Positions 1 to 64,000 of a stretch of 64,000 bases of DNA are shown here, piece by piece (positions within the stretch are counted from its first letter, which is position 1; each line of letters opens with the position of its first letter). Origin of the DNA: a virus; the IMG/VR virus record IMGVR_UViG_3300033056_000008, positions 46,387 to 110,386 of that record; one strand, given 5' to 3'. The position numbers were made by a program, and so were the translations under genes. Under the pieces are notes generated by a model, which was given only the letters and a program-made list of their open reading frames with translations, was not told where the DNA came from and searched no databases.

Positions 1-101
1 GAAAATCTCTTACCATTTGATACATTACATTATTTTGATCTGTCATTAATTTATTTCCTCCAATTTTTACAATCGAATAAAATCCAACTTTTAAAGTGTT
101 G

Positions 102-139
102 ACAATCAGATAAGCCATCCCCATAACCTATCTGATTGT
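102..139 (-). terminator. Stem-loop downstream of the thioredoxin-like gene (terminator or processing site)
   Basis: ACAATCAGATA (102-112) / TATCTGATTGT (129-139) perfect 11-bp inverted repeat; U-tract weak. Confidence 0.45.
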
Positions 140-147
140 AATGTTAC

Positions 148-387
148 TTATAGCTGCTCGATCATTTCCACTAGTTCTTCTTCGTTGTAACCAATACTTC
201 TTTTAACTTCTTTATCTTGATCATCCAATAGGATAGTTACCGGTGTTCCCATCACCATAAATTCTGATGCTTTCTCTGGTGATAGTTGTACATTATACGA
301 CTCGTAAACAACTCCTTTATCTTGAAGTAAGTTTTCCACTCTCTCACATGGAGGACACGCTGGTTTATACAATTTTACTAATTTCAT
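148..387 (-). CDS. Thioredoxin/NrdH-like redoxin (SPbeta YosR-like)
   Basis: CPPC motif near N-terminus, GTP cis-Pro motif, 79 aa, directly downstream of nrdF. Confidence 0.85.
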   Translation of the reverse strand: MKLVKLYKPACPPCERVENLLQDKGVVYESYNVQLSPEKASEFMVMGTPVTILLDDQDKEVKRSIGYNEEELVEMIEQL

Positions 388-410
388 ATTATTACCTACC
401 TTATTATTTA

Positions 411-1379
411 TTAGAATATAAAATCTTCGTCTCTTAGTGGTTCAACCTTAGTTGCTTTAACATATCCATTACCTTTTACTGAGAAGAAATCATGATTCTT
501 TGTATCAGTCTTCATACCATTCTCAACAATAGGATTAATCTGTTCTTCTGCAAACTCGGCATCAAATCCAAGATTCATACAAGCTTTATTAGCATTATAT
601 CGAATGAATTTATTTACCTCATCAACTAAGCCGATCTGCTCGTATAACTCCTGAGTGTAAAACAACTCATTATCATACAGAGAATGTAACAATTCAGTTC
701 TTTCCATAATTGCTTCATCCTGTTCCTCTTTTGTTAGTTTCCCATAAAGTTCTTGAGCAATTAAACCTACGTAAACCCCATGGATACTTTCGTCGCGTAA
801 AATTAAATTGATTATTTCTCCGGAAGCTGTCATTTTACCCTGTCCTGCCAAGAATAAAGGATAAAAGAATCCAGAATAGAACAGGAATGATTCAAGATAA
901 ACAGACGCTACTGTAGCCATATATAAGTCATAATTGTTAACTTCTGGCTTAAACAACTTTTGATAATACTCAGATACTAACTTACCTTTTTTCTGTAAAT
1001 GTGGATGATTATGTACCCATTCAAATACCTGATCAATTTCCTCTTCACTTGCTAAGGTTGTGAAGATTGATGAGTACGACTTAGCATGTATCTGCTCCAT
1101 CATTCCCATAAAGGAAAGAACTCCTTTACGTTGTAAGCCACTCACATGCATAGAAATAAGTGGCATTCCTTCACCTCCTTGTTCAGTATCTAGTAGAGTT
1201 AATCCGCCCAATACTTTCATATATGTATCTTGTTCTTTAGGTAACATTTCAGCCCATGCATTCTTATCAGCAGAAAGACTTATCTCTTCTGGTAGCCAAA
1301 ACTGCCTAGTATTCTGTGTGTAAAACATTTGTGTATATTCATCTTCGTGTTGATTCCAATTCACAGCATATTTAGTCAT
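411..1379 (-). CDS. nrdF: Ribonucleotide reductase class Ib beta subunit
   Basis: AVNWN start, [21 protein letters not shown] iron-ligand motifs, HDFFS tail; start reassigned to ATG 1379 behind a GGAGG RBS. Confidence 0.97.
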
Positions 1380-1395
1380 TCTTTTCCTCCACTCA

Positions 1396-3489
1396 TTAGA
1401 CTGCGCAAGCAGTGCATACCTCGATTGATAAGTTACGTGTTCTTGTATAGTAAAGTGATTTAAGTCCAATTCCATCAGCGTAGATATAATATCTTCCTAG
1501 CTCTCTAGTTGAAACATCTGAATCAACATATAGAATTGTTGAAATTCCTTGGTCAACGTGTTCCTGTGCCGCAGCAATTAAATCCATTACCTTGTACTGA
1601 TTCATATCAAATGCTGACTTATAGAACCAGTAGTTTGTTTCATCCATATAAGGCATTGGATAGTATGTTGTAGAATTTGCATATGTACGTGATTCAATTG
1701 GGTTAACGATTGGCATTACTGATGCAGTAGCGTTTTGAATGTATCCAATAGATTGTGTCGGTGCTACAGCGAGGCGATACGCATTGTATAATCCAAACTT
1801 TTGCACATCTTTAGCTAACTTATCCCAATCTTTTAGTGTTGGTACATAGATACCTTCAAATAGCTTTTTCACTTTATCTGTCTTAGGTTCATAACTTACT
1901 TTTTTATACTTCTCAAAGTAAGTACCTTTTGCATACTCAGACTTATCAAAGTCTTTGAATGTTTCTTTTCGTTCCCTTGCAATCATCATACTTTTCTCAA
2001 GAGAGTAGTAATTCATCATCATAAAGAATGTTGCAGTGAAATCTTTAGCTTCATCTGATTCGTATGAGATCTTATTTTTAGCAAAGTAGCCGTGTAGATT
2101 CATGGCGCCTAATCCTATTGCATGCAATTCCTCATTAGCTTTCTTAACAGATGCTGCATTTTGTATATCAGATATATCAGAAACAGTTGTTAATGATTCA
2201 ATTCCAATATGGACAGAATCTCTAAACACATCACCAGGTTGCATTACATTCGGAATATTCAATGATCCTAAATTACAGTTGATATCTCTTCTAATAATGT
2301 CTTTTTCACCATAATCCGTGATTTCTGATGTCTCTTGTAGCTGGAAAATTTCTGTGCAAAGATTAGACATTTTAATCTGACCAATATCTTTGAGTGCATG
2401 GGCATTGTTGGCATTAGACTTATTCATAAAGTATGGATAACCTGATTCCAATTGGATTTGAGCAATCTTTGTGATCATGTCACGTGCTGACATTACAACT
2501 TTCTTTTTAACATTTGGATTAGCTACCAACTCTTCATACATGTCATCCATACGCATATCGTCCATATGAACACCATATTCCTTATATACGCTACGAGGAG
2601 CAAATACGTATAAATCTTTATTTTCTCTTGCTAACTGGAAGAACTTGTGTTCAACAATTAACCCGATTGACAGTGTTTGGATACGTGACTTCTCGTCGCT
2701 ATTTATTTTTTTGGTATCCAGGAATTCTACAACATCCCAATGGAAAATGTTTAAATATGCCGCCCCTGCTCCTTTTCGCTGTCCCAATTGATTTGCGTAA
2801 GAGAATGTATCTTCAAGTAACTTCATGACTGGAACAACACCTGATGCAGCATTATCTATTCCTTTGATTTGCTCACTACGGGCTCTCAGTTTAGAAAGGT
2901 TTAATGCAACACCACCACCAATTTTAGATAGCTGACCGGATGTGTTAATGTTGTGGAAGATTGAGTTTAATGAATCATCCATTTCAAGTAAGAAACACGA
3001 AACCATTTCACCTCTACGACTTCTTCCTGCGTTCAAGAATGTTGGCGTGGCAGGTTGATAACGTTGCTCAATCATTGCAATAGCAGTCTTCTTAGCCTTT
3101 TCATAATCACCCTGACCTAAGAACAATGCAGTAATTACAATTCGATCTTCATAAGTTTCCAGGTAGTTTTTCTTATCATTAGTCTTTAAGGCATAATCCT
3201 TATAGAACTTTGAGATAGCCATATATGATTGAAACTTAAATTCGTGACTATAGATAATGTCTGTAATCTCTTCAATTTCTGACATGCTGTATTGATCAAG
3301 TACTTGCGGATAGTAGAAATCTTCTTCAACCATGTATCTATATCTCTGCTCAACATTATCAAAGCTGATTAACTTAGCTTCAACTTCGGATTTAAGAAAT
3401 TCCTGTACAGCCTCTTTATCCTTCTCCAGTCGGTAGAATCCTTTTTCGTTCAGTTGTGTTACTTCATTGTTTAATTCTATATGTCTCAT
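1396..3489 (-). CDS. nrdE: Ribonucleotide reductase class Ib alpha subunit
   Basis: [43 protein letters not shown]-terminal CxxC; 697 aa, uninterrupted. Confidence 0.97.
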
Positions 3490-3850
3490 ATTTTAATGAT
3501 TGCACCCTTTCTTTAACGATCTCCACATCAGTTGGTGTTCCACTCATCTCAAACTTATGTATTATTGGAACTCCATACATCTTTGATATTTCATCTGCAC
3601 TTGCAGCAAATTTCATTCCCCAATTTCTATTCCCACTAGAACCTACTGCACAAAGGTTGATGTGATTTACCTTAAGAAAGTCTAATGTAGTTTGAGGTAC
3701 TTGCCCCATTCCTGTTGTAAATGTTAATAATATAAATGGTTCGTAGATTTGTAGGTTTGGTGAAATTTCTATTAAGCTACTTGATGGTAAACCTAACTTA
3801 CCTGCAAACTTCCGAACGTTACCTGTTAAGGAATTATAAACAACTAACAC
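3464..3850 (-). CDS. nrdI: NrdI flavodoxin
   Basis: YNSLTGNVRKF, TFTTGMGQVP, GSSGNRNWG, KFEMSGT; overlaps the nrdE start. Confidence 0.93.
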   Translation of the reverse strand: MLVVYNSLTGNVRKFAGKLGLPSSSLIEISPNLQIYEPFILLTFTTGMGQVPQTTLDFLKVNHINLCAVGSSGNRNWGMKFAASADEISKMYGVPIIHKFEMSGTPTDVEIVKERVQSLKYETYRIKQ

Positions 3851-3899
3851 TTAATCATCTTCTTTATAATTAATTTATTTTACTTTTATGTGATGTTTC

Positions 3900-4232
3900 T
3901 CAATAATTATATTTTTCCTTCGCGATTTCGGCTGTACCGTTTATGTATGTTTCATTTTCTTCTTGGTTAATCCAATCAGTCATACTTGCATATCCACTTG
4001 CAATATCTTTATATTTGTCTTCTAAAGGTAATTCTTCAAGTTCATCAATTGATACAGATATGTATTCACTCTTCATACTTTCAGGTATAATGTGCTGCTT
4101 ACCATCCATTGAAGTAAATATTGAATCTCCAGCATCATAATGTACTTCATGATCAAATTGATAAATGACGCCTGGTTCTGTTGCTACCGTGACTGTTCCG
4201 ACATTAGGCTTAAATGCAACATAGCTACTCAT
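3900..4232 (-). CDS. Hypothetical phage protein
   Basis: ORF with GGAGG RBS, co-oriented. Confidence 0.7.
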   Translation of the reverse strand: MSSYVAFKPNVGTVTVATEPGVIYQFDHEVHYDAGDSIFTSMDGKQHIIPESMKSEYISVSIDELEELPLEDKYKDIASGYASMTDWINQEENETYINGTAEIAKEKYNY

Positions 4233-4383
4233 TTTACCTCCCTGTGTAATTTATTTTATTTATACATTTCCAATAACTCTTCAATCGTAACAGTCTTAAA
4301 TTCAGTATCTCGTTCTTGATTGTCTGCATCAAACATTCTTTCATCAACAGTTGTAATATCCATTTGTAATCCACCTCCTTAAA

Positions 4384-4797
4384 TCAAATGTCTTTCTTGC
4401 TTCTATATATCTTCATTAAGTTTTCCATTCTTAAATTAGCTTCTTCTCTTAGTCTATCTGCTTCATGGACTTCGTTTTCTGACCATCCGGCTCTCCAATT
4501 AAGCACTCCTGTATCTTTCCACTCTCTGAATACCTCTTCAGGATATTTAGACTCATAAGCAAATCCTTCAGGCATTATTTTAAATTTCTTAATTAAATCA
4601 ATTAGTGCTGTTTCTGTTAAGTCGAAGCTCCATGATTCGTTGTCAAAATCAGAACCATATCCAAATTGAATAGTGAAGTTATGTAGTAAATTCTTATTGA
4701 TTTCACTACTCTCTAAATCGACTATTTCTCCTGTCATGTTACATATTCCTTTTGTAGCTACTTTTTCTTGCGAAGGTCTTAACTCGAACTCAATCAT
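4384..4797 (-). CDS. Hypothetical phage protein
   Basis: ORF with AGGAGG RBS. Confidence 0.7.
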   Translation of the reverse strand: MIEFELRPSQEKVATKGICNMTGEIVDLESSEINKNLLHNFTIQFGYGSDFDNESWSFDLTETALIDLIKKFKIMPEGFAYESKYPEEVFREWKDTGVLNWRAGWSENEVHEADRLREEANLRMENLMKIYRSKKDI

Positions 4798-4827
4798 TAA
4801 ATTCCTCCTTATAAAATGTAAGTTTTA

Positions 4828-5091
4828 TTAAAGCAAACTTCCATCTATTAATAATGTTGAAGTTTCGTTGCTAGTGAAATCTTCTAAAACTTCTAGAGCC
4901 GGTACTTGTTTACCATCTTCAGACAAGCCTCTACTAAAGATAATTAATGCTAAGTAAGGATCAAGTTCTTTATCAAACTCTTCCTCAACTATTTCATCAG
5001 AAACTGTCTTTATGTATTCTTCCTTTGCTTCACTTACACTTTCAGCTTTAATTAATGCATAATAAGGATAACTCACTTCAAAAAATTTCAA
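4828..5091 (-). CDS. Hypothetical phage protein
   Basis: TTG start at 5091 behind AAAGGAGAGG. Confidence 0.65.
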   Translation of the reverse strand: MKFFEVSYPYYALIKAESVSEAKEEYIKTVSDEIVEEEFDKELDPYLALIIFSRGLSEDGKQVPALEVLEDFTSNETSTLLIDGSLL

Positions 5092-5120
5092 ATTAACCTC
5101 TCCTTTCAATATCTATATTT

Positions 5121-5384
5121 TTATTTAAAAGCCTTCAGAATATTAGCTTCAGTCTCCTTAACCAAGTCCACCAACTCATTCATTGTTTTAACTTCACTTA
5201 TATTAACTTCCCTTCTAAACAACCCTAAAGCTGCTGACGGAATGTCTTTATAAAAACCAACTCGTTTATAATCAACTTCACCTGTTAATGCTCCATCTTT
5301 GACTTTCTTTTCATACTTCTCTTCAAGTATTACATTCATTGGATCAGATGTTATTTTATACTTATCGCCAATTTCGATTTCCAA
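5121..5384 (-). CDS. Hypothetical phage protein
   Basis: ORF with GAGGTG RBS. Confidence 0.7.
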   Translation of the reverse strand: MEIEIGDKYKITSDPMNVILEEKYEKKVKDGALTGEVDYKRVGFYKDIPSAALGLFRREVNISEVKTMNELVDLVKETEANILKAFK

Positions 5385-5394
5385 CTAGTTCACC

Positions 5395-5604
5395 TCAGTT
5401 CTCATATTTCTGCAATCCTAACAACACATTAGCCTTCGCAACTTGCATTGCAGCTCTAGCCTGAAAATCTTCTTTCTTATTGTAGAATCTTAATAGCTCC
5501 TCCAATTCTCTTAGCTGGGATTCTAACTTTTTCTCAACGTCAATCTTCATAGGCTTAGGAGTCACTGGTCTCTTTGGTCTTATTGTAAAACTTGGTTTAT
5601 CCAT
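5395..5604 (-). CDS. Hypothetical phage protein
   Basis: ORF with GAGGTG RBS. Confidence 0.65.
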   Translation of the reverse strand: MDKPSFTIRPKRPVTPKPMKIDVEKKLESQLRELEELLRFYNKKEDFQARAAMQVAKANVLLGLQKYEN

Positions 5605-5637
5605 TCACTCACCTCAAATTCTGATAAAAGTATAATT

Positions 5638-5940
5638 TTAAACAGTTCCATAAGCTGTTGTTTCGATCTGATTGCTTCCAAGATAGTAATATAAATGTGC
5701 TAGTTTTTCTTTATCTTGCATAAAACCCTCATCTAAAATTGCTTTTGAAAAATTTTTCCCTCGTAGAAACCCTTGAAGCACATTATCACAAGAGAAAATT
5801 CTATTTGCTAATTCATTAGGGTAAACATTTTTCATATAATTTGCTGGGATAATTAATATAGAATTTTTATCCTTATTTAGTAATTCAATTACCTTAGTAG
5901 TTTTACCTGATCCTCTTTCCTGATTATGAGTAGTTAACAT
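5638..5940 (-). CDS. Small protein with P-loop-like motif
   Basis: RGSGKTT and ILDEG motifs in only 100 aa. Confidence 0.6.
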   Translation of the reverse strand: MLTTHNQERGSGKTTKVIELLNKDKNSILIIPANYMKNVYPNELANRIFSCDNVLQGFLRGKNFSKAILDEGFMQDKEKLAHLYYYLGSNQIETTAYGTV

Positions 5941-5984
5941 ATAAATAACATCCTTCCTATTTGTATGAAAATTCGTCTTTTAAT

Positions 5985-6407
5985 TTAATTCTCGTACTTA
6001 GCAATAAACTCAGATAGCTTCATCCCGTTATCAGCAGCTAAGCTTTCTGCAAAAACAACTAGATTTTTTTCAGTTGATAAATTCATAACATCACTTAGCC
6101 AATCAGAAAATGAATCATGTTTTGATTTAATGTAGTACAATTCTTTATTATTTTCATAACCCATCATTTTTTCACCATTCACTATATATTCCTTAGTAGC
6201 ACTTCCTTCGTAGATACATCTGCCGCTTCTCCACCAACCATAATCCATTTCCCATTGATCATCTGAAACTACTAGTAGCTTATCAAACTCTTGGTCACTC
6301 ATTTCCCACACTTGATATTTATCCTCTTTTGTTTCAACTACCTTCTTTGCTACAATTCGTAACTCTTCAAAAGCCTTATCTAATTTCTGTCCCATTATTT
6401 CAATCAT
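5985..6407 (-). CDS. Hypothetical phage protein
   Basis: ORF with GGAG RBS. Confidence 0.7.
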   Translation of the reverse strand: MIEIMGQKLDKAFEELRIVAKKVVETKEDKYQVWEMSDQEFDKLLVVSDDQWEMDYGWWRSGRCIYEGSATKEYIVNGEKMMGYENNKELYYIKSKHDSFSDWLSDVMNLSTEKNLVVFAESLAADNGMKLSEFIAKYEN

Positions 6408-6430
6408 ATAATAACTCCGTTCTGATTAAT

Positions 6431-6817
6431 TTATTTTAATATTAATGGTATCTTACCTTTAAACAAGAAAGCCCCTAAGCCAGCTAATGCTGTACTAATC
6501 CATAATTCTTCATTATCTATGTTCCAATCCCATTGCTTAACTTCATCATATGTATAATTCGTTTCTTCCTGGCTTACTTTAGCTACCTTATTATGTTCCA
6601 TCTCATCTAATCGTTCTTCATGTTGCTTAAACACTGTTGCATAATTCTGATCAACTATATTAATCTTGTTATTCAACTGTTCTTGCCGTATGTATAAATC
6701 ACTTAGCTGCTTATTTGCATTTACCAACCTCATTGAGATATCTACTAGTGTGATTAAGAGTACGAATATTGTTAAGAGTATGAGGAAAGCTTTCAACTTT
6801 CTAGTTTTCCTCTTCAT
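6431..6817 (-). CDS. Membrane-anchored coiled-coil protein
   Basis: Basic N-terminus, hydrophobic helix, heptad-like region. Confidence 0.65.
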   Translation of the reverse strand: MKRKTRKLKAFLILLTIFVLLITLVDISMRLVNANKQLSDLYIRQEQLNNKINIVDQNYATVFKQHEERLDEMEHNKVAKVSQEETNYTYDEVKQWDWNIDNEELWISTALAGLGAFLFKGKIPLILK

Positions 6818-6821
6818 AATG

Positions 6822-7028
6822 CTACTCTCCTATGTTCAGATTATATTTTTCTATTAATTTAGCTTTAGGTAACTTATCAATATTTTCTTGTTGTATCTTT
6901 GGATATAATTCATCAGAACACTTAGGATGTGAAGTAATTTCTAACCTATCGTTTACTTTGTTGTCCCAAGTGATTCTGATTGTTTTTGTGTAACCGTCAA
7001 CTATCTCTCTGCAAATTGGACAAATCAA
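6822..7028 (-). CDS. Small Cys/His protein
   Basis: CPIC...HPKC; overlaps the upstream stop. Confidence 0.6.
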   Translation of the reverse strand: MICPICREIVDGYTKTIRITWDNKVNDRLEITSHPKCSDELYPKIQQENIDKLPKAKLIEKYNLNIGE

Positions 7029-7393
7029 TATGCTTCACCGTTTCCTTTGTAATACTGCTCTAATTTGTTTCTTAAATGACCCTTCAATGCAGCTCTCCAA
7101 TAGCGACTCTGACCTTCTTTATATCCACCTTTTATGCTTTGTGAATAGTTATAAGTTATAAATAGTCCGTCTTCGTCAGGAACTGGTTCATACACCTTTA
7201 CACCATTATCTTTAAGAAATAGGCTGTTATTTCTTCGATCTATGGAGACTTTGTAGAATAGTTTGTTAAAATAATCCAATTTATTGCTATCCTGTTCTTT
7301 CTCTATCTTACCGTTTAAATAGTGTATAGTTAAATCTAGGACAATTTTATCGTGAATCGCTTCATGCAATTCATTACTAAATCTTGCTTTCAT
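7025..7393 (-). CDS. Hypothetical phage protein
   Basis: Co-oriented ORF, 122 aa. Confidence 0.65.
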   Translation of the reverse strand: MKARFSNELHEAIHDKIVLDLTIHYLNGKIEKEQDSNKLDYFNKLFYKVSIDRRNNSLFLKDNGVKVYEPVPDEDGLFITYNYSQSIKGGYKEGQSRYWRAALKGHLRNKLEQYYKGNGEAY

Positions 7394-7747
7394 ATAATCA
7401 CCCGAAAGGTATTATACCATAACTAGCTCTTTTTCCTCTTCTTTCATTGCTTCATCTAATGCGTAAAATTCTTTTTCCAGCTCAGCTTCTAACTTCTCAA
7501 TAGCTTTCTTCTTGCACTCAATTCTCATTTTAATCTTCATAACCTTACTACTCATTATACTCTTACCTCCTGTTGTGTATTTAACTGCGAAATCCAGGCT
7601 AATTCATCTCTGTTGAAGAGATCATCATCATTACTTGCTGCTTTCATAACCGCCATTATTGTTGCTGTAACGCCTATGTATGTAATTCCACCAATCAACC
7701 AGATCATTTTCTTTCACCCTTTCTTCGTGCTATTTACTTATGTATCT

Positions 7748-7796
7748 ATTATAATTTATTTTCAATCAACTATCAATATATTAATTAATTTATTTT
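7748..7796 (-). promoter_or_regulatory. Sigma-A promoter with AAAATAAAT(T) motif in the spacer and upstream
   Basis: TTGATA (7776-7771), 17 nt, TATAAT (7753-7748); AAAATAAATTAATT at 7796-7783. Confidence 0.75.
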
Positions 7797-8029
7797 TAAT
7801 AAATTCTATCTTGTGGTTCCAATACATTACCTTTTGACGGGTATAGCAAGCTGCGTATCAGTGAAGCTTGTTGTTGTACTTTCTTATACTTAGCTTCGCA
7901 TTCTCTCCATTCTTCTTCTGTTACCTTAGACGACTCTTCAACATCATTAACGATTGCACCCATTTCAATCTCCATTAACTCCAAGTGGAATTCAATCATT
8001 TCTACTTGATTTTCGTTAAAATAACTCAT
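7796..8029 (-). CDS. Hypothetical phage protein
   Basis: ORF with AAGGAG RBS. Confidence 0.65.
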   Translation of the reverse strand: MSYFNENQVEMIEFHLELMEIEMGAIVNDVEESSKVTEEEWRECEAKYKKVQQQASLIRSLLYPSKGNVLEPQDRIY

Positions 8030-8044
8030 ATGTATGGTCGCTCC

Positions 8045-8347
8045 TTAAATAATATTCTGTTTTCTATTTTGTAGTTCTCTAATAACACTATAATCCTTTG
8101 TATGTAATAAATTCATGTCTATAAGTAGTTCAATAAATCCTAATTCAAATTCCTTACTGAATCCATCGTATGTCTCAAGATCATCTTCGAGATGCCATTT
8201 GCTAAGTCCGGTTGGAACGTCTACGTAGTATTCGTAGCTTACAATCTGATCACCGTTAACGTGAATGATGATTTCTTTTGTTCGTGTTACCTTGCCTTTA
8301 TACTTTGATTTCTTAATAATTACATTTTCACCATGAGCAAATTTCAT
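8045..8347 (-). CDS. Hypothetical phage protein
   Basis: ORF with GGAAGGG RBS. Confidence 0.65.
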   Translation of the reverse strand: MKFAHGENVIIKKSKYKGKVTRTKEIIIHVNGDQIVSYEYYVDVPTGLSKWHLEDDLETYDGFSKEFELGFIELLIDMNLLHTKDYSVIRELQNRKQNII

Positions 8348-8557
8348 TTCAATCCCTTCCTTTGTAAATTAATTTATTTTCTAAATTTATATTATCATCA
8401 TTTATCATGCTTGTCATTAAGTATTTTGATAATTAAGTAATTTATTTTTAAAATAAAATTGTAGTTTTATTTATTATAAAGTTTTGTATTTCAAGTATAA
8501 AATTATCACTCTATGACAATAATGAAATTATCAAACGAAAAAGGAGTGAATTATACC

Positions 8558-8737
8558 ATGGATGAGAAGAAAGCGAGAGCTCTCAGAAAAGCTTGGGCAG
8601 AAAAAGGAAATCCTCACTGTGATCACGATGACATAGAAAGAGAAATGCATAGTATTTATAACTGTCATAGTGATTATGTTTGTAATACTTGTGGAAAAGC
8701 TCATACAAGTATTGAAGGTTTTAAAAAGTCCTCATAA
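8558..8737 (+). CDS. Small putative zinc-binding protein, counter-oriented
   Basis: AAAGGAGTG RBS before ATG 8558; CDH...CxxC ligands. Confidence 0.6.
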   Translation: MDEKKARALRKAWAEKGNPHCDHDDIEREMHSIYNCHSDYVCNTCGKAHTSIEGFKKSS

Positions 8738-8773
8738 TTAATTCCTGGATAGTGGTACTTTGCTGCTATCCTT

Positions 8774-9019
8774 TTACTCTACAATTTCGTATGTCTTATG
8801 AAATATATCAGGTTTGCAAGGATATCTCTCACCCTCGACTCCTGTAATTATATAATCACCTTCACTGATAAACATATCTCCCTCTAGCGTAGAAATGTAT
8901 GGTTTACTGGTTAAACCTCTAACATTAGGTGCAATCGGAGCCAATTTATACCCATCTTCCATGCCTGCAACATAAACTTCAGCTTCAATTATAACTGGTT
9001 TCTTTCGATATTTAGCCAT
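8774..9019 (-). CDS. Conserved phage protein (YRKKPV...GDYII...YPCKPDIF family)
   Basis: Characteristic motifs of a widespread small phage family. Confidence 0.75.
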
Positions 9020-9067
9020 TGTTATCTCTCTCCTTAAAAATCTTGATTTTATTTATAAATCATATAA

Positions 9068-9352
9068 TTAATTTATCATGTAATTCCTAATGCCCTTTTC
9101 TCTCACTTTCCTTATTTCTTTCACCTCTTCATCAGCTTCAAAAAGATGTTCTTTGTTTTGTATCTGTTGTCTTAGTTTATGAATAGATACCATATTTAAT
9201 TTAATTTTGTTTAAATCGTCAAGCGTCTCAGCTCCCAATAACTTAGCCGCTTGAACATATAACTGATTATCACTGTTTCGAGTTTCAGGATAGTTTTCTA
9301 AAACATGTAATACTAGCTGTTTAGTTGTTTTAAACTCTTGTATAATATCCAT
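9068..9352 (-). CDS. Hypothetical phage protein
   Basis: ORF with GGAGG RBS. Confidence 0.7.
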   Translation of the reverse strand: MDIIQEFKTTKQLVLHVLENYPETRNSDNQLYVQAAKLLGAETLDDLNKIKLNMVSIHKLRQQIQNKEHLFEADEEVKEIRKVREKGIRNYMIN

Positions 9353-9365
9353 AAGATTCCTCCAG

Positions 9366-10079
9366 TCAACGTTTCATTTTTAGGTATTGTTGATCAACAA
9401 ATATTACTTTTTTCTTTTTTAGCATCTCTCTGACCTCATTTTCACGTAAATCAAAGTATTGAATACGATTATCTTTGCATAGTAGCTTAATAGTTTTTAT
9501 GTCTATTAATTGTTGTTTGTTAGCTTTTAGCAAGTTTACAATAAATTCTATGAATTTTCTCTTTGGATAGTTCGTGGATTCTTTCCATAAATCAATGGAA
9601 TACATTAAATCATCATCTTTTATTTGTTTGGCATCCCGCTTATTCTTTTCACACCAGTAGACAAATTCTTCGAAATCTATTGGAGATAATCCATTTAATT
9701 AAGAAAGATACTTTACAATTTCATTGAATTTATCATTATCAATTTTAAACTTTTTTGCCCATTCAAATGGGTTCATTTCTCGCTTGAATTTATTCAAACC
9801 AATATCTAATGGCATTAGGTTGCCAATATAATTACCACCATGCCCCCAAGATACAGGGATAAAGTGATCAACTTCAATATTTTTACTACCACTGATTACA
9901 CATGTGTTGTTGAAGTTATCGTTGATATACACTTTTAATTGACCATATGATATATCTGTAGGTAATGCCTTTGTAATCTCGACTCTTCTTTTCATTGATC
10001 TTTGCTCTATGAAGTCTTTATTTAAATCAAGAACTCTTTTTGAATTGTTTACTAGATCAGAAATGCGACTCATAATCAT
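9366..10079 (-). pseudogene. HNH endonuclease gene interrupted by in-frame TAA at 9701-9699
   Basis: C...EVDHFIPVSWGHGGNYIGNL...N HNH motif; the frame continues without stops past the TAA (LNGLSPIDFEEFVYWCEKN...) into ORF 9605-9366. Confidence 0.75.
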
Positions 10080-10163
10080 TACCTCACAATATTTTGATAT
10101 TTCTATTATATAATGTTTGGCTGATTATTTCAGGAGAGACACGAAACATCTCTCCTTTATTTG

Positions 10164-10604
10164 CTAAAATACTAATATGTAAAACATATATGCGAAGTAA
10201 ACAACCTTCAATAAACTTCTTAAGACACCAGATGCTTTACGCTTATTAACGTGTAACTTTTTCCTATATTCTGCAATACCACTCTCTGTTGCTAAATCTT
10301 TCTTTGAGTTCTTAGTAAATATAAATCCTATTAATATAAGTAGAATCATAATTATAGTTGGGTATATGTATGGATCAATATGTAATGCTTTGAGTAGATA
10401 AATTATTTCTAATACCATGATAGTAGACATGAAGAAAATTAAGCTTAACATTCTAATTAACAAACTTTCTTCAATTTTAGCGGTGCTGTCAGTTGCCTTC
10501 TTAATTTCGTATTCACCTACATCAATTCTTAATTTTTTAAACATATTGCCCTTTACTAATGCTGCTAACGAAAAAGCAAAAAAGAAAATTGTTAAAAATG
10601 TCAT
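10164..10604 (-). CDS. Membrane protein
   Basis: Four hydrophobic segments; AAAGGAG RBS. Confidence 0.7.
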   Translation of the reverse strand: MTFLTIFFFAFSLAALVKGNMFKKLRIDVGEYEIKKATDSTAKIEESLLIRMLSLIFFMSTIMVLEIIYLLKALHIDPYIYPTIIMILLILIGFIFTKNSKKDLATESGIAEYRKKLHVNKRKASGVLRSLLKVVYFAYMFYILVF

Positions 10605-10652
10605 TTATACATCTCCTTTAATAATTTATTTTTAAAAAAAGTCATATTTAAA

Positions 10653-11033
10653 TTAATCAAAGTATCCGAACTCTCTCCATTTAAAGATTTCATAATTCTT
10701 AACTCCAGATTCTTTAGCAAGTCTTTTAGCCAGTTCGTCTAAATCACCTAACTTACCATCCGGATACTTTTTAGCAATTTCTTTATGAGTAAAGTATAGA
10801 TATGTTTCATCATACGTGAATTTCACCTTAACATTTAAATACTCTTCAAGATCATCCCAATCATCTACTTCATCATTTTCAATCCATTCAATCAAGTCAC
10901 GATATGTATATTCCTTCAGATAGCCATTGAGATTTTCTTCTAGATTGAATTTGTTCTTTAAATACTCAATATCCCATTCTACGTCTTCTTTTTCAGCCAT
11001 GTAGCCATAGACATAACTTGCATCTACTCCCAT
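10653..11033 (-). CDS. Acidic hypothetical protein
   Basis: ORF with AAGGAG RBS. Confidence 0.7.
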   Translation of the reverse strand: MGVDASYVYGYMAEKEDVEWDIEYLKNKFNLEENLNGYLKEYTYRDLIEWIENDEVDDWDDLEEYLNVKVKFTYDETYLYFTHKEIAKKYPDGKLGDLDELAKRLAKESGVKNYEIFKWREFGYFD

Positions 11034-11086
11034 TTCTCTAATCTCCTTTTCTAATAAACTACAAATTTAAATTAATTTATTTCAAC

Positions 11087-11272
11087 TTAATAATAATCTA
11101 TTTTACCGCATAAGTTACATCTGTAATTAAATCCCCATTCTTTCCATTCATGCTTGCAATTCTTTTCCCTATTATATAGATATGTATAATATTCATTTTT
11201 AGCCTTTTCATGTTCTATACGTAATTGATCCATTCTTTCTTTAAGTTCAATTTCTTTCTTGTCAATAATCAT
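11087..11272 (-). CDS. Small protein with C-terminal CxH...CxxC
   Basis: GGAGGTG RBS. Confidence 0.65.
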   Translation of the reverse strand: MIIDKKEIELKERMDQLRIEHEKAKNEYYTYLYNREKNCKHEWKEWGFNYRCNLCGKIDYY

Positions 11273-11290
11273 ATTACCACCTCCTGATAT

Positions 11291-12769
11291 CTAAATAGTT
11301 AATGGTTGTTTATCCTCAATTTCCTGTATCTGATCCAACAACTCTTTCAATCTATCGATTACTAAGCCATTTACATTAGTGATTAACCATGGACATTCAT
11401 TTCTATCTCTTTCCCACATTTCCTTAATAGCTTCACATTCTTCGTCACTTATTAACTTCAACACAGGAAGACCTTCGAGTTGTCTTAGCCTATTCACTTC
11501 AATTTCAGTATGTATTAATTCTTCATATAAAAATTCTCTAGCTTCTACCGTAACTGTTCCTTTATTCTTATGTATTACTCCATATTTATCAGTGTAAAGT
11601 TTACCGTTTCTTTTATGTCCTGACTTGGTTATGAACTTTATCTGTTCATTTACTGCAGCCACTTGCTTTAGTACATGACTTCTTGCTTTTCTATTTTGTC
11701 CTTTAGGTTTGAAAGGTTTATAGTCTCCCATTACTTTAAGCTGCATCATTCTGTAGTTTGTTAAAGGAGTCATCCATTGATTACTCTTAGACATCTCTTC
11801 AGTTGATCTATCTTTTAGTATTACAGGACAAGTCCAGCAACCAAACCTTGCTCCGCATGATTCTGATTGAGATGCCTTTGCTTCAGTCCCTTTAGGATTG
11901 GTGAATCCACACTCTCCTGTAGCATCCCTGTATAATTTCCTAACATCATGTGTAGATGACCAAGCTAACCTTTCTCTTTGTAAATACTCCCAAACATCTT
12001 CTATTGTGAAATCAACAATAGGCATAAATGTATTGGAAGATTTAATATGCACATGGTCTCCAATTTTCTTATTTAAATCATCATTATCAGACCACTTCTT
12101 TATCGAAGCTTTACGTTTAGCACTTTCACTTAGCCTAACGCCAATTAGAATAAATGAAGGGTTAATCTCTAACAGTTTTTCATTTTGTGGCTTCAGCTTT
12201 AAACGATCTGTACACCATCTACCAGCTCCATTGTTTTGTGGTAAAAAATATCCTCTACCTAATATCAAATAAAAGTATGAATTCTTGAGTGGTCGTTTTA
12301 CAATCTCTGCTGATATTGGTAAATCAGTGTTCATAATAAATTCATGAAACTTATCTACCTGACTGTGCATATATTCCTCAAGGTTAGGATTCTCAACAAC
12401 TGTATCGGACATAATTACATATACATGCCTTTTTCTTTCTTCTGGTTTGAGTTCCTGTAGCATATCAACAACTAAACCTAGAACAGTAGTTGAGTCTTTC
12501 CCACCTGACCACGCAATTGCCCATGGTCGTTCATCATCTTTATTTAGGTACAGTTTTTTTAGATCTCTCTTGATTTCTAAGATTAATTCTTCAAATGATT
12601 TCTTTAAGTTTTCAATTTCAGTATGTAAATCCTCTATTTTAATTTCCATCTTAGTTAACTCATTGCTATCTTCAATTACTTTCTTATCTTCCTCAAATTG
12701 AGTTATATCCTTTTCAATTGCCTTTATATTATGTAAGTTTCTTTGCCAGCGCTTATTCAACCTTTTCAC
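11291..12769 (-). CDS. PAPS-reductase family, DndC-like PP-loop/Fe-S protein
   Basis: AWSGGKDST PP-loop, SDTVVENP, RWCTDRLKLKP, IGVRLSES, CGARFGCWTC cluster motif; N-terminal coiled coil. Confidence 0.85.
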   Translation of the reverse strand: MKRLNKRWQRNLHNIKAIEKDITQFEEDKKVIEDSNELTKMEIKIEDLHTEIENLKKSFEELILEIKRDLKKLYLNKDDERPWAIAWSGGKDSTTVLGLVVDMLQELKPEERKRHVYVIMSDTVVENPNLEEYMHSQVDKFHEFIMNTDLPISAEIVKRPLKNSYFYLILGRGYFLPQNNGAGRWCTDRLKLKPQNEKLLEINPSFILIGVRLSESAKRKASIKKWSDNDDLNKKIGDHVHIKSSNTFMPIVDFTIEDVWEYLQRERLAWSSTHDVRKLYRDATGECGFTNPKGTEAKASQSESCGARFGCWTCPVILKDRSTEEMSKSNQWMTPLTNYRMMQLKVMGDYKPFKPKGQNRKARSHVLKQVAAVNEQIKFITKSGHKRNGKLYTDKYGVIHKNKGTVTVEAREFLYEELIHTEIEVNRLRQLEGLPVLKLISDEECEAIKEMWERDRNECPWLITNVNGLVIDRLKELLDQIQEIEDKQPLTI

Positions 12770-12920
12770 CTTCGGTTTCTAATATGTATGTGCATTTGTT
12801 TTTAAAGTCCACGACCACTTTAACTGCATCATTATCCCAATTTGCAATATCCAGAGAATCATATTGACAATTAACCTTTTGTATTAATTTATTTCTTTTA
12901 TCGAATAATTTCCATTCCAA
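12753..12920 (-). CDS. 55-aa hypothetical protein (not in ORF track)
   Basis: TTG start behind AAGGTGATG; MEWKLFDKRNKL...EGEKVE; fills the gap between neighbours. Confidence 0.5.
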   Translation of the reverse strand: MEWKLFDKRNKLIQKVNCQYDSLDIANWDNDAVKVVVDFKNKCTYILETEGEKVE

Positions 12921-12921
12921 T

Positions 12922-13290
12922 TCACATCACCTTCTTTAAAAACTTAGTGAGTCTTATTACCCCATCTTCTAAGTTAGAATATAGATATAGTGAATTACAC
13001 GCAAAGAATGGGTCTATATAACTCTTTTCCCAAACGGTGATAATTGGAATGCTGTTTTCACTTGCTACTGCACACTCCCACGCAGCTCCTAGTGGCATAG
13101 GATTTGTTTGTTCAATGTAGCAAAAAACTAAATCACAATTTCTAATAGCTGTTAAATCATCTTCAACAAATCTAATTGCTGAAACATTTTGCTGTGAATG
13201 CTCTCTGGGATCGAAATAACTAACTCCTTCAATCTTAGGCATGTTATCTTGCCATCCAGTATACATTCCACCTGATAAATAAATCTTCAT
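12922..13290 (-). CDS. Nucleoside 2-deoxyribosyltransferase / RCL-like nucleotide N-glycosidase
   Basis: IYLSG, FDPR, DDLTAIRNCDLV, GAAWECAVA, IPII; start at ATG 13290 behind GAAAGGA. Confidence 0.75.
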   Translation of the reverse strand: MKIYLSGGMYTGWQDNMPKIEGVSYFDPREHSQQNVSAIRFVEDDLTAIRNCDLVFCYIEQTNPMPLGAAWECAVASENSIPIITVWEKSYIDPFFACNSLYLYSNLEDGVIRLTKFLKKVM

Positions 13291-13322
13291 TTCAATCATC
13301 CTTTCAATATAAAAGTGCTGTT

Positions 13323-13565
13323 TTATTTGACTTCTTGTTTCTTTCCTAATACTAAATTTCTGATAACTGAGTACACATAGCACATGAATAGATACAGTAA
13401 TGCAGTGAATAGAATCGCACTGCCTTTCTCTACAACAATTTTCAGTAACTCATTTCGCAAGATACTCACATGAAACAAAAATCCATTTGTGAAAGCAGCT
13501 AATAGAACAAAAGTAACCTCTTGATACCATCTCAATCCCATACTGTTATAAAAAGTTTTAAACAA
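13323..13565 (-). CDS. Small membrane protein
   Basis: Two hydrophobic helices. Confidence 0.6.
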   Translation of the reverse strand: MFKTFYNSMGLRWYQEVTFVLLAAFTNGFLFHVSILRNELLKIVVEKGSAILFTALLYLFMCYVYSVIRNLVLGKKQEVK

Positions 13566-13602
13566 GGTATCACCACCTTTTTTGTCTTTTAATTAATTTA
13601 TT

Positions 13603-14118
13603 TTATTTATTAGTCATATCAACTCCGATAATTGAATAACCAGTTAGATCCCTGTAGGGAGATTCGCTATCGCCATCCCCTGAAGGATTATTAAATATTC
13701 TATTTTGCTTATCCATCATCCTAACAGTAAGCAGCATATGTTGAATTAAATCACCAGGTATCGTGTATGTATTTTCATCTGTTTTGTATCTCTCCATTAG
13801 CACCAACATCATCTGGTATGTAGCATCCACTGAAGATCCATATTGCTTATTCTTTTCATCTGTAAACTTCCCAAGTTCTAATCCAATCTGACCAAACTTC
13901 CCTAGTTCTTCTGCCATCTGCACATCTCCCAATCTATCTAACTCAGATTCTCTAACTTTAAACTTATTTCCTGATTCATCTCGTACTATGTACTCGTATT
14001 TCCCTGTTGATAATCGTTCATGTATATGTACTGTCTTTCCAACATCATCTGGTAAATATAGTTTGGCTGATTCATTAACGATTAACGGCATATCTAATTC
14101 ATACAACCATCTTTTCAC
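13603..14118 (-). CDS. Protein with C-terminal DUF1599/Nmad1-like helical domain
   Basis: EKNKQYGSS...RMMDKQNRI...ESPYRDLTGYSIIG resembles the KNxDYG...DKxxR...DTxxDLxxY pattern. Confidence 0.6.
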   Translation of the reverse strand: MKRWLYELDMPLIVNESAKLYLPDDVGKTVHIHERLSTGKYEYIVRDESGNKFKVRESELDRLGDVQMAEELGKFGQIGLELGKFTDEKNKQYGSSVDATYQMMLVLMERYKTDENTYTIPGDLIQHMLLTVRMMDKQNRIFNNPSGDGDSESPYRDLTGYSIIGVDMTNK

Positions 14119-14121
14119 TAA

Positions 14122-14817
14122 TCATCCTTTCCCCTCTCTTATTATAGTGACCTTAGCTTTCTGCCTACCAAACTGTATAGCCTCTGATTCACTTGCTACC
14201 AGGAAATCAACAATATCGTTTTTTATTGCTCCACCTGTATCTAAACTAATTGCCTTTATCTTTCTTCCGCTATTCAAGCTTATTTCTACAATTGAATACA
14301 AAGGAATGACTGATGGATCAGTTGCTATAATATTATATCCCTGATAATACACTGTAGATGATACGTCATATCCCGTCTTAGTAATACCTGAACATCCTTC
14401 TGTACATAATGGTTGATAAGCTGTTACAGTCATATCGAGTGTCTTTGAGCTTACCGAGGGTAACACCTGTTTCTCAGCATTCTCTAACTGCTGCTCAAGT
14501 TTATCAATCTGTGACTCTTGCTTCTTAATTTTTTTATCTTTCGTCGTAACTTCTTCAGTAAGTTTCTTCACATCTGTAATTGATGTATTTAACTCACCTT
14601 GTAAATCTTCAGCTTTCAAATTACTTTCAATTAATTTATTTTCTAACTTACTGCTAACTTCTAATTGTGCCTTGATCTCTTGCTTATATGTATCTCTGTC
14701 TTTACTGTATGTATGGTACTGATAACCATTTAGTGCCACCAGAGCTGCAACACCTGCTGTAATTAGTTTAGTTTTCTTCATAATGAATGCCCTTCGTGGA
14801 TAGAAGAGCTTCATCAC
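14122..14817 (-). CDS. Secreted coiled-coil plus 3D-domain protein (YorM-like)
   Basis: Signal/anchor, coiled coil, TVTAY...IATDPSVIPLYS...DTGGAIK..IVDFL. Confidence 0.88.
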   Translation of the reverse strand: MMKLFYPRRAFIMKKTKLITAGVAALVALNGYQYHTYSKDRDTYKQEIKAQLEVSSKLENKLIESNLKAEDLQGELNTSITDVKKLTEEVTTKDKKIKKQESQIDKLEQQLENAEKQVLPSVSSKTLDMTVTAYQPLCTEGCSGITKTGYDVSSTVYYQGYNIIATDPSVIPLYSIVEISLNSGRKIKAISLDTGGAIKNDIVDFLVASESEAIQFGRQKAKVTIIREGKG

Positions 14818-14956
14818 CTCGCCTTCTAAATTAATTAACTATTACAATTTATTTCCTATTTCCTGTTATTAATATATCATAAATTTACCTAAAAAGATAC
14901 TATTTAATTAATTTATTTTAAATTAATTTTGTGATCTAATTTTGAAGTTATTAGAA

Positions 14957-17260
14957 TTAAGCTGCTGGCAGTTGTACTTCTGCATCTTTCTTATCAGCCC
15001 AAGTGGTTTCTGTAAGCTCAAGATCAACAACTACTGGAACTTGCATCCAATCTACGTCCTCCATAATTTGTTTAATATGAGGGAAAATCCACTCTTCACC
15101 TTCATAAACAAGGAATTGTAGTTCATCATGTATGTTAGCTAAAAATTTAGTTTTACAGTTATTTTTCTCCAGAAACTCCCCGATTTTAACAACATAGTCT
15201 TTCAAGCAATCTGCACAAGAACCTTGAACTAGATAATTCCCAACCTTATATGCTTTTTCTGTATTAGTTAGGTAATAAACCCTCCCATACATGTTAGTCG
15301 CATAGTTATTCTTTTGGACTTTATTACTTACCTGTCTTTGATAATACGATACCTCAGGGAATGTATTAGACCACCCAGACACTAGGGCGTTAGCAATTTC
15401 CATAGATACCTCTAAAGCTTCGGATGCTTTCTTTGCACCCCCACCGTAGTTACGCATGAAATTAAACATTTTCCCTATGTATCTCCAAAACTTCTTAAAT
15501 GATTTCTCATCTACCGGAGTTTCCTTGTCGTGCTGATATTGCTTATATTTGCTTTCACATAAATAATTTAATGCCATTAACGTATTATGAGAAGTTTCAC
15601 TATGTACATCAGTAGGTGTCCAATAATCTCCATTCTCTAATAACCATACGGAATTACCTTCTGGCGTTTTCTCTGACCATCTCATACGGTCTTTCTTAGT
15701 ATCAAACTGATACTCTTCGCCAGTTATGTAGTGTTTACATTTGAAAGGCATATAAGCTCTGCAGAGATTTAAATCAGGTTTACCAAGTAATACTGTATAA
15801 TTAGCCTGTGCCCTCAATTCAATTTGAGATAAGTCAAAGTACGCAATCTTACTGTACTTTCCTCCTTCTACAATAAAGGCTCTCCTAGGAGAAAATATTT
15901 CTAGTTCAACCGGTGCTTTCCCTTCACCATGTTCTCTTTCGTATTTTTCTCCTTCTTCAGTAAGAATTCTTTCCTTTGGAAACTGCTGTGCATCTGATCC
16001 AAGACGACCTGATACAGTATTGAATTGACCGTATTGAGTATAGAATTTCCCATCGTATTCAGCTACTTCTATAATACGAGAGATATACGTAGACTGCCAT
16101 TTTTCTAGCCTTCTCAGCCTTGTAATAAGTTGTGAAACTCGATTATCTTTGTGTTTCTTTAAGAAAGATTTATCAGTAGTACTCGGTCTCTCTCCAAGAA
16201 GACTTTCAAAGTAATCCCCAATAATTTTATCTTGCGAAACGGTAAAGTTCTCGCCAACAGTCTCCCACAACTCCTCATATAACTTTTGGATTTCGCTATC
16301 ACATTTATCGAAACAGTCCTTTAGGTATTCCATATTTACCTTCATACCGGTTCTTTCCATCTTAAGTAGTTCGATTATCAATTTATTTTCTCTTTCAAAT
16401 AATTGTTTTTGTTTCCTTTTTAATACTGTTGGATAAAACATTTCTACAATCTCTAATGTGTAGATACCGTCACCGTGCACATACTCCATCATGATATTTC
16501 TATCTACCTCAGAATAATCAGCAAAAGGATTTTCTTCCATCCATTTAAAGTATAATTGCTCTACTTCTACAGGAACTTTTAGCCATCTTTGCTTACGCTC
16601 CTTAGTAAAAAAATCCATATCATTTCGTGATTTAATTTTATAGGCTTTTTTTATCATGCCTATTCCCCAGCCAATTTCCTTATATGGTTTAAGGAGTTCT
16701 TTTAATAACAAACGTTTCTTATCGTTTATTTTTCGTAATTCCTTTTTAACTTCTTTTTCAAATTCGGCTGCTCTTGGATCAATATACTTCTCTGCTACTT
16801 TCTTAAGTCCAAGGAAGTCTCCGCCGTCCCTAGCTGACACCGCATCAAATGACATTCTGCAAATACCCATAGTGTCAGCGATATTCTTTAGTCTATAAAC
16901 CTTCTCTTTTTCAACTCCTCCGTTTATTACCATATGTAAATCGTACTTAACGTTATGTCCTACAACCATTTGTATACTTTTAGACAGATCGATAACCTTA
17001 TTTAAGAATTCCACATTATGTTCAAATGCAAATACTTTTCCTTTGATTCCATCTTGCCGTTTATTTTTTGGAAGTAACCAACCAAAAACCCACATAAAAG
17101 GACGATCTTTTATTATATGTAATCCCGTTGTCTCAGAGTCAAAGACTGCTAGTTTAGGAGTATCTTGTTCAAACATAGTTTTAATTTCTTCAAAATCATT
17201 CGTCCAGTATTTCTTATATCTTTCTGTAACTTCCGTTTCTAATTTAGGAGTTACTAGCAT
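14957..17260 (-). CDS. Family A DNA polymerase with 3'-5' exonuclease
   Basis: FDSETTG (ExoI), GHNVKYDL (ExoII), DLSQIELR (motif A), RYIGKMFNFMRNYG (motif B), IHDEL (motif C). Confidence 0.93.
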   Translation of the reverse strand: MLVTPKLETEVTERYKKYWTNDFEEIKTMFEQDTPKLAVFDSETTGLHIIKDRPFMWVFGWLLPKNKRQDGIKGKVFAFEHNVEFLNKVIDLSKSIQMVVGHNVKYDLHMVINGGVEKEKVYRLKNIADTMGICRMSFDAVSARDGGDFLGLKKVAEKYIDPRAAEFEKEVKKELRKINDKKRLLLKELLKPYKEIGWGIGMIKKAYKIKSRNDMDFFTKERKQRWLKVPVEVEQLYFKWMEENPFADYSEVDRNIMMEYVHGDGIYTLEIVEMFYPTVLKRKQKQLFERENKLIIELLKMERTGMKVNMEYLKDCFDKCDSEIQKLYEELWETVGENFTVSQDKIIGDYFESLLGERPSTTDKSFLKKHKDNRVSQLITRLRRLEKWQSTYISRIIEVAEYDGKFYTQYGQFNTVSGRLGSDAQQFPKERILTEEGEKYEREHGEGKAPVELEIFSPRRAFIVEGGKYSKIAYFDLSQIELRAQANYTVLLGKPDLNLCRAYMPFKCKHYITGEEYQFDTKKDRMRWSEKTPEGNSVWLLENGDYWTPTDVHSETSHNTLMALNYLCESKYKQYQHDKETPVDEKSFKKFWRYIGKMFNFMRNYGGGAKKASEALEVSMEIANALVSGWSNTFPEVSYYQRQVSNKVQKNNYATNMYGRVYYLTNTEKAYKVGNYLVQGSCADCLKDYVVKIGEFLEKNNCKTKFLANIHDELQFLVYEGEEWIFPHIKQIMEDVDWMQVPVVVDLELTETTWADKKDAEVQLPAA

Positions 17261-17276
17261 CTACATCACCGTCTTT

Positions 17277-18956
17277 CTAAAAGTACATTAGGTCAGTTAT
17301 TTCGTATTCTATGATATCAATTTGTGGAGTTTTGTTTCCCTCCCATTCATTTACCTGGCATTTACCTAATATATCTAAGTAAATTGTTTCACCTTCATTA
17401 AAGTCTCTATAAAAGTCCTCTTCTTTGAAAAACTGTTTTATAAAGTCAACCCCGTTATAATGAAATTTAAGTAGTTTTCTTTTCTTTCCAAGCAATTGAA
17501 CTGAAGATACCGGAATAGGGATATCTTTAATGGCGATTTTAGGTTCGTTTAATGTCGATCCCCATTCATCTTTATATTCTGCAATCTTTAACACCGTATC
17601 TCTTTTTACATACTCTTCGAAAAGCAAATCCACATTCTTACTATCAGTTTGAATTATTTTAAGTGACTCGTCATTCTTTATAACCTCCTCTAACTTGTTC
17701 AGATTCTTTTCTTCAATCTCTACTCCAAATGCGTTTCCGTGCCCTTCACAAAATACAAAAAGACCTGTATTAGTTAAATATTCTTTAAAGTCCTCTACTA
17801 CTTTTTCTTGTCCTCTAGCAGATCCAGCAAGGAAACCAGGTTCCCTTTCCCTTAGTAAAATTACTGGTCTTTTATACTTATCTGCTAATTGGTTAGCGAC
17901 CAAGCCAGTTAAATTTTTATCAACCGCATCAGTTATATTTAATATTAAAACTTTTTTATCTAACTTATCCTGAATTTTGTCTAACAGCACCTCAGTACCA
18001 GAAGCTTTTAATTTATTTTGCTTATTTCTTAGATTATATAAAGTTCTTGCAATCGATGTATGTAACGACTCGTAACATTTTCCTCTTTTATAATAAACTT
18101 CTTCATCTTGTTCAAGAAAAGATCTCATCATGCCTTCTTTTTCTTTATATGTACCAACTCTAATTCCTGCGTTTATTAGTGGGACTATGTAAAAAGCTGC
18201 TCCTATGATATTTACTTTCCCATTTAAAGAGTACTCTTGCTTATCTATTAGAGCTTCTAATAACGGATTTTTAATTTGCTGTAATCCTTGTTTAACCAGA
18301 TACCTAGTTTCTAATTCTCTGAGATCAATCATGTCTCCAATATTGCCGAATGCAACTAAATCTAAAAAGTCATCAGCATATGAAGTATTTAACTTATCAT
18401 CTAAAGCTTTACAAAATTTATATACAATTCCTGCACCGGAGAAATTTTTATTTAAGTATTCAGGTGATAATTGATTATTAACTACTATTGCATGTTTAGA
18501 TTCCTTTTCGCACTCATGGTGATCAAGTACAATTACGTCTATGCCTTTATCGAATAGTTGTCTATGCTCTTCGTATTGATTAGATCCAGCATCTGGAATT
18601 ATCACTAATTTTGCGGATTCAGGAACATCCTTTAACTGAACACCATGTCCTTTACCCTCTTGTAATTTCCAAGTGATTTTTATACCTGGGAATACACGAT
18701 ATAGATAGTTAATTAACGTTGCTGCTGCGCTATACCCATCAATATCAGAGTCGACTTGGACGAATACTTCACTGTCATCTTCTACATGTTGTAAAAGACA
18801 TGTTACTGCTTTTTCGATATTTCTAAGTGCATTATAGGATATTAGATAACTGTCGTCACATGTCAAAAGTGAAAATGTATCGTCTATACCTCTATTTCTA
18901 AAGATTGTTTCTATAGGATTATGAATATCATTCTCTCCTAACAAGGTAAAATCCAC
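17277..18956 (-). CDS. RecJ-like DHH/DHHA1 ssDNA exonuclease (YorK-like)
   Basis: DSDIDG, PDAGSN, LDHH, GSAR, GH motifs. Confidence 0.92.
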   Translation of the reverse strand: MDFTLLGENDIHNPIETIFRNRGIDDTFSLLTCDDSYLISYNALRNIEKAVTCLLQHVEDDSEVFVQVDSDIDGYSAAATLINYLYRVFPGIKITWKLQEGKGHGVQLKDVPESAKLVIIPDAGSNQYEEHRQLFDKGIDVIVLDHHECEKESKHAIVVNNQLSPEYLNKNFSGAGIVYKFCKALDDKLNTSYADDFLDLVAFGNIGDMIDLRELETRYLVKQGLQQIKNPLLEALIDKQEYSLNGKVNIIGAAFYIVPLINAGIRVGTYKEKEGMMRSFLEQDEEVYYKRGKCYESLHTSIARTLYNLRNKQNKLKASGTEVLLDKIQDKLDKKVLILNITDAVDKNLTGLVANQLADKYKRPVILLREREPGFLAGSARGQEKVVEDFKEYLTNTGLFVFCEGHGNAFGVEIEEKNLNKLEEVIKNDESLKIIQTDSKNVDLLFEEYVKRDTVLKIAEYKDEWGSTLNEPKIAIKDIPIPVSSVQLLGKKRKLLKFHYNGVDFIKQFFKEEDFYRDFNEGETIYLDILGKCQVNEWEGNKTPQIDIIEYEITDLMYF

Positions 18957-18972
18957 TCAATCCCCTCCTTTA

Positions 18973-20037
18973 TTAATTAATTTTATATTGGTGTTCACTG
19001 TATAAACACTCCCATGTTTCTCGACCTCGATCAGTTGGAGAATCCTTATCTTCTAAAATATTTTCTGAATCATAAATGGAATAACGTAATCGCCCTTTTA
19101 ACTTATTTATTTCATCATATATAAATTTTGTATCTTTATCTTTATCCCAAACGAATATGTATTTTGTTTCTAATCCTAGTTCTTTAAGTAACTGTATTTG
19201 ACTCTCAGTAAGGATATCTCCTTCTATACTTATTGCATTCTTATATCCCCATTGATTTAAATACCAAGTTGTTTTGGCTCCTTCTACTATAATTACTTCT
19301 TTTTTCTCTTTTATATAAGGTAAAGCCCTATGTAAGTTATAAAATTCAATTGATTTATTACACGGTATAACATATAGATATTTATATTTATTTTCAATAT
19401 CCTCGTTACTCCCACAGTATCTGCCCTTATAACCGATCAATTCACCGTTCTTATTATGTATTGGAAACACTATTCTTTCGCTCGGTACATCAATGCTGAC
19501 ACTAAATTCTTTTTGCGTCCTTAATGTTAAACCTTCATCTAACCATTTCTTATAGGGCACAACACCGTAATGATCTAAATAGCTATCTGATATTACCTTG
19601 TTTATTTCGTATATGTATGGCGACTTCTTACCATTTAACTTCTTAAGCCAATGATTATAATTTGTTTCCTCTTCTTGCTTATCCGACGTTACTCTATAAA
19701 ATTCATCTATGTATTCAAAGTAATTGAATTTATTACAAACCCAATATTTGCTTTTAGCTAGTAAACTTTTTCTTTTTTCGTCTGTATCTCCCTCAAACTT
19801 TATATAAGAAATAATATCAAAGATACTGCCTGATATACCTTTACTCCTTATAGCTGAAGATAGCGTTGGATTGTTCTTAATTTGCACGGATCTTGGATTA
19901 TCACCATCTGGCAAGCCTGCAACGATTAACTGTCCTCTTTGTTCTTCTTCAATACCCCAGCAGCCCAGCTCTATAAGTAATTCGTCTATTTTATCCTCTT
20001 TATACAGTCTCTCTTTAATCGCTTCTAATTCTGACAT
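18973..20037 (-). CDS. DNA primase (TOPRIM; YorJ-like)
   Basis: IVFPIHN..G..IGYKGR, IIVEG, WDKD; next to the helicase. Confidence 0.88.
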   Translation of the reverse strand: MSELEAIKERLYKEDKIDELLIELGCWGIEEEQRGQLIVAGLPDGDNPRSVQIKNNPTLSSAIRSKGISGSIFDIISYIKFEGDTDEKRKSLLAKSKYWVCNKFNYFEYIDEFYRVTSDKQEEETNYNHWLKKLNGKKSPYIYEINKVISDSYLDHYGVVPYKKWLDEGLTLRTQKEFSVSIDVPSERIVFPIHNKNGELIGYKGRYCGSNEDIENKYKYLYVIPCNKSIEFYNLHRALPYIKEKKEVIIVEGAKTTWYLNQWGYKNAISIEGDILTESQIQLLKELGLETKYIFVWDKDKDTKFIYDEINKLKGRLRYSIYDSENILEDKDSPTDRGRETWECLYSEHQYKIN

Positions 20038-20052
20038 TAGCTATTCCCCTTT

Positions 20053-21561
20053 TTAATATGCACCACCTATTCTAGGAACCTTCACGAAAGCTACTTCTTC
20101 AAAAGCATTAATACTGTAGTTTGCTTCATAAATAATTTGTTCCTCTTCAGAACCAAAACGGTTTTTACTTAAAAACAAAACTAAATATGTTTTCTTTGGA
20201 TCTAATGTATAGGGAACTTCAATCCATTCGCCAGTAAGCTCATCTTTTTCCCAGTTGTACGGTTCTAATGCAAACTTACCTTTTCCAGGATATTCGTCAT
20301 CAAACAACAGCCTACCCATCATTACAACTGCAGCTACTTCATTGATCTCCATACTTTTTCCTGTTGCTTCTAAATCTAAGAATCTAGTTTCTTTTCCTAG
20401 TTTTAACTGTACAGTAGCAAGAGTTCCTACATTGTAGTTATCCTCTTTAATCAAATCGTGGAGTTCTTGAGCTGAGTTAGAGAATGCCTCCCAACGTGCC
20501 ATATCTTTAGAAGATCTATCTGGTTTAAATGTATCAATAATTAATTTAGAATAACCCTTTGGTCTATATAACTCTACTCTGCTTAAGATATCTTCAACAC
20601 GGTATTTTTTAAGCTCTAACGTCTTAATCAAACCTTTACCGTGCTTATTAGCCCAATCTCTCGCAGCATATAATTTATTTAGAACTTCTTGAGTAAAGTT
20701 ACCTTCATACATTTTTTCACGGTTGACTGGTTTTTTTAATATTTTAGAAGAAATTGTAGCTAGCAGTAATTGCCGCCATTTCTTTACACTCTCTTCATTG
20801 ATTGCTAGGATTGCTTTTTCTTGATTTTCAAACAGTCCAAGTATGAATTTTTCCATCGCTATCGAACTTTTACCTACACCAGAAGATAATACTAGGTAAT
20901 ATAACGAACCGTCTTTCCATCCTTTTATCTTCCTATTTAGTCTTGGAGCGTCATGCAAAGGCGATCCCATTGCTTCACCCGAGTTCAAGTCATCTATTGT
21001 GGCATCTAAGTCATCGACCAAATCATGTTCTATTACGTCTCCTGAATTAACATGCGCAAATGCTTCCTTATGCTTAAATTGAAAATAAGTTTGTAACTGT
21101 CTGAGTGTCATTTGAGTCAATTTGTTTATCAATTCTTTATTAGAAGTATCCAACAATGACTCAGACTGATATTTACGAAGAGTTTCGTATTTTTGAACTT
21201 CGTTAATATGAAATTCATCATTATTTATTTGGTCTTTTTTACACTCAATCATGATTTCTTCTATGGTTTGATATCCACCAAAACCATTATAAGCGTCTAT
21301 GTAACTCTTCTTTCCATTTTCTTTAGGTCTTGAGACAATAAATGAGTATACAGTTTTATCATCAAACTCTCTTATCCCATTTTCGAACATTTGTTGTCCT
21401 ACAGTGTAATAGAAATACCAGACTGATTCAGTGAATGTCTCGCTCCCTATCTTATGAGTTCTGTATTTTTGATACAGGCTTGGATTAGCCCATAAATAAC
21501 CTGTAAAAAGCGATTCGTGTATATAAGAAGGATCAACGAATTCTTTTATATATTTTGTCAT
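20053..21561 (-). CDS. DnaB-like replicative helicase (YorI-like)
   Basis: SSGVGKS Walker A, IIDTF Walker B, KNRFG arginine finger. Confidence 0.9.
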   Translation of the reverse strand: MTKYIKEFVDPSYIHESLFTGYLWANPSLYQKYRTHKIGSETFTESVWYFYYTVGQQMFENGIREFDDKTVYSFIVSRPKENGKKSYIDAYNGFGGYQTIEEIMIECKKDQINNDEFHINEVQKYETLRKYQSESLLDTSNKELINKLTQMTLRQLQTYFQFKHKEAFAHVNSGDVIEHDLVDDLDATIDDLNSGEAMGSPLHDAPRLNRKIKGWKDGSLYYLVLSSGVGKSSIAMEKFILGLFENQEKAILAINEESVKKWRQLLLATISSKILKKPVNREKMYEGNFTQEVLNKLYAARDWANKHGKGLIKTLELKKYRVEDILSRVELYRPKGYSKLIIDTFKPDRSSKDMARWEAFSNSAQELHDLIKEDNYNVGTLATVQLKLGKETRFLDLEATGKSMEINEVAAVVMMGRLLFDDEYPGKGKFALEPYNWEKDELTGEWIEVPYTLDPKKTYLVLFLSKNRFGSEEEQIIYEANYSINAFEEVAFVKVPRIGGAY

Positions 21562-21570
21562 ACTATCCTC

Positions 21571-22188
21571 CTACAAGAAGCTTGAGATATCTAATTCATC
21601 TTGTTTCTTATTGATTTTGGCTTTAACTTGTATGTCATTGGTCTGTTGTAAATCTGTGTTTTTTAGAACTCTTTCTTTATGTATTTCCTTTTGTTGATTT
21701 ACACTTTTTATTGTATTCTGCACTTCTACTAAACTATTAACCATTGTTCCAAAGAAGTATGTGAATACATTCCACTCTGTCTGTAAGTCAGTTTTGTATT
21801 CTCTGATATTCTCTAAACGTGGCTCTATATATTGATATGTCTCTAACATCGCCCAATATGGCACTCCACTTTTATACCTTTTTACTTTTTTATTTTGAAC
21901 TTTTACAGTACCGTTTCTTAAATCTTGAATACGTTCCATCATTCTTCCGTCTAAAGCGTCTAACTTATGCAGATTACAAAGATATTCATACAGTTTACTT
22001 AGTTCTTCCGCTTCTTTTTCTTTAAATTTCTTATCTGCTAAAAAATGCTTATAACAATCATGATGGTAATATTTCTTATCCACTTTCTCTTTCCCACTTT
22101 GTAATAGTTTTCCTGTCTTTCTTTCAGTAAAGAACATAGTGTCCTTTTCTGCCGTCTTTTCGCACCATCTACATTTAACTTGTCGCAT
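21571..22188 (-). CDS. Replication-cluster protein (YorH-like)
   Basis: N-terminal CRWC...HHDC; syntenic position. Confidence 0.7.
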   Translation of the reverse strand: MRQVKCRWCEKTAEKDTMFFTERKTGKLLQSGKEKVDKKYYHHDCYKHFLADKKFKEKEAEELSKLYEYLCNLHKLDALDGRMMERIQDLRNGTVKVQNKKVKRYKSGVPYWAMLETYQYIEPRLENIREYKTDLQTEWNVFTYFFGTMVNSLVEVQNTIKSVNQQKEIHKERVLKNTDLQQTNDIQVKAKINKKQDELDISSFL

Positions 22189-22213
22189 TATTTCACCACC
22201 AATTTAAATCAAT

Positions 22214-22239
22214 TAGGGTAGATAAAAGCACCTACCCTA
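22214..22239. terminator. Intergenic hairpin
   Basis: TAGGGTAG-N10-CTACCCTA. Confidence 0.45.
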
Positions 22240-22249
22240 TTTAGTTTTA

Positions 22250-23401
22250 TTATTTAATTTCTTTAACGATTTCTAGAGCAATCTTTAAATTATCAGCGTT
22301 TCCGGCTTCTTGTTTATAATTATTAACTCCAAATTTTTCTTTAAATTTAGTAGCAGCTAATGATTTCTGCTCTCTTGTCATACTTGAAATAACATCTTCA
22401 ATCTGTGACATGATTTCAATTGGGCTGTTCTCCAACTTATCATTTAATTCCTCGACTTTTTCTTTTCTTTCTTGCTCTTCTTCTACTTTAATTTCTTCGA
22501 CTGTTTTTGTAGTCTTTTTCAATTGCCCTTTTACCGCTTCTTCGAAGACTTGAAGGAAGTTTTCTGCACTGTATTCAACTTTATCTGGAAGGTTGGTGTA
22601 TCTACCTCCTGCGATCTCAATGTACTCAGAAGGTCGGAAATACATCATCGTTCTTGTTTCATGGAAGTTAGTTGCCCTTTCTCTTCCTTTTTTATCCTTG
22701 ATGTTGTCGTCTAATTCATTACCGTTCTTATCAAGTACTGTTGTTTCGTTATGTAAGCAGCAGATTAAGCTAGCTTGGGATTCGAATACCTTTTTACCTG
22801 TACCAGCCATCATTAACTGAATAGCATTGTATTTCAAACCATTATGTAATATCGTTTCTTTTTCTTTAGTCCATCCGATATAAAATAATCCGTAACCCGC
22901 TTTCTTAAGAGTGTCAAATGGCTTTTTCAATTCATCGTATAGTGCTGTCCATCCATTTTCCTTGCCGTTAGTTGATTCCGAAATATCTTGCAGAGATTCA
23001 AAGGTCTTTGCATACTTCTTATTACGATCATTAAGTACCCAAGCTGAACAAGCATCAATTGCTCTATCGACTGTATCCACCCCAATTAGCTTAACAATGC
23101 GTCCTTCTTTTGCCTCTTTCACTAACTCAGGTACTACTTCTTTCTTAAAGACATCCCAAACTTTCCAAAGCTCTTTATCGGTACCTTCTTCGTGTAACGG
23201 TACAATGTTGTCAAGTTCCCAGGTTTCATACCCGTCCTCGAAAGCCAATAGTAGGCTTTCTTCAGGAGAGTTATAATGTAGTTCCGTTACTTCCTTCCAT
23301 AAACGAGTTTTACCAGTTTTGTAACCTCCAGCTACTAGTGTAATAATTGATTGTAATTCAACTTTCGGTACGTTATTTTTAATCTTTTTTCTGAATCCCA
23401 T
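22250..23401 (-). CDS. AAA_24/Sak4-like ATPase (YorG-like)
   Basis: GGYKTGKT Walker A, GVDTVD Walker B; syntenic. Confidence 0.8.
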   Translation of the reverse strand: MGFRKKIKNNVPKVELQSIITLVAGGYKTGKTRLWKEVTELHYNSPEESLLLAFEDGYETWELDNIVPLHEEGTDKELWKVWDVFKKEVVPELVKEAKEGRIVKLIGVDTVDRAIDACSAWVLNDRNKKYAKTFESLQDISESTNGKENGWTALYDELKKPFDTLKKAGYGLFYIGWTKEKETILHNGLKYNAIQLMMAGTGKKVFESQASLICCLHNETTVLDKNGNELDDNIKDKKGRERATNFHETRTMMYFRPSEYIEIAGGRYTNLPDKVEYSAENFLQVFEEAVKGQLKKTTKTVEEIKVEEEQERKEKVEELNDKLENSPIEIMSQIEDVISSMTREQKSLAATKFKEKFGVNNYKQEAGNADNLKIALEIVKEIK

Positions 23402-23458
23402 TATGTACATCGCTCCTAATTAGTTTAATTTATGAAATATAATTAATTTATTTTATCA

Positions 23459-24802
23459 TCAGAATGGAAGATCATCTTCTTTAATCTCTACGTCTGCAAA
23501 TGGATCATCATTATCGGATACTTGCTCACTAATTTCTTCTTCTGTCAGTAATCCTCTTTTAAATGTACCTACAATGTAACGAAGAACTTCTAACCCTTTT
23601 TTAGTCCCTGTTGAAACTTGTTCAAAATCTGAAACCTTTTCCTCTACATCTGCAAATGGGTTATCGTCATCAGCTTCTTGTACTTCCACTAACGCAAACT
23701 CTGCTCTATTATTATCAATTCCTTCTGCTACAAAGAAGTCTAATCGCTGCAGTCTGCTAAATGCTGTGGAAAGTGGTGTTTTTCCATCTGCTGCCTCTTT
23801 ATAATAAACAATCAATTCAACGTCTTTAGGAACTGATTTATCCTTACCGTAATCAAGGTAAACTCCGTTAATTTTTGTATCAAGTGTTGTATCGTCTTGA
23901 TATGTGCTTTTAATTCCGACCTGCATCTCAAAAGAGTTAATTTCTGTAAACCCTTCTCCTTTAAAGTCACGAACATATGTAACGTACTCGTACCCACCAT
24001 CAGCCTTCTGCAGTCTGATTTGACTATCTGTATTATTGATAACTGTTATTCTTCCGTTTTCAACTTTTCCTTCGCTGTATGTTTGTTCTGTTCGTTTTCC
24101 TTCAACCTCATCTTCAACTTTGCATATGTATAGCTTTCCGCCTTCTGGGTTCAACCAACCGACTCTTACAATTGCTTTACCTTCTTTATCCCCTTTGCCC
24201 ATTCCAAGGTAATTTCCATCAGTTTCAGAATCATAAGCTCTGAAAATATCATTCTCTTTAACTCCTGAAATATGAACTTCTCCGTTCTTCAGCGGGAAGA
24301 TACGATCCACAATACGTTTTACTGTTTTGACTTCTTCTCCATCATTATTCTCAAACTTATCGAATTCGTAATGTCCGCTAACTTCAACCCACATATCTTT
24401 TTGGACTAGTTTACCGAAGCGTTCAACTTTGTCCCAATCGGTCTCGATTAAGTGGTATGTATCATCAGGATATTTTGTTTTGTCGTATCGATCAGCCCAG
24501 TCAATTTTATGATTTTTCTTATGTGTCGAACTATAAACGTTAGCTTTAGGCTGTTCCATCCCAGCTAATTCTAACTTTAACTCGTTCTTAAATGCTGTTT
24601 CGATATTAAACTGTAATACTCGTCTTTCTTTATCTGTGCGTGTTATCGTGGTATCAAAGATTTCTACATCGTACCAGCTATCTGACTCATCCTTTTTTCT
24701 TACGGGTTTTACAAGTCCTACAAAATGAAAGTTATTAGTGAATTCCTTTCCGTTATGTACCTTGTTTAATTTAATGTCGCCTTTGTTTTTCTTTTTAGCC
24801 AT
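23459..24802 (-). CDS. Putative ssDNA-binding protein (YorF-like)
   Basis: Beta-rich body, acidic tail ending DDLPF; syntenic. Confidence 0.7.
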   Translation of the reverse strand: MAKKKNKGDIKLNKVHNGKEFTNNFHFVGLVKPVRKKDESDSWYDVEIFDTTITRTDKERRVLQFNIETAFKNELKLELAGMEQPKANVYSSTHKKNHKIDWADRYDKTKYPDDTYHLIETDWDKVERFGKLVQKDMWVEVSGHYEFDKFENNDGEEVKTVKRIVDRIFPLKNGEVHISGVKENDIFRAYDSETDGNYLGMGKGDKEGKAIVRVGWLNPEGGKLYICKVEDEVEGKRTEQTYSEGKVENGRITVINNTDSQIRLQKADGGYEYVTYVRDFKGEGFTEINSFEMQVGIKSTYQDDTTLDTKINGVYLDYGKDKSVPKDVELIVYYKEAADGKTPLSTAFSRLQRLDFFVAEGIDNNRAEFALVEVQEADDDNPFADVEEKVSDFEQVSTGTKKGLEVLRYIVGTFKRGLLTEEEISEQVSDNDDPFADVEIKEDDLPF

Positions 24803-24869
24803 ATGTATAATTTCCTCCTTGATAATCCTTGTTATTTTAGTTTGTTATGTATTTCTTTCTCATAAAAAT

Positions 24870-25610
24870 TTAATCTATGATATTTAATCTTGCTTTCCTA
24901 CCCAATAGTTCTATTGCTCTGATGTTATAAGCCAAAGCAGCTTCTTCTTCGCTTTGGAACCTTCCGATTATTTCTCTATTGTACTTGTGGCAAATTTGAG
25001 CTAACCACCGATTATCGGATTTACTGTATGACACTCCTCTGTAGGTAGACGTTTCATTAGTTCCACGTTTATATTTCATCTATTCAGATTTATCCATGAA
25101 AGGGATATTTGAATTTATATTCGCAAATTCTTTTTGGATTCTTTCTGCGTGGTAATTGTAACAGTTAGCTGCTGCTATTTCAGAGTCGAAAAGTCCTAGT
25201 TTAATTACTTTACCACTATCTCCAATTTGTGTTATCCAAGCCTTATCGATTTCACTCCAATGAACGCCCTTATAGCTAGAAGTAACTTTTCTGCCTTTAT
25301 ATATTTCTTGAATTTTTCTATTCATCATGTTCTCTTGATGAGTACAATATCTTAAGTTTTCTCTTCTATTGTCTAACTTGTTGCTATTTATGTGATCAAT
25401 TACATATTTACCTCTGATTGTTCGTTCCTGAATAATTATATTATGTAATTTACCAGATCGAAGACCCATGTTCTTCTGTTTCAGAGTACATACTACATAA
25501 CCACTCTTATCTACCTTAATGTCATAAAAGAAAACAATGAATGGATAATCTACTTCACTAACCAATACTTTAGTTCCATCAGACAATATAATTTCGCTTA
25601 TAACCAACAC
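24870..25610 (-). pseudogene. HNH-AP2-AP2 homing endonuclease split by in-frame TAG at 25082-25080
   Basis: IDHINSNKLDNRRENLR HNH; two AP2 units (SSYKGV..., STYRGV...); the TAG is immediately followed by an in-frame ATG. Confidence 0.8.
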
Positions 25611-25715
25611 TCCTTTTCATTCAATTAATTTATTTTACATTCTTACACTTCTTAGATGACTGGTGGATCTTTACCACTTTCTTTCATTTCATCATCTCCT
25701 TTTTCTTACTCTCTT

Positions 25716-25765
25716 ATTATATTAAGTTATCTATATTAAATCAAGTGTTTTAATTAATTTATTTT
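25716..25765 (-). promoter_or_regulatory. Sigma-A promoter of the replication operon with upstream AAAATAAATTAATT
   Basis: TTGATT (25744-25739), 17 nt, TATAAT (25721-25716). Confidence 0.75.
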
Positions 25766-26040
25766 AAATTATTTTTTTTTTGTTCTTCGATATCCTTAAC
25801 AGACACCTTAAATCCATTATTATCACTAATTCCCCAATGAATATGATTACCTTTACCTAGTGTTTCAAAATTAATAATCATGTTAAAACCCTCGTCTTTT
25901 ACTTTGTTAAAATCAATAATACCATTCAGTTCGTACTTTTTAGGTACAAGGATCGTTATATCTTTCTCATTCATATCTGGAAAATCAACTCGCACCAACG
26001 CACCTTCATCGTGAACCTTACTTTGCATAGTTTTCTTCAC
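25759..26040 (-). CDS. Hypothetical phage protein
   Basis: GGAGGT RBS, GTG start. Confidence 0.65.
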   Translation of the reverse strand: MKKTMQSKVHDEGALVRVDFPDMNEKDITILVPKKYELNGIIDFNKVKDEGFNMIINFETLGKGNHIHWGISDNNGFKVSVKDIEEQKKNNLK

Positions 26041-26073
26041 ATAAATACCTCCTTTTTCACTTTAAAATCATCA

Positions 26074-26787
26074 TTATATTGCAAATTTATTAAGTAGTTC
26101 TCCTTGATTGTTAACGACAATACCATTTAACTGTCCACCAAAGACGGAACCGCCGTCTATGTTTATGTATTTATTTCCTTCATCAACCCATATACCATTA
26201 CTCTTATCTTTATGTAGCAACTGAGTAGGCGTGTGACCGTATACAATGGTCTTACCAGTCTCATTCTTATGATTCCACCAACCTCTGTTCCAGTAGAACT
26301 TGTGAGATTCTGTCTTTTTCCAATCTGAAATGAATGGATCAATTCCTGCATGTACAAATAATACATTGCCGAATTCATAGTAATCTTTTAGACTCCTAAT
26401 AAACTTAATCTCCTCTATACGCTGCTTAATAAGTCTTGCTCGTTCTTCATAGCTCTGAAACATTATATGCTCATCATCAGCAAATTCCCATGCTGTAGTA
26501 TTACCGCCATTTCTAAAATACAACTCGCCATAATCATACCCTGGCTCATCAATGAAGTTAAGTAACATATCCTCATGATTTCCTTTTAACGTAACAACCT
26601 GATTACCGTACAACTTTTTCAGCTTCATGGCTTCTTGAACAACTTTTAATGAGTTCTTACCTCTGTCAATCATATCCCCTAAGATAAACAATCGCTGTGT
26701 CTCTCTATTCCAGTGTTCAAGTAATTGTATAAATTGATCATATTGTCCGTGTATGTCACTTACTGCGAATGCTTCAGTTAGTTTCAA
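26074..26787 (-). CDS. Metallophosphoesterase (lambda/PrpA-like Ser/Thr phosphatase)
   Basis: SDIHG, GDMIDRG, GNHE, HAG, GHTP, IDGG. Confidence 0.92.
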   Translation of the reverse strand: MKLTEAFAVSDIHGQYDQFIQLLEHWNRETQRLFILGDMIDRGKNSLKVVQEAMKLKKLYGNQVVTLKGNHEDMLLNFIDEPGYDYGELYFRNGGNTTAWEFADDEHIMFQSYEERARLIKQRIEEIKFIRSLKDYYEFGNVLFVHAGIDPFISDWKKTESHKFYWNRGWWNHKNETGKTIVYGHTPTQLLHKDKSNGIWVDEGNKYINIDGGSVFGGQLNGIVVNNQGELLNKFAI

Positions 26788-26816
26788 TAAATCACTTCCT
26801 TTAAAATTTTATTTTA

Positions 26817-27368
26817 TTAAACCCAGACTTCTCTTCTTTCTATCTTAACTTTTTTATGTATTTCTTTAGTATGCCATTGTCCACACCAATTACAGCGTCT
26901 TGTATTATTAATATATGTATATCTTTCTTGACCATTATCTCCTCTAAGCCATCTACTGTGGGTACGATCAAATAAACATCTGCCATCCTTTTCGTAATTT
27001 GAAAAGAACCACTCTGTTACATCATTTAAATCATTATCTGACCATGGCAGATAGTACTGATTTTCTTTTCCTGTCCGCAAAATCTCTGAAAGAAAGTAAC
27101 CTGTTTTGCCTCCAAAAGGGCTTATTATAATTTGCATTATGTCTGCTTGATTACTGTCTATTGAAATTTGTTGTCCATCCCATCTAGACTTATTTAACCA
27201 ATAAACCTTTAGCTGCTTAGGAACATATTTTCCTATATCTTTTTGTTTTAATTGTTTGTGCAAGAAGTTGTATAGATACCAACTGTATTTATCAGATTCT
27301 CCTTTATTTGCTGGTTTAATAGCCTTTAGATTCATATTTCTCCTCCTTAATTTCAAGATACAATTCAC
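26817..27368 (-). CDS. Hypothetical phage protein
   Basis: Co-oriented ORF; true start may be ATG near 27335. Confidence 0.7.
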   Translation of the reverse strand: MNCILKLRRRNMNLKAIKPANKGESDKYSWYLYNFLHKQLKQKDIGKYVPKQLKVYWLNKSRWDGQQISIDSNQADIMQIIISPFGGKTGYFLSEILRTGKENQYYLPWSDNDLNDVTEWFFSNYEKDGRCLFDRTHSRWLRGDNGQERYTYINNTRRCNWCGQWHTKEIHKKVKIERREVWV

Positions 27369-27381
27369 GTTTTAATGTATT

Positions 27382-27672
27382 TTAAACAAGTTGATAATTA
27401 ATTACTTTCCCATCTCTTGTAACTGCATTAAAGGATACAATCTCAATGTTACGATCTTCTAATAATCTATGTATTTCTGCATTTATACTATTTTTCAAAT
27501 AGAATGATTTATCTAAGCCAGTTCTACTTGCTATTAGTTCCTCTCCTTTTTTATTTATAAAATAGACACTATGAGCATCAATCCTTTGAATTCGATAAGT
27601 CCTAGAGGACATATCCCTATTGTCAAATATATCACTAGGCTTTAGAATTAATTCCATACCTTCAAGTAACAC
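27382..27672 (-). CDS. Hypothetical phage protein
   Basis: GAGGAG RBS. Confidence 0.65.
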   Translation of the reverse strand: MLLEGMELILKPSDIFDNRDMSSRTYRIQRIDAHSVYFINKKGEELIASRTGLDKSFYLKNSINAEIHRLLEDRNIEIVSFNAVTRDGKVINYQLV

Positions 27673-27684
27673 GGATTCTCCTCC

Positions 27685-27966
27685 TTACTGTACGTTCGTT
27701 TTACCGTGTGCTTTCACAATGTTATTGATAAACTCTTCAGTTAATACCTCTTTTTCTAAACCCTGTAACTCAATGTCTATTTCTTCTTTCCAAAGTTTCA
27801 AAAGTGCCAGAGCACCCGATTGCTTAGTTTCTAATTCCTTATCAATTGTTTTACCTAACATGAGCAATATATTACCTTTTGCTTCCTCTTCTGCTTTAAC
27901 TTTTAACTGTGTTAATACAGCTTTTCTATACGTTAGTTCCATATATCTAAATTGATTGTTATTCAT
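27685..27966 (-). CDS. Hypothetical phage protein
   Basis: GGAGG RBS. Confidence 0.65.
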   Translation of the reverse strand: MNNNQFRYMELTYRKAVLTQLKVKAEEEAKGNILLMLGKTIDKELETKQSGALALLKLWKEEIDIELQGLEKEVLTEEFINNIVKAHGKTNVQ

Positions 27967-28048
27967 TTAAACCTCCTATTAAAAAATTAGTTTTATCCAA
28001 ACATTATGTACAAGAAGGAGGATATTCCTCCTCCCACTTATGATTTAA

Positions 28049-28438
28049 TTATTTATCTAACTCTTCTAACATAGCTTTAAGTTCATCGACTGATTTATTC
28101 TGCAGACTCTCATCTTGCTTAGTTGACAAGATTTCTAAGATTTTGTCTTTTTGTTCTTTTTGTGCTTTAGCTTTTAATCTCAAGTCATTCTCTGCCAATT
28201 TAACATTAACAATATATTTAACAATTTCAATTTTTGCTTCTAAATCTTTATCTTCTTTTGTCTTAGTATCTAGTAAACTCTCTTCCTTAACTTTTTTCAT
28301 CTCTGAATTTAAGCCTTTGAATATCAAATCTAAATTTTGTACTGATAAATCCCATAAATCTTCTACACTAATTAATCCTTTAAAAGTAAATCTCATCTTT
28401 GATCTAGTAGCTACCTCAAACATTTTTTCAATAGTCAT
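28049..28438 (-). CDS. Conserved helical phage protein, partner of the 680-aa gene
   Basis: RF..KGLISVEDLWDL motif; AAGGAG RBS. Confidence 0.75.
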   Translation of the reverse strand: MTIEKMFEVATRSKMRFTFKGLISVEDLWDLSVQNLDLIFKGLNSEMKKVKEESLLDTKTKEDKDLEAKIEIVKYIVNVKLAENDLRLKAKAQKEQKDKILEILSTKQDESLQNKSVDELKAMLEELDK

Positions 28439-28471
28439 AATAAACTTCTACTCCTTTATAATTAATTTATT

Positions 28472-30514
28472 TTAAAATTTAACTTTAATAACTCTTTCAG
28501 TCTGACCTTTTACTTTAACCAATAATTCGTTTCTCTTAGTTGCTGAGAATCCTAATCCCGATAACTGATCAGCTACTTGCATTACTGCCATTTTACCTCC
28601 TAATGCCTCAAACACACGTTTATGTTTCACTAAATCTTCCTTCAAAAACTCATTATAGAATCCATTTGGATTTTCTGGATTTACACAATCTTTTAACATG
28701 AAGAAATAATGTTTATGCCCGATTCCCTTTTGTTCATTCCAATAGTTAGGTGATAACATAACCACAGATACCGGAACAAATTGATTTGTTTTTAATTCCC
28801 ATACTTCTTTTGAAGTTACGTTTGAAGGCAATTTTTCTTTAATAGTAAATTTATCACCATCAAACTGTACTTCAGCAACTGTTACATTCTCACTATTTCT
28901 TAGTTCTTTGTTGTATACAAACGAATATATTTGTCCATCAAACTCAATTTCAGCTCTAAATCCACTTCTACCTCCTCTGTGGCTAAAGTTATGAACGAAG
29001 AATTTATAGGTACCTTTTGACATTCTGCTTTTATCTGTCCAGGTAATATTTTCAACAGCAGGCGTGTTTCTTGTAGGAGTTATAATGTCGACATCCAGTT
29101 CACCTGTAGTGTATCTGTTTGTTTTGTTTCCGTAATATATTTCATTGCCATTTGGCTCGTAACAATGAGCATCTAGATCATTCCCATCTTGGTCAACATC
29201 ATTCCATTGAATAGAAAATCGCAATACTCCTTCTACGTTACCTCCTGCAGATTTGACTCTTTCCCTCATGGAGCTATCCGTTATATTCCCTGAATAAGCC
29301 CAACTGAAAGCATTGTCCCATTTAAACATTGTTTTACTATCTTCATTTTCTGGTGCTATTAATGAAACCATATTGTTTGAATGTTTATTTTCCAAGAAAA
29401 CCTCTACTTCTCTTGCTGTTGGTAATACGTTATTAACAAAATCCTCTACTGGAATTTCTTCTACTTTAGAGAACTTTTTAGGATTAACTGTAATTTGAGT
29501 AGACATTTCTTCGAATATATCTAAACCACCGATTCTTTTAGCAGCATCTTTATTCGAGAATAAAATATTGTTTACAGTTATATCATCCAATTTAGCATAT
29601 CTTCTATTCAGTGAACTTAAATACCCTAAGTCTTCAATTGTTTTCTTGGCATCTTCTAGCATCTTTTTTGTAAAAATTGCTTTCGGTCTTTTGTAATTAA
29701 CTGGTGCAACAATAACTTCGTATTTTCTAACTGCAGTATCTAAATCCATACCTTCGCTAATATTGATTAAAAGTGTACCGATACTATGATTCTTAATTCT
29801 ACCAATCGCTGCACCTACATTTACTGATTGTTCCCAAGTATAATTATCTTTTTCTTGACTTGTGCCCAATCTATCAAATGCTTTTTTATATTTTAAAAAC
29901 TCGGTTAAAACACCTTTCCACTCTTCACCCTTATATAGTGAATTCTGTGAAATTAGTTCCAGAACTGTTAATAAGCTATCTTCTGAAATCTCATCTAATG
30001 ATCTTTTAAAAACATTCCTAGTATCTCTTAACTCTCCTTTTACTTCTGCATCCGACTTTGAGCTTCTATTTAAAAACTTATTTGGTAGTTCGAGATAGAA
30101 GTGATCCCACTCTGTTACGTTACCATTCTCTAATTGTTCGTAATTACTATCTGTTCCTATTTTCTTAAATTTACTTATCCAAACTTCTGATACTGCTTTA
30201 GATTTAACATATGTAGATAGTACTTGAACTACTGGTTTGAAGGTATCATCTTCAATTTCAAAATCCCAAATACTAGATATCACATTATCTTTAATAACTA
30301 CTGCATTACCAATACTTTTAACGAATTGTCTGCAGCAACTACAGTCAAATTCTCTTCTTTCTCTATAAATCTCGTTTGTTCCTTCTGGGAAACTATCTAA
30401 ATATAAATTCCACATTTCCTCTTTATCCAGATTTACTTCAAATAAATGTGAAGCATCTTTAGTCATTTTCGTAAAATTCCCCTGTAACAATTCTTTAAAG
30501 TGTTTAAATCCCAT
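28472..30514 (-). CDS. Large conserved phage protein with DUF2135/YfaP-like C-terminal domain
   Basis: 680 aa; FDCSCC; LRFSIQW...DLDAHC...LDVD...AVENITW...YKFFVHNF. Confidence 0.75.
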
Positions 30515-30607
30515 TGGTTAATCTCCCCTTTTATTTTGTAAGTTTAAGTATCTTATGTATATTCTATGGTGGAGTGAGTAACTCACCTGCTGATAACTTA
30601 TGTATTT

Positions 30608-30636
30608 AATATAATTTATTTTATACTAAATATCAA
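30608..30636 (-). promoter_or_regulatory. Sigma-A promoter with AAAATAAAT in the spacer
   Basis: TTGATA (30636-30631), 17 nt, TATATT (30613-30608). Confidence 0.7.
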
Positions 30637-30778
30637 CCCTTTTAATTAATTTATATTTTATTATTTATAATGAAATGTGGTTTTTATTGTGTTAATTTAA
30701 CGATCCAACAAGCTGTTGCAAATGTAATTCCAAATAGAGCCCCTATAATAAACCCAATGAAATATTTATCTAAATGTT

Positions 30779-31075
30779 TCATATTAACTCCTCATTGGTA
30801 TATTCAACCCATTTAGCCCAATAATCCCAATCATATCCTTCCTGTCTAGGAGTACTGACTTTCATTTTATCTTCATCAACAGTTATAGCAGCTCTCTTTA
30901 ATACAACATAATCTTCGAAATCATCTGTGCTAACTACTAATTCTACATATGAATCTTCGTGAACACCTTCTCCCATCTCATTATCTTTAGTCATTTCATA
31001 TTGCGCCAGTGCTTTGTTATAATCAACAAATTCTTGACTACCCCATGATTCTGTATCAACTCTAAATTTCTTCAT
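30779..31075 (-). CDS. Acidic hypothetical protein
   Basis: GGAGG RBS. Confidence 0.7.
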   Translation of the reverse strand: MKKFRVDTESWGSQEFVDYNKALAQYEMTKDNEMGEGVHEDSYVELVVSTDDFEDYVVLKRAAITVDEDKMKVSTPRQEGYDWDYWAKWVEYTNEELI

Positions 31076-31192
31076 TTATATTCCTCCATATTCATATTAA
31101 AACATCGGTTTTAACTTATTTTTCATCTCCAATAGTTGCCTATTTCTTCATGCAAATAACCACCTATATCCCCTTTAATTTTTTCTTCGTCG

Positions 31193-31438
31193 TTATAAAG
31201 GATAGTAGTTTTCACCCTTTCCTTTATAGTAATCCTTATCTTCCTCATTGGTACATGGAGCAACAATGAATCCAGGTAGAGCCATGCTGCATCCGTCTAA
31301 CACAGACATAATTGAAAAGACGACTCCTTCCATCGCTTTCTTTTTATCTGATTCAACTTTGTCCCAATAGTCTACCAATGAAGCAACATGTGATAAAAAT
31401 TCTTTTCTACTTTCTTCAGTTGTTTTTTCTCTAGACAT
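31193..31438 (-). CDS. Hypothetical phage protein
   Basis: AGGAGG RBS. Confidence 0.65.
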   Translation of the reverse strand: MSREKTTEESRKEFLSHVASLVDYWDKVESDKKKAMEGVVFSIMSVLDGCSMALPGFIVAPCTNEEDKDYYKGKGENYYPL

Positions 31439-31480
31439 AATAACTCCTCCTATAATATCTGTACAAGGGAGAAGCCTTCC

Positions 31481-31723
31481 TCACACAGTTGGTCTATTCT
31501 TCTTCCAATCTTTCCAATCCGTATCAAACCCAACAATCAACTCATTTAATTTATTTTCATTATCTCCACTAGGATTAACAGATCCATCTTCCCAACGCTG
31601 TACAGTGTACGTACTAACTCCTAACAGACTTGCTACATCTGGTTGACTTAACCCCTTATCTTTCCGAAACTTCTTAATCGGATTACCCTTTTTCCATTCT
31701 GACAGCTTCTTCTTGATCTCCAT
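31481..31723 (-). CDS. XRE/Cro HTH regulator
   Basis: FRKDKGLSQPDVASLLGVSTYTVQRWEDG. Confidence 0.88.
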   Translation of the reverse strand: MEIKKKLSEWKKGNPIKKFRKDKGLSQPDVASLLGVSTYTVQRWEDGSVNPSGDNENKLNELIVGFDTDWKDWKKNRPTV

Positions 31724-31754
31724 ATGACCACCTCATTCTGTTATTAATACAGTA

Positions 31755-32277
31755 TATGTTGTGGTGGTTGTTCACTTGATACCTATTTTAATAAATTTAT
31801 CAATGTGTCTTTTTTACGCTCCAATTGCTTAATCCATTCCTCATCAAATGTCATCTCAGCAACGTATAGCAAACTATTAATATCAATAATCATGTCACTA
31901 ATCACACTGAAATCAAACGTCACATTATAATACTCAACTTCATACCCTTCATTCTTACGCTTATCAAATGTAGCCTTTGTTATCTTCTTCTTTACTCCCC
32001 ATACACCTGATTCAATCAAATATACCCTCTTAAAGTAATCCTCGATACCCAAATCCTCATTACGTTCACAAATATATTTAACCTTGTTTTTAGATAAGTT
32101 CATTCCATTCATCCACCTTTACATCACAATTTTTACAATAATCTTTAGCTTCCTTCCAGCAATACGGACATTTATTTTCAGCACATTCGCTTTCAAGTAG
32201 TTGGTCAATTATCATTTCAAATTTAATCATTGTATTATCTCCCTCATGTTTGATAATACATAGTATGTTGTGGTGGT
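31755..32277. repeat. 14-bp exact direct repeat TATGTTGTGGTGGT (31755-31768 and 32264-32277)
   Basis: Read directly; each copy lies just upstream of a minus-strand gene start. Confidence 0.8.
31783..32112 (-). CDS. Hypothetical phage protein
   Basis: AAGGTGG RBS. Confidence 0.65.
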   Translation of the reverse strand: MNGMNLSKNKVKYICERNEDLGIEDYFKRVYLIESGVWGVKKKITKATFDKRKNEGYEVEYYNVTFDFSVISDMIIDINSLLYVAEMTFDEEWIKQLERKKDTLINLLK

Positions 32278-32419
32278 GTATGTGGTGTTGGTTGTTATGA
32301 AAATGGGCGAGTGACCTGAACTATCACATTCTCATTAATGTGTATCAGTTAATTTATTTATTCCCTTTTAAGGAAGTTACCTATAATTAATAGGTTATCC
32401 TTTCATTATTTCATTACTG

Positions 32420-32998
32420 TTAATTTGGAAGAGTCGGTATATTATATTTGTACTTCTCATCATCAGTCCACTTACTTGATACATTTTTCTTTTTACACAT
32501 TTCATAAGCTTCTTTCCCTATTAACTTTCTGGTTTTAAGTAAATTCCTATCACTAACATTTGATTTAGTACCATCATGAATAATCCAACCTTTAAAATAA
32601 GCTCCCTCACTAGCATTTGGATATTCTTCATATTTAGCTTTTTCAAAAGGATAGATGACTGATCCTATAACTACCTTATGCGGGATTTTTAAATTTACCT
32701 TACTAAAAAATTCATTAGTTTTAAATTCAATTTCACCTTTACCAATACCTAGTATTCTTTTTAATTCCTTCAATGAATCATAATTTATGAAAGTGTTAAC
32801 TCTGTAGCCATTTAATACATCTAATTTCAAATAAAAATCAGTTCCCTGAATAGCCAATACTAATGAAAAAGGCTGATCGTCTGTAAAGAATAAACATTTA
32901 AATTTAGCCTTATTGTATTCAAATTCAAACCTAGTACTTTTTAATCCTTCTTTAATCATACTTAAGTGCAATTCTTTTAAACTTGTTAATTGCATCAT
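32420..32998 (-). CDS. Hypothetical protein, possibly DUF6037 family
   Basis: L..LH.SM...GL...RFEFEYN...F.CLFFTD..PF.L N-terminus; GGAGG RBS. Confidence 0.6.
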   Translation of the reverse strand: MMQLTSLKELHLSMIKEGLKSTRFEFEYNKAKFKCLFFTDDQPFSLVLAIQGTDFYLKLDVLNGYRVNTFINYDSLKELKRILGIGKGEIEFKTNEFFSKVNLKIPHKVVIGSVIYPFEKAKYEEYPNASEGAYFKGWIIHDGTKSNVSDRNLLKTRKLIGKEAYEMCKKKNVSSKWTDDEKYKYNIPTLPN

Positions 32999-33217
32999 GG
33001 ATATTTCCTCCTATTATGTAATAGGAATAAATACGCATTTCATAACAGAAAGTTTCACTTTTTTAATCATTTTTAAGTAAATTTTTTATGTAATGTAGCA
33101 ATTCAATCTCAATTATTTGCTTACTAACTCCTTGTTTCTCCAATAATTCAATATGTATTTTCAGTTGTTCCTTACAGGATTGCATAATATCGTTCAATAT
33201 TTCACCTCTTTCTCTTC

Positions 33218-33246
33218 TTGACCAAGAACACTTGTTCTATTATAAT
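33218..33246 (+). promoter_or_regulatory. Sigma-A promoter with LexA (SOS) box
   Basis: TTGACC (33218-33223), 17 nt, TATAAT (33241-33246); GAACACTTGTTC at 33226-33237. Confidence 0.85.
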
Positions 33247-33270
33247 TACTCAATAACGGAGGTGCTCATA

Positions 33271-33606
33271 ATGATTAAAGATCGAGGAACCAAGAAATGG
33301 ACTTCTATTATGATTCCTGAGCTTATTACAGATTTACAACATGCTTTCTATGAAGATGCTAACAGAACAGATAAACCCATCATAGACGAATATCAACAAG
33401 CTGAATTTGACGAAAGTATCTGCTATGCAATGGAGTATAATTACCCGATTGAATTCACACTCTGGATTAACGGATACACTGAAACCGTTAAGGGTAATGT
33501 TCATTTTGTCGATTACATACAGAAACATTTCCGTTTAAAGCAACCTAATGGTGATTTAGCAATTGTTAAAATGAATGATATTATAGGTGTAAAAGTATTT
33601 GAATAA
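33271..33606 (+). CDS. YolD-like protein
   Basis: IKDRGTKKWTSIMIPE...KPIIDE...G.VHFVD; GGAGGTG RBS; SOS box upstream. Confidence 0.88.
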   Translation: MIKDRGTKKWTSIMIPELITDLQHAFYEDANRTDKPIIDEYQQAEFDESICYAMEYNYPIEFTLWINGYTETVKGNVHFVDYIQKHFRLKQPNGDLAIVKMNDIIGVKVFE

Positions 33607-33622
33607 TGTTACAGCGTCCTCT

Positions 33623-33943
33623 TTAGGACGTTATTTTCATATATTTAGGTCGATAATCTCTTATGTATTCTCCATGATCTAACATTTTCATTATGATGAA
33701 TATGTCTTCTACCTCAGCTTGTAAAGCATATCTGTCCAACCATATCCTCAATTCATTCCATCGTTTAGCGTGATTTTGATGCCTTATGTCATCTAACTCA
33801 TCTTTCCAATGAGCAGCTGTTGCCCTAACAGTAGAGAATATATCATGCCTGGATTTATCGGATATTTGAATTCCTTCATTTACTCCTATCATGTGACAGA
33901 TATGATGAGCTTTCAATTCAACAATTGGATTGTAATAAGTCAT
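33623..33943 (-). CDS. Hypothetical phage protein
   Basis: GGAGG RBS. Confidence 0.65.
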   Translation of the reverse strand: MTYYNPIVELKAHHICHMIGVNEGIQISDKSRHDIFSTVRATAAHWKDELDDIRHQNHAKRWNELRIWLDRYALQAEVEDIFIIMKMLDHGEYIRDYRPKYMKITS

Positions 33944-34133
33944 TTATATCTCCTCCGTTTGTACTTATTGGTGATGAAAGGATACATTTTAAGATAATGT
34001 TTTTGCCAAAAACTAAGCTCCATTCCTAAAAACTTTTCCATGAAACGAGTTGGATCATTTTTTAATTTTTCTAATTCATTACTCATAAAACCAACTCCTT
34101 TGAATTAATTTATTTTTTAATAAAAGCTGACTT

Positions 34134-34436
34134 TTATCTTATTTGTCCATTCATTTTAGCCGTCATTATGTCTCTTAGATGTTGCTGAGGATTGGCTTTA
34201 TAATTGTTTATCGTAGCTTCCGTTTGTTGCATTTCATTTAACATAGCTTTAATATGAGGGAGAGTTTTAATATAATTTTCACAAGCTTCAACTTCCAGAT
34301 CGTTCGTTACACCATGTTTAATGAGCAATTGAGTTAATGTTTCTAATTTGATATTAATATCAACCATCATCTTTAAATTTCTTAGTGTTTTCGAGGCATC
34401 ATCTAAGTTGTAAAAATCATTATTGCTGAACATCAC
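34134..34436 (-). CDS. Hypothetical phage protein
   Basis: GGAGG RBS. Confidence 0.65.
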   Translation of the reverse strand: MMFSNNDFYNLDDASKTLRNLKMMVDINIKLETLTQLLIKHGVTNDLEVEACENYIKTLPHIKAMLNEMQQTEATINNYKANPQQHLRDIMTAKMNGQIR

Positions 34437-34457
34437 ATCTCCTCCGTTTCCTTTAAA

Positions 34458-34814
34458 TTATTGTAGCTTTTCTAATTTTTCGTGAGCCTCTATGTATTTA
34501 TAAGTTGAATCAATGAAATTGCTTAAAGATGTTTCCATGTTCTTTTGCAGTGTCCAGACTTGATCAGTAATTAGTGAGAGTTTAGCTATGTCAGGTAATA
34601 CCCATTTCCCTTCTGAATCACGATGAGGATTACTTGTACTTATGATCTCTCTGTCATAATTCTTCACTAGAATATTTAACTCTTTAATAAGTTTTCTAAA
34701 ATTTCTCCCCTCTTCCCATGATTTCTCACTTAACGAACCTTTTTCATCAGTGAGTTCAATATATTCATTGATAGCTGACTCCCCTTTTCTCACGACGTTT
34801 AAAGGAATATCCAT
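34458..34814 (-). CDS. Hypothetical phage protein
   Basis: GGAGGT RBS. Confidence 0.65.
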   Translation of the reverse strand: MDIPLNVVRKGESAINEYIELTDEKGSLSEKSWEEGRNFRKLIKELNILVKNYDREIISTSNPHRDSEGKWVLPDIAKLSLITDQVWTLQKNMETSLSNFIDSTYKYIEAHEKLEKLQ

Positions 34815-34840
34815 AAATTTACCTCCAAATTAAATTTTAA

Positions 34841-35089
34841 TTATTTATCTGTTTTTGATTTCAAAGGAGTTTCATCTAACATCTTAAACAGTACTTCTTG
34901 CTCCTCTTTCATAGAATCTATAATTTCATTTAGAAGCTTAATTTTGGTTGACGCTTTTTCTTCGTTGGCTAAATCTTGTGTAATTATGTCAAAGAGTTTA
35001 TCTGTTTTTCTATCAATTTCATTTATACGTTTTAATGCGTCTAGACCTGTCACGCTGCACACTCCTTCTCTTTTCATATAAAAACCCAA
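34841..35089 (-). CDS. Hypothetical coiled-coil protein
   Basis: Co-oriented ORF. Confidence 0.55.
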   Translation of the reverse strand: MGFYMKREGVCSVTGLDALKRINEIDRKTDKLFDIITQDLANEEKASTKIKLLNEIIDSMKEEQEVLFKMLDETPLKSKTDK

Positions 35090-35091
35090 TT

Positions 35092-35475
35092 TTATAAGCT
35101 TTTAAATGTATTTTTAATTTCCTTCTTAGCTACTTCCCTTACTTCATTCAAGATCTCACTGTTAATTTTCTTAGAAATACGTTCATACATCTTATTTTCA
35201 AGTGTTTTATTTAACCCTGCAGCTAATTTAGCTTCTACTTTTGATTCATAACTAGACAATACTTCCTCTGATATCAAGCTTACTATTTGTTTAATAACTT
35301 CTGCCTTTACTTCTTTAGACACCTTTTCAATGTGGACTCTATAAGCACCAGCAGAACCAAATGCAACATCCTTTGTAATTGATTCAGCTATTTTATCAGC
35401 AACTAATTGTTCAAAACTTTCTTGATCGTACTCTTCATAAAAATCATATTCAACTACTACATTAAATTTTGCCAT
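35092..35475 (-). CDS. Hypothetical phage protein
   Basis: GAGGAGG RBS. Confidence 0.7.
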   Translation of the reverse strand: MAKFNVVVEYDFYEEYDQESFEQLVADKIAESITKDVAFGSAGAYRVHIEKVSKEVKAEVIKQIVSLISEEVLSSYESKVEAKLAAGLNKTLENKMYERISKKINSEILNEVREVAKKEIKNTFKSL

Positions 35476-35587
35476 CGGTTCCTCCTCAATTGTTTAAGCT
35501 TATCTCAATATGGTAATGATGTAGTTAAGAGCAAAGGATTAGAACACTCCACACATTCCAACTCCTTCTCCTTTGCCCCGCTACTCT

Positions 35588-36061
35588 TTAACCTACATTT
35601 AATTTATTTTTAATTGTTGTGAACCCCTGAGTTAACTTTCCTTTAAACTTATTCCAATTCGTTTCTTGTACTTCTTCAACTACCGTATATGTATTGTAAT
35701 CCTCAATTCCTAATTGCTTGCTTAATCTTATGTATTCCTTCTTATCTAATTTCCAGCCAACGGGCTTATTACATTTATTCTTAATCCATCTCACTTTGCC
35801 TCTAGAGCACACTGTAAACCATAGGCTGCCATATTTGTACATTTGATTACGATGTCCCTCTGAATCTTCTTTATAAGCTAATTTCATGTTCCTGGTTAGC
35901 TTACGTTCAAGTTGATCTAATGTGATATCTTCGTTACCTCTGACATTATTTCTATAGTAATCTAGCACTTTATCACTCACTTTTAACAAATCCACTTTAC
36001 TCTCCTCCTTATTTACCTTGGAACATAAAAGGCATACTTTCCATTTCATGAAGTGCATCAA
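35588..36061 (-). CDS. Hypothetical basic protein
   Basis: Co-oriented ORF; true start probably GTG near 35992 behind AAGGAGG. Confidence 0.65.
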   Translation of the reverse strand: MMHFMKWKVCLLCSKVNKEESKVDLLKVSDKVLDYYRNNVRGNEDITLDQLERKLTRNMKLAYKEDSEGHRNQMYKYGSLWFTVCSRGKVRWIKNKCNKPVGWKLDKKEYIRLSKQLGIEDYNTYTVVEEVQETNWNKFKGKLTQGFTTIKNKLNVG

Positions 36062-36180
36062 TTGCCAGTATTAAATCTTCAACTTGCTCATCAGAAATAT
36101 TTATTTTATATTCATTAGCCCATTCCATTATTGTTGTTTTCATTGCTTCGTTCATGGCATCCTCCTATAAAACAATCTTT

Positions 36181-36468
36181 TTATCCTGCTAAGTAAGCTA
36201 GTTTCTTGGACTTAACACCATTTCCGTAAATAATGTCACAACTTAAATGTTTTTCATCATATTTTAAATTATCAACCCTGCATTCTCTTGGTACACTATT
36301 ACCATGCATGCTACCAATAACAGAAGGTCGCTCCACCGTTTTTGCCTCTTTAATTTCAACAATAAAATCTTGCTAACTACTTACTTCAATAACTCTGGAT
36401 TGATGATCCGCTATTGCTTCACCATCCCAATCCATTATCGACAAGTTAGTTTCAATTATTTTTACCAT
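36181..36468 (-). pseudogene. 95-codon gene interrupted by in-frame TAG at 36375-36373
   Basis: GGGGAGGG RBS, ATG 36468, MVKIIETNL...EVSS*QDFIVEIK...LAG then TAA at 36183-36181. Confidence 0.7.
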
Positions 36469-36513
36469 TAAAGTATCCCTCCCCTTAAAACTTCACATTT
36501 ATGTTAAATCCGT

Positions 36514-36714
36514 TTATAAACAATCCCATCCACTACACTTTAGACACCTAATACCACTCCAACAATTTGGGTCTAATCTATGATCGCAATCTGGATCAGC
36601 GTTCCACAGTACATCGCCATTGTCTAAATAAACTGTTTCACGTTTAGTTGCAGCCTCTTTTGGATTCTGTTCAATTTTACTCATACTGACTTTCATCACT
36701 CCCTCATAAAACAC
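36514..36714 (-). CDS. Small Cys-rich protein
   Basis: C-terminal CDH...CWSGIRCLKCSGWDC. Confidence 0.6.
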   Translation of the reverse strand: MFYEGVMKVSMSKIEQNPKEAATKRETVYLDNGDVLWNADPDCDHRLDPNCWSGIRCLKCSGWDCL

Positions 36715-36851
36715 AGATTTTAATATTTATTTTCTTTTCATACTTATTAAGTAATTCTTCCGTTAAGGTGTAACACTGATTATCACATTCATTAAATCAA
36801 TAATTAATTGCTGTATCTGATTCATAAAAACACATCATTTTAATATCTTAA

Positions 36852-37043
36852 TTAATTTATTTTATCATTATGTTCTTTTTCTTCAATCATCGCTAAAGTA
36901 AGATTATACATGCCTTCTATATCATCCTTTATATGATTCAGATGTTTTAATGCCTTTCTATATTCCCCTACTGCACAATACTCTTTATACTTATGTAAAT
37001 GGTCAATGCTGCGAATAAATTTCTCATCAATCACTGTTACCAT
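36852..37043 (-). CDS. Hypothetical phage protein
   Basis: AAGGAGG RBS; promoter TTGAAC-17-TAATAT at 37108-37080. Confidence 0.65.
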   Translation of the reverse strand: MVTVIDEKFIRSIDHLHKYKEYCAVGEYRKALKHLNHIKDDIEGMYNLTLAMIEEKEHNDKIN

Positions 37044-37137
37044 CTATCCTCCTTGTCGTTTGTTTTACCTTATGTGTTTATATTAATTTATTTTTAATTA
37101 AAGTTCAAGTATTATTTTTATAAAAATACAAAAATAA

Positions 37138-37174
37138 AAATCACCACTTCTTTTTCTAAGATCATGGTGATTTG
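37138..37174 (-). terminator. Hairpin downstream of the 68-aa SOS-boxed gene
   Basis: AAATCACCA...TGGTGATTT with a T-rich tail on the minus strand. Confidence 0.55.
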
Positions 37175-37302
37175 TAACATACTTATATCAAAGTAAGTTT
37201 TCATTTTACGTTAAATGTGTTAAAATCTCAATTAGAGTTTACTCGCTTAGTAAATAACTCTATAACATTATCGTCAAGTTGCCGCTTGGCGATTTTTTCA
37301 TT

Positions 37303-37509
37303 TTATTCATCATCTTCGTCATCCTCTATATCCTCGACAGTGATTTTCTTTGGCTCAGCATTCGATATAACAATCTCACGATTATCTGTTGTAATTAATT
37401 TAATATCCACAGCTGCAATATTTTCTACATCAAAATGCTCTAAAGATACACCTAATTCTTTAAGTAAGTGAACAAAAGAAACCTCTAATTTGCCGATGAC
37501 TGTCTTCAT
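37303..37509 (-). CDS. Small protein with acidic tail, LexA-boxed
   Basis: GAGGGG RBS; ends EDIEDDEDDE. Confidence 0.7.
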   Translation of the reverse strand: MKTVIGKLEVSFVHLLKELGVSLEHFDVENIAAVDIKLITTDNREIVISNAEPKKITVEDIEDDEDDE

Positions 37510-37596
37510 AATAATTTATCCCCCTCATATCCTGGTGCGTTTGAATGGTATCCACTAAAATGTTCCGTATGTTCTAATATTTACCCTCAAAAATAA

Positions 37597-37608
37597 GAAC
37601 ACTCGTTC
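37597..37608. promoter_or_regulatory. LexA (SOS) box
   Basis: GAACACTCGTTC just downstream of a minus-strand TTGCTT-18-TATAAT promoter. Confidence 0.8.
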
Positions 37609-37747
37609 TGTATTTTTATTATACCCTTATTTCACTGGTAAAAGCAACCTTTATTGAGAACGTGAAGATATTAACTATCACAGTATAATTAGATATGATA
37701 TACTGAAATGGTACTATTTTCTTGTTTCAATTAGGAGGACATTTTCC

Positions 37748-37969
37748 GTGGGTTCAAAAGATGAAGTAATCGGAAAATGCCTGCTTTCAAATTTACTAGA
37801 AAGATCCAAAATGACACAAGTTGATTTGTCGGTTATAACTGGAATATCTAAGCAGCAATTAAATAGATACATAAACTCTGACAATGGTGCTATGTCTCTG
37901 TCTAATGCACGTTTGATATCCAAGGCACTCAACTGTAAAATTGAAGATCTTTATGAATGGAAAGTTTAA
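37748..37969 (+). CDS. yopS: XRE HTH regulator, SPbeta YopS homologue
   Basis: IGKCLL..LL....MTQVDLSVITGISKQQL...AL.CKIEDLYEW; convergent with the yopR homologue as in SPbeta. Confidence 0.8.
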   Translation: MGSKDEVIGKCLLSNLLERSKMTQVDLSVITGISKQQLNRYINSDNGAMSLSNARLISKALNCKIEDLYEWKV

Positions 37970-38166
37970 AGTGGGCGGAACGTTAGAAATTTGTCTGACG
38001 TTCTGGTTAAGAGTAGTCAAAACTGTTTACTTTTTTATACACCAATTTACTAAAACTTATCCATATACCCATTTTACAACATGTATATACTATTTGTCCT
38101 TGTCTTTTATTGTCGAATAATATTTTATTATTTAAAATCCATTGACAATTGTGAAATTTCCGTTCA

Positions 38167-38206
38167 AAAGATACCGATTTTGTAAAAATCAAAAATTGGT
38201 ATCTTT
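38167..38206. repeat. Long-spacer inverted repeat, copy 1
   Basis: AAAGATACC-N22-GGTATCTTT. Confidence 0.8.
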
Positions 38207-38242
38207 ACAAATTTTTCCACACAAATAAAAAACACGCCTAAT

Positions 38243-39268
38243 TTACAGACGTGCCTTCGATTCAGTAACTTCTACTCCATATAAATTCAACAGGTTCTCA
38301 GGATTAATAAACTTAGCCATGAAGTTTCTATTGTATTGTACATCTCCATTTTGTTGTCTCATTGTACTGTAATTATAATAAGCTCCAATTTCCTGATATA
38401 ATTCAGTGCTTAAATTGGTATACTTCTTTTGATTAAATATTAAATCGTAAGCCATATAAAGCATGCCACTTTGCATAACAGTTTTAGAAGTAAAATATTC
38501 TAAGTCTAAGAAATCTTTTAAACGACTAATTCGACCATATAAAGCCGATGGACTTACACTAGACCCCTCTTTTAAACGGGCACTTGTAGTGTTTTTCAAA
38601 ATTAAATCAGAAGGTACTAAGTTCTGTGCCTTCCCAAATTTATCATTGCTTCTATAATATTCTGTAGCATTATGAGCTCTTTCTAAATAATACAAAACTC
38701 TATCGTTAACTTCTCTAGTTACAGTAATAACACTGTCTGTTAACTTGTCCTCTCTATTATTAATTGTTACAATTCCGTTTTTCCAATCAATATCATAGTA
38801 AGACAAATGGGTTAACTCTTTAAATTCTTCACCAATGATTCCCTGGAACATCAATGCTAACATAGCTTGATCTTGTGCATTTGGAGTTTCCTCTAATATA
38901 TCTTGAAATTCATCATAAGAATAATATAATTTTCTATTGTTATCTAAAGTAGATTTATAAAAATTATCATCTGCAGCTAATAACGGACTTATATTATTTA
39001 ATCTATATCCATTTTCTATCATCCATGAAATATAAAAGTTTAAATAATTACCTTTTCTTTTTGCATCTGCTAGAGAAAATGGTCTTATACTTTCTAAAAC
39101 GTTTCTAATTTCATCTCTTGTGAAATCTGATATATCCTTATCTCTATTCTTCTCATATTTAGCAATTTTCTTAAATAAGTAAAAAACATTGTGACGACTT
39201 CCTTCAGAATCAGCATAAGCGTCATGTAAAAAAGTCTCTTTTATTTTTTGATTATACAATTCGCTCAT
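38243..39268 (-). CDS. yopR: Tyrosine-recombinase-fold master repressor (YopR/MrpR/SroF-like), catalytically degenerate
   Basis: SAM-like N-terminus (YNQKIKETFL...F.KIAKYE...KDI.DFT), DQAMLALMFQGI.GE; no TGxR or HxxR; third gene of the yopP-Q-R synteny. Confidence 0.8.
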   Translation of the reverse strand: MSELYNQKIKETFLHDAYADSEGSRHNVFYLFKKIAKYEKNRDKDISDFTRDEIRNVLESIRPFSLADAKRKGNYLNFYISWMIENGYRLNNISPLLAADDNFYKSTLDNNRKLYYSYDEFQDILEETPNAQDQAMLALMFQGIIGEEFKELTHLSYYDIDWKNGIVTINNREDKLTDSVITVTREVNDRVLYYLERAHNATEYYRSNDKFGKAQNLVPSDLILKNTTSARLKEGSSVSPSALYGRISRLKDFLDLEYFTSKTVMQSGMLYMAYDLIFNQKKYTNLSTELYQEIGAYYNYSTMRQQNGDVQYNRNFMAKFINPENLLNLYGVEVTESKARL

Positions 39269-40638
39269 ATCTCTACTCTATCCCCATTCAAATTAATATT
39301 CTCGAAAATCTCTTTGAGTGATTTCTTAATTTTATCATTATTATATATCTTACTATTCACTCTTCCTTTTTCATCAATTAATCCTATTTCTTCCCAAATT
39401 GGATTGGTTCTATTGAAATCAATTTGCTTAATCAAGGAACTTACTTCTTTTGCTTTCACTTTCTTTTCAAACATTTTTCTTGCTAATGTGATATATCCGA
39501 TAAACATAACATTAGAATTAATCAGAGAAGTTTTATTTATTTCTTGAGCTTTTGTTAAAAATTCTTCTTCATTTTTACCAATTAAGTAATTAAAGAAATC
39601 CGCTAAGTATTCCCCTACATCTTCAGCGTCAATTCTCTTATGCAGATCAAATTCTTCTTCAATAGTATCTGACAAAACAGAATATGATACTAACTCTCCG
39701 TGTTCAATAAATGGTCTTGACTTAGACGATATTCTACCTTTTAATTCAGAATCCTCTTTTAGTATTTGTGCAGATATATCTGCAAATCTGTTTGCAGATA
39801 ATTCTTTAATTCGGTTTTCATTAATTGGTGAAGCTTTTGCTAGTTGCGCTTGATACTGTTGAGCTTTTTTCTTATTATAATTAGTTAAAAGGATTGAGAA
39901 ATTAAAATTCAATTCTGGATCTACTGTTAAAGCATTTTGTGCACCTGTAATCCTGTGCATTCCATCTACGATTGCAATTTTTGTACCATCCGTTATAGTT
40001 AATGTTCTTTTCTTAGCATCATAAATTAACTCATCTCCGTGAGTAGCAGTTCTTGGCATAGCGTTAAGTACTAAAGTAGTTGTAACGAGTGTACCATCCA
40101 AAAGATGCTTTGTTATTTCTTCTACATTTTTCATAATTATTGTTGGTTGTGCAACTACGATATTTTGTCTTTTAACTAAGGTTTTCTCTCGTTGTAAATC
40201 TGAATCATAATATAAAATTCCGCTATTTAGTAATTTATTTATAACTTTAATATCTAATACTATTTGATAAGATGAATTTTGCATTAAGGATACGTTCTCA
40301 ATTACAATAGGATAATCTGTAGTTTGTTCTACTGTCTTAGTGTGCCCACTAAATTGCCTAGAATCATCTATTTCAGATTGATAAAAAAATTCTTCTGGAT
40401 CTATTACATCAACTCTTGTTTTAAAATAAACTTGTTCGCTAAACAACATCAATTCCCTGATATCTAATTCAGGAATTCTTTCTTCGGGATTATTAAAAAT
40501 CCCTTGTACATTAGTCATATCATGACTCTTTAATAATTTATCACTAATATCTTCAACTTTATCTTTATATCTACGTAATTCAGTTTGTTCTAACACTTGA
40601 ATTAAGTTACTTTCTAAGATAGCTCTAGATTTCTTCAT
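39265..40638 (-). CDS. yopQ: DGQHR/DndB-like ParB-superfamily protein (YopQ/SroE-like)
   Basis: IVDGMHRITG; between the two recombinase-fold genes. Confidence 0.78.
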   Translation of the reverse strand: MKKSRAILESNLIQVLEQTELRRYKDKVEDISDKLLKSHDMTNVQGIFNNPEERIPELDIRELMLFSEQVYFKTRVDVIDPEEFFYQSEIDDSRQFSGHTKTVEQTTDYPIVIENVSLMQNSSYQIVLDIKVINKLLNSGILYYDSDLQREKTLVKRQNIVVAQPTIIMKNVEEITKHLLDGTLVTTTLVLNAMPRTATHGDELIYDAKKRTLTITDGTKIAIVDGMHRITGAQNALTVDPELNFNFSILLTNYNKKKAQQYQAQLAKASPINENRIKELSANRFADISAQILKEDSELKGRISSKSRPFIEHGELVSYSVLSDTIEEEFDLHKRIDAEDVGEYLADFFNYLIGKNEEEFLTKAQEINKTSLINSNVMFIGYITLARKMFEKKVKAKEVSSLIKQIDFNRTNPIWEEIGLIDEKGRVNSKIYNNDKIKKSLKEIFENINLNGDRVEI

Positions 40639-40726
40639 AGCTTCACCCACCAAATTCTCTATATATCGTAATTTAATTTTATTATAACGAACTTTACATG
40701 TAAACCTTTTATCATTTTATGATAAT

Positions 40727-41803
40727 TTATTTTCTACACTCTTTTTCATAAAATCTTTTAATTTCATTTTTAACTTTTGAGCTCGAACTCATAATAAAAA
40801 GCTTAAACTGCTCTATTGTCATATCCTCAATAAAGTCCATCTCGATTTCTTTATCCATTAAGATGCCTGGCATATTAAGATAATCTTTATCTTTGTCCAT
40901 ATAATGTTTTACTGATGTGTTAATATTGCCATGGTGTAATTGTCTTTGCACTCTTTTTAAATCCCTATTTCGCTCGTAGTCCCAATCTGCTGCAACCCCT
41001 CGAAAACTATGGAATACAATTCTTCTATCTCCTACAAATTTTACCTTCTTAAGTAATCTCTTCATCATGTCATTTACTCCTGATACAGATAACTTAAACA
41101 ATAACTCTTGATTACCCTTCCATTTTGGCACATGTATGTTAGATAAGTTAGAAATTTTTTTATATAAATCAATACTAATTGGATTTTCTTTATCTTTGTA
41201 TTTCTTTTCTGTTAATTTATCAACATGAACCAATACTACCCCTTCATCCTCAAGTACTTCAAAATTATCAATTGTTAATTTAAGTAATTCTGAAAGTCTA
41301 AATGAAGTTCTTATTGCTAATTTACATAGTAACTGTTTCATTTCTGCTAAATTCTTCTCAGTATGTGGGACTAAGCTAATTAATGTTTCTGCCTCTTCAA
41401 AAGTAAGGTTATCATAGGATTCAGAATCATCCGGTAAACTATTCAAATTAAATATTCCTAAGTTTAGTTCTAGATACACCTTTAATTTTGTTGCAAATTT
41501 TTTAGTAAACAAACTTTTTATTGATCTAACTTTTTTATTTATCGTATTGTTTGAATTACCTTTAAGCTTTAGTTCACTTCGGTATCTCACTAAATCATCT
41601 TGTTCAATATTTGTTATATCTAATGGAGTTAATAATTCAATTGGCTTATTAGGAAAGATAATATCAAAGAATTCGTTTATTGTTCCTTTATATGAAGCAA
41701 GGGTACCGGTTTTACCTTCTTGTTTTAAAGTTTCATAAAAAACTTGGATATCATTGTATACCTGGTAACTATGTAACGCTTCAAGTTTAGGACTAGTTGA
41801 CAT
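40727..41803 (-). CDS. yopP: Tyrosine recombinase (YopP/SroD-like) with intact catalytic set
   Basis: RTSFRLSEL (R), FHSFR (HxxR), LHHGNINTSVKHY (H, Y); 358 aa. Confidence 0.85.
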   Translation of the reverse strand: MSTSPKLEALHSYQVYNDIQVFYETLKQEGKTGTLASYKGTINEFFDIIFPNKPIELLTPLDITNIEQDDLVRYRSELKLKGNSNNTINKKVRSIKSLFTKKFATKLKVYLELNLGIFNLNSLPDDSESYDNLTFEEAETLISLVPHTEKNLAEMKQLLCKLAIRTSFRLSELLKLTIDNFEVLEDEGVVLVHVDKLTEKKYKDKENPISIDLYKKISNLSNIHVPKWKGNQELLFKLSVSGVNDMMKRLLKKVKFVGDRRIVFHSFRGVAADWDYERNRDLKRVQRQLHHGNINTSVKHYMDKDKDYLNMPGILMDKEIEMDFIEDMTIEQFKLFIMSSSSKVKNEIKRFYEKECRK

Positions 41804-41993
41804 ATCGCTTACCCCCTTCAAAACTTTCTAATTTATTTATTCTATTTTCAAGTATTTTTACAATTGTTTTGAATATCATTAAGTTTTTTTTCATTATAGC
41901 TAAGTTATTATGTTTAGAACCTTCTTTTACCCATTCGATTAAATTATGATTTGATACATCTAATTCTAATTTTCTAGGTTTTACAATATGCAT
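41793..41993 (-). CDS. 66-aa first gene of the repressor operon
   Basis: GGAGAGGGG RBS, ATG 41993, overlaps the yopP start. Confidence 0.6.
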   Translation of the reverse strand: MHIVKPRKLELDVSNHNLIEWVKEGSKHNNLAIMKKNLMIFKTIVKILENRINKLESFEGGKRYVN

Positions 41994-42073
41994 TTGTAAT
42001 TCCCCTCTCCAATATAGACTAAATTTACGTTTTATATACGAATACAATTAATTTATTTTCAACTAATTATATC

Positions 42074-42113
42074 AAACATACCGAAAATGTGTAAAGCAAA
42101 AATTGGTATGTTT
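42074..42113. repeat. Long-spacer inverted repeat, copy 2, over the repressor-operon promoter
   Basis: AAACATACC-N22-GGTATGTTT; straddles the -35 of TTTACA (42095-42090)-18-TATAAT (42071-42066) on the minus strand. Confidence 0.8.
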
Positions 42114-42229
42114 TACACAATAAATTATTATTGACACAATTTTTCTTACCAACTTATCCCTTCTTATCCTTTTCTCCACTATATAAACAACTCTTTACCT
42201 GCTTTATAATAGTATATGAGGTGTTTATA

Positions 42230-43057
42230 ATGTTTATTTCTCCTATGTTACTTCAAAAATCAGATCTTCCTTTTGATGATTCCTCATTTATAACGGAACT
42301 TAAATGTGACGGTATAAGACTAATATTGTCTAAATTCAACGGTAAAACTAAACTCTATACTCGTCATAATAATGAAGTAAGCTCACTCTTTCCTGAGTTA
42401 CTTAATTTAAACATACCGGATAATACTGCGATAGATGGTGAGATTATTGTTACTGATGACAAAGGCAAGCCGGACTTCGAGGCAATGATGGAAAGATTCC
42501 AATCTAAAAAGTCATTATATCAGATTTCCTATGTAGTATTTGATGTCATGTATTATAAGAATGAGAAAGTCACAAACAAACCTCTTCTAGAGCGTAAAGA
42601 AATATTAGATAAAATTATCCCTATAGATACTCCATTACTAAATAAAGTTCAATGGATACCTGGAAATGCAACACAATATTTTGAATTAGTTAAGCAGCAA
42701 GGATTAGAAGGTATTGTACAGAAGAAAGATAACTCCACTTATGAAATTAATAAGCGGTCACAAAGTTGGCTCAAAGTGATTAATTACCAATACGAAACTG
42801 TTAAGGTAACTGGTTTACGTAAAGATAAATTTGGAGTTATGTTAAACTTTGAGGACGGTAGATATGCCGGTGTATTAGAATTTATGCCTAAAGCAGAAAG
42901 AGCTAAGTTATACAGGAAGTATAAAGAGTTAATCACCAGTGAGAGTGATAAATTTATTTACTTAAATCCTCAATTATGGATAAAAGTAAAATTTCGAAAT
43001 CTAACTAAAAAGAATTTATTGAGAATACCATCCTTTGTTGAATGGGTTAAGGAATAA
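42230..43057 (+). CDS. ATP-dependent DNA ligase (LigB/YoqV-like)
   Basis: ISPML, ELKCDGIR (KxDG), IDGEII, VVFDVM, GLEGIVQK, WLKV, LRIPSF. Confidence 0.9.
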   Translation: MFISPMLLQKSDLPFDDSSFITELKCDGIRLILSKFNGKTKLYTRHNNEVSSLFPELLNLNIPDNTAIDGEIIVTDDKGKPDFEAMMERFQSKKSLYQISYVVFDVMYYKNEKVTNKPLLERKEILDKIIPIDTPLLNKVQWIPGNATQYFELVKQQGLEGIVQKKDNSTYEINKRSQSWLKVINYQYETVKVTGLRKDKFGVMLNFEDGRYAGVLEFMPKAERAKLYRKYKELITSESDKFIYLNPQLWIKVKFRNLTKKNLLRIPSFVEWVKE

Positions 43058-43137
43058 TTACATTAAAAAAGAATATATTGTTAATGTGGTTTGAGCCTCC
43101 ACGGTTCATAAATAACCTTCTGTAGAGATGGTTTTTG

Positions 43138-43166
43138 AAAGACCTATTTTTAGGTCTTTTTTTTGT
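43138..43166 (+). terminator. Rho-independent terminator after the ligase
   Basis: AAAGACCTA-TTTT-TAGGTCTTT followed by a T run. Confidence 0.75.
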
Positions 43167-43384
43167 ATACTCTGTTTAAAATTGGATAATATAACTTATG
43201 TACTATTACCCTTAGTAGTACTACACAAAGCGATAGAACCCTATGAGCTCACTCATTCCATAGGGTTCTTCATTATAAAATATAGGTTTTATTATGCATA
43301 CTATTTAAGAAATTGGTCAAAATAATTGTATTAACTCTTCAAATTGCTCCGAAGTTGTTAATAATACAAAACACTGATGAAGAT

Positions 43385-43419
43385 AAGAAAAACCCTATCT
43401 TTTTAGACGGGGTTTTCTT
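43385..43419 (-). terminator. Terminator of the converging minus-strand operon
   Basis: AAGAAAAACCC...GGGTTTTCTT. Confidence 0.6.
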
Positions 43420-43549
43420 TGATTTATTTATACTCTTTATCTTTTTTGTCCTTTATTTTCTTCAATGAACACTTAACTATTTGCTGAATTTGCTTCATGT
43501 ACGGTAATTTATTTCGGTGTATCTCTTTCAATATGTTCATAAAACACCT

Positions 43550-43735
43550 CTATCTAGAGAATATAAAATAAGCGAAGTATGTATTATCTAAACTAATCCC
43601 TATTAATAACGCAGATAGCCAGTAATCCTTCATTGTTAAATTCATATGTATTTGCTTTCCTACTTTATTAAGTATCGTGTAGCAAGCTCCTTGTAACTCT
43701 AAAACTCCAGCGATAAACAGTATTATAAATGTCAC
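43550..43735 (-). CDS. Small membrane protein
   Basis: Two hydrophobic segments. Confidence 0.55.
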   Translation of the reverse strand: MTFIILFIAGVLELQGACYTILNKVGKQIHMNLTMKDYWLSALLIGISLDNTYFAYFIFSR

Positions 43736-43740
43736 TTATT

Positions 43741-43923
43741 TCACTCCCAATCACCAAGATCAAAACATCCACGTTGTACCATCTCTTTGATTGTCTTCAC
43801 TTCATTGTAATGCCCCAATTTATTACTCATTCCTCCACCAAAGTCCCTCACAATCTCATCGTTTAAAGCAGTCATCCTTCTTTCAGCCCACTCAATAAAT
43901 GTTTTCTTATCAATTAAATTCAT
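43741..43923 (-). CDS. Hypothetical phage protein
   Basis: AAGGAG RBS. Confidence 0.6.
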   Translation of the reverse strand: MNLIDKKTFIEWAERRMTALNDEIVRDFGGGMSNKLGHYNEVKTIKEMVQRGCFDLGDWE

Positions 43924-43926
43924 TAT

Positions 43927-44196
43927 TTAACTCCTTTTCTTATTAATTAAATTATCGTACATGTACATCGGTAACCAAGTAACAGCGAAAGCCAGATACA
44001 CAAAGATAATCGTCAACCTGCCTTGCATCCCGTTATTCAAATTGAAATAGGCTGTCTCAACTGTTTTCTTGGTTTCCTTGTCAAAATGCCAATTACGTTC
44101 CTGAGCCTTGAATATCCAGTTAACAGCAGAATGTGCCATTATTAATCCTGTGACCACATAAGCTGCTATGATTAAAGTTATAATAACACTTTCCAA
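43927..44196 (-). CDS. Small membrane protein
   Basis: Two hydrophobic helices; GAGGTG RBS. Confidence 0.6.
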   Translation of the reverse strand: MESVIITLIIAAYVVTGLIMAHSAVNWIFKAQERNWHFDKETKKTVETAYFNLNNGMQGRLTIIFVYLAFAVTWLPMYMYDNLINKKRS

Positions 44197-44239
44197 TTCA
44201 CACCTCTTAAATAATTTATTTTACAATATGAACATTCTT

Positions 44240-44596
44240 TTATTTAGTAATTAACCACGATACATTTAATACCTTTCTTTTCGCAAGGTCGATCATATGT
44301 TTTGTTCCTCTACTTTTACCATCCCAAAAGCAAACACAACCATCTGAATAATCTGCCATTTCAGCATTCCTTCTATATCCGGCACTCTTTCCGAAAGTAT
44401 CCCAATCAGCAGGTTTTCTATGAATACCTAAATTGTTTTCCTTTGCGTACCTCTCTCCTAATGTATCTGCACCTTTAGCTGTTCCAGACACTATTTCAAC
44501 ATTAGGTAACTTATTTTGTAGTATGTAATCTAATTTATTTTTCAGTAACTCATAATCATTGAAATACCTACCTCCAGCAACTATAACTTTGAACAT
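44240..44596 (-). CDS. SLOG family protein (YspA/DUF2493-like)
   Basis: VIVAGGR.FNDY, VSGTAKGAD, AGYRRNAEMA, FWDGKSRGTKHM. Confidence 0.88.
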   Translation of the reverse strand: MFKVIVAGGRYFNDYELLKNKLDYILQNKLPNVEIVSGTAKGADTLGERYAKENNLGIHRKPADWDTFGKSAGYRRNAEMADYSDGCVCFWDGKSRGTKHMIDLAKRKVLNVSWLITK

Positions 44597-44937
44597 TACT
44601 TATTCACCTCATCTAAAGTTTTCTGTGCAATCGCAGCATATAAAGTATTCTTGTGATCCGCAACCTGTTCTAAGCCTTGTTTATAATGATTCACTTGCTC
44701 TTTAAGTTCCATTACCATCAGATATATTCCTTCAGGTTTAGATATTGCATACTCAGATGTACCTTCTTTAAATTCTACATCACTTAAATCTTCTCTAATC
44801 TTAATCAACCATTTGGAATCTTCCATAGCATCTTTACACTCTTGCTGTAACATTCTTAAATCTCTATCAAACTCTTTAATAGTTACATTGCTCCATTTTC
44901 TTGGTTTTCTCCTCAATATCTGCTCTATCTTTTCCAT
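44596..44937 (-). CDS. Hypothetical phage protein
   Basis: GAGGTG RBS. Confidence 0.65.
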   Translation of the reverse strand: MEKIEQILRRKPRKWSNVTIKEFDRDLRMLQQECKDAMEDSKWLIKIREDLSDVEFKEGTSEYAISKPEGIYLMVMELKEQVNHYKQGLEQVADHKNTLYAAIAQKTLDEVNK

Positions 44938-45116
44938 TTTGCCACCTCGTTCAATGCTTGTTGAGCCTCGTCACCATATGGAGTCCCAGTTTCTCTTGCT
45001 ATACTTTCTAAACTAGAAATACATATTTCTAGCTTCCTATTTAATACTGCTATTTCTTCTTCAGTTGATCGCCAATTAGATTTCCCCCAATTACTCATTC
45101 TTACTTCCTCCTTTCA

Positions 45117-45308
45117 TTAGTTTTGATATAGTCTCTTATGTGCCTCGATAGCTAATTCAGTATTACTCACTGCAGCCCATCCTTCACATTGTTCATATTC
45201 ACAATTACATTCCATAGTTACATTGTATTTATCATATTCTTCCTTGGTAATCCCGCTTCTTCTTATGTATCCTTCTTCAAATTCTTGTTTAGTTAGTTTG
45301 TTTTTCAT
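45117..45308 (-). CDS. Small phage protein
   Basis: ATG 45308 behind AAAGGAG; CxC...CEGW. Confidence 0.6.
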   Translation of the reverse strand: MKNKLTKQEFEEGYIRRSGITKEEYDKYNVTMECNCEYEQCEGWAAVSNTELAIEAHKRLYQN

Positions 45309-45333
45309 AAAACTCTCCTTTAAAATCGGTCTT

Positions 45334-45549
45334 TTAATGAAAATCACAACAGCAATTGTTATCAAAGTGCTTTAACTTATCGTCAATTAGCTTCAATAAT
45401 TTCTCTTTATTTAATTCTAAGAATTTATTATATTCGTCGCTGTATTGAGAAATAACATCTGGGTTTACCAAGTCATAATGCACATTATTTCCTTCCTCTA
45501 AGCAATACCATTTACGTCCTTTTGAATCAATTGAAAATACAATACTCAT
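45334..45549 (-). CDS. Small phage protein
   Basis: ATG 45549 behind AGGAGG. Confidence 0.55.
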   Translation of the reverse strand: MSIVFSIDSKGRKWYCLEEGNNVHYDLVNPDVISQYSDEYNKFLELNKEKLLKLIDDKLKHFDNNCCCDFH

Positions 45550-45591
45550 AATAATAATCCTCCTATTAATATAATTTATTTTGCTCAAAAG

Positions 45592-46005
45592 TTACTTTTT
45601 ATCCAACAACTCTGGATTCTCGAATATATTACCAATCTTTCTAACGCTGACGCTGAATAAATCTAAATTTACAAATGGTGTTGAGTACATAGAAAAAGGT
45701 GTTTTAGTATCATAATCTAAATTTCTAATTGCAAATCTAAATTTATCCCACTCAATTACACCCTTATATGTAGGTACAGTCTCTACTAACATAGGAGTAA
45801 AATAACAAATATCTCCTGAGTATAACTCTTTATTTTCGTTATCATATGTTCCAGTAAACTCAGTAATTGAGTATGTAGCATGATGACCTTCAGCTACTCC
45901 ATTAACAACTTCATGTATACCTTCCTCTTCAAAGAAATATAAATCATCAATATAGTGCATTTCTTTTCGTTTCGTATCCCAGGCTCTTACCTTTAATGTT
46001 TTCAT
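45592..46005 (-). CDS. YopX family protein
   Basis: KVRAWD...TEFTG..D....ELYSGDI...IGNIFENPELL. Confidence 0.88.
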   Translation of the reverse strand: MKTLKVRAWDTKRKEMHYIDDLYFFEEEGIHEVVNGVAEGHHATYSITEFTGTYDNENKELYSGDICYFTPMLVETVPTYKGVIEWDKFRFAIRNLDYDTKTPFSMYSTPFVNLDLFSVSVRKIGNIFENPELLDKK

Positions 46006-46399
46006 TTGCTACCTCCAATTCTTTAATATAAGGATCATTTTATTGGATTTCATTATTTTTTAAAATTTCATGCATTTCATTGAAGAATAAACTAAGTTCT
46101 AGACAGTTTTCTACAGACAATGAATGAGAAAAATATTTATCACCTAAGAAGTTTCTCCTGTGAGCACCGTGTCCTAAACCTACTATGTATACTTTATCCA
46201 TTTAATTTTCCTCCTTGTCTAATTTTACCTTTTACAACAATTTCAACATTTTTGTCTAACTTAACATCTGTTCTCAATCGTCTAAAATCCCACTTTGCAT
46301 CAAACTCACAAGTTGCTGGAATTTTAACAATGTCTTTCTCATTAACTACGAATACATACATATTCATTAAGTTTAACTCTTCTAAAATAAATGTTTTAT

Positions 46400-46615
46400 T
46401 TAGCTTCTAGAAATCCTTTTAAATATCCCTATGTTATTTACTTGTGAAGCCAATGACTCCGCAATTTTCAAACGAGATTCATATTGCCTACAGGGTAAGC
46501 TATTATTCTTAGAGAACTCTAGTAAACTCTTTTTATCAGAATTAATCATAATACTAGTAACTACACTAGCCTCTTCTTTTAATAAGTCATCTAGTTTAAA
46601 ATCTAATAATTCCAT
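46400..46615 (-). CDS. Hypothetical phage protein
   Basis: AAAGGAG RBS. Confidence 0.6.
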   Translation of the reverse strand: MELLDFKLDDLLKEEASVVTSIMINSDKKSLLEFSKNNSLPCRQYESRLKIAESLASQVNNIGIFKRISRS

Positions 46616-46647
46616 TTACCTGTCTCCTTTACTTTAAAACTGATATT

Positions 46648-47067
46648 TTATATAATCAGTTCAATTAATTCTCTAATGCACTTCTTTTCAGTTAACGACA
46701 AGTTATTCCCTTCAATCATTCCGTTGCGAAATAAAATCCTCTCAATTTTAATTTCTAATAAGTCATCAGTTAATTTATAGTTAAATCCTTTAATCGTTTG
46801 AGTTGCAACTTGTTCAACTAAATCAAGGATGTGTAACTCCTCATCTAGATTATCGCAATCAATTGTAATAGACATGTTAGCAAACAATGCGATCTTATGC
46901 TCTCCAAATTGACCTAGAAAGAAGTTGTTTTCTTCCTCAATAACATTAAATATATCTTTCAAACTTGTGAAAATAGGCTTGTAATCAACTGCAAAATACA
47001 TACCTTTTGGAAAATAAGTGTTCATTTTACAACTCCTCCAGTAATTTATTTTCATAATTAATAGCAA
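46648..47067 (-). CDS. Hypothetical phage protein
   Basis: Likely start ATG near 47025 behind GGAG. Confidence 0.6.
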   Translation of the reverse strand: MLLIMKINYWRSCKMNTYFPKGMYFAVDYKPIFTSLKDIFNVIEEENNFFLGQFGEHKIALFANMSITIDCDNLDEELHILDLVEQVATQTIKGFNYKLTDDLLEIKIERILFRNGMIEGNNLSLTEKKCIRELIELII

Positions 47068-47329
47068 ATCTCAAAATAATTTGTGGGATATCATAAATCC
47101 CTACATTATTTTGTGTACTGACATCTTTAGGATTTTCTTTAACTTTAATTGTCAGCATTGCTCTGCCGTCTCTATAACTCATAATTGTAACCATGTAAGT
47201 GTTCTTTAAGCTAATACCCATATATTTGCCTTCGGTTTCAAACTCTATTTTAAATTTACCTAACTGAATCAGTTCAGTATGCAAGTATTTATGGAGTTCA
47301 CTTATAAAAGTATGTGTCCTCTTACTCAA
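47027..47329 (-). CDS. Hypothetical phage protein
   Basis: GAGGTG RBS. Confidence 0.6.
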   Translation of the reverse strand: MSKRTHTFISELHKYLHTELIQLGKFKIEFETEGKYMGISLKNTYMVTIMSYRDGRAMLTIKVKENPKDVSTQNNVGIYDIPQIILRFAINYENKLLEEL

Positions 47330-47376
47330 ATTTTCACCTCATATCACTATAAATCTAATCTTTTATGACAATTTAT

Positions 47377-47568
47377 CTAATAAAGGTAACCTATACTTCC
47401 TTGTACTTGTGACTGTGTAACTTCCTTAATGGACGTTCCTTTAGCAAAGTACTTACCAATATTCTTCCTTGCTTCAACTTGGTCATTTGCCCAAATACCA
47501 ACATAATTAGTTCCGTGTAAGTATTCCCTAGCAGCAGTTCCTTCTACAAAGTACAAATAATAATTCAC
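47377..47568 (-). CDS. Small phage protein coupled to the CCA gene
   Basis: Start overlaps the CCA stop. Confidence 0.6.
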   Translation of the reverse strand: MNYYLYFVEGTAAREYLHGTNYVGIWANDQVEARKNIGKYFAKGTSIKEVTQSQVQGSIGYLY

Positions 47569-48833
47569 TTAATACCCATCTCCTTTTTCATTTGCTTAAC
47601 AATAGCAGCTTGCCTTCTTCTCTTATCATCTCTTGCTCTAATGCCTTCAAATTCTTTATTACCCTTTACTTTTACAATCTCTTCTCCAGCTCTCAGAGCA
47701 AATTCATAATAAGGATGTTCTTTAGTCGGATCACCTTTCCCTCTAGTGTCTGCTAACCCAATTGCTGCAAAACCATCTAGCCCAATAGGATTCTTATGTG
47801 CTTTCATCAGTAAATCAGATACTTTAATATCTCTTATTTCACCAATTCTATGAAACTTGCCATGGTACTCAGTCGCAAATAATGCAGTATCTTTCCACTT
47901 GTTCGGTACTCCTAATGCTTCAGATAGCTCTTTAACTAATGGAACACCTTCATCCTCATGACCATGGTGATTAGGTAATAATTCCTTTGGTGTTACAGCC
48001 TTACCTAAATCATGAACTAAAGCAGAATAAAGTAACTCAACTCGATCAGTAAGCTTACTCATAGCCACTAATACCTGCATCGTGTGCTCAAACGCATCTC
48101 CTTCTGGATGATACTTTTCAGGCTGTGTAACTCCGAATAAATCAGACACTTGTTTAAAGTGTATCTGTAATATCCCTAACTCCTGCAGCAATCTAAAAAA
48201 CTTATCAGGATTCTCTGCAGTTAATGCCTTTTCTAATTCTTTAACGACTCTTTCCTTATGTATTAAATGTAACTCTTCTGATGCCTTAATCATCATTTCC
48301 TTTGTTCTTTCCTCTACATTAAACCCTGTTATCGCAGCTCTAACTGCTATTCTGTATACTCTCAAAGGATCTTCGTAAAATGCTTCAGAGGTTGCTTTGA
48401 TTATTCGATTCTTAACATCAGCAATGCCACCGAATGGATCAATATATTTATCCTTTTCAATGTCATAAGCAATTGAATTAATTGTAATATCCCTACGCTC
48501 TAAATCTTCTTCTATAGTTACTGACTCATCTGAATTGAAGCTAAATCCATGATAACCTTTACCTGTTTTAACTTCTTTTCGAGCTAAAGAAACTTCTTGT
48601 GTCTCATCATCAATATTTAATAAAAACACATCAACTGTTTGTTTTCCCTTTTCACCGATTACTTGTTTAGCCTGTGGAAACACAGCTAGAAACTTCTCCC
48701 TATTAAATCCAGTGACACAGTAGTCCTTGTCTTTGGGAGTCTTATCCATCAAAGTGTCACGAACCCATCCCCCGACAACGTACAGTTTTCCGCCATGATT
48801 AATTATTGTTTTAGAAAATGCCTTTTCATTCAT
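47565..48833 (-). CDS. cca: CCA-adding / poly(A) polymerase-family nucleotidyltransferase with HD domain
   Basis: VGGWVRD...DKDY, DLERRDITINSIA, EDPLRVYR, EHT...HDLGK. Confidence 0.9.
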   Translation of the reverse strand: MNEKAFSKTIINHGGKLYVVGGWVRDTLMDKTPKDKDYCVTGFNREKFLAVFPQAKQVIGEKGKQTVDVFLLNIDDETQEVSLARKEVKTGKGYHGFSFNSDESVTIEEDLERRDITINSIAYDIEKDKYIDPFGGIADVKNRIIKATSEAFYEDPLRVYRIAVRAAITGFNVEERTKEMMIKASEELHLIHKERVVKELEKALTAENPDKFFRLLQELGILQIHFKQVSDLFGVTQPEKYHPEGDAFEHTMQVLVAMSKLTDRVELLYSALVHDLGKAVTPKELLPNHHGHEDEGVPLVKELSEALGVPNKWKDTALFATEYHGKFHRIGEIRDIKVSDLLMKAHKNPIGLDGFAAIGLADTRGKGDPTKEHPYYEFALRAGEEIVKVKGNKEFEGIRARDDKRRRQAAIVKQMKKEMGIK

Positions 48834-49568
48834 TTAATCACCTAATTCATTTTTAATTTGTTCCCTGACGTATTTCCTTACAACTCCATCAACGTACTGT
48901 TTCATCCCAATATCAGACTCTTTATCTTTATATCTGTCTTTAAATCCTTCGATAATGGATTTTTTCTGTAAAAGTCTGTTCTCAGGTTCATGAATATTAC
49001 CTTTTCTAAAATTGAATAGGATATCTCTATAATCGTCTTGTTCATGATAATAAATCGCATTTTGAAAACTATTAAAATCTGAGTGCTGGTATCTGTATAA
49101 AAAGTCTAGAATTCTAAAAGCAGACATAGCGTGTTTATTAACTTTCTTGATTAATTCAGAGTTAGTTTGATCTTGTTCTAAACGTTTATTGTCTCGCTGG
49201 TAATCCTTATATTTTTGATAGAACATTCCCATACACGCGTCATACAAGTAAGGTAAATTCATTCTAGCGATTCCTTCTCTTTTATCAATGAGCTCTTTAT
49301 AAAGACCATCAGATGTATTTACCTGTTGTGAGAACAATACTTCAATGAAATTCACATTACTTTTCCATAGCATGTCGGGTAGTTTTCTAATATCATGAAA
49401 TGAAATATCTTCCTCTACACTTGTAGAAGCCTTCGAGCTTTTATCCCCTGAATATAAGTCTTCAAATGTAGGGTAATAAAACACCTTATAATCCAAATCT
49501 GAATCTGCAGTGTTTAAGTTATAATTATGACTTCCTGTAAGTACCTTAAACGATTGTTTTCTCTCCAT
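48834..49568 (-). CDS. Pol-beta superfamily nucleotidyltransferase (RlaP/YcgL-like)
   Basis: GSHNYNLNTADSDLDY, HDIRK...LWKSNVNFIEVLFS; its TAA abuts the CCA ATG. Confidence 0.82.
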   Translation of the reverse strand: MERKQSFKVLTGSHNYNLNTADSDLDYKVFYYPTFEDLYSGDKSSKASTSVEEDISFHDIRKLPDMLWKSNVNFIEVLFSQQVNTSDGLYKELIDKREGIARMNLPYLYDACMGMFYQKYKDYQRDNKRLEQDQTNSELIKKVNKHAMSAFRILDFLYRYQHSDFNSFQNAIYYHEQDDYRDILFNFRKGNIHEPENRLLQKKSIIEGFKDRYKDKESDIGMKQYVDGVVRKYVREQIKNELGD

Positions 49569-49602
49569 ATAATCCTCCCTTATTGTCCATTATTCTATAA
49601 TT

Positions 49603-50058
49603 TTACTGGAAAAACGTAAATGACTTCAGAACAATTCTTCCTTCATCATCTACCCTTACTAAAACATCATCATTTTTACGCAGCAAATTCTTATCTATAA
49701 TGCTACCTGGTAGATGAATAGTATTATCGGATACCATCTTTACAGAGTTTCTAGCCTTGTAATTGGGATCTAGTATTAACTCTTTATTAATAACATGTGC
49801 TCTTAATGCAAAGTAATCACCATATGACAAACCTAACTGCGTTACAATTAACTTAGGAATTCTCACTTTAACTACATAACTGCCACTTACAGCCATAATT
49901 TTCGCCTTATGTATTGAATAACCCTCAACTATGTATTCATATATCTCTTGTAAACTCTCATACTTAAATGCACGTAAACTATGTTCTGACCACTTCGTTC
50001 TATTTTGTATAAGTTGAACTAATTGATCCCTTTCTAATTTAGTTTTAACTTCTGTCAT
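49603..50058 (-). CDS. Protein with tandem AbrB/MazE-like swapped-hairpin domains
   Basis: VRIPKLIVTQLGLSYGD and IHLPGSIIDKNLLRKNDDVLVRVDDEGRIVLK. Confidence 0.65.
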   Translation of the reverse strand: MTEVKTKLERDQLVQLIQNRTKWSEHSLRAFKYESLQEIYEYIVEGYSIHKAKIMAVSGSYVVKVRIPKLIVTQLGLSYGDYFALRAHVINKELILDPNYKARNSVKMVSDNTIHLPGSIIDKNLLRKNDDVLVRVDDEGRIVLKSFTFFQ

Positions 50059-50386
50059 CCCGTTTGTTAACCTCCATTATTTAATTAATTTATTTAATTA
50101 ATTTTATTATTATGTAATAAAAGTTTGTGAATCTTCACCCGTTATAAACCTTGTTATATCAACGTTTCCAAACTTATTTCACAATCTAATTCAGCATAAA
50201 ATCATGGTTTTATTTAGTCTCGGTACTTAGCAATTCACAAATCCACTTATGAAATTCAATATCTTTTATAATCTTCCTTCTGCTTTCTGACTTTTTAGTG
50301 TAAAGAAGAATTTTTTCTAAATATTCTATTCTTTCTTTAGAAGTGTCATTTACGTATCTGAGAATTTCTATAGCAAGTCATCCTTT

Positions 50387-50647
50387 CTATTTCCAAAATT
50401 CATTCTTAAAATGATTCCTACCATAATCTTTTATTGCTTGCAGTTTCTCAATCATTTCATCAATGTCACAGATATGTATGTAATTAGTATTATAACCAGT
50501 TTCATCTTCACATGGCTTAATGCCGTTCCATCCAATTCTGTAGTCAATGCACCCATCCCACTTTAACGTAACTTCGGTAAAACCATATTCTTCATCTTCT
50601 ATAACTACATTATTACTTCCTTCATACACTTTAATTTGTTTGTACAA
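50387..50647 (-). CDS. Hypothetical phage protein
   Basis: GAGGT RBS. Confidence 0.65.
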   Translation of the reverse strand: MYKQIKVYEGSNNVVIEDEEYGFTEVTLKWDGCIDYRIGWNGIKPCEDETGYNTNYIHICDIDEMIEKLQAIKDYGRNHFKNEFWK

Positions 50648-50683
50648 CTACCTCACTCCCATCTCTATCCACTTTCCAAATAA

Positions 50684-51061
50684 TTAAATTAATTTTTTTA
50701 ATGTAAGTAGTACATTTAGACATTTTAAATAAATTTGCTGCCAAACTGTAAATTTAACACATGAACTCTCTTCTACTAATTTAATCTTATCTCTACTTTG
50801 AAATTCATCCCAATTTGGCTCTGGTGATATTAGAATTGGAACTGGACAATCAAAGTACCACTCTGATACTTGGTTACACAGTGTGCATTTATATGTAAGT
50901 AAATCTTCATCACTTACGAAACTGCCAGAACTAATTAAGTCCTTACGACATTTAGGACAATAACAATATGTAGACTGAATAACTTTCACCTTCTTTACAA
51001 TTTTAGATTCAAAGCAATAATGTTCTATAAACCTTAGTGATATTTCCAAACTCAATTTCAT
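50684..51061 (-). CDS. Zinc-ribbon protein
   Basis: CPKC...CTLC; start uncertain. Confidence 0.6.
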   Translation of the reverse strand: MKLSLEISLRFIEHYCFESKIVKKVKVIQSTYCYCPKCRKDLISSGSFVSDEDLLTYKCTLCNQVSEWYFDCPVPILISPEPNWDEFQSRDKIKLVEESSCVKFTVWQQIYLKCLNVLLTLKKLI

Positions 51062-51191
51062 CCAATTGTTTTTGTACGTGCTTCATGAAGCCTCCAACCA
51101 TACCTTCTATTTGAAGGATAGTAAAAGTCATATCAACTGTTTCACCTTCTTCATTATGAAATGTATAATTAATTTTAGTTTGATGTGTCAT
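51009..51191 (-). CDS. Small phage protein
   Basis: GGGAG RBS. Confidence 0.55.
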   Translation of the reverse strand: MTHQTKINYTFHNEEGETVDMTFTILQIEGMVGGFMKHVQKQLDEIEFGNITKVYRTLLL

Positions 51192-51393
51192 TTAACTCAC
51201 TCCCTTACATTCATTTAGCTTTAACAAATAGTTTATGAATTCTTTGTTCACAATGCTCTTCAGGATCTAAAATATATGACTGATGTTGTTCACTTGGAAT
51301 TCCTATAAATCTAAGACATCCATCTTTTAACTCACATTTATCATTACTACACATCATAATATCCATTAATTCCCCCTCCTCTCTATACACAAA

Positions 51394-51417
51394 AAGTGGA
51401 GTTATAACTCTCCACTT
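51394..51417. terminator. Hairpin
   Basis: AAGTGGAG-TTATAACT-CTCCACTT. Confidence 0.5.
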
Positions 51418-51433
51418 CTATTAACCTAACTAT

Positions 51434-51462
51434 ATTATATTAATTTATTTTTAATTAATCAA
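51434..51462 (-). promoter_or_regulatory. Sigma-A promoter with AAAATAAATTAA in the spacer
   Basis: TTGATT (51462-51457), 17 nt, TATAAT (51439-51434). Confidence 0.75.
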
Positions 51463-51530
51463 CTGTTATTTAAATTATTTTACAATTTATATTTTTAATT
51501 ATCATATGTATATATGTATGGATATATTGG

Positions 51531-51692
51531 CTACTTAGCGCTTCGAAGTAACTTTATCGCTGTATTTTCATTATTTAACTTATCTCCATTACGAGAAACA
51601 TTGTCCAATCTTAGATCAATGCTGGCAAATTTATAAAATTCACGATATTGTTTTTCGTATTTTAATTTATTTATACTTACAACGTTACTCAT
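51531..51692 (-). CDS. 53-aa protein downstream of the arbitrium locus (not in ORF track)
   Basis: GGAGGTG RBS; own promoter TAGACA-17-TATACT; MSNVVSINKLKYEKQY...RSAK. Confidence 0.6.
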   Translation of the reverse strand: MSNVVSINKLKYEKQYREFYKFASIDLRLDNVSRNGDKLNNENTAIKLLRSAK

Positions 51693-51805
51693 GCCGAAAA
51701 CACCTCCATGTGTATCTCTTTAAATTAAGTATACCTTAATGAGATGGAAGTGTCTAGCTTATTATTAATTTATTTTTATATAAATGTTTCTCAGTGTACT
51801 TCTTA

Positions 51806-51943
51806 TTAATTATGTATCCATTCCTCTTCAGTTTTAATGTCTCCACATTTACAACTTATAGTTGACCAACAAGACCAGCAAGGAGTATCTCCATTTTCTT
51901 CAGCAGATAGCATATTGACCAATTCTTCACTTGTTATCTTCAT
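51806..51943 (-). CDS. 45-aa Cys-rich protein, positional aimX candidate (not in ORF track)
   Basis: AAGGGAG RBS; MKITSEELVNMLSAEENGDTPCWSCWSTISCKCGDIKTEEEWIHN; first ORF after the aimP terminator. Confidence 0.5.
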   Translation of the reverse strand: MKITSEELVNMLSAEENGDTPCWSCWSTISCKCGDIKTEEEWIHN

Positions 51944-51972
51944 TTCTCATTCTCTCCCTTTAATTTACCCAT

Positions 51973-52014
51973 TTTGTATTTTTCGTTTCAGGTGTTTTTC
52001 GATTAAAATACAAA
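51973..52014. promoter_or_regulatory. Candidate AimR operator (inverted repeat)
   Basis: TTTGTATTTT-N22-AAAATACAAA, overlapping the U-tract of the aimP terminator. Confidence 0.5.
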
Positions 52015-52045
52015 TGGTGCTATCCTAATTAAAGGATAACACCAT
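52014..52045 (-). terminator. aimP terminator
   Basis: 13-bp stem ATGGTGTTATCCT/AGGATAGCACCAT (one G-U pair) followed by TTGTATTTT on the minus strand. Confidence 0.8.
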
Positions 52046-52076
52046 TCAGTATGTACTTTATTAATTTACTTTTTAA

Positions 52077-52220
52077 TTATCCGCCTACTGGTGGATCAGC
52101 CATTGGTTTCTCAACTGCAGGCTGTTCTGCAACTTTACTAACTTTTGCTGCTCCGAAACCAAAACCTAGTCCTAGAGCTAATGCAGAAGTTACAAATAAA
52201 ATTTTAACGATCTTTTTCAT
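52077..52220 (-). CDS. aimP: Arbitrium pro-peptide AimP; predicted mature peptide DPPVGG
   Basis: AAAGGAGGTG RBS; MKKIVKILFVTSALALGLGFGFGAAKVSKVAEQPAVEKPMADPPVGG: signal peptide plus C-terminal peptide, directly after aimR. Confidence 0.9.
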   Translation of the reverse strand: MKKIVKILFVTSALALGLGFGFGAAKVSKVAEQPAVEKPMADPPVGG

Positions 52221-52237
52221 TGTTATTTCACCTCCTT

Positions 52238-53386
52238 TCAAGATACTCTTAGAGTAATTAAGTCATTTAAAACTTCTTCATCAAAACCATTTTTAATACA
52301 TTCAATTCTTGGTAAGTTCGCTAAGAATGCGTCACCAATATGCATGTATTCGATTATCGATTTCAAAAGAATATTATTATTTTTTTCATTCTTGCCTTTA
52401 ATATAAAGATAAAAAGCTTTTTCTAATTTATCTTTGTTTTTTTCTAAAATTTCAGTTACATCATTACCACTATTAACTTCTTTTAGAATTTTATTTTTTA
52501 TATACTTACATTCGTAATTACATTTTCCCCAGAGAACATCAACTAATTCTAATTTCTCTTCAAGATCCTTAACTACTACTTCTCTTCCTAATTCAGAATA
52601 TAACTCTAAACTTTTAGAGAAATGTTTTCTAGTAAACTCGTAACAGTTGAAGATATAGGAATATCCTTTAATAAAATAACCATAAGCCTCAAAAGATTTT
52701 CCAATATCAGTGTTTGAGTTTATTACATAGTCTGCATATGTTCTAGCTACTACTTCATCATTGCAAACTCTTAGAGTTAAATATGACATTGTTTCACTAT
52801 GTCTAACTCTATACATCTTCATAAGATAATTACTAGTCAAGTTCTCCAAATCATACTCAATCTCTTCTGCTAAAGTCATTACCATATTGTATCTTCCTAA
52901 TTGGTGATAGCAATACGTTCTTAGTATATTCGTGAATAATATAAGCTTAGAATCTGAGCTTTTAACGCTTCTAACATCCACTAGCATTTTTTGATAATCT
53001 ACATTAGGGAAATTTTCTTGATGATTCTTAAGCAGTCTGTACGGCTTAACCCACGCTTTATTTTTGGAATTCTCCATTCTATTCAGTAGCGTGTCCATTC
53101 CATCAAATTGACGATTCAAAGATAGAAATTCTAGTAAAAATCTAGCAGTTGCCTTGCTAGGATCGATATCTTTCGAGGCATTTGATAAGTGGGTTAGATA
53201 TTCTTCAGGGTACATAAATTCCAGCATTCTTACAAATCCATCAAAATTATCTATTTCACCATCTGGTTTAGCTAGCATTTCCATAAGTTTGTTACCACTA
53301 GCATATCTTGCGATAATGGCTAGTTCTGTTGGCATCCCTCTATTACCATCAATATGTTTTAAGATCATCTGCTTCAAAGCTTTCAT
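52238..53386 (-). CDS. aimR: Arbitrium receptor AimR (HTH-TPR, RRNPP family)
   Basis: 382 aa; pattern matches SPbeta AimR as recalled (N-terminal HTH, AR..LE, TPR helices, C-terminal YLYIKG...KSI...GDAFLANLP..E); followed by aimP. Confidence 0.88.
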   Translation of the reverse strand: MKALKQMILKHIDGNRGMPTELAIIARYASGNKLMEMLAKPDGEIDNFDGFVRMLEFMYPEEYLTHLSNASKDIDPSKATARFLLEFLSLNRQFDGMDTLLNRMENSKNKAWVKPYRLLKNHQENFPNVDYQKMLVDVRSVKSSDSKLILFTNILRTYCYHQLGRYNMVMTLAEEIEYDLENLTSNYLMKMYRVRHSETMSYLTLRVCNDEVVARTYADYVINSNTDIGKSFEAYGYFIKGYSYIFNCYEFTRKHFSKSLELYSELGREVVVKDLEEKLELVDVLWGKCNYECKYIKNKILKEVNSGNDVTEILEKNKDKLEKAFYLYIKGKNEKNNNILLKSIIEYMHIGDAFLANLPRIECIKNGFDEEVLNDLITLRVS

Positions 53387-53420
53387 TTTTTCACCCCGTT
53401 CAACTTATTTCAATTCATCC

Positions 53421-53449
53421 AATATACAACAAACGTTCGCATATTTCAA
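53421..53449 (-). promoter_or_regulatory. aimR-proximal sigma-A promoter with near-consensus LexA box in the spacer
   Basis: TTGAAA (53449-53444), 17 nt, TATATT (53426-53421); CAACAAACGTTCG at 53427-53439. Confidence 0.6.
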
Positions 53450-53558
53450 TATTTTCAAATAATAATAAGAGCAAATTCCTATTTCCTATGTATTTGTTTA
53501 TGTTTTAATTAATTTATTTTATTATATATTTTTTTCTTTCTCTCTTGCTTATGTACTT

Positions 53559-53587
53559 ATTATAAGATAAAAGGACAGGTAATGCAA
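53559..53587 (-). promoter_or_regulatory. aimR-distal sigma-A promoter flanked by AAAATAAATTAATT copies
   Basis: TTGCAT (53587-53582), 17 nt, TATAAT (53564-53559). Confidence 0.7.
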
Positions 53588-53735
53588 TACTTTTAATTAA
53601 TTTATTTTTAACTTTTTTTAAAAATGAAATCCCTACTCCTGTCATGATCGAGAAGTAGGAAAGTAGAAATACTTATTACACTATTATTAACCTGTTAAGA
53701 TTGATCTAAACAAATTTTAATAAAATATCTCTTAA

Positions 53736-53993
53736 TTAGTCGACATCCTTTACTAAACTTAAATCCATACCTAAGCTAGTAGTAAGGTTGAAAAACTTCT
53801 TAAAGTGCAACGGCTGTTTCTTATATAGAAGTAGATATATTTCGTCTACGCTTAACCCAGATATATTTGCAACTTCATCAAGTGTATTCTTTTCTTCAGT
53901 TATTTTATTGAGAATATGGACAGACATCGCGGCTTGTTTTCTTTCCATTTTTTCCATAGCTTCTCTAATTTTCAGATCGTTTTCTTCAAACAT
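53736..53993 (-). CDS. HTH (XRE-like) protein
   Basis: TLDEVANISGLSVDEIY...LTTSLGMDL. Confidence 0.7.
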   Translation of the reverse strand: MFEENDLKIREAMEKMERKQAAMSVHILNKITEEKNTLDEVANISGLSVDEIYLLLYKKQPLHFKKFFNLTTSLGMDLSLVKDVD

Positions 53994-54018
53994 TTTTTTT
54001 TATCTCTCCCTTTAAAAA

Positions 54019-54276
54019 TTATTTAATACTAAAAGCATTAAAGCCTTCAGATGTAACTGTGACATCAATATATTTTCTACCACTTGGACTTTTCTCTAGT
54101 TTAACATAATCTTTATTTTCCAACGATATTAACTCATTATTTACTGTTTCTAAATTTAATTTAGTATTATATGAAATTTGATTTGCTGATTTACCTTTAC
54201 TTTGTAACAATAAGTAGTTTAAAATAGCTCTTTGCTTCGTTGTTAAACTCACTTTAATCAACTCCTCTGCTCTCAA
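54019..54276 (-). CDS. Winged-helix (MarR-like) protein
   Basis: LTTKQRAILNYL...SANQISYNTKLNLETVNNELISLENKDYV...SGRKY...VTSEG. Confidence 0.75.
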   Translation of the reverse strand: MRAEELIKVSLTTKQRAILNYLLLQSKGKSANQISYNTKLNLETVNNELISLENKDYVKLEKSPSGRKYIDVTVTSEGFNAFSIK

Positions 54277-54531
54277 TTATCTTACTTCCAATAATTCTCT
54301 TCTTTTCTCATATTTTACTCCATATTTCATTTCAGCGTCTACTAATGTTCTAAATTCTAACCCAAGATACATTGCCTCTGTTTGATTAAATCCGTATAAA
54401 TAACCTAGAATAAATTCATCAGCTTCTTTCTGTGTAGTAAACGTTTCTACTGGCTCTTTACTAAACTCTACTACAATATGAAATCCTTCTGCATCTTGAA
54501 TGTAATTAATATTCTCAACATTAGCTAACAT
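54277..54531 (-). CDS. Hypothetical phage protein
   Basis: GGAGG RBS. Confidence 0.65.
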   Translation of the reverse strand: MLANVENINYIQDAEGFHIVVEFSKEPVETFTTQKEADEFILGYLYGFNQTEAMYLGLEFRTLVDAEMKYGVKYEKRRELLEVR

Positions 54532-54591
54532 ATTTCATTCCTCCAGTTAATTTGATATGATTTTGATACCAACTTCGAAAAGGTGATTACC

Positions 54592-54768
54592 ATGAGTGAT
54601 GAAAAGTATAACGGTTATGACACAACTATTATTTATAACTACCAAGACTATCCTGATGTCAAAAGTGGTCGCTGCGATAATTGTGATAACGCTCAGTTTA
54701 AAAGTTCCGTTAAGAATTACGTATTCATACGTGAGTGTAGAAGATGCGGAATGAAGAAAAGTATTTAA
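54592..54768 (+). CDS. Small zinc-ribbon protein, counter-oriented, with own terminator
   Basis: AAAGGTG RBS; CDNC...CRRC; hairpin GCCCTAT/ATAGGGC near 54777-54795. Confidence 0.75.
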   Translation: MSDEKYNGYDTTIIYNYQDYPDVKSGRCDNCDNAQFKSSVKNYVFIRECRRCGMKKSI

Positions 54769-55216
54769 TATGTAACTGCCCTATGTTTATAGGGCTTTTA
54801 TTTTAATTTCGTAAGCACTAACCTCACCAGTATGATTAATTTTGTACTTTGCTAACCTACAAATAAATTCTACAATAGCTTCATCCTCAGTTTTAGCTTT
54901 TACATAATCATTCGGCTGATAGCTCCCCTTACTTGTCGTAAAGCAGTGATACAGTTTCTCCATTCCATCAGACCCCTTTACTTAACTTCTATATTTCTTT
55001 TAATTTAATTTCACTAGGTAAATACCTCTGAATTTCAGTAACTTCCTCTAGCTGCACATCAATTAAATGTTTTCCTCTTTTAATTACTACTCCTTCGCTT
55101 CCATAAAACATATCATCTTGATCTGTTACTACAATTACATCATCTTTCTTCATTCATATCATTCCTTTGAGTATAATATGATGACTGATTAGTGTGCAGT
55201 TGTCTAGTATAAGCTA

Positions 55217-55245
55217 ATTATATTAATTTATTTTTAACTAATCAA
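55217..55245 (-). promoter_or_regulatory. Sigma-A promoter with AAAATAAATTAA in the spacer
   Basis: TTGATT (55245-55240), 17 nt, TATAAT (55222-55217). Confidence 0.75.
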
Positions 55246-55343
55246 TACTTTTTCTATAATTTTCTAACTTTTATCAAAATAAAAAGCCCTAATATGGGCT
55301 AATTTTAGTTTAAAACTGCTGTTTTATCTACTTACTCACATTT

Positions 55344-56309
55344 TTATTTTTCTATCAATTCAAGTATATCTAACTTTTCACACATACAAGCCCCACATTT
55401 AGTACACATTATTTTATTACACTTATAGCAAATTGGTTGAAGCTTGGTATTGATAAAGGAAGTACATCTATAACAATTAGTCTGACGGTAACTCCCTTTG
55501 TAGGGGTTAATCTTATTTATTTTTATAATCATATTTTTTCTTTCGTCTTCTATTAACATATATTTTCTTACAGCTTCATAGAGTTCATCACTTGTTTTTG
55601 TACCATAAATAAAATTATAACGAAGATATGTGATAGGTTTATTACTAATATAACTACGTTGACGCTCATAGACCTCATATGCTATAGCAGATACATTTCT
55701 ACCATTCTTATATAACCTTTGCATTTCTTCCTTATGATAATTATTCAAAAAGCTTTGATTTTTCTCCCCTATTTTCAAAGTGAAAATAAATCCATACTTA
55801 TCACTTTGAATAATAACAGGATAAGGTATACTTACGGCTTGAGAAATTTCCAAATCTAAAGAGGATTTGTCTACAAATTCTAAGGAATACGTTTTTTCAA
55901 CAATATCACCAGAAGGATCAAGTCGATCTAGTAATGCTTCAAGGGAAGCTGTTGTGTATGATATTTCATAATCCGTGACATAGTAATTATTTGAAATAAC
56001 TTGTGAAATTACAGCATTAATCTTAATTGGATTAACATTGATCTCTGATAACTTATTTACTTGGTTAATATTCAATTTAGATATACTGGAACTGCCTAGA
56101 AAAACCTGTACCTCATTATCTATTTCTATAAACTTCACTTTATCCAAAATTTTACCTTTTACTGCCGCGCTATTATTTTTAATTGAAAATGTATCTAGAT
56201 GTATTTCATCTGTTTTTAATACTATAGTTCCACAAATAGGGCAAAATTTATAAAATGATTTTAGTTCATAACCACATGAACAATTCACTGATAATATAAC
56301 CTCCGTCAA
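55344..56309 (-). CDS. Accessory protein with N- and C-terminal Cys-rich zinc fingers
   Basis: CSC...CPIC at N-terminus; CYRC...CYKC...CTKCGACMC at C-terminus. Confidence 0.7.
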   Translation of the reverse strand: MTEVILSVNCSCGYELKSFYKFCPICGTIVLKTDEIHLDTFSIKNNSAAVKGKILDKVKFIEIDNEVQVFLGSSSISKLNINQVNKLSEINVNPIKINAVISQVISNNYYVTDYEISYTTASLEALLDRLDPSGDIVEKTYSLEFVDKSSLDLEISQAVSIPYPVIIQSDKYGFIFTLKIGEKNQSFLNNYHKEEMQRLYKNGRNVSAIAYEVYERQRSYISNKPITYLRYNFIYGTKTSDELYEAVRKYMLIEDERKNMIIKINKINPYKGSYRQTNCYRCTSFINTKLQPICYKCNKIMCTKCGACMCEKLDILELIEK

Positions 56310-56745
56310 ATTAAAACAATAGGTATATTATACCATAAAATAATACTAGGGATATTAAAAAAATAATAAAAGTCTGTTTTATAGTCTTAAAATTTATCTA
56401 CATGAGTGAATTTAGTATAATTGATTTTTGATATTATAATTTATTTTCAAATATGATTGTATCCAGACAAAGCGGATTCTATCTGGATACAATCATATTT
56501 ATTTGTTCTTATCAAATACTGGGTAGTCACCTTCTCCGTATCTTTCATAACAACTTTCACACAGGATAACCTTATCTTTTCTTATGTTACCGTCATTTTC
56601 ATTAGTTAGAAGATTACAAGAAGCACAATGGTTTTCCATAATAAAATATCCCCCTATTTAAATGTAAAAACTTTCTATTTGTATACTATATGGTCGATTA
56701 ATTTCAGTCAACTAAAATAATTCAAAATAATATGGATATTTTAAT

Positions 56746-56937
56746 CTAATCTTCACTTTTATTAAAATTCTCAGAGCCGCACCATTGACATGTATAAAAA
56801 ATATTTGAAGATTCTTCTTCCCATTCCTCACCACAGCCATCGCATATCCACCAATTTAATAATGATCTATTCTTTTGATTAATCATTCCCATTCTTAAAC
56901 ACCCTAAAATTAATTTATTTTTTAAAGAAGTTCCCAC
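56746..56937 (-). CDS. Small zinc-ribbon protein
   Basis: CDGC...CQWC; start uncertain. Confidence 0.55.
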   Translation of the reverse strand: MGTSLKNKLILGCLRMGMINQKNRSLLNWWICDGCGEEWEEESSNIFYTCQWCGSENFNKSED

Positions 56938-57107
56938 TCTGCTAAAGTTCCTTTATAACTTAACAAAGTAATTCCAAGTATCTCACCGTCTTCCGTACAA
57001 TCAAACAATTCACCTTTATACTTAATAACAAACCACTTCTCACCGTTTAACTTCGCCATTGCCATCTGACCTTCTTGAATATCGTCAATCATCTCTACTA
57101 GTGTCAT
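56922..57107 (-). CDS. Small phage protein
   Basis: AAGGGTG RBS. Confidence 0.6.
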   Translation of the reverse strand: MTLVEMIDDIQEGQMAMAKLNGEKWFVIKYKGELFDCTEDGEILGITLLSYKGTLAEWELL

Positions 57108-57137
57108 TGCTGCACCCTTTCCGATGAAATTTAATTT

Positions 57138-57320
57138 TTATCCAAACAACTTCAATATACCTATCAAAACTAAGAAAGTCGCTGGTACAAATATTATTGA
57201 GATAAACCAATTAAATAGGAAATCCTTAGTAGTTGTACTGTACTGACCATAATCTGTAGAATCAATTGCTATGTTTAATGTAATCAGTAGGTATATAACA
57301 GTTAAGACAAACCACAACAT
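57138..57320 (-). CDS. Small membrane protein
   Basis: Two hydrophobic helices; GAGGTG RBS. Confidence 0.6.
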   Translation of the reverse strand: MLWFVLTVIYLLITLNIAIDSTDYGQYSTTTKDFLFNWFISIIFVPATFLVLIGILKLFG

Positions 57321-57341
57321 TATATCACCTCTGTATAAAAT

Positions 57342-57665
57342 TCAGTTTTTATTTTCATATATGTTACCTACAACCTCAAATTTCAAAATAGCAAGTAGAC
57401 TCATATTTTCCTCTTCTCCACAGCTATTCCTAACAACAAATCTAGCTAGTGTAGGAGCGTAAATAACTTCCCAGGTTTCATTATTTTTCAATAAATCACC
57501 TTCATAAATCTCTACTCCGTTTTTATCATTAAGTCCTGTATATTGTAAGAAAATGATATTCTTAGCTTCTTCTACATATTGAAAGGGAGTTGATTGTTTT
57601 ACATCTTTCCAAGACCACATTTCATTATAATCAGTATTCCATACTCTAAACTTTATTTCTCTCAC
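57342..57665 (-). CDS. YopX family protein
   Basis: REIKFRVW...LQYTGLNDKNGVEIYEGD...EVVGNIYEN. Confidence 0.9.
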   Translation of the reverse strand: MREIKFRVWNTDYNEMWSWKDVKQSTPFQYVEEAKNIIFLQYTGLNDKNGVEIYEGDLLKNNETWEVIYAPTLARFVVRNSCGEEENMSLLAILKFEVVGNIYENKN

Positions 57666-57717
57666 TCAGTCAACTCCTTTGTATAAAATCACTATTTTAA
57701 ATTATTTATTTTCAACC

Positions 57718-58011
57718 TTATATACTGTGATCAGTACCACATTCCATACAATTCCATGAACGCTTGTAATCATTTTTCTTATCTTTCTTACCTCTAGATA
57801 ACTTCCCATCACAATCTGGACAAATATTTTTTACTATCTTCACATGTCTAATCCTTTGTTCTTCTAGTAGCCTTCTTCGCTCTTGCCTCTGAACTTTTTC
57901 TTCTTGAGTAAGTTTAGAGTTAGCATTTGCATTGGCTGCTATCAGAGAGCTAAGCAAAGGGTAAATTGATGGATCTCCGTACCCTGCTATACCAAGTATT
58001 TCTTTTTTCAT
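57718..58011 (-). CDS. Zinc-ribbon protein
   Basis: CPDC...CMEC; GGAGG RBS. Confidence 0.65.
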   Translation of the reverse strand: MKKEILGIAGYGDPSIYPLLSSLIAANANANSKLTQEEKVQRQERRRLLEEQRIRHVKIVKNICPDCDGKLSRGKKDKKNDYKRSWNCMECGTDHSI

Positions 58012-58055
58012 TAAATTAACTCCTCCCTTTATTAATTACCAATATTGATTTATTT

Positions 58056-58286
58056 TCAATCCCAAGGGTAAGTAATTTCACCTTTTAATTCTAAAACTGT
58101 GACTTCGTCAAGATAGAATTTTTCTTTTGTTGTTTCATTAATCACATTAAAACCCACTAAATAATAATCATTCTTATATACATTAGAATTATCGACTGGT
58201 TCTATTAAAGTAATTTTATCTCCTTTATTAATATCCCAACCTTCTACTGGATTACTTACTGTTATTTTTGATGTAAAACTTTCCAT
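58056..58286 (-). CDS. Hypothetical phage protein
   Basis: AAGGAGG RBS. Confidence 0.65.
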   Translation of the reverse strand: MESFTSKITVSNPVEGWDINKGDKITLIEPVDNSNVYKNDYYLVGFNVINETTKEKFYLDEVTVLELKGEITYPWD

Positions 58287-58732
58287 ACTGTTTCCTCCTT
58301 ATAAAATGAGATTTTTAATCTAACCTTTTACAATGCTAAGTGAATAAATAGACTTATATCATAAGGTTTCAAACTATGTTATCCTTAAATCACCTAAAAA
58401 TAATATTTTAAACTGTATTGCAGATATTGTTTTTTTGAATAATACTGAGGATGATGTCATATTGAATTTGGACAAAAAGTCGCATATAATGGTAAAGTTC
58501 ATTTTATCTTTTTCAATCATGAAAACGGTCTATTAGAAATTCAAGAACCAGTAACTAAATCTATAATTTTAGTAAATCACAAAGACTTGATTATTAGAGT
58601 GAAGTAAGGTCATCTTTGATGGCTTTATTTATTATTCTTTTTAGTCGTAGCACTATAATTTTATTTGTATAAGTGAATAATCCCTCACTTTCTTTCACCT
58701 TACCTACTCCTTTTTTAAAATTAGAATTTTAT

Positions 58733-58915
58733 TTAAACAGTTTTAATATAGCTAGGATTATGTCTTACTTCTTCAATATAAGCACCTGAGTCATATTCTT
58801 TATTCATAATATCAATATATGCTTGTGCCATTTCCTCTGTATCAAAACAACCTTCACAAGCTGTTTGTTCAACACCATACATTTCTACACTATACATTAC
58901 TAAGTACTTCACCAT
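58733..58915 (-). CDS. Small phage protein
   Basis: AAAGGTG RBS. Confidence 0.6.
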   Translation of the reverse strand: MVKYLVMYSVEMYGVEQTACEGCFDTEEMAQAYIDIMNKEYDSGAYIEEVRHNPSYIKTV

Positions 58916-58952
58916 TAAACACGCACCTTTTTTAATATTATTTCTAGTTAAT

Positions 58953-59255
58953 TTATTTCCTTTTAGGTAAAAAGTTTTTGTAACTTTTCTTAACTGTATT
59001 GTAAGCTGATACTTCCCATTTCAATAAAAAGTTTCCTAGAGCTGCAAGAATGAGAATCACAGTCGTTATATTAGGAGGAAATTGCTTTGAGCTACCGTAT
59101 TGAACAAGATATTGAAACTTAGCTCTTTCACTAATATTAATAAGCATATGTGTCATATAGAATATAAACCAAAGCACGGCACCAGTAACATGAATAACTA
59201 TTAGGGTAAGTATTAAGTCGATCACTTCATTTCGCTCCCTTGTGCTGACGTTCAA
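58953..59255 (-). CDS. Membrane protein
   Basis: Two hydrophobic helices. Confidence 0.55.
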   Translation of the reverse strand: MNVSTRERNEVIDLILTLIVIHVTGAVLWFIFYMTHMLINISERAKFQYLVQYGSSKQFPPNITTVILILAALGNFLLKWEVSAYNTVKKSYKNFLPKRK

Positions 59256-59505
59256 TGTGGTTAACTAAGTCTTGATACTTATCCTTATATACACTTAGTT
59301 CTTTTACTTTTCTTTTCAGATTCTTAATTTCAAGTTCTGGTTCATAACGACCTTCTATTTTTAACTCGATATTACTCAACAATTTATTAACTTCAACTTC
59401 ATTTTTTAGTGAACTTGCAACCATAAACTTTTTTCCGTCTCTTAGCAGCCATACAGACCACCCATGCTTATATTGTTTAGCTGTATATAATAATTTATAT
59501 TCCAA
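59227..59505 (-). CDS. Hypothetical phage protein
   Basis: GAGGAG RBS. Confidence 0.6.
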   Translation of the reverse strand: MEYKLLYTAKQYKHGWSVWLLRDGKKFMVASSLKNEVEVNKLLSNIELKIEGRYEPELEIKNLKRKVKELSVYKDKYQDLVNHIERQHKGAK

Positions 59506-59556
59506 ATTACTCTCTCCTCTTCTGTTAAAATTAATTTTTATTATATATCAAGTTAT

Positions 59557-59910
59557 TTATAAAAACGTTAACCAATAGCGTATATCACTATCCACTGATT
59601 CTCTCGTTGGCGTTCCAGGATACTTAGTATCCTCATCCCCTGATTCATGTTCTGCATCATCATAACGGTATTTCTCCATTTGATTCATAATGCTGTTTTG
59701 GTCATAAAAGCTTAGTCTAGATGGAGAATTACACGCTTCATATTCTGTTTCAGCCTCAATACGTCTATTTAATTCTGTACGAGCATTTTCAATATGGTCT
59801 CTCAGATAAAAGAACGCCCCTTGAGCTGTATCTGCTCCTTCATACTTAATACCAAGCAAATACTCACATCCTTCTATTGCTTTCTTTTGTTTCTCTGACA
59901 TAGGTTTCAT
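59557..59910 (-). CDS. Hypothetical phage protein
   Basis: AAGGGGTG RBS. Confidence 0.65.
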   Translation of the reverse strand: MKPMSEKQKKAIEGCEYLLGIKYEGADTAQGAFFYLRDHIENARTELNRRIEAETEYEACNSPSRLSFYDQNSIMNQMEKYRYDDAEHESGDEDTKYPGTPTRESVDSDIRYWLTFL

Positions 59911-59964
59911 GTCGAATCACCCCTTCTATTATTATAATTTATTTTACATAAAATTAATTTTTTA

Positions 59965-60183
59965 TTAAATTTCTTTAAAATGTGACTCTAATGTTTCCAG
60001 AGTAATTTCAATCCAACTATCCTTACTCTCTAAACGTATGTCAGATAAAGATGAATCCTCTTGTATCTCCCATATAGAATCTTTATTTATCACTATGTAT
60101 TCATTATCAATTTGGTATCCATCTTCATCATATTTTTGTAGCATTAAGTCTTCGATACATTTAAATGATTTTTCAATTTCCAT
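59965..60183 (-). CDS. Acidic small protein
   Basis: GGAGG RBS. Confidence 0.6.
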   Translation of the reverse strand: MEIEKSFKCIEDLMLQKYDEDGYQIDNEYIVINKDSIWEIQEDSSLSDIRLESKDSWIEITLETLESHFKEI

Positions 60184-60207
60184 CTTTAATCCTCCATTTA
60201 TAATTTT

Positions 60208-60402
60208 TTATAATAATGCATATCCATCATATAATTCATAATCATCTTCTACTAACGCTAAATAATACTGCGAAAAATCGCTCCAATGATTTTCATTCCA
60301 TTCGTTAACTAACTGCTTACCAAAATATTCATTTACATTCTCTGCAACTACCTGCTCAACAAACAAGTCTCTGTCAAAGTTATCCTTCGTTATAATTTTC
60401 AT
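60208..60402 (-). CDS. Small phage protein
   Basis: AGGAG RBS. Confidence 0.6.
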   Translation of the reverse strand: MKIITKDNFDRDLFVEQVVAENVNEYFGKQLVNEWNENHWSDFSQYYLALVEDDYELYDGYALL

Positions 60403-60494
60403 TTAACAAACTCCTAACAATTAATTTATTTTGTTTTTAAAAACTAAATGTACCTGAGTTAACTTCATATCTTGATGTAACTAACATTAATAAA

Positions 60495-61235
60495 TTAACA
60501 CTCAATTTGAACTAAATTTGAATTTAATCTACAATAAATCTTATTTTCATACTTTTCATTCGACACTTCTTCAGTTTTTCTAGTATCAGTTTTCGTTTTC
60601 CAATCAAAAGAACCGGTAATATGTCTTTCAATCTCCATTACTCTATAAGTATCGTGAGGATTAGTTGAATTGACACTCAATATTTCTACTTTCTTTTTTA
60701 TCATGGGAGTATCATCTAAAACAAAACCATATTGCTTAACTGCTACATGTGCCTCTACGATATCACCAACCTTATATTCTGGTTGCAAATCTGGATTATA
60801 TAGATCATGCAGCGAAAATCCATAAAACCTATCTAAAGTTTCAATATCATCATTATCGTTTATCAAATCTGCACACTCGTTATCTTCAACAGTAAGTAAA
60901 GATTCAATATAACTAATCATTTTCTTAAATGATTGTTCATTTGTAATATACCTTACTCTGTGGTCATCTCCTTCTCTCCCAGCATTTTGTATTATCATAA
61001 CTGGATCATTTTCATACCAAACAGATGCTAAAGTCCATGTTCTTCTACCATCGAAACTATAATCAGCATAATATTTAATATCAATCTTTTCGTTTACATC
61101 TTCTAATCCATAATAAGAATCTATATATCTTTTTTCACTTATCTCTGGCAGATGGTCATAATAGTATCCTTTCAAATGCCCTAAGCATCTTTCAATTCTT
61201 TGAGGCTCTAATTTATATAAATCGATTGCTTTCAT
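60495..61235 (-). CDS. Hypothetical phage protein
   Basis: Probable start MKAIDLYK at 61235 behind GGAGG. Confidence 0.7.
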   Translation of the reverse strand: MKAIDLYKLEPQRIERCLGHLKGYYYDHLPEISEKRYIDSYYGLEDVNEKIDIKYYADYSFDGRRTWTLASVWYENDPVMIIQNAGREGDDHRVRYITNEQSFKKMISYIESLLTVEDNECADLINDNDDIETLDRFYGFSLHDLYNPDLQPEYKVGDIVEAHVAVKQYGFVLDDTPMIKKKVEILSVNSTNPHDTYRVMEIERHITGSFDWKTKTDTRKTEEVSNEKYENKIYCRLNSNLVQIEC

Positions 61236-61236
61236 T

Positions 61237-61512
61237 TCAGCGATCCTCCAATTTATTATATAATTTATTTGGCATCTCAATACATTCGCAATCATAAACA
61301 TCCTTGTTGTCATCATAAACAATATTAATACTTAATTTTCTTCCGTCTTCCACAATTATATCTTCTTCCCAGTATGTGTCACGGTCAGTTTCTATTAGTC
61401 TATGATCATTGAGATCTACATTTAGGTCTCCACAAATTTCATCAATAAATTGACAAGATGCTGCCTCAATAGTGTAATACTCTGCATCATATTCTTGTTC
61501 TTTTGTATACAT
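61237..61512 (-). CDS. Acidic hypothetical protein
   Basis: Probable start MYTKEQE at 61512 behind GAGGAG. Confidence 0.6.
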   Translation of the reverse strand: MYTKEQEYDAEYYTIEAASCQFIDEICGDLNVDLNDHRLIETDRDTYWEEDIIVEDGRKLSINIVYDDNKDVYDCECIEMPNKLYNKLEDR

Positions 61513-61553
61513 TCTCCTCACTCCTATAATATTTTTATTTGAATAACTGTCTT

Positions 61554-62048
61554 TCATTGACTCAGCCAGTCGTTCTTGTGTAATCTCTCTGGATTGGTAT
61601 AAATGTTTCCTATGACTTTACAAGTTTGGTTTATTCCTCTGCCAATACCATAATCGCAATAATCAACTAAATCTTCTTTTATTTTCCCTGTAAGTTCCTG
61701 AATAAAAGGATTTGTATTTATCCAAATGCCTAGATAATCAACTCTAACTTGAGAAGCATGTTTTCTTCTTCCATCTGTAACAACTACTATGTCATTATTA
61801 AATATTTTCACTCCTGTATCATCATACAATCCAGTCCACTGTAGTAATTCAACATCATTAATACTTCTCCATTCAGATACATCCGGATTTTCTTTACTTA
61901 CAACTCCAATATCTTTTCCACTTTTACATCCCAAAGGAAAATATATACTGCTAACTTCATACATCAATTTTTCTTCTCTATCCCACACCTTAAACTCGAA
62001 GTTCATTCTTATACCTCCTTCTCTAAATAAAACTAAGTTTTTATTCAA
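61554..62048 (-). CDS. YopX family protein
   Basis: FEFKVWD...LLQWTGLYDDTGVKIFNND...VIGNIYTNPE; likely start near 62008. Confidence 0.85.
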   Translation of the reverse strand: MNKNLVLFREGGIRMNFEFKVWDREEKLMYEVSSIYFPLGCKSGKDIGVVSKENPDVSEWRSINDVELLQWTGLYDDTGVKIFNNDIVVVTDGRRKHASQVRVDYLGIWINTNPFIQELTGKIKEDLVDYCDYGIGRGINQTCKVIGNIYTNPERLHKNDWLSQ

Positions 62049-62350
62049 TTGTATACATATGTTATTACTGCTATCTCTTTATTCACTAATTCTGTAGCAT
62101 CACTAAAAGATAAAACAAATTCATCAAACGGAACAAAAAATGAATCATCAAACATATATTCATAAAGAAATGTAATTTTAACTTTAATATTCATACAATA
62201 CCCTTTCCTAATTAATTTATTTTATCCAAACACTCTAATTAACATTTCATCCAACCTAATATTTTTCTTTTCACAAATATATCTTCCGGCTAAACAAAAT
62301 ACAATAATTATAATTGCCATCGCTATGTATCCCATATAACTTACCTCCTT

Positions 62351-62560
62351 TCACATAGTCATCGCTTGCTCCTTCAAAGCTAAGAACGTGTTCTGATCCA
62401 TTCCGTAATTCTTATGTAGTCTTTCTTTAATTCGGTTCACCTTACGCTCGTATTCACTCTCTACAGCGTTTAGTTTACCTGGGTTACTGTAGCCTATCTC
62501 CCATGCTGCTGATTGAAATTCATCGGTGTATTGTCTTAGAAGTAAGGCGTATGCTGTCAT
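62351..62560 (-). CDS. Hypothetical phage protein
   Basis: AGGGG RBS. Confidence 0.6.
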   Translation of the reverse strand: MTAYALLLRQYTDEFQSAAWEIGYSNPGKLNAVESEYERKVNRIKERLHKNYGMDQNTFLALKEQAMTM

Positions 62561-62642
62561 GTTAATAACCCCTTTATGTATAAGTTATTATTAGTTTATC
62601 ACACCTTTCATTATTTGTTAATTAATTTATTTTACTTTTAGT

Positions 62643-62864
62643 TTAAAATTCAATATACCCATTCTTTAATTCAGCTAATTTACTTTTAATAATACTTTTA
62701 GCCTCATCTAAATTGTAAATTTCTTTAGTTCCAAAGCCAGATCCATTTACCATGTGTACCTTTATTCCGTATTTATTTGTATCTCTGTTTACCCACGGTT
62801 CAACGTTATTTACATTGTTCCAATTAAGGAAATTACCATCAATATTAATTATCTTCATTATCAA
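62643..62864 (-). CDS. Small phage protein
   Basis: GGAGG RBS. Confidence 0.6.
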   Translation of the reverse strand: MIMKIINIDGNFLNWNNVNNVEPWVNRDTNKYGIKVHMVNGSGFGTKEIYNLDEAKSIIKSKLAELKNGYIEF

Positions 62865-63105
62865 CTTCCTCCTGATTTATCAACATATCAGATAATTCTA
62901 TAAAAAAGTTGCTCAATTCAATACAGTCGTTCTTGCTTAAGTCATAATCATACCAATCATCACAGGCTTCGCCTATCCAGCAACTACCATCGAATCCTTT
63001 TTCATAATCACTTCCAAAGTCAACTACCCTTTCCTCTTTAAGCTTCTCAATGATCGGATACTTACTTTTTAAATTCTCTAATTTATTATTTTTCAACAAA
63101 ATCAT
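62845..63105 (-). CDS. Acidic small protein
   Basis: Co-oriented ORF. Confidence 0.55.
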   Translation of the reverse strand: MILLKNNKLENLKSKYPIIEKLKEERVVDFGSDYEKGFDGSCWIGEACDDWYDYDLSKNDCIELSNFFIELSDMLINQEEVDNEDN

Positions 63106-63133
63106 CCTTTCAATTCAAAATCAAATAGTTCTT

Positions 63134-63376
63134 TTATTTGTTTACACTGTCTCTAATCCAATGATATACGGCATCACGAACTTCTGTATCCCACCAATCC
63201 CACTGAGCAGCTAAATACTTAATTTCTTCTGGCAATTCCACTGCAATTTCATTTAGTAAAGTTAAAGTTGGTCTTTCTTCTAGAATATCAATATAGCAGC
63301 TATTAATAACGTCTAGCATCTCTTTCTTATCCTCTATTTGCAAAATGAATCCTCCTTTTCTAAATTTCATAATCAA
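63134..63376 (-). CDS. Hypothetical phage protein
   Basis: Co-oriented ORF. Confidence 0.55.
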   Translation of the reverse strand: MIMKFRKGGFILQIEDKKEMLDVINSCYIDILEERPTLTLLNEIAVELPEEIKYLAAQWDWWDTEVRDAVYHWIRDSVNK

Positions 63377-63380
63377 ATTG

Positions 63381-63923
63381 TCATTTTATTATTTCATATA
63401 CATTTTCTAATTGTATGATTGCTTTTTCAACTTGAGGTACATCTTTTCTATTATATTCTTGTCTTTCTTGCCTGATTTTCTCCCAACCACTGTCATCAGC
63501 ATATAAAGGATTGACGCTATAGGCTTTAGCTTTTCTAAAAACTTTTGAAAACTCATCTTCCATATAGGATACAAAATCTAGTATACTTTTTATTTCTGCT
63601 TCATTGTAATACGAAGAAAGTGGGAACTTTTTAATTTTCTCTAAAGCATCAAATATTATTGGTTTAGCATCTCTTTTAAAACCACTTTCAACTGAGTGAG
63701 ATAATAAAACATTTTCTATTTTAGTTAAATTATAATTTACAATAAAACGGTTTTGATTGTCTGTTTCTTGTTTTTCTTTTTCTGCTGCCTCTTTTATTGC
63801 CAATGCTGTCTTATTAGAAGCAACAGTTGCTTTCCAAACCAAAAAACTAAAAGTAGTAGTTGCTAAGATATTCGCTATTGCAATTAAATCTGCAGTATCT
63901 ATTGTTGCTATATCTAAATTCAT
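63381..63923 (-). CDS. N-terminally membrane-anchored protein
   Basis: AAAGGAG RBS; hydrophobic residues about 12-34. Confidence 0.65.
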   Translation of the reverse strand: MNLDIATIDTADLIAIANILATTTFSFLVWKATVASNKTALAIKEAAEKEKQETDNQNRFIVNYNLTKIENVLLSHSVESGFKRDAKPIIFDALEKIKKFPLSSYYNEAEIKSILDFVSYMEDEFSKVFRKAKAYSVNPLYADDSGWEKIRQERQEYNRKDVPQVEKAIIQLENVYEIIK

Positions 63924-64000
63924 TCTTATTCTCCTTTAAAAGACTTGTTTTATTACTTATTGATTAGACAACTTCTTAAACTCTTTTTCAACATCCTCAA

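Follow-up and report, generated by a model that had tools for sequence, protein, structure and literature searches.

The window analysed here is a stretch of 64,000 nt (positions 46,387 to 110,386 of the virus record IMGVR_UViG_3300033056_000008), in which the genes are oriented on the minus strand. The motif TAAAA-N6-TTTTA recurs throughout it, and its copies are listed in Table 1 together with the gene for a candidate enzyme or binder. The initial annotation placed the motif at gene junctions, and 25 of the 26 exact copies in the window were indeed located there, the sole intragenic copy being that in the polA-like gene. The TAA of the motif serves as the stop codon of the upstream gene in 7 copies (gap -3), an arrangement that had also been pointed out before, and 5 further copies begin 0-1 nt past the stop codon; in about 18 copies the next start codon follows 10-25 nt past the motif. 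Besides co-directional junctions, convergent and divergent ones carry the motif as well. As described in the initial annotation, the operon interiors are motif-free, with 0 copies at 94-4811 (nrd), 15156-27979 (replication) and 36723-43275 (yopP-Q-R). The whole 178,470-bp genome contains 35 copies, 29 of which are within the minus-strand early cluster.

Table 1 Motif copies and the candidate recombinase gene in the window.
Feature	Position	Strand	Context
Motif copy	78..93		junction; next start at 31 nt
Motif copy	4812..4827		0 nt past upstream stop; then TAAGGAGG; next start at 14 nt
Motif copy	5625..5640		TAA is stop of gene 5638-5940
Motif copy	8454..8469		longer intergenic stretch; called genes 8045-8347 (-) and 8558-8737 (+) on either side
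Motif copy	13310..13325		TAA is stop of gene 13323-13565
Motif copy	15140..15155		within polA-like gene, 183 nt before its 3' end
Motif copy	27980..27995		next start at 13 nt
Motif copy	31098..31113		next start at 22 nt
Motif copy	34121..34136		TAA is stop of gene 34134-34433
Motif copy	35079..35094		TAA is stop of gene 35092-35475
Motif copy	36168..36183		TAA is stop codon; L115 counterpart decayed, spacer AGATTG in both
One-mismatch copy	36486..36501		36-nt conserved island in L115
Motif copy	36707..36722		identical 16-mer in L115
YopP-like Xer-type tyrosine recombinase, candidate enzyme or binder	40727..41821	-	Pfam Phage_integrase 7e-16
Motif copy	43276..43291		ligase gene (+) on one side, minus-strand genes on the other
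Motif copy	45321..45336		TAA is stop codon; next start at 12 nt
Motif copy	46383..46398		1 nt past stop; next start at 15 nt
Motif copy	46635..46650		TAA is stop codon; next start at 19 nt
Motif copy	50197..50212		longer intergenic stretch
Motif copy	55311..55326		17 nt past a stop; then terminator-like hairpin 55300-55285
Motif copy	57336..57351		overlaps end of gene 57342-57665; next start at 15 nt
Motif copy	57684..57699		next start at 18 nt
Motif copy	58302..58317		then TAAGGAGG; next start at 15 nt
Motif copy	58395..58410		inside intergenic stretch 58287-58732
Motif copy	58716..58731		1 nt past stop of gene 58733-58915
Motif copy	59949..59964		0 nt past stop of gene 59965-60183
Motif copy	62028..62043		1 nt past a stop; next start at 21 nt
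Motif copy	63937..63952		next start at 13 nt

An exact scan of the window returned 26 copies against 1.46 expected from 100 dinucleotide shuffles (sd 1.25, maximum 5), a chance level close to the 1-2 copies estimated earlier. All 19 start positions given previously were recovered, and seven additional exact copies had been overlooked (starting at 13310, 15140, 35079, 43276, 46383, 58395 and 63937). A preference for N6 over N5 and N7, set earlier as a check on the motif, was evident, with 26 copies at N6 and 0-4 at any other gap from 0 to 14, and the reversed layout TTTTA-Nx-TAAAA was flat across gaps without a preferred spacing. When eight phage segments were pooled, 107 exact copies were counted at N6 versus 3-8 at N4, N5, N7 and N8, and single-arm changes stayed at the background level. 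The seven one-mismatch copies reported before are real, but one-mismatch copies are not enriched as a class (30 versus about 26 expected), since the total with at most one mismatch is 56 versus 27.8 expected and 26 of these are exact.

The arms reach A-TAAAA/TTTTA-T in the phage of the window and TYTNAA-TAAAA/TTTTA-TTNARA in SPbeta, giving an 11-6-11 layout in the latter. Two inverted arms around a 6-bp centre, found only at N6, match the geometry of Xer/Cre-like core sites, so the Xer/dif-type geometry suggested initially is borne out. At junctions where both flanks are alignable, the arms are 97-99% identical versus 75-91% for the flanks, and these alignments show that the arms are under purifying selection. 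The spacer changes about as fast as the flanks where junctions are vertically inherited; it is thus nearly neutral and under no selection of its own, which counts against the recombination-site reading proposed below. Within any one genome examined each spacer occurs only once, and none is palindromic. The phage Perkons has two kinds of half-site, TAAAA and TGAAA, and the ratio of TAAAA/TAAAA, mixed and TGAAA/TGAAA sites (17:25:10) indicates independent assortment. The hybrid TAAAA..TTTCA, which contains an A-C mismatch, equals the G-U hybrid in frequency. Among other palindromic arms none but TGAAA/TTTCA was enriched at N6. Because the arm variants assort independently, base pairing between the arms is not required. 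The symmetry is thus evident at the DNA level, and the motif appears to function as double-stranded DNA, with a symmetric dimer as its predicted reader.

The motif is not restricted to the phage of the window. SPbeta has 34 copies with N6-specific enrichment, and N6-specific enrichment was also found in distant relatives, namely Bacillus, Geobacillus, Psychrobacillus, Staphylococcus, Mammaliicoccus and Clostridioides phages; SPbeta-like phages carry about 20-50 intergenic copies per genome. The Clostridioides phage phiCD211 has 26 copies at N6 versus 2-12 at other gaps. On the other hand, the Brevibacillus phage Sundance has none despite a similar GC content, and other Bacillaceae DNA, about 480 kb in total, gave no N6 excess. 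The copies in SPbeta are mostly operon-internal, and only 1 of them falls within any feature of the GenBank record (stem_loop 2622-2651). We found no published description of the motif in the literature.

Breakpoints between related genomes coincide with the motif in the SPbeta group, a check that the initial annotation had set: they were present at 34% of motif junctions versus 14.5% of the motif-free junctions directly adjacent to them, which served as the control. Nearly every one of the 30 ordered genome pairs shows this excess; the odds ratio, 3.0, was calculated from pooled pairs that are phylogenetically non-independent. HSP ends accumulate at the edges of the motif, and among isolated exact islands of at least 16 nt, 76 of 249 contain it. 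The SPbeta group shares 44 distinct 16-mers, which are perfectly colinear although the distances between copies vary. Pairs with an identical 16-mer were homologous on both flanks in 96 cases, on one flank in 99 at the DNA level (108 when protein-only matches are included) and on neither in 76; a single identical 16-mer was found with all four combinations of upstream and downstream flanks. Upstream of the 16-mer, identity is back at baseline after 1-2 nt, and downstream of it after about 5-8 nt; the spacer is identical in 86% of the one-flank-homologous joints and in 89% of the both-flank-homologous ones. Phages of the B. cereus group, a second and independent group, repeat the pattern, with 8-10 identical 16-mers in common versus about 0.4 expected, and those shared by PBC2 and Kirov are perfectly colinear. 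In L115, a metagenomic relative of the phage of the window, three consecutive junctions also follow this pattern. Its cassette upstream of the 36168 site is not homologous to that of the window, the conserved island at 36486 has replaced cassettes on both sides, and at 36707 the upstream flank is 78% identical and the downstream gene is non-homologous. In these genome comparisons, therefore, motif copies coincide with mosaic joints at base-pair precision, and the joints may have been produced by site-specific recombination. Laboratory hybrids of phi3T and SPbeta, in which the crossovers lie within identical blocks of 1.4-18 kb, are explained by ordinary homologous recombination and count against a site-specific origin.

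A candidate for the recombinase is YopP. The initial annotation recognized an intact tyrosine recombinase in the window, and the alignment (A1) agrees, as YopP retains R169, K200, H265, R268, H291 and Y301. Five of the six catalytic residues are invariant across six lineages, the remaining one, Arg-II, being replaced by Lys in SPbeta, the Staphylococcus phage and PBC2. The YopP family profile matches XerC-like 4a8e, XerD 1a0p, XerA 5hxy and XerH 5jjv, and the nearest solved relatives of the family are XerA, XerD and XerH. With the same profile, high-scoring orthologues were obtained in the motif-bearing Bacillus, Geobacillus, Psychrobacillus, Staphylococcus and Mammaliicoccus phages searched. 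Sundance and the Alicyclobacillus phage, however, have YopP homologues at 180-200 bits but lack the motif, and phiCD211 has the motif but its best recombinase match reaches only 48 bits. YopP may be the enzyme acting on the motif, with an imperfect phyletic fit.

Because the same copies, with the same centre and in the same order, mark gene-block swaps in relatives, a role as crossover sites appears the most likely. We suggest, judging the chances for and against to be about equal, that the copies are position-tagged recombination sites for ordered cassette exchange between related phages, with YopP as the candidate enzyme. Each copy would be bound as double-stranded DNA by a symmetric dimer of a protein of the phage lineage, the two 5-6 bp arms acting as recognition elements. 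The 6-bp centre is unique to each position in a genome and common to the same position in relatives. With such centres, recombination would take place only between allelic sites of two co-resident genomes, so the content between sites would be swapped while gene order is preserved, and sites of one genome would not recombine with each other and scramble it. The partners would be co-resident phages and prophages trading accessory genes at gene junctions. The wider proposal, that SPbeta-like phages of hosts from Bacillus to Clostridioides possess a built-in ordered cassette exchange in which about 20-50 heterospecific sites are cut and rejoined by YopP, is made tentatively and with somewhat more doubt than belief. 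The initial annotation had regarded the motif as bounding mobile cassettes, of which the part on exchangeable gene units stands, given the breakpoint frequencies, but integron-like excision of single genes does not; single-gene circles are not expected because no two sites of a genome have the same spacer. It had also taken the variable spacer to argue against recombination through spacer homology, and this argument is reversed here, as position-specific spacers common to relatives are what allelic exchange requires.

The motif could instead be the operator of a dimeric regulator that either silences, as a roadblock or in the manner of a 'stoperator', or activates the adjacent downstream gene, with the mosaic joints being secondary; we consider this unlikely, though a serious possibility. 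Symmetric and independent half-sites, strict arms with a near-neutral spacer and the concentration of copies in the early cluster are all in its favour, as is the fixed location 10-30 nt ahead of start codons, adjoining the ribosome site. That the copies fit so closely between a stop codon and a ribosome site could point to a role in expression instead of recombination. The copies would then mark independent expression units, and the joints would come from rare short-homology recombination, which 16-21 bp of identity permits, by phage annealing proteins (Sak4-like annealing and RecJ-like proteins are annotated in these phages); a tightly bound protein may also stall forks. However, a stretch of 16-21 bp offers very little to homologous recombination, yet exactly these joints are found repeatedly in many different contexts, and the near-equal spacer identity at the two kinds of joint is not expected from crossovers scattered through the arms. 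Conventional operators usually include degenerate copies, but here the one-mismatch copies are at background. A precedent exists in MrpR, a recombinase fold that has become a repressor and is encoded in the same operon as YopP (PMC10516654), but ChAP-seq of MrpR gave ten peaks only, each at SPBRE promoters, and none of them is assigned to the 34 motif copies of SPbeta (PMC10516654). Host XerC/XerD-type recombinases (CodV/RipX in Bacillus) might also act on the copies, making the cassettes phage counterparts of Acinetobacter dif modules, and the 11-6-11 geometry of SPbeta, which is that of dif, and the presence of the motif in phiCD211 without a clear YopP orthologue would fit. Xer enzymes are universal in hosts from Bacilli to Clostridioides, the range over which the motif is conserved in phages. 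We nevertheless think this improbable: the copies are symmetric, while the two arms of XerC/XerD sites differ from each other; those of the motif probably do not resemble the B. subtilis dif; Sundance lacks the motif though Brevibacillus has Xer enzymes; and the other Bacillaceae DNA shows no N6 excess.

An intercistronic element of the mRNA (a hairpin, a site of RNase processing or a standby site for ribosomes) would suit the position on the transcribed strand between stop codon and ribosome site and the C at spacer position 1 in 11 of the 26 window copies (in transcript orientation), but it appears very improbable. The RNA hairpin, offered initially as an alternative, is rejected, as predicted folds have only -1 to -6 kcal/mol with z from -1.3 to +0.5 versus shuffles; the restriction to TAAAA and TGAAA arms, the equal frequency of A-C and G-U hybrids, the free assortment of half-sites in Perkons and the copies at convergent and divergent junctions speak against any such element. 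There is likewise only a slight chance that the motif serves as a compact promoter, whether used by YonO, the RNA polymerase of the phage, or by a sigma factor of the host or the phage. It does lie directly upstream of many genes, and a YonO homologue is encoded in the phage genome of the window, but a search for one in E3, the Staphylococcus phage and PBC2, which all carry the motif, found nothing, and the E3-type 'sigma-like' gene also occurs in the motif-free Sundance. Moreover, most copies lie among the early genes and not the late ones, a palindrome has no direction, and sigma-70-like promoters are in no excess (106 versus 114 in shuffles) and do not overlap the motif systematically. Finally, the AT-rich genome and the TAA stops overlapping 7 copies would allow the motif to be a by-product of base composition, with A-rich sequence around stops and U-rich sequence in leaders, a probability that we regard as negligible considering the 26 copies versus 1.5 in dinucleotide shuffles, the enrichment of N6 alone in every positive genome, the zero count in Sundance at comparable GC, and the conservation of the arms above that of the flanks.

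Xer/dif, Cre/loxP and the heterospecific lox/FRT sites used for cassette exchange have inverted arms and a 6-8 bp overlap, and identity of the centre gates recombination. In these systems sites with different centres do not cross-react, and motif copies, as candidate sites recognized by sequence comparison, would behave likewise. A natural system with heterospecific sites in such number, some 20-50 in each genome, is not known to us. Integron attC sites are imperfect palindromes acting as folded single strands with IntI and attI, from which cassettes are excised as circles; attC was rejected as a counterpart because the arm variants assort independently, the folding energy is at the level of shuffles and adjacent sites never share a spacer. 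In the course of this work no IntI/attI platform was noticed either. Cluster A mycobacteriophages have stoperators (L5 gp71), asymmetric sites that follow the direction of transcription and to which the immunity repressor binds. Two to three dozen short sites in the intergenic gaps of a temperate phage, fitting one DNA-binding protein, resemble them, but the motif is palindromic and coincides with recombination joints, and the master repressor of SPbeta, MrpR, was mapped to SPBRE only (PMC10516654). SPBRE, the 15-bp MrpR operator with about ten copies at early promoters of SPbeta, is also a repeated element of the same phages and is read by a recombinase-fold protein from the YopP operon (PMC10516654); its sequence differs from the motif, which has 34 copies in SPbeta, mostly within operons. 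ATACA-N7-TGTAT-like sequences adjoin three of the motif copies. In the dif modules of Acinetobacter plasmids, small accessory-gene modules bounded by pdif (XerC/XerD) sites are shuffled between related replicons, the sites being short, of the 28-bp type, with inverted arms and a 6-bp centre, and the movement being attributed to Xer-type tyrosine recombination (PMC6449649, PMC13141974). The motif likewise delimits small accessory-gene units with many short inverted-arm sites with a 6-bp centre, but it differs in its phage replicon, its arm sequence and its phage-encoded Xer-like candidate enzyme. While pdif sites resemble the host dif, have distinct XerC and XerD arms and alternate in orientation around the modules, the arms of the motif are one sequence inverted and the half-sites behave identically, a symmetry implying a single recognition specificity, and the own centre of each position and the colinear order point to allelic exchange rather than module transposition. 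PeSLs (promoter-early stem-loops) of T4-type phages are intergenic repeats that border small accessory genes in plastic regions of large genomes, and these composite promoter-terminator elements are thought to work through homologous recombination (PMC2839356, PMC4122927). In both cases a conserved intergenic motif lies at the limits of the segments inserted, deleted or replaced between relatives, but the present one is 16 bp long with a position-specific centre and has neither a promoter signal nor a stable stem-loop.

To our knowledge, exact insertion at gene borders in mosaic phage genomes is largely unexplained, and sequence-defined systems are few (integrons, dif modules and the T4 PeSLs). 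Here a strict and simple motif marks the joints at base-pair precision in SPbeta, the best-studied large temperate Bacillus phage, and in its relatives. If the motif is a regulatory site, an overlooked genome-wide control layer of SPbeta would come to light. If the copies are instead sites of site-specific recombination, the conserved YopP, to which we found no function assigned in the literature, would gain one, the rapid turnover of accessory and counter-defence genes would be explained, and these phages would hold a natural set of orthogonal recombination sites.

An exhaustive scan of the window against dinucleotide shuffles found 26 exact copies of the palindrome TAAAA-N6-TTTTA, where 1.46 were expected and the maximum was 5. 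They comprise all 19 starts listed in the initial annotation and seven further exact copies that it had overlooked, and the scan against a shuffled background that it had proposed showed that only the 6-nt gap is enriched: the other gaps from 0 to 14 occur 0-4 times each, and the reversed arrangement TTTTA-Nx-TAAAA was flat across the window, with no gap enriched. The one-mismatch copies exist as it had listed them, but taken together they are no more frequent than chance would give (30 vs ~26 expected). Its placement of the motif at gene junctions also held, for 25 of the 26 window copies by our gene calls; the single intragenic copy lies within a polA-like gene. The window genes are on the minus strand, and in transcript orientation the consensus reads A-TAAAA-(C)N5-TTTTA-T, directly followed by the ribosome site. 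The TAA of the motif is itself the upstream stop codon in seven copies, the motif starts 0-1 nt past the stop in five more, and the distance to the next start codon is mostly 10-25 nt. On the transcribed strand, motif copy 55311 is followed, between a gene for 321 aa and the small genes after it, by a GC-rich hairpin that resembles a terminator and has a T-tract (window 55285-55300).

Of the 35 copies in the whole phage genome (G000:C1; 178,470 bp), 29 fall in the minus-strand early cluster and six in the late arm; the first 46 kb are free of the motif. Between the early and late arms, outside the window, there are two genes on the minus strand for a tubulin/FtsZ-family protein (G000:C1:129406-130533; Pfam Tubulin, 1e-15) and an FtsK/SpoIIIE-family ATPase (G000:C1:123856-126084). 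Also outside the window is a gene for a 922-aa YonO-like single-subunit RNA polymerase (G000:C1:131778-134546, which is L108:15778-18546 in locus numbering), 26% identical to SPbeta YonO and matching the Pfam RdRP family; a YonP-like gene stands before it, and a YonK-like gene lies ~1.8 kb downstream.

Several other phage genomes have this motif as their top gapped palindrome, and its range extends to Clostridia phages, the copies in phiCD211 standing immediately before ribosome sites as in the window.

Motif copies in phage genomes, and state of three window copies in L115, a metagenome contig related to the window phage
Phage or window copy	Copies (N6)	Other gaps	Remark
SPbeta	34	0-3	
Geobacillus E3	30		
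phi3T	30		
Goe14	31		
SPR	35		
BUCT083	34		
B. cereus PBC2	23		
Psychrobacillus Perkons	17		
Staphylococcus SPbeta-like phage	17		
FADO	33		
Kirov	25		
pW2	28		
B. cohnii phage	14		counted in 18-bp form
Mammaliicoccus phi116	26		counted in 18-bp form
C. difficile phiCD211 (NC_029048), 68-126 kb	26	2-12	
Window copy 36707			kept in L115 with identical spacer
Window copy 36486 (degenerate)			conserved island in L115
Window copy 36168			decayed in L115, spacer unchanged

Brevibacillus phage Sundance has no copy, an Alicyclobacillus phage has two, and the N6 excess is absent in 25 loci of other Bacillaceae genomes (~480 kb), on which grounds a host-wide element was rejected; the motif is thus neither a feature of hosts in general nor one of base composition. 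The window encodes MrpR/YopR-, YopQ-, YopP- and AimR-like proteins, and its MrpR is 26-31% identical to homologues of known phages, with which the phage has only distant kinship. No close relative was found in the phage collection (megablast) or among viral contigs, an exact SPbeta 40-mer had no match in the genome contigs searched, and DNA of the window phage was detected only in marine and macroalgae metagenome DNA runs. For SPbeta, three raw-read RNA runs gave no aligned read.

In the GenBank record of SPbeta, one motif copy falls inside a feature (stem_loop 2622-2651) and all others lie outside features. The motif goes unmentioned in the SPbeta review and in the MrpR, arbitrium and Goe-phage papers. 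It is an element separate from SPBRE, the MrpR operator of SPbeta (PMC10516654), which has a different sequence and ~10 promoter copies. Three motif copies of SPbeta (NC_001884; 76171, 99498 and 129297), upstream of aimR, yorE and yosX, adjoin ATACAAAAA..TATGTAT-like sequences that are probably SPBRE operators, so that the two repeated elements are neighbours at some early promoters.

The motif is a strict palindrome of double-stranded DNA. When eight phage segments were pooled, 107 exact N6 copies were counted as against 3-8 at N4, N5, N7 and N8, and single-arm changes were nearly all at background, with the exception of TGAAA..TTTTA and its mirror image TAAAA..TTTCA, both enriched to an equal degree. 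In the whole genome of Perkons (MT325768), where the half-site is relaxed to TRAAA, 52 sites comprise 17 TAAAA/TTTTA, 25 mixed and 10 TGAAA/TTTCA, counts that fit independent half-sites (p² : 2pq : q²). A natural change of specificity such as this could be set against differences in the binding protein. The RNA hairpin that the initial annotation had offered as an alternative did not survive these comparisons: the predicted hairpins are of low stability, at the level of shuffles, the Perkons half-sites assort independently, and 14 of the Perkons sites are A-C hybrids, against which base pairing would select. These patterns point to a double-stranded DNA site for a dimer and not to an RNA hairpin. 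Promoter readings fare no better. Sigma-70-like promoters showed no excess; a promoter of the YonO polymerase was rejected since YonO homologues went undetected in three lineages that carry the motif. The 'sigma-like' gene of the E3 type also occurs in the motif-free Sundance, and on both counts a phage-polymerase promoter is unlikely. YopQ (DndB/ParB-like) was likewise rejected as the binder, being undetected in the motif-bearing PBC2. At junctions with both flanks aligned, the arms are 97-99% identical as against 75-91% in the flanks, and the spacer changes at near the flank rate (95.6 vs 91 for SPbeta-group phages, 76 vs 75 for those of the B. cereus group). Selection falls on the arms.

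The initial annotation had also expected gene gain and loss to break at the motif, and this was borne out in an all-against-all comparison of co-directional junctions in six SPbeta-group genomes. Homology breakpoints fell at 34% of motif junctions vs 14.5% of directly adjacent motif-free junctions (odds ratio 3.0). Almost all of the 30 ordered pairs, which are not independent, agree in direction. Alignment ends piled up at -8..+3 and +12..+24 from the motif start. Forty-four distinct 16-mers, spacer included, are common to at least two genomes of the group; 15 recur, in one and the same circular order, in each of the five complete genomes, although the spacing of neighbouring common 16-mers varies (e.g. 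924-3009 bp). Gapped comparison of the 400-nt flanks of identical 16-mers found homology on both sides in 96 genome pairs, downstream only in 63, upstream only in 36 and on neither side in 76. One copy may retain the neighbour upstream when compared with one genome and the one downstream when compared with a second, and all four combinations were seen around one single 16-mer. Identity drops to the level of unrelated copies 1-2 nt upstream and ~5-8 nt downstream of the 16-mer, and the spacer is identical in 86% of one-flank joints vs 89% of both-flank joints. The motif, ~0.4% of the DNA, accounts for 76 of 249 isolated exact matches of at least 16 nt outside longer alignments. Laboratory hybrids of phi3T (phi3Ts) and SPbeta are uninformative on the motif, their crossovers lying within identical blocks of 1.4-18 kb where they are not placeable. 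A further isolated conserved island with unalignable flanks, starting ATTTCCCGGGCAAGCGCAG, was seen at SPbeta 116998 and at the equivalent positions of phi3T, Goe14 and BUCT083; its first half resembles the Noc-binding site.

The pattern of joints at the motif recurs in an independent phage group. PBC2 and Kirov have eight identical 16-mers (0.37 expected) in perfect colinearity, PBC2 and pW2 eight, and Kirov and pW2 ten, in nearly uniform orientation; their immediate flanks are mostly non-homologous, at an overall identity of 72-80%. In the lineage of the window itself, the 5.6-kb contig L115 is 78-84% identical to the window and has unrelated sequence in place of the two small genes between copies 36168, 36486 and 36707. 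About 110 nt (window 36740-36849), directly upstream of the conserved copy 36707, are also missing from it. Of the spacers of the window phage, 2-5 recur unchanged in phages of the SPbeta group (0.8 expected) and three in FADO; copies 4812, 15140, 45321, 55311 and 58716 were compared with BUCT083, SPR and Goe14. Deep conservation of spacers was rejected as these common spacers have neither homologous flanks nor colinearity, and they are either preferred spacers or very old sites.

With its selected arms, position-specific centre, base-pair-precise joints and conserved order, the motif is very probably a real, selected protein site on double-stranded DNA that coincides with mosaic joints. The main rival to site-specific recombination as the source of the joints is that the motif is the operator of a regulator, with short-homology recombination and selection placing the joints secondarily. 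Such an operator accounts for the arms, for a neutral spacer and for the constant distance at which the ribosome site follows, but it poorly explains recurrent exact joints from just 16-21 bp of identity and the absence of degenerate copies. Site-specific recombination at the motif is the simplest mechanism to yield the selected arms, position-specific centre, precise joints and conserved order together, and from the genome comparisons we give it about an even chance of having produced the joints.

We consider YopP a tentative and somewhat doubtful candidate for the enzyme acting on the motif. It is a tyrosine recombinase, and a search with the YopP family profile detected it in each of the motif-bearing phages of Bacillus, Geobacillus, Psychrobacillus, Staphylococcus and Mammaliicoccus that were covered (290-470 bits where the phage was not part of the profile alignment). 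At a sequence identity of 24-30%, five of its six catalytic residues do not vary, and its closest solved relatives in a profile search are Xer recombinases; a single-sequence search of the PDB gave no match. SPbeta YopP is reported to be expressed in lysogens, and the SPbeta literature covered assigns it no function. Three observations count against it: Lys replaces Arg-II in three lineages, divergent YopP homologues occur in Sundance and the Alicyclobacillus phage without a comparable set of motif copies, and phiCD211 has the motif and only a weak recombinase match.

Among known systems, the nearest functional parallels to the motif would be the dif modules of Acinetobacter plasmids and the heterospecific lox sites of cassette exchange. 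PeSL motifs in T4-type phages have the same role, but the motif lacks their defining features, as it does those of attC sites, stoperators and SPBRE, and it is without the two different arms of pdif sites. In site-specific recombination at the motif, the arms would bind a dimer and the 6-bp centre would have to match between partners. Duplicate spacers within a genome (0 vs 1.35 expected) and palindromic spacers (0 vs 2.8 expected) deviate in the predicted direction, not significantly. Exchange would be confined to the same position of two co-resident genomes, and as the sites of one genome differ in their centre, it would entail no deletion or inversion of the intervening DNA.

Follow-up and report, generated by a model that had tools for sequence, protein, structure and literature searches.

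A DndC-like gene and its small cysteine partner in an SPbeta-like provirus: most likely a phage tool of counter-defence

Phage "PAPS reductases" are widespread and are routinely mis-annotated as sulfur-metabolism genes; to our knowledge, almost none of them has been tested. In DndC, the [4Fe-4S] ligands are C146, C273, C280 and C283, accompanied by a conserved C262, a loop before the RWCT cysteine has a role in DNA specificity, and mutation of L458, E462 or R471 abolishes binding of DndD, for which the binding surfaces are residues 433-482 and the C-terminal helix (PMC12193691). A CxxC dyad, absent from BrxP, has been described as specific to DndC (PMC12839542). Because phosphorothioate (PT) formation in vitro has been demonstrated only with the full DndCDE complex (PMC12193691; PMC4611135), writing of PT independently of DndD and DndE would be without precedent. 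On the phage side, anti-Dnd activity of a PAPS-reductase-domain protein has been published before: p0018, a Vibrio phage fusion of such a domain to Dam, permits escape from host Dnd when transferred along with a neighbouring gene of unknown function (Piel et al., 10.1101/2021.05.05.442762). Phage DndC/SspD-like genes have also been described in Aca-regulated anti-defence operons (PMC13551039).

The locus described here comes from a 178-kb provirus record, SPbeta-like and of Bacillus type, within which a window of 64,000 nucleotides was analysed. The genes concerned are the following.

11291..12769, minus strand: DndC-like PP-loop/[4Fe-4S]-type sulfurtransferase gene, encoding the window protein (open reading frame, DndC HMMs and alignment to canonical DndC)
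12753..12920, minus strand: 55-aa partner ORF with an invariant Cys18 in the motif VNCxYDS (sequence, homologues abutting the DndC-like gene, and AF2)
12922..13290, minus strand: nucleoside 2-deoxyribosyltransferase-like gene, immediately upstream (Pfam PF15891, 25.9 bits, and PF05014, 22.2 bits, neither of which reaches its gathering cut-off)
13603..14118, minus strand: YorP-domain protein (Pfam YorP, 27 bits)
14957..17260, minus strand: family A DNA polymerase, SPbeta yorL-like, at the head of the replication run (Pfam DNA_pol_A)
39265..40653, minus strand: DndB-like (DGQHR) gene, flanked by genes for an MrpR-like repressor and an integrase-family protein in the SPbeta yopR/Q/P layout

By its gene content the provirus is an SPbeta-like phage, with YorP, 3D, PolA, RecJ-like, primase and helicase markers and a cassette of MrpR, DndB-like and integrase-family genes; its polA is 75% identical in nucleotide sequence to that of Bacillus phages Goe11/12/14. 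The initial annotation had placed the DndC-like gene in the same minus-strand run as the polymerase, and this run was confirmed to include the PolA, RecJ-like, primase and helicase genes, with the DndC-like gene between the replisome and RNR genes. It had also seen no dndD, dndE or dndA, which holds for the whole 178-kb record, in which profile searches detected no DndD, DndE or Aminotran_5 protein (DndA/IscS, cysteine desulfurase). No recognisable DNA methyltransferase was found in the provirus. Two DndB-like (DGQHR) genes lie elsewhere in the record; the gene at 39265..40653 is probably unrelated to the DndC-like gene, and yopQ belongs to the core gene set of the SPbeta-like phages (PMC10516654). 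The C-terminal half of the YorP-domain protein bears a weak likeness to a DUF1599 protein from a related locus, L008 (BLASTP E 7e-4, 25% identity). An Nmad1/DUF1599 identity for this 171-aa neighbour was rejected, as the likeness is a weak pairwise match only and the Pfam DUF1599 model gave no match.

Profile searches bore out the earlier view that the protein is much closer to DndC than to CysH. The TIGR03183 DndC HMM matched the window protein at 246.1 bits (E 6e-73, profile positions 2-369 of 447; 244.9 bits in the genome-wide profile search), below the NCBIfam equivalog cut-off of 290.4 bits for that model, and the PADLOC DndC model gave 249 bits. The protein belongs to neither SspD nor BrxP, with scores of 23.7 and 28.5 bits, respectively, and the cysH HMM scored 20 bits. 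All four motifs read in the initial annotation, SGGKDS, DTVVENP, RWCTDRLK and CGARFGCWTC, are present, and the tree groups the protein with DndC rather than with CysH. Judged from these models and motifs, the window protein is a genuine DndC-family PP-loop/Fe-S protein.

The ORF comprises 492 aa from a GTG at 12769 or 489 aa from a TTG at 12760. The TTG is probably the true start, because it sits behind GAAGGTGA and the resulting 489 aa match the closest homologues. The stop of the 55-aa ORF, previously unannotated and recognised here, overlaps this TTG by 8 nt, while its own start lies 2 nt past the upstream gene, again behind GAAGGTGA. Homologues of the 55-aa ORF abut the DndC-like gene in seven other phage backbones (loci L007, L171, L206-L209 and L214), and the protein is predicted to be translationally coupled to the enzyme. 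It has one single cysteine, which is invariant. Its family comprises 48 clusters, had no Pfam match and is also encountered beside a ScoMcrA-type PT-DNA-binding HNH nuclease. The AF2 model (pLDDT 90) returned only a generic GB1-like ββαββ fold in the fold search (best Z 4.7, Foldseek E 0.1). The gene had been described as an orphan; this stands as regards dnd partners in the record, but the gene is not fully alone, since a conserved ORF overlaps its start.

Four segments of the window protein bear on its activity.

12491..12508, minus strand: PP-loop SGGKDS, the ATP pyrophosphatase motif, aa 88-93 (invariant in alignments A1 and A2)
12212..12259, minus strand: aa 171-186, a variant of the "specificity loop", GRGYFLPQNNGAGRW, with Cys186 next to it (mapping to canonical DndC; loop survey)
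11828..11911, minus strand: Cys-rich segment with Cys287 (GECG), Cys305, Cys311 and Cys314 (CGARFGCWTC) (alignment; invariant in 29 clade members)
12545..12769, minus strand: N-terminal helical hairpin/coiled-coil extension, aa 1-75 (AF2; alignment A1)

In alignments, the PP-loop and all five DndC cysteines are invariant among the 29 clade members and canonical DndC, with canonical C146, C262, C273, C280 and C283 corresponding to Cys186, Cys287, Cys305, Cys311 and Cys314. With its catalytic residues intact, the enzyme is predicted to be an active DndC-family member. Compared with the canonical E. coli loop, GYPAPTRSFRW-C146, the specificity loop has two extra residues and a different core; it is strongly conserved inside the close clade, and a minority of canonical DndCs share its longer length. 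The window protein also carries an insert at about aa 375-400 relative to canonical DndC and stops near canonical residue 460-462; the C-terminal helix is absent, and canonical L458, E462 and R471 correspond to K, T and a gap. By alignment, therefore, both published DndD-binding surfaces are lost. The added N-terminal coiled coil of the initial annotation was recovered by AF2 as a helical hairpin at aa 6-74 (pLDDT >90) with structural matches to coiled coils only. It is not a general feature, being confined to a sub-clade of 475-505-aa proteins and missing from relatives of 414-440 aa (alignment A1).

In the tree, the protein falls in a 25-row clade, all from Bacillales (pro)phages without DndD/E (starred support value of 99), which is separate from the DndD-linked clade; as placed, the window clade is all-orphan and sister to DndD-linked DndC. 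A locus survey found dndD next door to ~74 of 80 genomic DndC genes versus 2 of 80 viral ones, and linkage to dndD or dndE in none of 31 non-redundant clade loci. When neighbours were clustered across those 31 loci, only the small ORF was found to travel with the enzyme across backbones. Elsewhere in the clade, the gene follows DnaB/DnaC or lies beside Dam, N4/N6 or C5 methyltransferases.

Clade genes are unusually frequent in bacteria with Dnd-type DNA-sulfur defence. Bona fide DndD was found in 7 of the 17 host species carrying the clade, versus a background of ~6% in order-level samples (29/401 and 23/401), which corresponds to an odds ratio of 11 (p = 4.5e-5; 17 carrier species, without phylogenetic correction). 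PglZ, a BREX marker used as a control, showed no enrichment (1/17 carriers versus 15/201). DndH lies beside the dnd cluster in three of the seven DndD-positive carriers. The closest relatives of the window gene come from lysogens that include B. subtilis, B. thuringiensis and Rossellomorea; the Halobacillus host has no DndD. Because DndD is absent from 10 of the 17 carrier hosts, the clade gene is found outside Dnd-positive hosts too.

These observations are most likely to be explained by a counter-defence function of the DndC-like gene. Our tentative proposal is that the gene product acts as a DNA sulfurtransferase that needs neither DndD nor DndE, and that phage DNA marked by it during replication would thereby escape Dnd-type restriction. 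In Bacillales phages, a DndC-family enzyme would have been freed of its two usual partners, the ATPase DndD and the DNA clamp DndE. This enzyme would be a PP-loop ATP pyrophosphatase whose reactive centre comprises a [4Fe-4S] site and a cysteine dyad, and it would be made along with the replication genes and the coupled 55-aa protein. A host cysteine desulfurase would mobilise sulfur to the Fe-S/cysteine site, possibly via the 55-aa protein; the variant specificity loop would read DNA, and a phosphorothioate-type sulfur mark would be put on replicating phage DNA. Marked progeny DNA could then evade restriction systems of the host, of the Dnd type, that respond to a lack of PT. Sulfur modification of DNA or a counter-Dnd role, as first proposed from the sequence, is the best-supported reading, in view of the Dnd-host enrichment and the Vibrio precedent. 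The accompanying label of a single-gene system was wrong, because the enzyme is translationally coupled to a conserved 55-aa cysteine protein. A bolder version is possible but on balance doubtful: the 55-aa protein and the enzyme might by themselves suffice as a minimal system for marking DNA with sulfur, without DndD or DndE. Such a system would draw sulfur from a housekeeping host desulfurase through Cys18, and with it temperate Bacillales phages would counterfeit or pre-empt the host PT self-mark.

The host association would also be expected if the phage enzyme joined host DndD and DndE (and a cysteine desulfurase), boosting PT on fast-replicating phage DNA at the host motif. The linear interaction chain of IscS, DndC, DndD and DndE (PMC4611135) and host dnd clusters unlinked to the prophage in two genomes (G007 and G009) agree with such an arrangement, which we nevertheless regard as unlikely: Dnd-positive hosts own a DndC already, most of the carriers (10/17) have no DndD to join, and the C-terminal helix and L458/E462/R471 are not kept. 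Because the DndD-binding surfaces are missing, the window protein cannot be a simple plug-in DndC. That same loss, with the IscS-facing Fe-S site retained and Dnd-positive hosts overrepresented, would suit an inhibitor or decoy that soaks up desulfurase persulfide or occupies PT sites and thereby disturbs PT marking or DndFGH sensing while phage DNA stays unmodified; a decoy had also been raised in the initial annotation. This is quite improbable, as less host PT would leave unmodified phage DNA exposed to DndFGH. Furthermore, strict conservation of the ATP-binding PP-loop and of the specificity loop across the deep clade (identity down to ~47% in alignment A2) points to selection for catalysis, and the retained and conserved loop argues for a DNA-reading enzyme over a passive decoy.

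Retention of this loop and of the DndC-specific cysteine dyad also weighs against another sulfur or adenylation chemistry, in which the product would be a thiolated DNA base or a deoxynucleotide precursor used by the phage polymerase and neighbouring nucleotide genes would belong to the pathway. TtuA and NcsA, PP-loop/[4Fe-4S] relatives that are structural neighbours of the window protein, thiolate nucleobases, and nucleotide genes do lie nearby, namely the 2-deoxyribosyltransferase-like gene here and dNMP kinase, ThyX, dUTPase, MazG and DUF1599/Nmad1 genes in relatives. Such neighbours, however, are ordinary replication-module parts that vary between phages, none is conserved clade-wide, and the Nmad1 similarity is weak; this chemistry would leave the host Dnd association unexplained and is considered improbable. 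A regulator of late transcription resembling IbrA, the PAPS-reductase-like "co-activator of prophage gene expression", was suggested by a small sigma-70 region-4 protein encoded downstream in three of the four relatives inspected first, and by the place of the gene in small siphophages, where it lies at the boundary of the early and late modules. It is very unlikely, given that late-regulator genes are expected at that boundary anyway, DndC models are the best HMMs, no sigma-like gene follows in the window, and no ParB-like IbrB partner was found among the neighbours, the nearest DndB/ParB-superfamily gene being 27 kb off in the yopPQR cassette. The sigma-70 neighbour link, which forms no conserved cluster, was judged a module-boundary coincidence. 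Finally, the Pfam PAPS_reduct match (44.7 bits) and the PHROG label "PAPS reductase" would imply an auxiliary metabolic gene, whose product, an assimilatory PAPS/APS reductase (CysH), would raise sulfur assimilation in the host. The closest solved folds are likewise CysH/APS reductase, and PDB sequence and profile searches returned no DndC structure and just marginal CysH/LarE matches. This reading is barely tenable, since the cysH (20 bits), PRK02090 (14.7 bits) and APS reductase (13.8 bits) models all score far below their cut-offs of 165, 154 and 235 bits, and the protein, at 489-492 aa, is twice the size of single-domain CysH (~210-250 aa), groups with DndC and is encoded in a replication module.

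The clade offers three handles on phage sulfur marking: a catalytic core without DndD surfaces, a 55-aa cysteine partner, and a specific statistical link to Dnd hosts. Because every DndC catalytic element is kept while the DndD surfaces are lost, DndC chemistry without DndDE becomes directly testable. Should the two proteins prove able to write phosphorothioate unaided, no smaller PT system would be known; the pair would make a useful tool and would show clearly that a phage can counterfeit an epigenetic self-mark of its host.

Among known systems, DndC/DptC of DndABCDE (TIGR03183) is ~31% identical to the window protein over the core and shares with it the SGGKDS PP-loop, the RWCT and GECG cysteines, the CG..FGCWxC cluster/dyad, the loop before RWCT and part of the helical C-domain. 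The window protein differs in lacking the DndD-binding C-terminal stretch of ~80-100 residues, in the two added loop residues and the altered loop core, and in its N-terminal coiled coil and insert; its clade is phage-borne and never linked to dndD or dndE, and the window gene is accompanied by the 55-aa partner. Vibrio p0018 is similar as a phage PAPS-reductase/DndC-related domain tied to Dnd escape without DndD/E, but its short PAPS domain (aa 4-175) is fused to a Dam methylase, whereas the window protein has no methylase fusion, a full DndC-like core and a host of another phylum. A tblastn search with the window protein (E 1e-5) retrieved no Vibrio phage, making p0018 a remote homologue. 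The "PAPS reductases" of Mu-like and temperate proteobacterial phages (PHROG 424 and 12882; for example, in Pseudomonas phages phiC725A and Dobby) and those of Aca-regulated operons (PMC13551039) are likewise stand-alone PP-loop enzymes with a proposed anti-restriction role, but they are 24-27% identical to the window protein and form a separate, long-branched clade. SspD and BrxP (Ssp and BREX type 4) are also PAPS-reductase-family PT enzymes, with partners other than DndD/E, yet their HMM scores here are weak, and BrxP lacks the Cys dyad that the window protein keeps. On the SPbeta map, we take the counterpart in the replisome-RNR stretch to be MtbP, one of the self-protective DNA methyltransferases of phages. 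MtbP is of unrelated fold and chemistry but resembles the window gene in this location and in its presumed role, the marking of phage DNA against host restriction.

The DndC-like gene and its small upstream neighbor are located as follows:

11291-12769, minus strand: DndC-like open reading frame, 492 codons from GTG, uninterrupted.
12753-12920, minus strand: 55-aa open reading frame, directly upstream of the DndC-like gene.

The product of the longer frame scored 246 bits (E 6e-73) with NCBIfam TIGR03183 (DndC), 249 bits with PADLOC DndC and 257 bits with the provisional PRK06850 model, while non-DndC models were far weaker (cysH, 20 bits; APS reductase, 14; SspD, 24; BrxP, 28). The call of DndC rather than CysH made in the initial annotation is thus borne out, and the PP-loop, DTxVENP, RWCTDRLK and GARFGCWTC motifs that it listed are all present. 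Pfam reported only a generic PAPS_reduct domain (44.7 bits), and the PHROGs label is 'PAPS reductase'. The ribosome-binding site of the GTG start at 12769 is poor; a TTG start at 12760 is preceded by GAAGGTGA, and its product (M-NKRW...) agrees with the 489-aa closest homologues.

The protein was aligned with clade members and the textbook DndC of a Salmonella dndBCDE cluster, and mapped onto the residue numbers that PMC12193691 uses for E. coli B7A. It retains the PP-loop and all five conserved cysteines (canonical 146/262/273/280/283 are Cys186/287/305/311/314), whereas the specificity loop (canonical G135-YPAPTRSFRW-145) is a variant, GRGYFLPQNNGAGRW, two residues longer and strongly conserved within the close clade. 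In canonical DndC, DndD is bound through residues 433-482 and the C-terminal helix; L458D/E462A/R471A eliminates this contact (PMC12193691). These surfaces are absent from the phage protein, which ends near canonical residue 462, has K, T and a gap in place of L458/E462/R471, and lacks the terminal helix. A confident AF2 model (pLDDT 87) comprises an N-terminal helical hairpin (aa 6-74), in line with the coiled coil proposed earlier, a PP-loop core of the PAPS-reductase branch and a helical C-domain. Its solved structural neighbors are CysH, APS reductase and CysD (Z 12-15) and also the [4Fe-4S] thiolases TtuA and NcsA; PDB sequence, profile and fold searches returned no DndC structure. Because the ATP site, Fe-S ligands, cysteine dyad and DNA loop are strictly conserved, these comparisons point to a putative working enzyme that acts on DNA.

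The provirus is SPbeta-like, its polA sharing 75% nucleotide identity with those of Bacillus phages Goe11/12/14. Genes for YorP-domain, 3D-domain, PolA, RecJ-like, primase and DnaB-like helicase proteins lie upstream on the same strand, in agreement with the earlier placement of the gene in the minus-strand run of the polymerase; downstream are small genes with no assigned function, then nrdE/F (ribonucleotide reductase). The reported absence of dndD, dndE and dndA extends to the whole 178-kb record, which holds no DndD, DndE or Aminotran_5 cysteine desulfurase, a single PAPS_reduct gene, and no C5, N4/N6 or Dam-type DNA methyltransferase. A DndB/DGQHR (ParB-superfamily) gene (39265-40653) lies in a cassette 27 kb away, flanked by an MrpR-like repressor gene and an integrase-family gene (38243-39268, 40727-41821). 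It is the equivalent of SPbeta yopQ and, because yopQ belongs to the core gene set of SPbeta-like phages (PMC10516654), is probably unrelated to the DndC-like gene.

Several other features of the record were observed. At its start, outside the window, one strand (L002; G000:C1:1-2905) carries a dGTPase-like HD + HD_assoc gene truncated at the edge of the record, a gene strongly matching the DndB/DGQHR family (406 aa; PF14072, 148 bits) and a GIY-YIG nuclease gene, which may form a small defense or anti-defense module or represent host flank. The product of 13603-14118 fuses a YorP domain to a C-terminal half weakly like a DUF1599/Nmad1 protein encoded upstream of the DndC-like gene in a Halobacillus element, L008 (BLASTP E 7e-4); no match came from the Pfam DUF1599/Nmad1 model. 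An ATP-dependent DNA ligase gene (42131-43057, plus strand), paralleling ligB of SPbeta-like phages, is among the few long plus-strand frames in a window that is otherwise nearly all minus-strand.

Bacillales genomes and metagenomes contain many close homologues, at 47-71% identity. Four contexts (B. subtilis, B. thuringiensis, Rossellomorea and a Halobacillus plasmid-phage) were all prophage replication/nucleotide modules with no dnd partners. When ~200 loci were surveyed using iterated HMMs of DndB/C/D/E, dndD, usually with dndE, immediately followed the DndC gene in ~74 of 80 genomic loci, compared with 2 of 80 viral DndC loci and 0 of 31 non-redundant loci in the Bacillales orphan group. 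A FastTree phylogeny (119 rows) placed the protein in a 25-row clade (support 99), every row lacking DndD/E and coming from Bacillales (pro)phages, and distinct from the DndD-linked clade and two further orphan clades (proteobacterial long forms; Mu-like phage 'PAPS reductases'). Because support is local and the tree was built without an outgroup, 'sister to canonical DndC' would describe topology only, not polarity.

Locus clustering found no neighbor conserved across clade backbones, but the slot of the gene was consistent. In Paenibacillus siphophages it follows DnaB/DnaC-like loader genes and precedes YopX/small terminase, sometimes with an adjacent Dam methylase; among other comparison loci, it lies beside three N4/N6 methylases (L206), precedes two C5 methylases (L212) or adjoins integrase/TerL (L214). 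Slots of this kind house the DNA-modification and anti-restriction genes of phages. In three relatives, of short or long form (L004:11293-12305, L006:11555-12462, L007:11931-12642), the gene is followed by genes for a small sigma-70 region-4 protein and a ~140-210-aa unknown protein, both absent from the window and possibly late-gene regulators at a module boundary.

The 55-aa frame, which has a good ribosome-binding site, starts 2 nt past the NDT-like gene, and its 3' end shares 8 nt with the DndC-like gene as read from TTG. In seven loci (L007, L171, L206, L207, L208, L209, L214) with quite different backbones (PolA, PolIII-alpha, ParA plasmid-like, small siphophage), a homologue lies directly against the DndC-like start or overlaps it, and an HMM matched those frames only among 27,553 small frames in 211 sequences (fetched loci, the window and its genome). 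The family comprises 48 clusters in 5.8 billion proteins, none annotated; for at least 15 of the 48, the longest contig is exactly the same size as for a close DndC-like homologue. M1, W3, C18, Y20, D21, D24, K42 and I46 are invariant. AF2 predicted a ββαββ fold (pLDDT 90) with Cys18 at the helix N-cap, for which there was no Pfam family and, in fold searches, no significant structural relative. The small protein also follows another ~310-aa PP-loop enzyme at two loci (67% identical mutually, remotely related to the DndC-like protein). We infer a putative sulfur-relay or adaptor role. At one of the two loci, in a Paenibacillus lautus prophage (L210:4051-6067), a tight three-gene row encodes a ~310-aa PAPS-reductase-family PP-loop enzyme, the small protein and, directly after it, a ScoMcrA-type nuclease (sulfur-binding-domain-HNH), a reader of phosphorothioate DNA. 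In a phage island (L212:4118-9176), the small gene is flanked by two different PAPS-reductase-family genes (310 aa, intact PP-loop; 399 aa, degenerate SCSFGIDS loop), followed by two C5 DNA methyltransferase genes.

DndD above the curated cut-off was found in 7 of 17 carrier species, against 29/401 and 23/401 in two order-level background samples (Fisher odds ratio 11, p = 4.5e-5; one genome per species, known carriers removed from background, small numbers, kinship ignored), and within one family in 2 of 4 carriers vs 8 of 132. The control, BREX PglZ, occurred in 1/17 carriers and 15/201 background genomes. Three of the 17, all DndD-positive, had DndH beside the dnd cluster; the Halobacillus carrier lacked DndD. 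In the two host genomes checked in detail (G007, G009), the host's own canonical dndC adjoins dndD on a different contig from the prophage copy.

This specific enrichment in Dnd-positive hosts, together with a published anti-Dnd precedent, points to counter-defense. In that precedent, a Vibrio phage PAPS-domain-Dam fusion and an adjacent gene of unknown function, when co-transferred, allowed a sister phage to escape host Dnd (10.1101/2021.05.05.442762). The enzyme might instead plug into host DndDE, which is unlikely, as the DndD surfaces are missing and most carrier hosts lack DndD. These arguments, the putative enzyme and the counter-defense pointers lead us to favor, at somewhat less than an even chance, a DndD/E-independent sulfur mark that the enzyme would write onto phage DNA during replication. 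Another thio-modification, of bases or nucleotides, is about as improbable as cooperation with host DndDE; a decoy or inhibitor of host Dnd is more doubtful still, and an IbrA-like regulator very improbable. A CysH-type metabolic gene is scarcely credible, given 20 bits (cysH) and 14 bits (APS reductase) against 246-249 for DndC.

[quoted passage not shown] A 2026 survey described phage DndC/SspD homologues within Aca-regulated anti-defense operons (PMC13551039), while phage 'PAPS reductases' are still regarded by other authors as puzzling metabolic genes. The general class of phage DndC/PAPS-reductase-like genes is therefore known already; new here are a Bacillales clade without DndD-binding surfaces, its 55-aa partner and its enrichment in Dnd-positive hosts.

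Follow-up and report, generated by a model that had tools for sequence, protein, structure and literature searches.

The question raised by this locus is whether a short open reading frame lying directly behind the gene for a 382-aa TPR protein forms, together with it, an arbitrium communication module and, if so, how a receptor would read DPPVGG, a peptide that carries no arginine. The DNA analysed, hereafter the window, is a stretch of 64,000 nt corresponding to positions 46,387-110,386 of the provirus record IMGVR_UViG_3300033056_000008 in IMG/VR. It is contained in one marine and one macroalgae metagenome run, each of which may be its source, and a share of 0.13 of it was found in one rhizosphere run; no RNA run containing it was listed. 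A megablast search of 50,697 phage records with the 15 kb surrounding the locus gave 0 matches. The location of the pair in a temperate phage is indicated by the provirus record itself, by phage replication genes and by homologs of yopP, yopQ, yopR and yopS. As described below, the locus is a genuine arbitrium module in which AimR is the receptor and AimP the secreted pro-peptide; the prophage that carries it is SPbeta-like and comes from a marine sample. At the left end of the record, the first 20 kb hold phage tail and lysis genes, without host genes.

Results

The receptor and the adjoining pro-peptide gene

The 382-aa protein is a member of the AimR family. It matched the Pfam model AimR (PF22871) with an E-value of 2.9e-42 (145 bits, cut-off 26.7) and the transcriptional regulator family phrog_1728 (E 1e-39), and a profile search of the PDB retrieved AimR chains only (E 6e-26 to 1e-17). 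The AF2 model of the protein reached a pLDDT of 94, and the top 16 Foldseek matches to this model were all AimR chains (TM 0.70-0.81), the next fold, Rap, scoring only about 0.5. These profile and fold matches confirm the arbitrium receptor that a previous sequence-only reading had recognized in this TPR protein. The closest characterised receptors are those of the SPbeta group, and the window AimR is 24% identical to that of phi3T over its full length (BLAST, E 8e-24). A chimeric receptor, with an SPbeta-like DNA-binding head placed on a foreign TPR body, was considered and rejected, because identity to SPbeta/phi3T is as low in the head (18-22%) as in the body (21-23%).

The TGA stop of aimR is followed after 17 nt (AAGGAGGTGAAATAACA) by the ATG of aimP on the same strand; the ORF finder gave this frame as 54 aa, starting at an upstream in-frame TTG. 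The product begins with MKKIVK, followed by a hydrophobic core of 17 residues (hydropathy about +2), an arrangement resembling a signal peptide, and ends in ...EKPMADPPVGG. No Pfam model matched AimP, and its match to phrog_2682 was weak (E 0.004). The ORF list and the raw sequence agree with the earlier description of a 47-aa ORF 17 nt behind aimR, with a strong ribosome-binding site, a basic-hydrophobic signal peptide and a KPMA-DPPVGG C-terminus. The coordinates of all the features are given in Table 1.

Table 1. Features of the arbitrium locus and of the yop homologs in the window.
Feature	Position	Strand	Description
Promoter-like site upstream of aimR	53421..53449	-	TTGAAA-17-TATATT; 10/12 matches in consensus scan; candidate only
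aimR	52238..53386	-	382-aa receptor; N-terminal helix-turn-helix head and TPR-like peptide-binding body
aimP ribosome-binding site	52229..52237	-	AAGGAGGTG; begins right after the aimR stop codon; read from the sequence
aimP	52077..52220	-	47-aa pre-pro-peptide; ATG start; stop 52077-52079
DPPVGG codons	52080..52097	-	Predicted mature hexapeptide; identical in six receptor lineages; conserved block begins sharply at Asp
Terminator-like hairpin, after aimP and before the next ORF	52011..52048	-	Inverted repeat with 14-nt arms and 6-nt loop; U-rich tail; terminator scan
Candidate AimR operator	51973..52014	.	TTTGTATTTT / AAAATACAAA, inverted repeat with perfectly matching 10-bp arms 22 bp apart; immediately follows the hairpin
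Candidate aimX	51806..51943	-	45-aa ORF in the aimX slot; motif C-x2-C-W-x3,4-C-x-C
yopP homolog	40727-41821	-	29% identity to phi3T, E 2e-33 (tblastn); phrog_1 integrase fold
yopQ homolog	39265-40653	-	32% identity to phi3T, E 1e-56 (tblastn)
yopR homolog	38243-39268	-	26% identity to phi3T, E 8e-22 (tblastn)
yopS homolog	37748..37969	+	E 2e-18 to phi3T_98 (47% identity); transcribed divergently from the cassette, like its phi3T counterpart

A homologous short ORF was located in the same place beside aimR in every relative fetched, and its position, signal-peptide shape and C-terminus were kept in all of the independent loci examined (11/11). The hexapeptide DPPVGG recurs in five relatives whose receptors are 96, 73, 54, 53 and 49% identical to that of the window, and its six codons differ among the DPPVGG lineages only silently. 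Since the short ORF adjoins the receptor of every relative and its last six codons vary only synonymously, conservation marks aimP as a real gene and not a chance ORF. The AimP pro-regions of the three most distant DPPVGG relatives are just 30-35% identical, so that, among the relatives compared, the C-terminal mature peptide is kept while the pro-region drifts. The residue preceding the hexapeptide is A, L or Y among receptors sharing DPPVGG, with no conservation upstream of it, and Asp1 and Pro2 are invariant in the ten AimPs aligned. The choice previously left between DPPVGG and ADPPVGG can be narrowed, because the variable residue at -1 and the diverging pro-region favour DPPVGG as the predicted mature signal.

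Phylogeny, relatives and covariation with the peptide

The window receptor lies in a clade with support of 99-100 in the tree, and a branch supported at 95-97 separates this clade from the SPbeta group. AU tests (37 rows, LG+G4) rejected an exclusive union of the window clade with the SPbeta/phi3T core (p 0.0007), while placing it as sister to the broader set of receptors on the SPbeta side was not rejected (p 0.36). Placing AimR in a phylogeny, as the sequence-only reading had suggested, therefore points to a separate and strongly supported clade outside the SPbeta/phi3T core, with that sister position still compatible. The name clade 2 for the arbitrium systems of the SPbeta group reportedly goes back to Stokar-Avihail and colleagues in 2019.

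The peptides of the sister receptors are DPPMGG, DPPIGW, DPPINW, DPKPGG and DPKPGS. The hosts of the relatives are Niallia, Cytobacillus, Sporosarcina and an unnamed Bacillus, in contrast with the B. subtilis group for SPbeta/phi3T, and the DPPIGW relative is present in Niallia taxi GCA_037026875.1. Peptide changes are accompanied by changes at predicted contact residues of the receptor: residue 271 is V or I with Pro3 peptides and D or E with Lys3 peptides, and Trp6 peptides go with smaller residues at predicted contacts (Y202 to A/S, Y158 to H/T, E198 to Q/S and R195 to K).

The peptide pocket

Comparison of SPbeta AimR with the window receptor, with residues mapped by an alignment at 23-25% identity and by the predicted complex, gave the substitutions N206R, N329L, Q299K, E300N, V198E, L199T and N202Y. 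Among the SPbeta residues gripping Arg4 and the two ends of the peptide (R228, Q299, E300, N206, N329 and D360), only D360 is kept and S, K, N, R and L stand in place of the rest, the R228 column being uncertain by one residue (K230 is adjacent). Two of the three residues holding Arg4 are replaced in this way, as are both anchors of the peptide N-terminus, Q299 and E300. The retained one, D352 in the window receptor, faces a peptide without Arg and counts against the explanation of the locus proposed below.

The model of the AimR-AimP complex reached an ipSAE of 0.70 (best control, 0.01), a mark that 58 of 80 solved complexes attained, as did 2 of 110 mismatched pairs; contact agreement between runs was at least 34% and partner pLDDT at least 38. 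The AimP residues touching the receptor in the docked model are exactly 41-47. Since AimR-AimP complexes have been solved, resemblance to these may account for part of this score. Based on this model, DPPVGG is predicted to bind the TPR groove of AimR, and the covariation described above gives indirect support. The substitutions and the docked model together favour the earlier proposal that the pocket must differ from that of the RGA clade.

The region downstream of aimP

The hairpin between aimP and the next ORF (RNA fold z -4.7) is nearly identical in the DPPVGG relatives and more conserved than either flanking gene. In two loci (L011 and L012) its arms are changed on both sides, a compensation read from the sequence alignment only, RNAalifold having given no consensus with the poor automatic alignment of distant loci. 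Its position is that of the terminator between aimP and aimX in phi3T/SPbeta, at which AimR acts as an antiterminator (PMC10769878), and a terminator role is predicted here. The perfect repeat that follows is a candidate AimR operator by analogy with the SPbeta operator ATCACT-25-AGTGAT (PMC9232636), and it is only partly conserved in the relatives, in its outer CCATTT...AAATGG part. The Cys motif of the candidate aimX product occurs in the same slot of eight relatives (L001, L004, L006, L011, L012, L020, L021 and L023). This product did not resemble phi3T AimX, and the output step may therefore be a different one. The order aimP, terminator, inverted repeat and small ORF matches the published antitermination layout of phi3T/SPbeta (PMC10769878), and with the yopP/Q/R homologs that follow, the gene layout is SPbeta-like. 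A consensus scan found no promoter-like site in the interval from the hairpin to the aimX-slot ORF.

The genes yopP/Q/R (sroDEF) constitute the repressor cassette of SPbeta-like phages. A tblastn comparison with the phi3T region showed the homologs of yopP, yopQ, yopR, yopS and phi3T_82 to be colinear with their phi3T counterparts. This upholds in part the SPbeta-like backbone previously claimed, with the reservation that yopP/Q/R are only 26-32% identical to those counterparts and that the cassette is removed from aimP by about 10 kb in the downstream direction. The interval from aimX to yopP is occupied by additional genes over about 10 kb.

Discussion

Several arbitrium systems can be compared with the window. 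The SPbeta group (phi3T SAIRGA, SPbeta GMPRGA, Katmira and Goe11 GIVRGA) shares with it the receptor family and fold, an aimP directly downstream, a six-residue C-terminal signal usually following Ala, a hairpin resembling a terminator which, together with an inverted repeat with a wide spacer, precedes a small ORF, and the order of the yopP/Q/R/S homologs. The window differs from this group in a separate receptor clade, an unrelated protein in the aimX slot, the extra genes before yopP, and a peptide that lacks RGA and whose conserved part is the N-terminal DP and not the C-terminal half. The RGA half is present in 73% of clade-2 peptides, and DPPVGG, having no Arg and ending in GG, falls outside the pattern. 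The clade-2 table also holds Arg-free exceptions, and GFTVGA, AIGNGG, KPGIGG and DPGRGG are Arg-free and/or GG-ending cases (Gallego et al., 10.1101/2025.10.13.681337). In the last of these, from the Bacillus pumilus group, the hexapeptide follows Ala, starts with Asp-Pro and ends with Gly-Gly as in the window, but it keeps Arg4; the comparison here is one of peptides.

The peptide EIKPGG, reported as the active form in Wbeta (PMC8878798), is likewise an Arg-free, Pro-containing and GG-ending hexapeptide and shares KPG with the sister peptides DPKPGG and DPKPGS; the Wbeta AimP C-terminus was read from the Wbeta genome. Wbeta (B. anthracis/B. cereus phages) as the nearest characterised relative, on account of this shared motif, was rejected because its receptor (AimR wp28; 22% identity over 209 residues, E 5e-7) is much further from the window AimR than that of phi3T. 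The Wbeta system also belongs to the extended architecture, in which a divergent repressor gene comes next downstream; such a gene is absent from the locus studied here. The DPG motif is widespread in peptides of the AimR family (PMC12700828), and in phages of the B. cereus group (B83 ...MADPGGSVG, IEBH ...EADPGGTGG, Athena ...TDPGGGW) Asp-Pro opens a conserved block, often after Ala, as in the window. These signals are nevertheless longer and Gly-rich, the phages are small siphoviruses with cI/cro-like neighbours, and their receptors are barely detectable from the window AimR by BLAST (E 1e-4 to 0.5). Regarding the extended module aimR-aimP-aimX-aimC-aimL (Kabel et al., 2025), Pfam showed no HTH in the scanned minus-strand ORFs of 47565-51061, the small ORFs of 51009-51692 lying partly outside the scan, and no plausible opposite-strand gene was seen in that stretch downstream of aimX, whereas this module has a small HTH repressor gene on the opposite strand directly behind aimX and a divergent cro-like gene.

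The novelty of an Arg-free code implied by the sequence-only reading was overstated in view of these precedents and, since Arg-free and GG-ending arbitrium peptides are known, the DPPVGG system extends a kind already described. The peptide itself appeared in none of the papers and tables searched: PPVGG is absent from the clade-2 supplementary tables, the DPP/DPK peptides and both named relatives of the window receptor are absent from the clade-2 table (10.1101/2025.10.13.681337), and a full-text literature search, with the supplements of Kabel et al. outside its range, returned no paper with DPPVGG.

Taking together the gene identities, the peptide conservation, the receptor-peptide covariation, the hairpin and the gene order observed, the locus is very probably a working lysis-lysogeny communication module of an SPbeta-like temperate phage with DPPVGG as its signal. 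We hypothesize that aimR and aimP would be co-transcribed, and that the signal peptide of AimP would direct its export, after which extracellular trimming would leave the C-terminal hexapeptide. By analogy, DPPVGG would be re-imported through the oligopeptide permease (Opp) of the host, the permease and the processing proteases being assumed, and would bind the TPR groove of AimR. Peptide-free AimR, placed on the inverted repeat downstream of the aimP terminator, would permit read-through into the Cys-rich ORF of the aimX slot and favour lysis; peptide-bound AimR would release the DNA, transcription would stop at the hairpin and lysogeny would be favoured. The difference from the RGA clade is proposed to lie in how the groove reads the peptide.

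Other explanations of the same observations concern the pair itself and the length of the signal. An orphan receptor beside a short frame that is open by chance has a practically negligible probability, since only the small size and the lack of a Pfam model speak for it, against an ORF conserved at all 11 independent loci with silent changes only in the DPPVGG group. A signal of another length in the same system, be it the heptapeptide ADPPVGG, a longer form as in clades with signals of 7-10 residues or the shorter PPVGG, is unlikely. Published arbitrium clades do use signals predicted at 6 to 10 residues, Ala41 is also at the interface in the docked model and Ala precedes Asp in most members of the wider clade; yet receptors sharing DPPVGG tolerate A, L or Y at -1 with nothing conserved further upstream, and the invariant Asp-Pro at positions 1-2 makes the shorter form improbable.

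Two further explanations accept the hexapeptide and concern what the receptor does with it. The pair might sense the peptide with an output other than SPbeta-type antitermination, with AimR regulating other phage genes as a conventional activator or repressor, or with an unrelated role for the Cys-rich ORF. The dissimilarity of the aimX-slot protein to phi3T AimX, the remote yopP/Q/R cassette and the DNA-binding heads, which diverge strongly even between DPPVGG receptors (42% identity, window versus P0005), fit this idea, which we nonetheless judge improbable given a hairpin placed as in phi3T and better conserved than both its neighbours, the wide-spaced repeat after it and the scan without a promoter-like site before the ORF. 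It is also very improbable that the channel is not private, the receptor also answering RGA-type or other foreign peptides and so taking part in the SPbeta clade-2 cross-talk network like any other member. Such cross-talk is documented (10.1101/2025.10.13.681337; 10.1101/2025.10.13.681967) and a sister relation to the broad SPbeta-side group, which the AU test did not reject, would agree with it, but published cross-talk is confined to closely similar peptides, signals of other clades barely affected phi3T, most Arg4-binding residues and both N-terminus anchors are replaced, and the exclusive union with the SPbeta/phi3T core is rejected. A DPPVGG channel orthogonal to the RGA phages is a reasonable expectation.

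Within such a module, the aligned peptides suggest a code in which the N-terminal Asp-Pro is constant and the variable positions 3 to 6 would set specificity. We advance tentatively, as a possibility with slightly less than half the weight of belief, that the window's receptor clade reads its peptide the opposite way from the RGA clade, with Asp-Pro as the anchor and positions 3-6 as the code, and that SPbeta-like phages outside the subtilis group share the DPPVGG channel. The rules of the code would be an acidic residue 271 for Lys3 and smaller residues at Y202, Y158 and E198 for Trp6; K278, conserved in most members of the clade, might be the partner of Asp1, which is a guess. If this reading is true, different phages would share one channel, because receptors as far apart as 49% identity share DPPVGG.

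Nearly all work on arbitrium has been done with a small number of RGA-type systems from phages of Bacillus subtilis. DPPVGG and the five sister peptides form a compact natural series and, since their changes track few receptor positions, specificity in a second receptor clade would be directly testable by mutagenesis. A recent survey of the genus Bacillus found the SPbeta-type layout only with clade-2 receptors. The general picture of arbitrium function is unchanged by our findings; the SPbeta-type layout, with a terminator-controlled aimX slot and the yopP/Q/R cassette, is now seen with a receptor that falls outside the SPbeta/phi3T core and in hosts beyond the B. subtilis group. If the shared channel proposed here is true, SPbeta-like phages of Niallia, Cytobacillus, Sporosarcina and their marine relatives would influence each other's lysogeny decisions.

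Identity and placement of the receptor

The arbitrium locus of the window is a real arbitrium module, as the sequence-only reading had proposed from the gene pair and its peptide. The positions, spacing, ribosome-binding site and peptide C-terminus described there agree with the ORF listing and the sequence, and the AimR-type identity holds by family, profile and fold. The 382-aa protein matches the Pfam AimR family (PF22871; E 2.9e-42, scoring well over the curated threshold) as well as a PHROG family of arbitrium-type regulators, and a PDB search with a profile of this protein and its close relatives returned AimR chains only. Its AlphaFold2 model, obtained from an alignment of 45 relatives, was confident (pLDDT 94); the best 16 structural matches were all AimR chains (TM 0.70-0.81), and Rap, NprR and PlcR ranked after them, with a large gap between. 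The 178-kb IMG/VR provirus record that holds the window has one AimR gene in total. The aimP product begins with the basic stretch MKKIVK, continues with a hydrophobic core of 17 residues and ends in ...EKPMADPPVGG.

Features of the arbitrium locus, its surroundings and the loci of relatives (L numbers; L001, relative with AimR 73% identical; L011, Bacillus sp. T33-2; L020, Niallia taxi prophage)
Feature	Location	Strand	Remarks
aimR	52238-53386	minus	382-aa ORF, TGA stop; ORF call and raw sequence
aimP	52077-52220	minus	47-aa ORF; ATG 17 nt past aimR TGA, spacer AAGGAGGTGAAATAACA, read from sequence
Terminator-like hairpin	52011-52048		downstream of aimP; 14-nt arms, U-rich tail
Hairpin in relative	L004:9345-9405
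Perfect inverted repeat	51973-52014		directly downstream of hairpin; 10 bp, 22-bp spacer
ORF in aimX slot (small ORF downstream of aimP)	51806-51943	minus	45 aa, with RBS
aimX-slot Cys-rich ORFs in relatives	L001:6363-6542, L004:9472-9681, L011:5417-5611, L012:5422-5616, L020:7444-7623, L021:2290-2469, L023:6025-6228
Protein with C-terminal MazE/AbrB-type domain	49603-50058	minus	few genes downstream of arbitrium genes
MazE/AbrB-type protein in relatives	L001:7282-7737, L004:10178-10618, L020:9250-9705, L021:3182-3637		146-151 aa
RlaP-like nucleotidyltransferase, then directly CCA-type nucleotidyltransferase with HD domain	47565-49568	minus
The same pair in Niallia taxi prophage	L020:9740-11743		same place
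phrog_1735 protein	28472-30514	minus	680 aa
AimP of Bacillus sp. T33-2	L011:5169-5294		nine residues (MPPLEGGTL) between DPKPGG and stop
Tandem AimR genes	L023:3001-5872		metagenomic contig; one AimP for each
SMODS nucleotidyltransferase and SLATT_4 protein	L001:1135-2565		CBASS-like defence pair, few genes upstream of aimR
Left end of provirus record	G000:C1:1-20000 (L025)		outside window

The phylogeny suggested as a check places the window AimR in a supported clade of its own, apart from SPbeta/phi3T. In all three trees (FastTree, 143 receptors; IQ-TREE mixture model, 73; LG+G4, 37-39) it falls within a strongly supported clade (support 99-100), and the receptors of SPbeta, Goe11, phi3T and BUCT082 form a separate one (95-99), with support of 95-97 for the branch between the two sides in both larger trees. 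With groups named after seeing the tree, an AU test rejected an exclusive union of the window and SPbeta clades (p 0.0007) and did not reject the window clade as sister to the whole SPbeta-side set (p 0.36). By pairwise BLAST the closest characterised receptor is phi3T AimR (24%, E 8e-24), followed by SPbeta (23%); the Wbeta, IEBH, BMBtp14 and Athena receptors are much weaker matches.

The signal and its pocket

Either DPPVGG or ADPPVGG had been offered as the mature signal. A word-index search gave five relatives of the receptor (96, 73, 54, 53 and 49% identity), and in all five the receptor gene is followed by a 43-47-aa ORF ending in DPPVGG. Outside the hexapeptide, the pre-pro-peptides of the three most distant relatives are just 30-35% identical to that of the window; Asp is preceded by A, A, L, Y and Y, and the six codons differ only silently across lineages (GAT/GAC, CCA/CCC/CCG, GGC/GGT/GGA, GGA/GGT). 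A conserved hexapeptide, a drifting pro-region and silent codon changes are together the mark of selection acting directly on the hexapeptide, which decides for DPPVGG as the most likely mature signal, as judged from these alignments. The word is common to several diverged phages, so the channel is apparently shared among them. Compared with P0005, another receptor paired with DPPVGG, the window receptor is 42% identical in the DNA-binding head (residues 1-60) and 53% in the peptide-binding body, the reverse of the pattern reported for SPbeta versus Katmira AimR.

More distant receptors (34-46% identity), from a representative search and a genome scan, include those with DPPINW and DPPMGG; a Niallia taxi relative has DPPIGW, Cytobacillus kochii DPKPGS, and Sporosarcina globispora DPKPGG. 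The Asp-Pro start is constant in 10 of 10 aligned peptides, and variation is confined to positions 3 to 6. Bacillus sp. T33-2 also has DPKPGG with its nine-residue extension, whereas the Sporosarcina AimP stops immediately past the hexapeptide; the extension may represent read-through or a second processing site. In the tandem locus, one AimP has DPPGAGG within a longer tail and the other a duplicated DPGDGVQP at its end.

In SPbeta/Katmira AimR, the peptide N-terminus is held by Q299 and E300, the C-terminal carboxylate by R228, the backbone by N202 and N273, Arg4 by N206, N329 and D360, and Ala6 by V198 and L199 (PMC9232636). An L-INS-i alignment of 42 receptors at 23-25% identity, in which single columns may be one residue off, gives K/N/S/Y/K/R/L/D/E/T for the window at Q299/E300/R228/N202/N273/N206/N329/D360/V198/L199, so that D360 is the sole SPbeta pocket residue retained; K230 adjoins the R228 column. 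The pocket thus differs clearly from the one in RGA (SPbeta/phi3T-type) receptors, as had been anticipated, and the channel is probably private relative to them. Modelled together with the complete 47-aa AimP, AimR gave an ipSAE of 0.70 (best control 0.01), with contact agreement of at least 34% and partner pLDDT of at least 38 across runs, and the AimP interface residues are exactly 41-47. Of 80 solved complexes, 58 reach the mark that it passed, as do 2 of 110 mismatched pairs; since solved AimR-AimP complexes already exist, passing it may come from likeness to them and not be independent evidence. Covariation at predicted contact positions is more telling than the score: every Pro3 receptor has V or I at residue 271, which contacts positions 2-3 of the modelled peptide, all three Lys3 receptors have D or E there, and the two Trp6 receptors carry Y202 to A/S, Y158 to H/T, E198 to Q/S and R195 to K.

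The non-RGA code is not new in kind, because Arg-free peptides of clade 2 (GFTVGA, GFGHGA, AIGNGG and KPGIGG; bioRxiv 10.1101/2025.10.13.681337), the Wbeta peptide EIKPGG, likewise non-RGA (PMC8878798), and a DPG motif widespread among AimR-family peptides (PMC12700828) were already described. The receptors are grouped into nine or ten clades, whose signals are 6-10 residues long (10.1101/2025.10.13.681337; 10.1101/2025.10.13.681967), and the clade-2 peptide DPGRGG shares the DP start and GG end of DPPVGG (bioRxiv 10.1101/2025.10.13.681337). The relatives from Niallia and Cytobacillus are already annotated at NCBI as 'AimR family lysis-lysogeny pheromone receptor'. The DPP/DPK series was not found in the literature texts or tables searched.

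Output side and genomic context

[quoted passage not shown] The order of aimP, hairpin, repeat and small ORF in the window is that same layout, here known from sequence, and a comparable hairpin occupies this position in phi3T. The hairpin is nearly unchanged across DPPVGG relatives, including one with a receptor just 49% identical, and is altered on both arms in the Sporosarcina and T33-2 loci. Between the window and L004 it is ~97% identical, exceeding the conservation of either adjoining gene (AimRs 49%; flanking small proteins differ). The aimX-slot ORF is unrelated to phi3T AimX in direct comparison; its C-x2-C-W-x3,4-C-x-C motif, present at the same position in eight relatives' loci, makes the protein possibly metal-binding. 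Its N-terminus is shorter in the window and in L006 than in other relatives. The 'extended' aimC/aimL architecture (Kabel et al.) was looked for and is absent from the ORFs scanned downstream of the aimX slot (47565-51061, minus strand).

About 10 kb of other genes, among them the MazE/AbrB-domain, RlaP-like and CCA-type/HD proteins, separate the aimX slot from homologs of yopP, yopQ and yopR and a divergent yopS homolog, in phi3T order (26-47% identity). The phage-borne MazE-like protein may be connected with arbitrium in this phage, because phi3T arbitrium works via the host MazE-MazF pair (PMC10769878). Among isolated phages, the yopQ homolog has its nearest counterparts in Psychrobacillus phage Perkons, Geobacillus virus E3 and the SPbeta group. 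Replication genes of the window encode a ribonucleotide reductase large subunit, DNA polymerase, RecJ-like exonuclease and DnaB-like helicase; those of SPbeta are similar. Large phages of the B. cereus group (154-162 kb; TsarBomba, BCP78 and others) have proteins 69% identical to the phrog_1735 protein, whose homologs occur in 549 phage records from many hosts.

Over the left 20-30 kb of the provirus record, G+C is 0.36-0.39 versus about 0.31, and the genes there encode a contractile-tail-type baseplate (Baseplate_J, Tail_P2_I, GPD), tape-measure protein, amidase and DndB-like protein. SPbeta itself is a siphovirus; two adjacent prophages, or a mosaic, may be present in the record. Upstream of aimR, L001, L004 and L020 carry a 231-239-aa HTH_3 protein; no counterpart was seen among the scanned upstream window ORFs.

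A survey of the genus Bacillus saw the SPbeta-type layout with clade-2 receptors only. In the window locus this layout goes with a receptor that lies outside the SPbeta/phi3T core, and, judged by the relatives, the layout occurs with such receptors in other genera as well; the readable covariation of receptor and peptide raises the interest of the locus a little.
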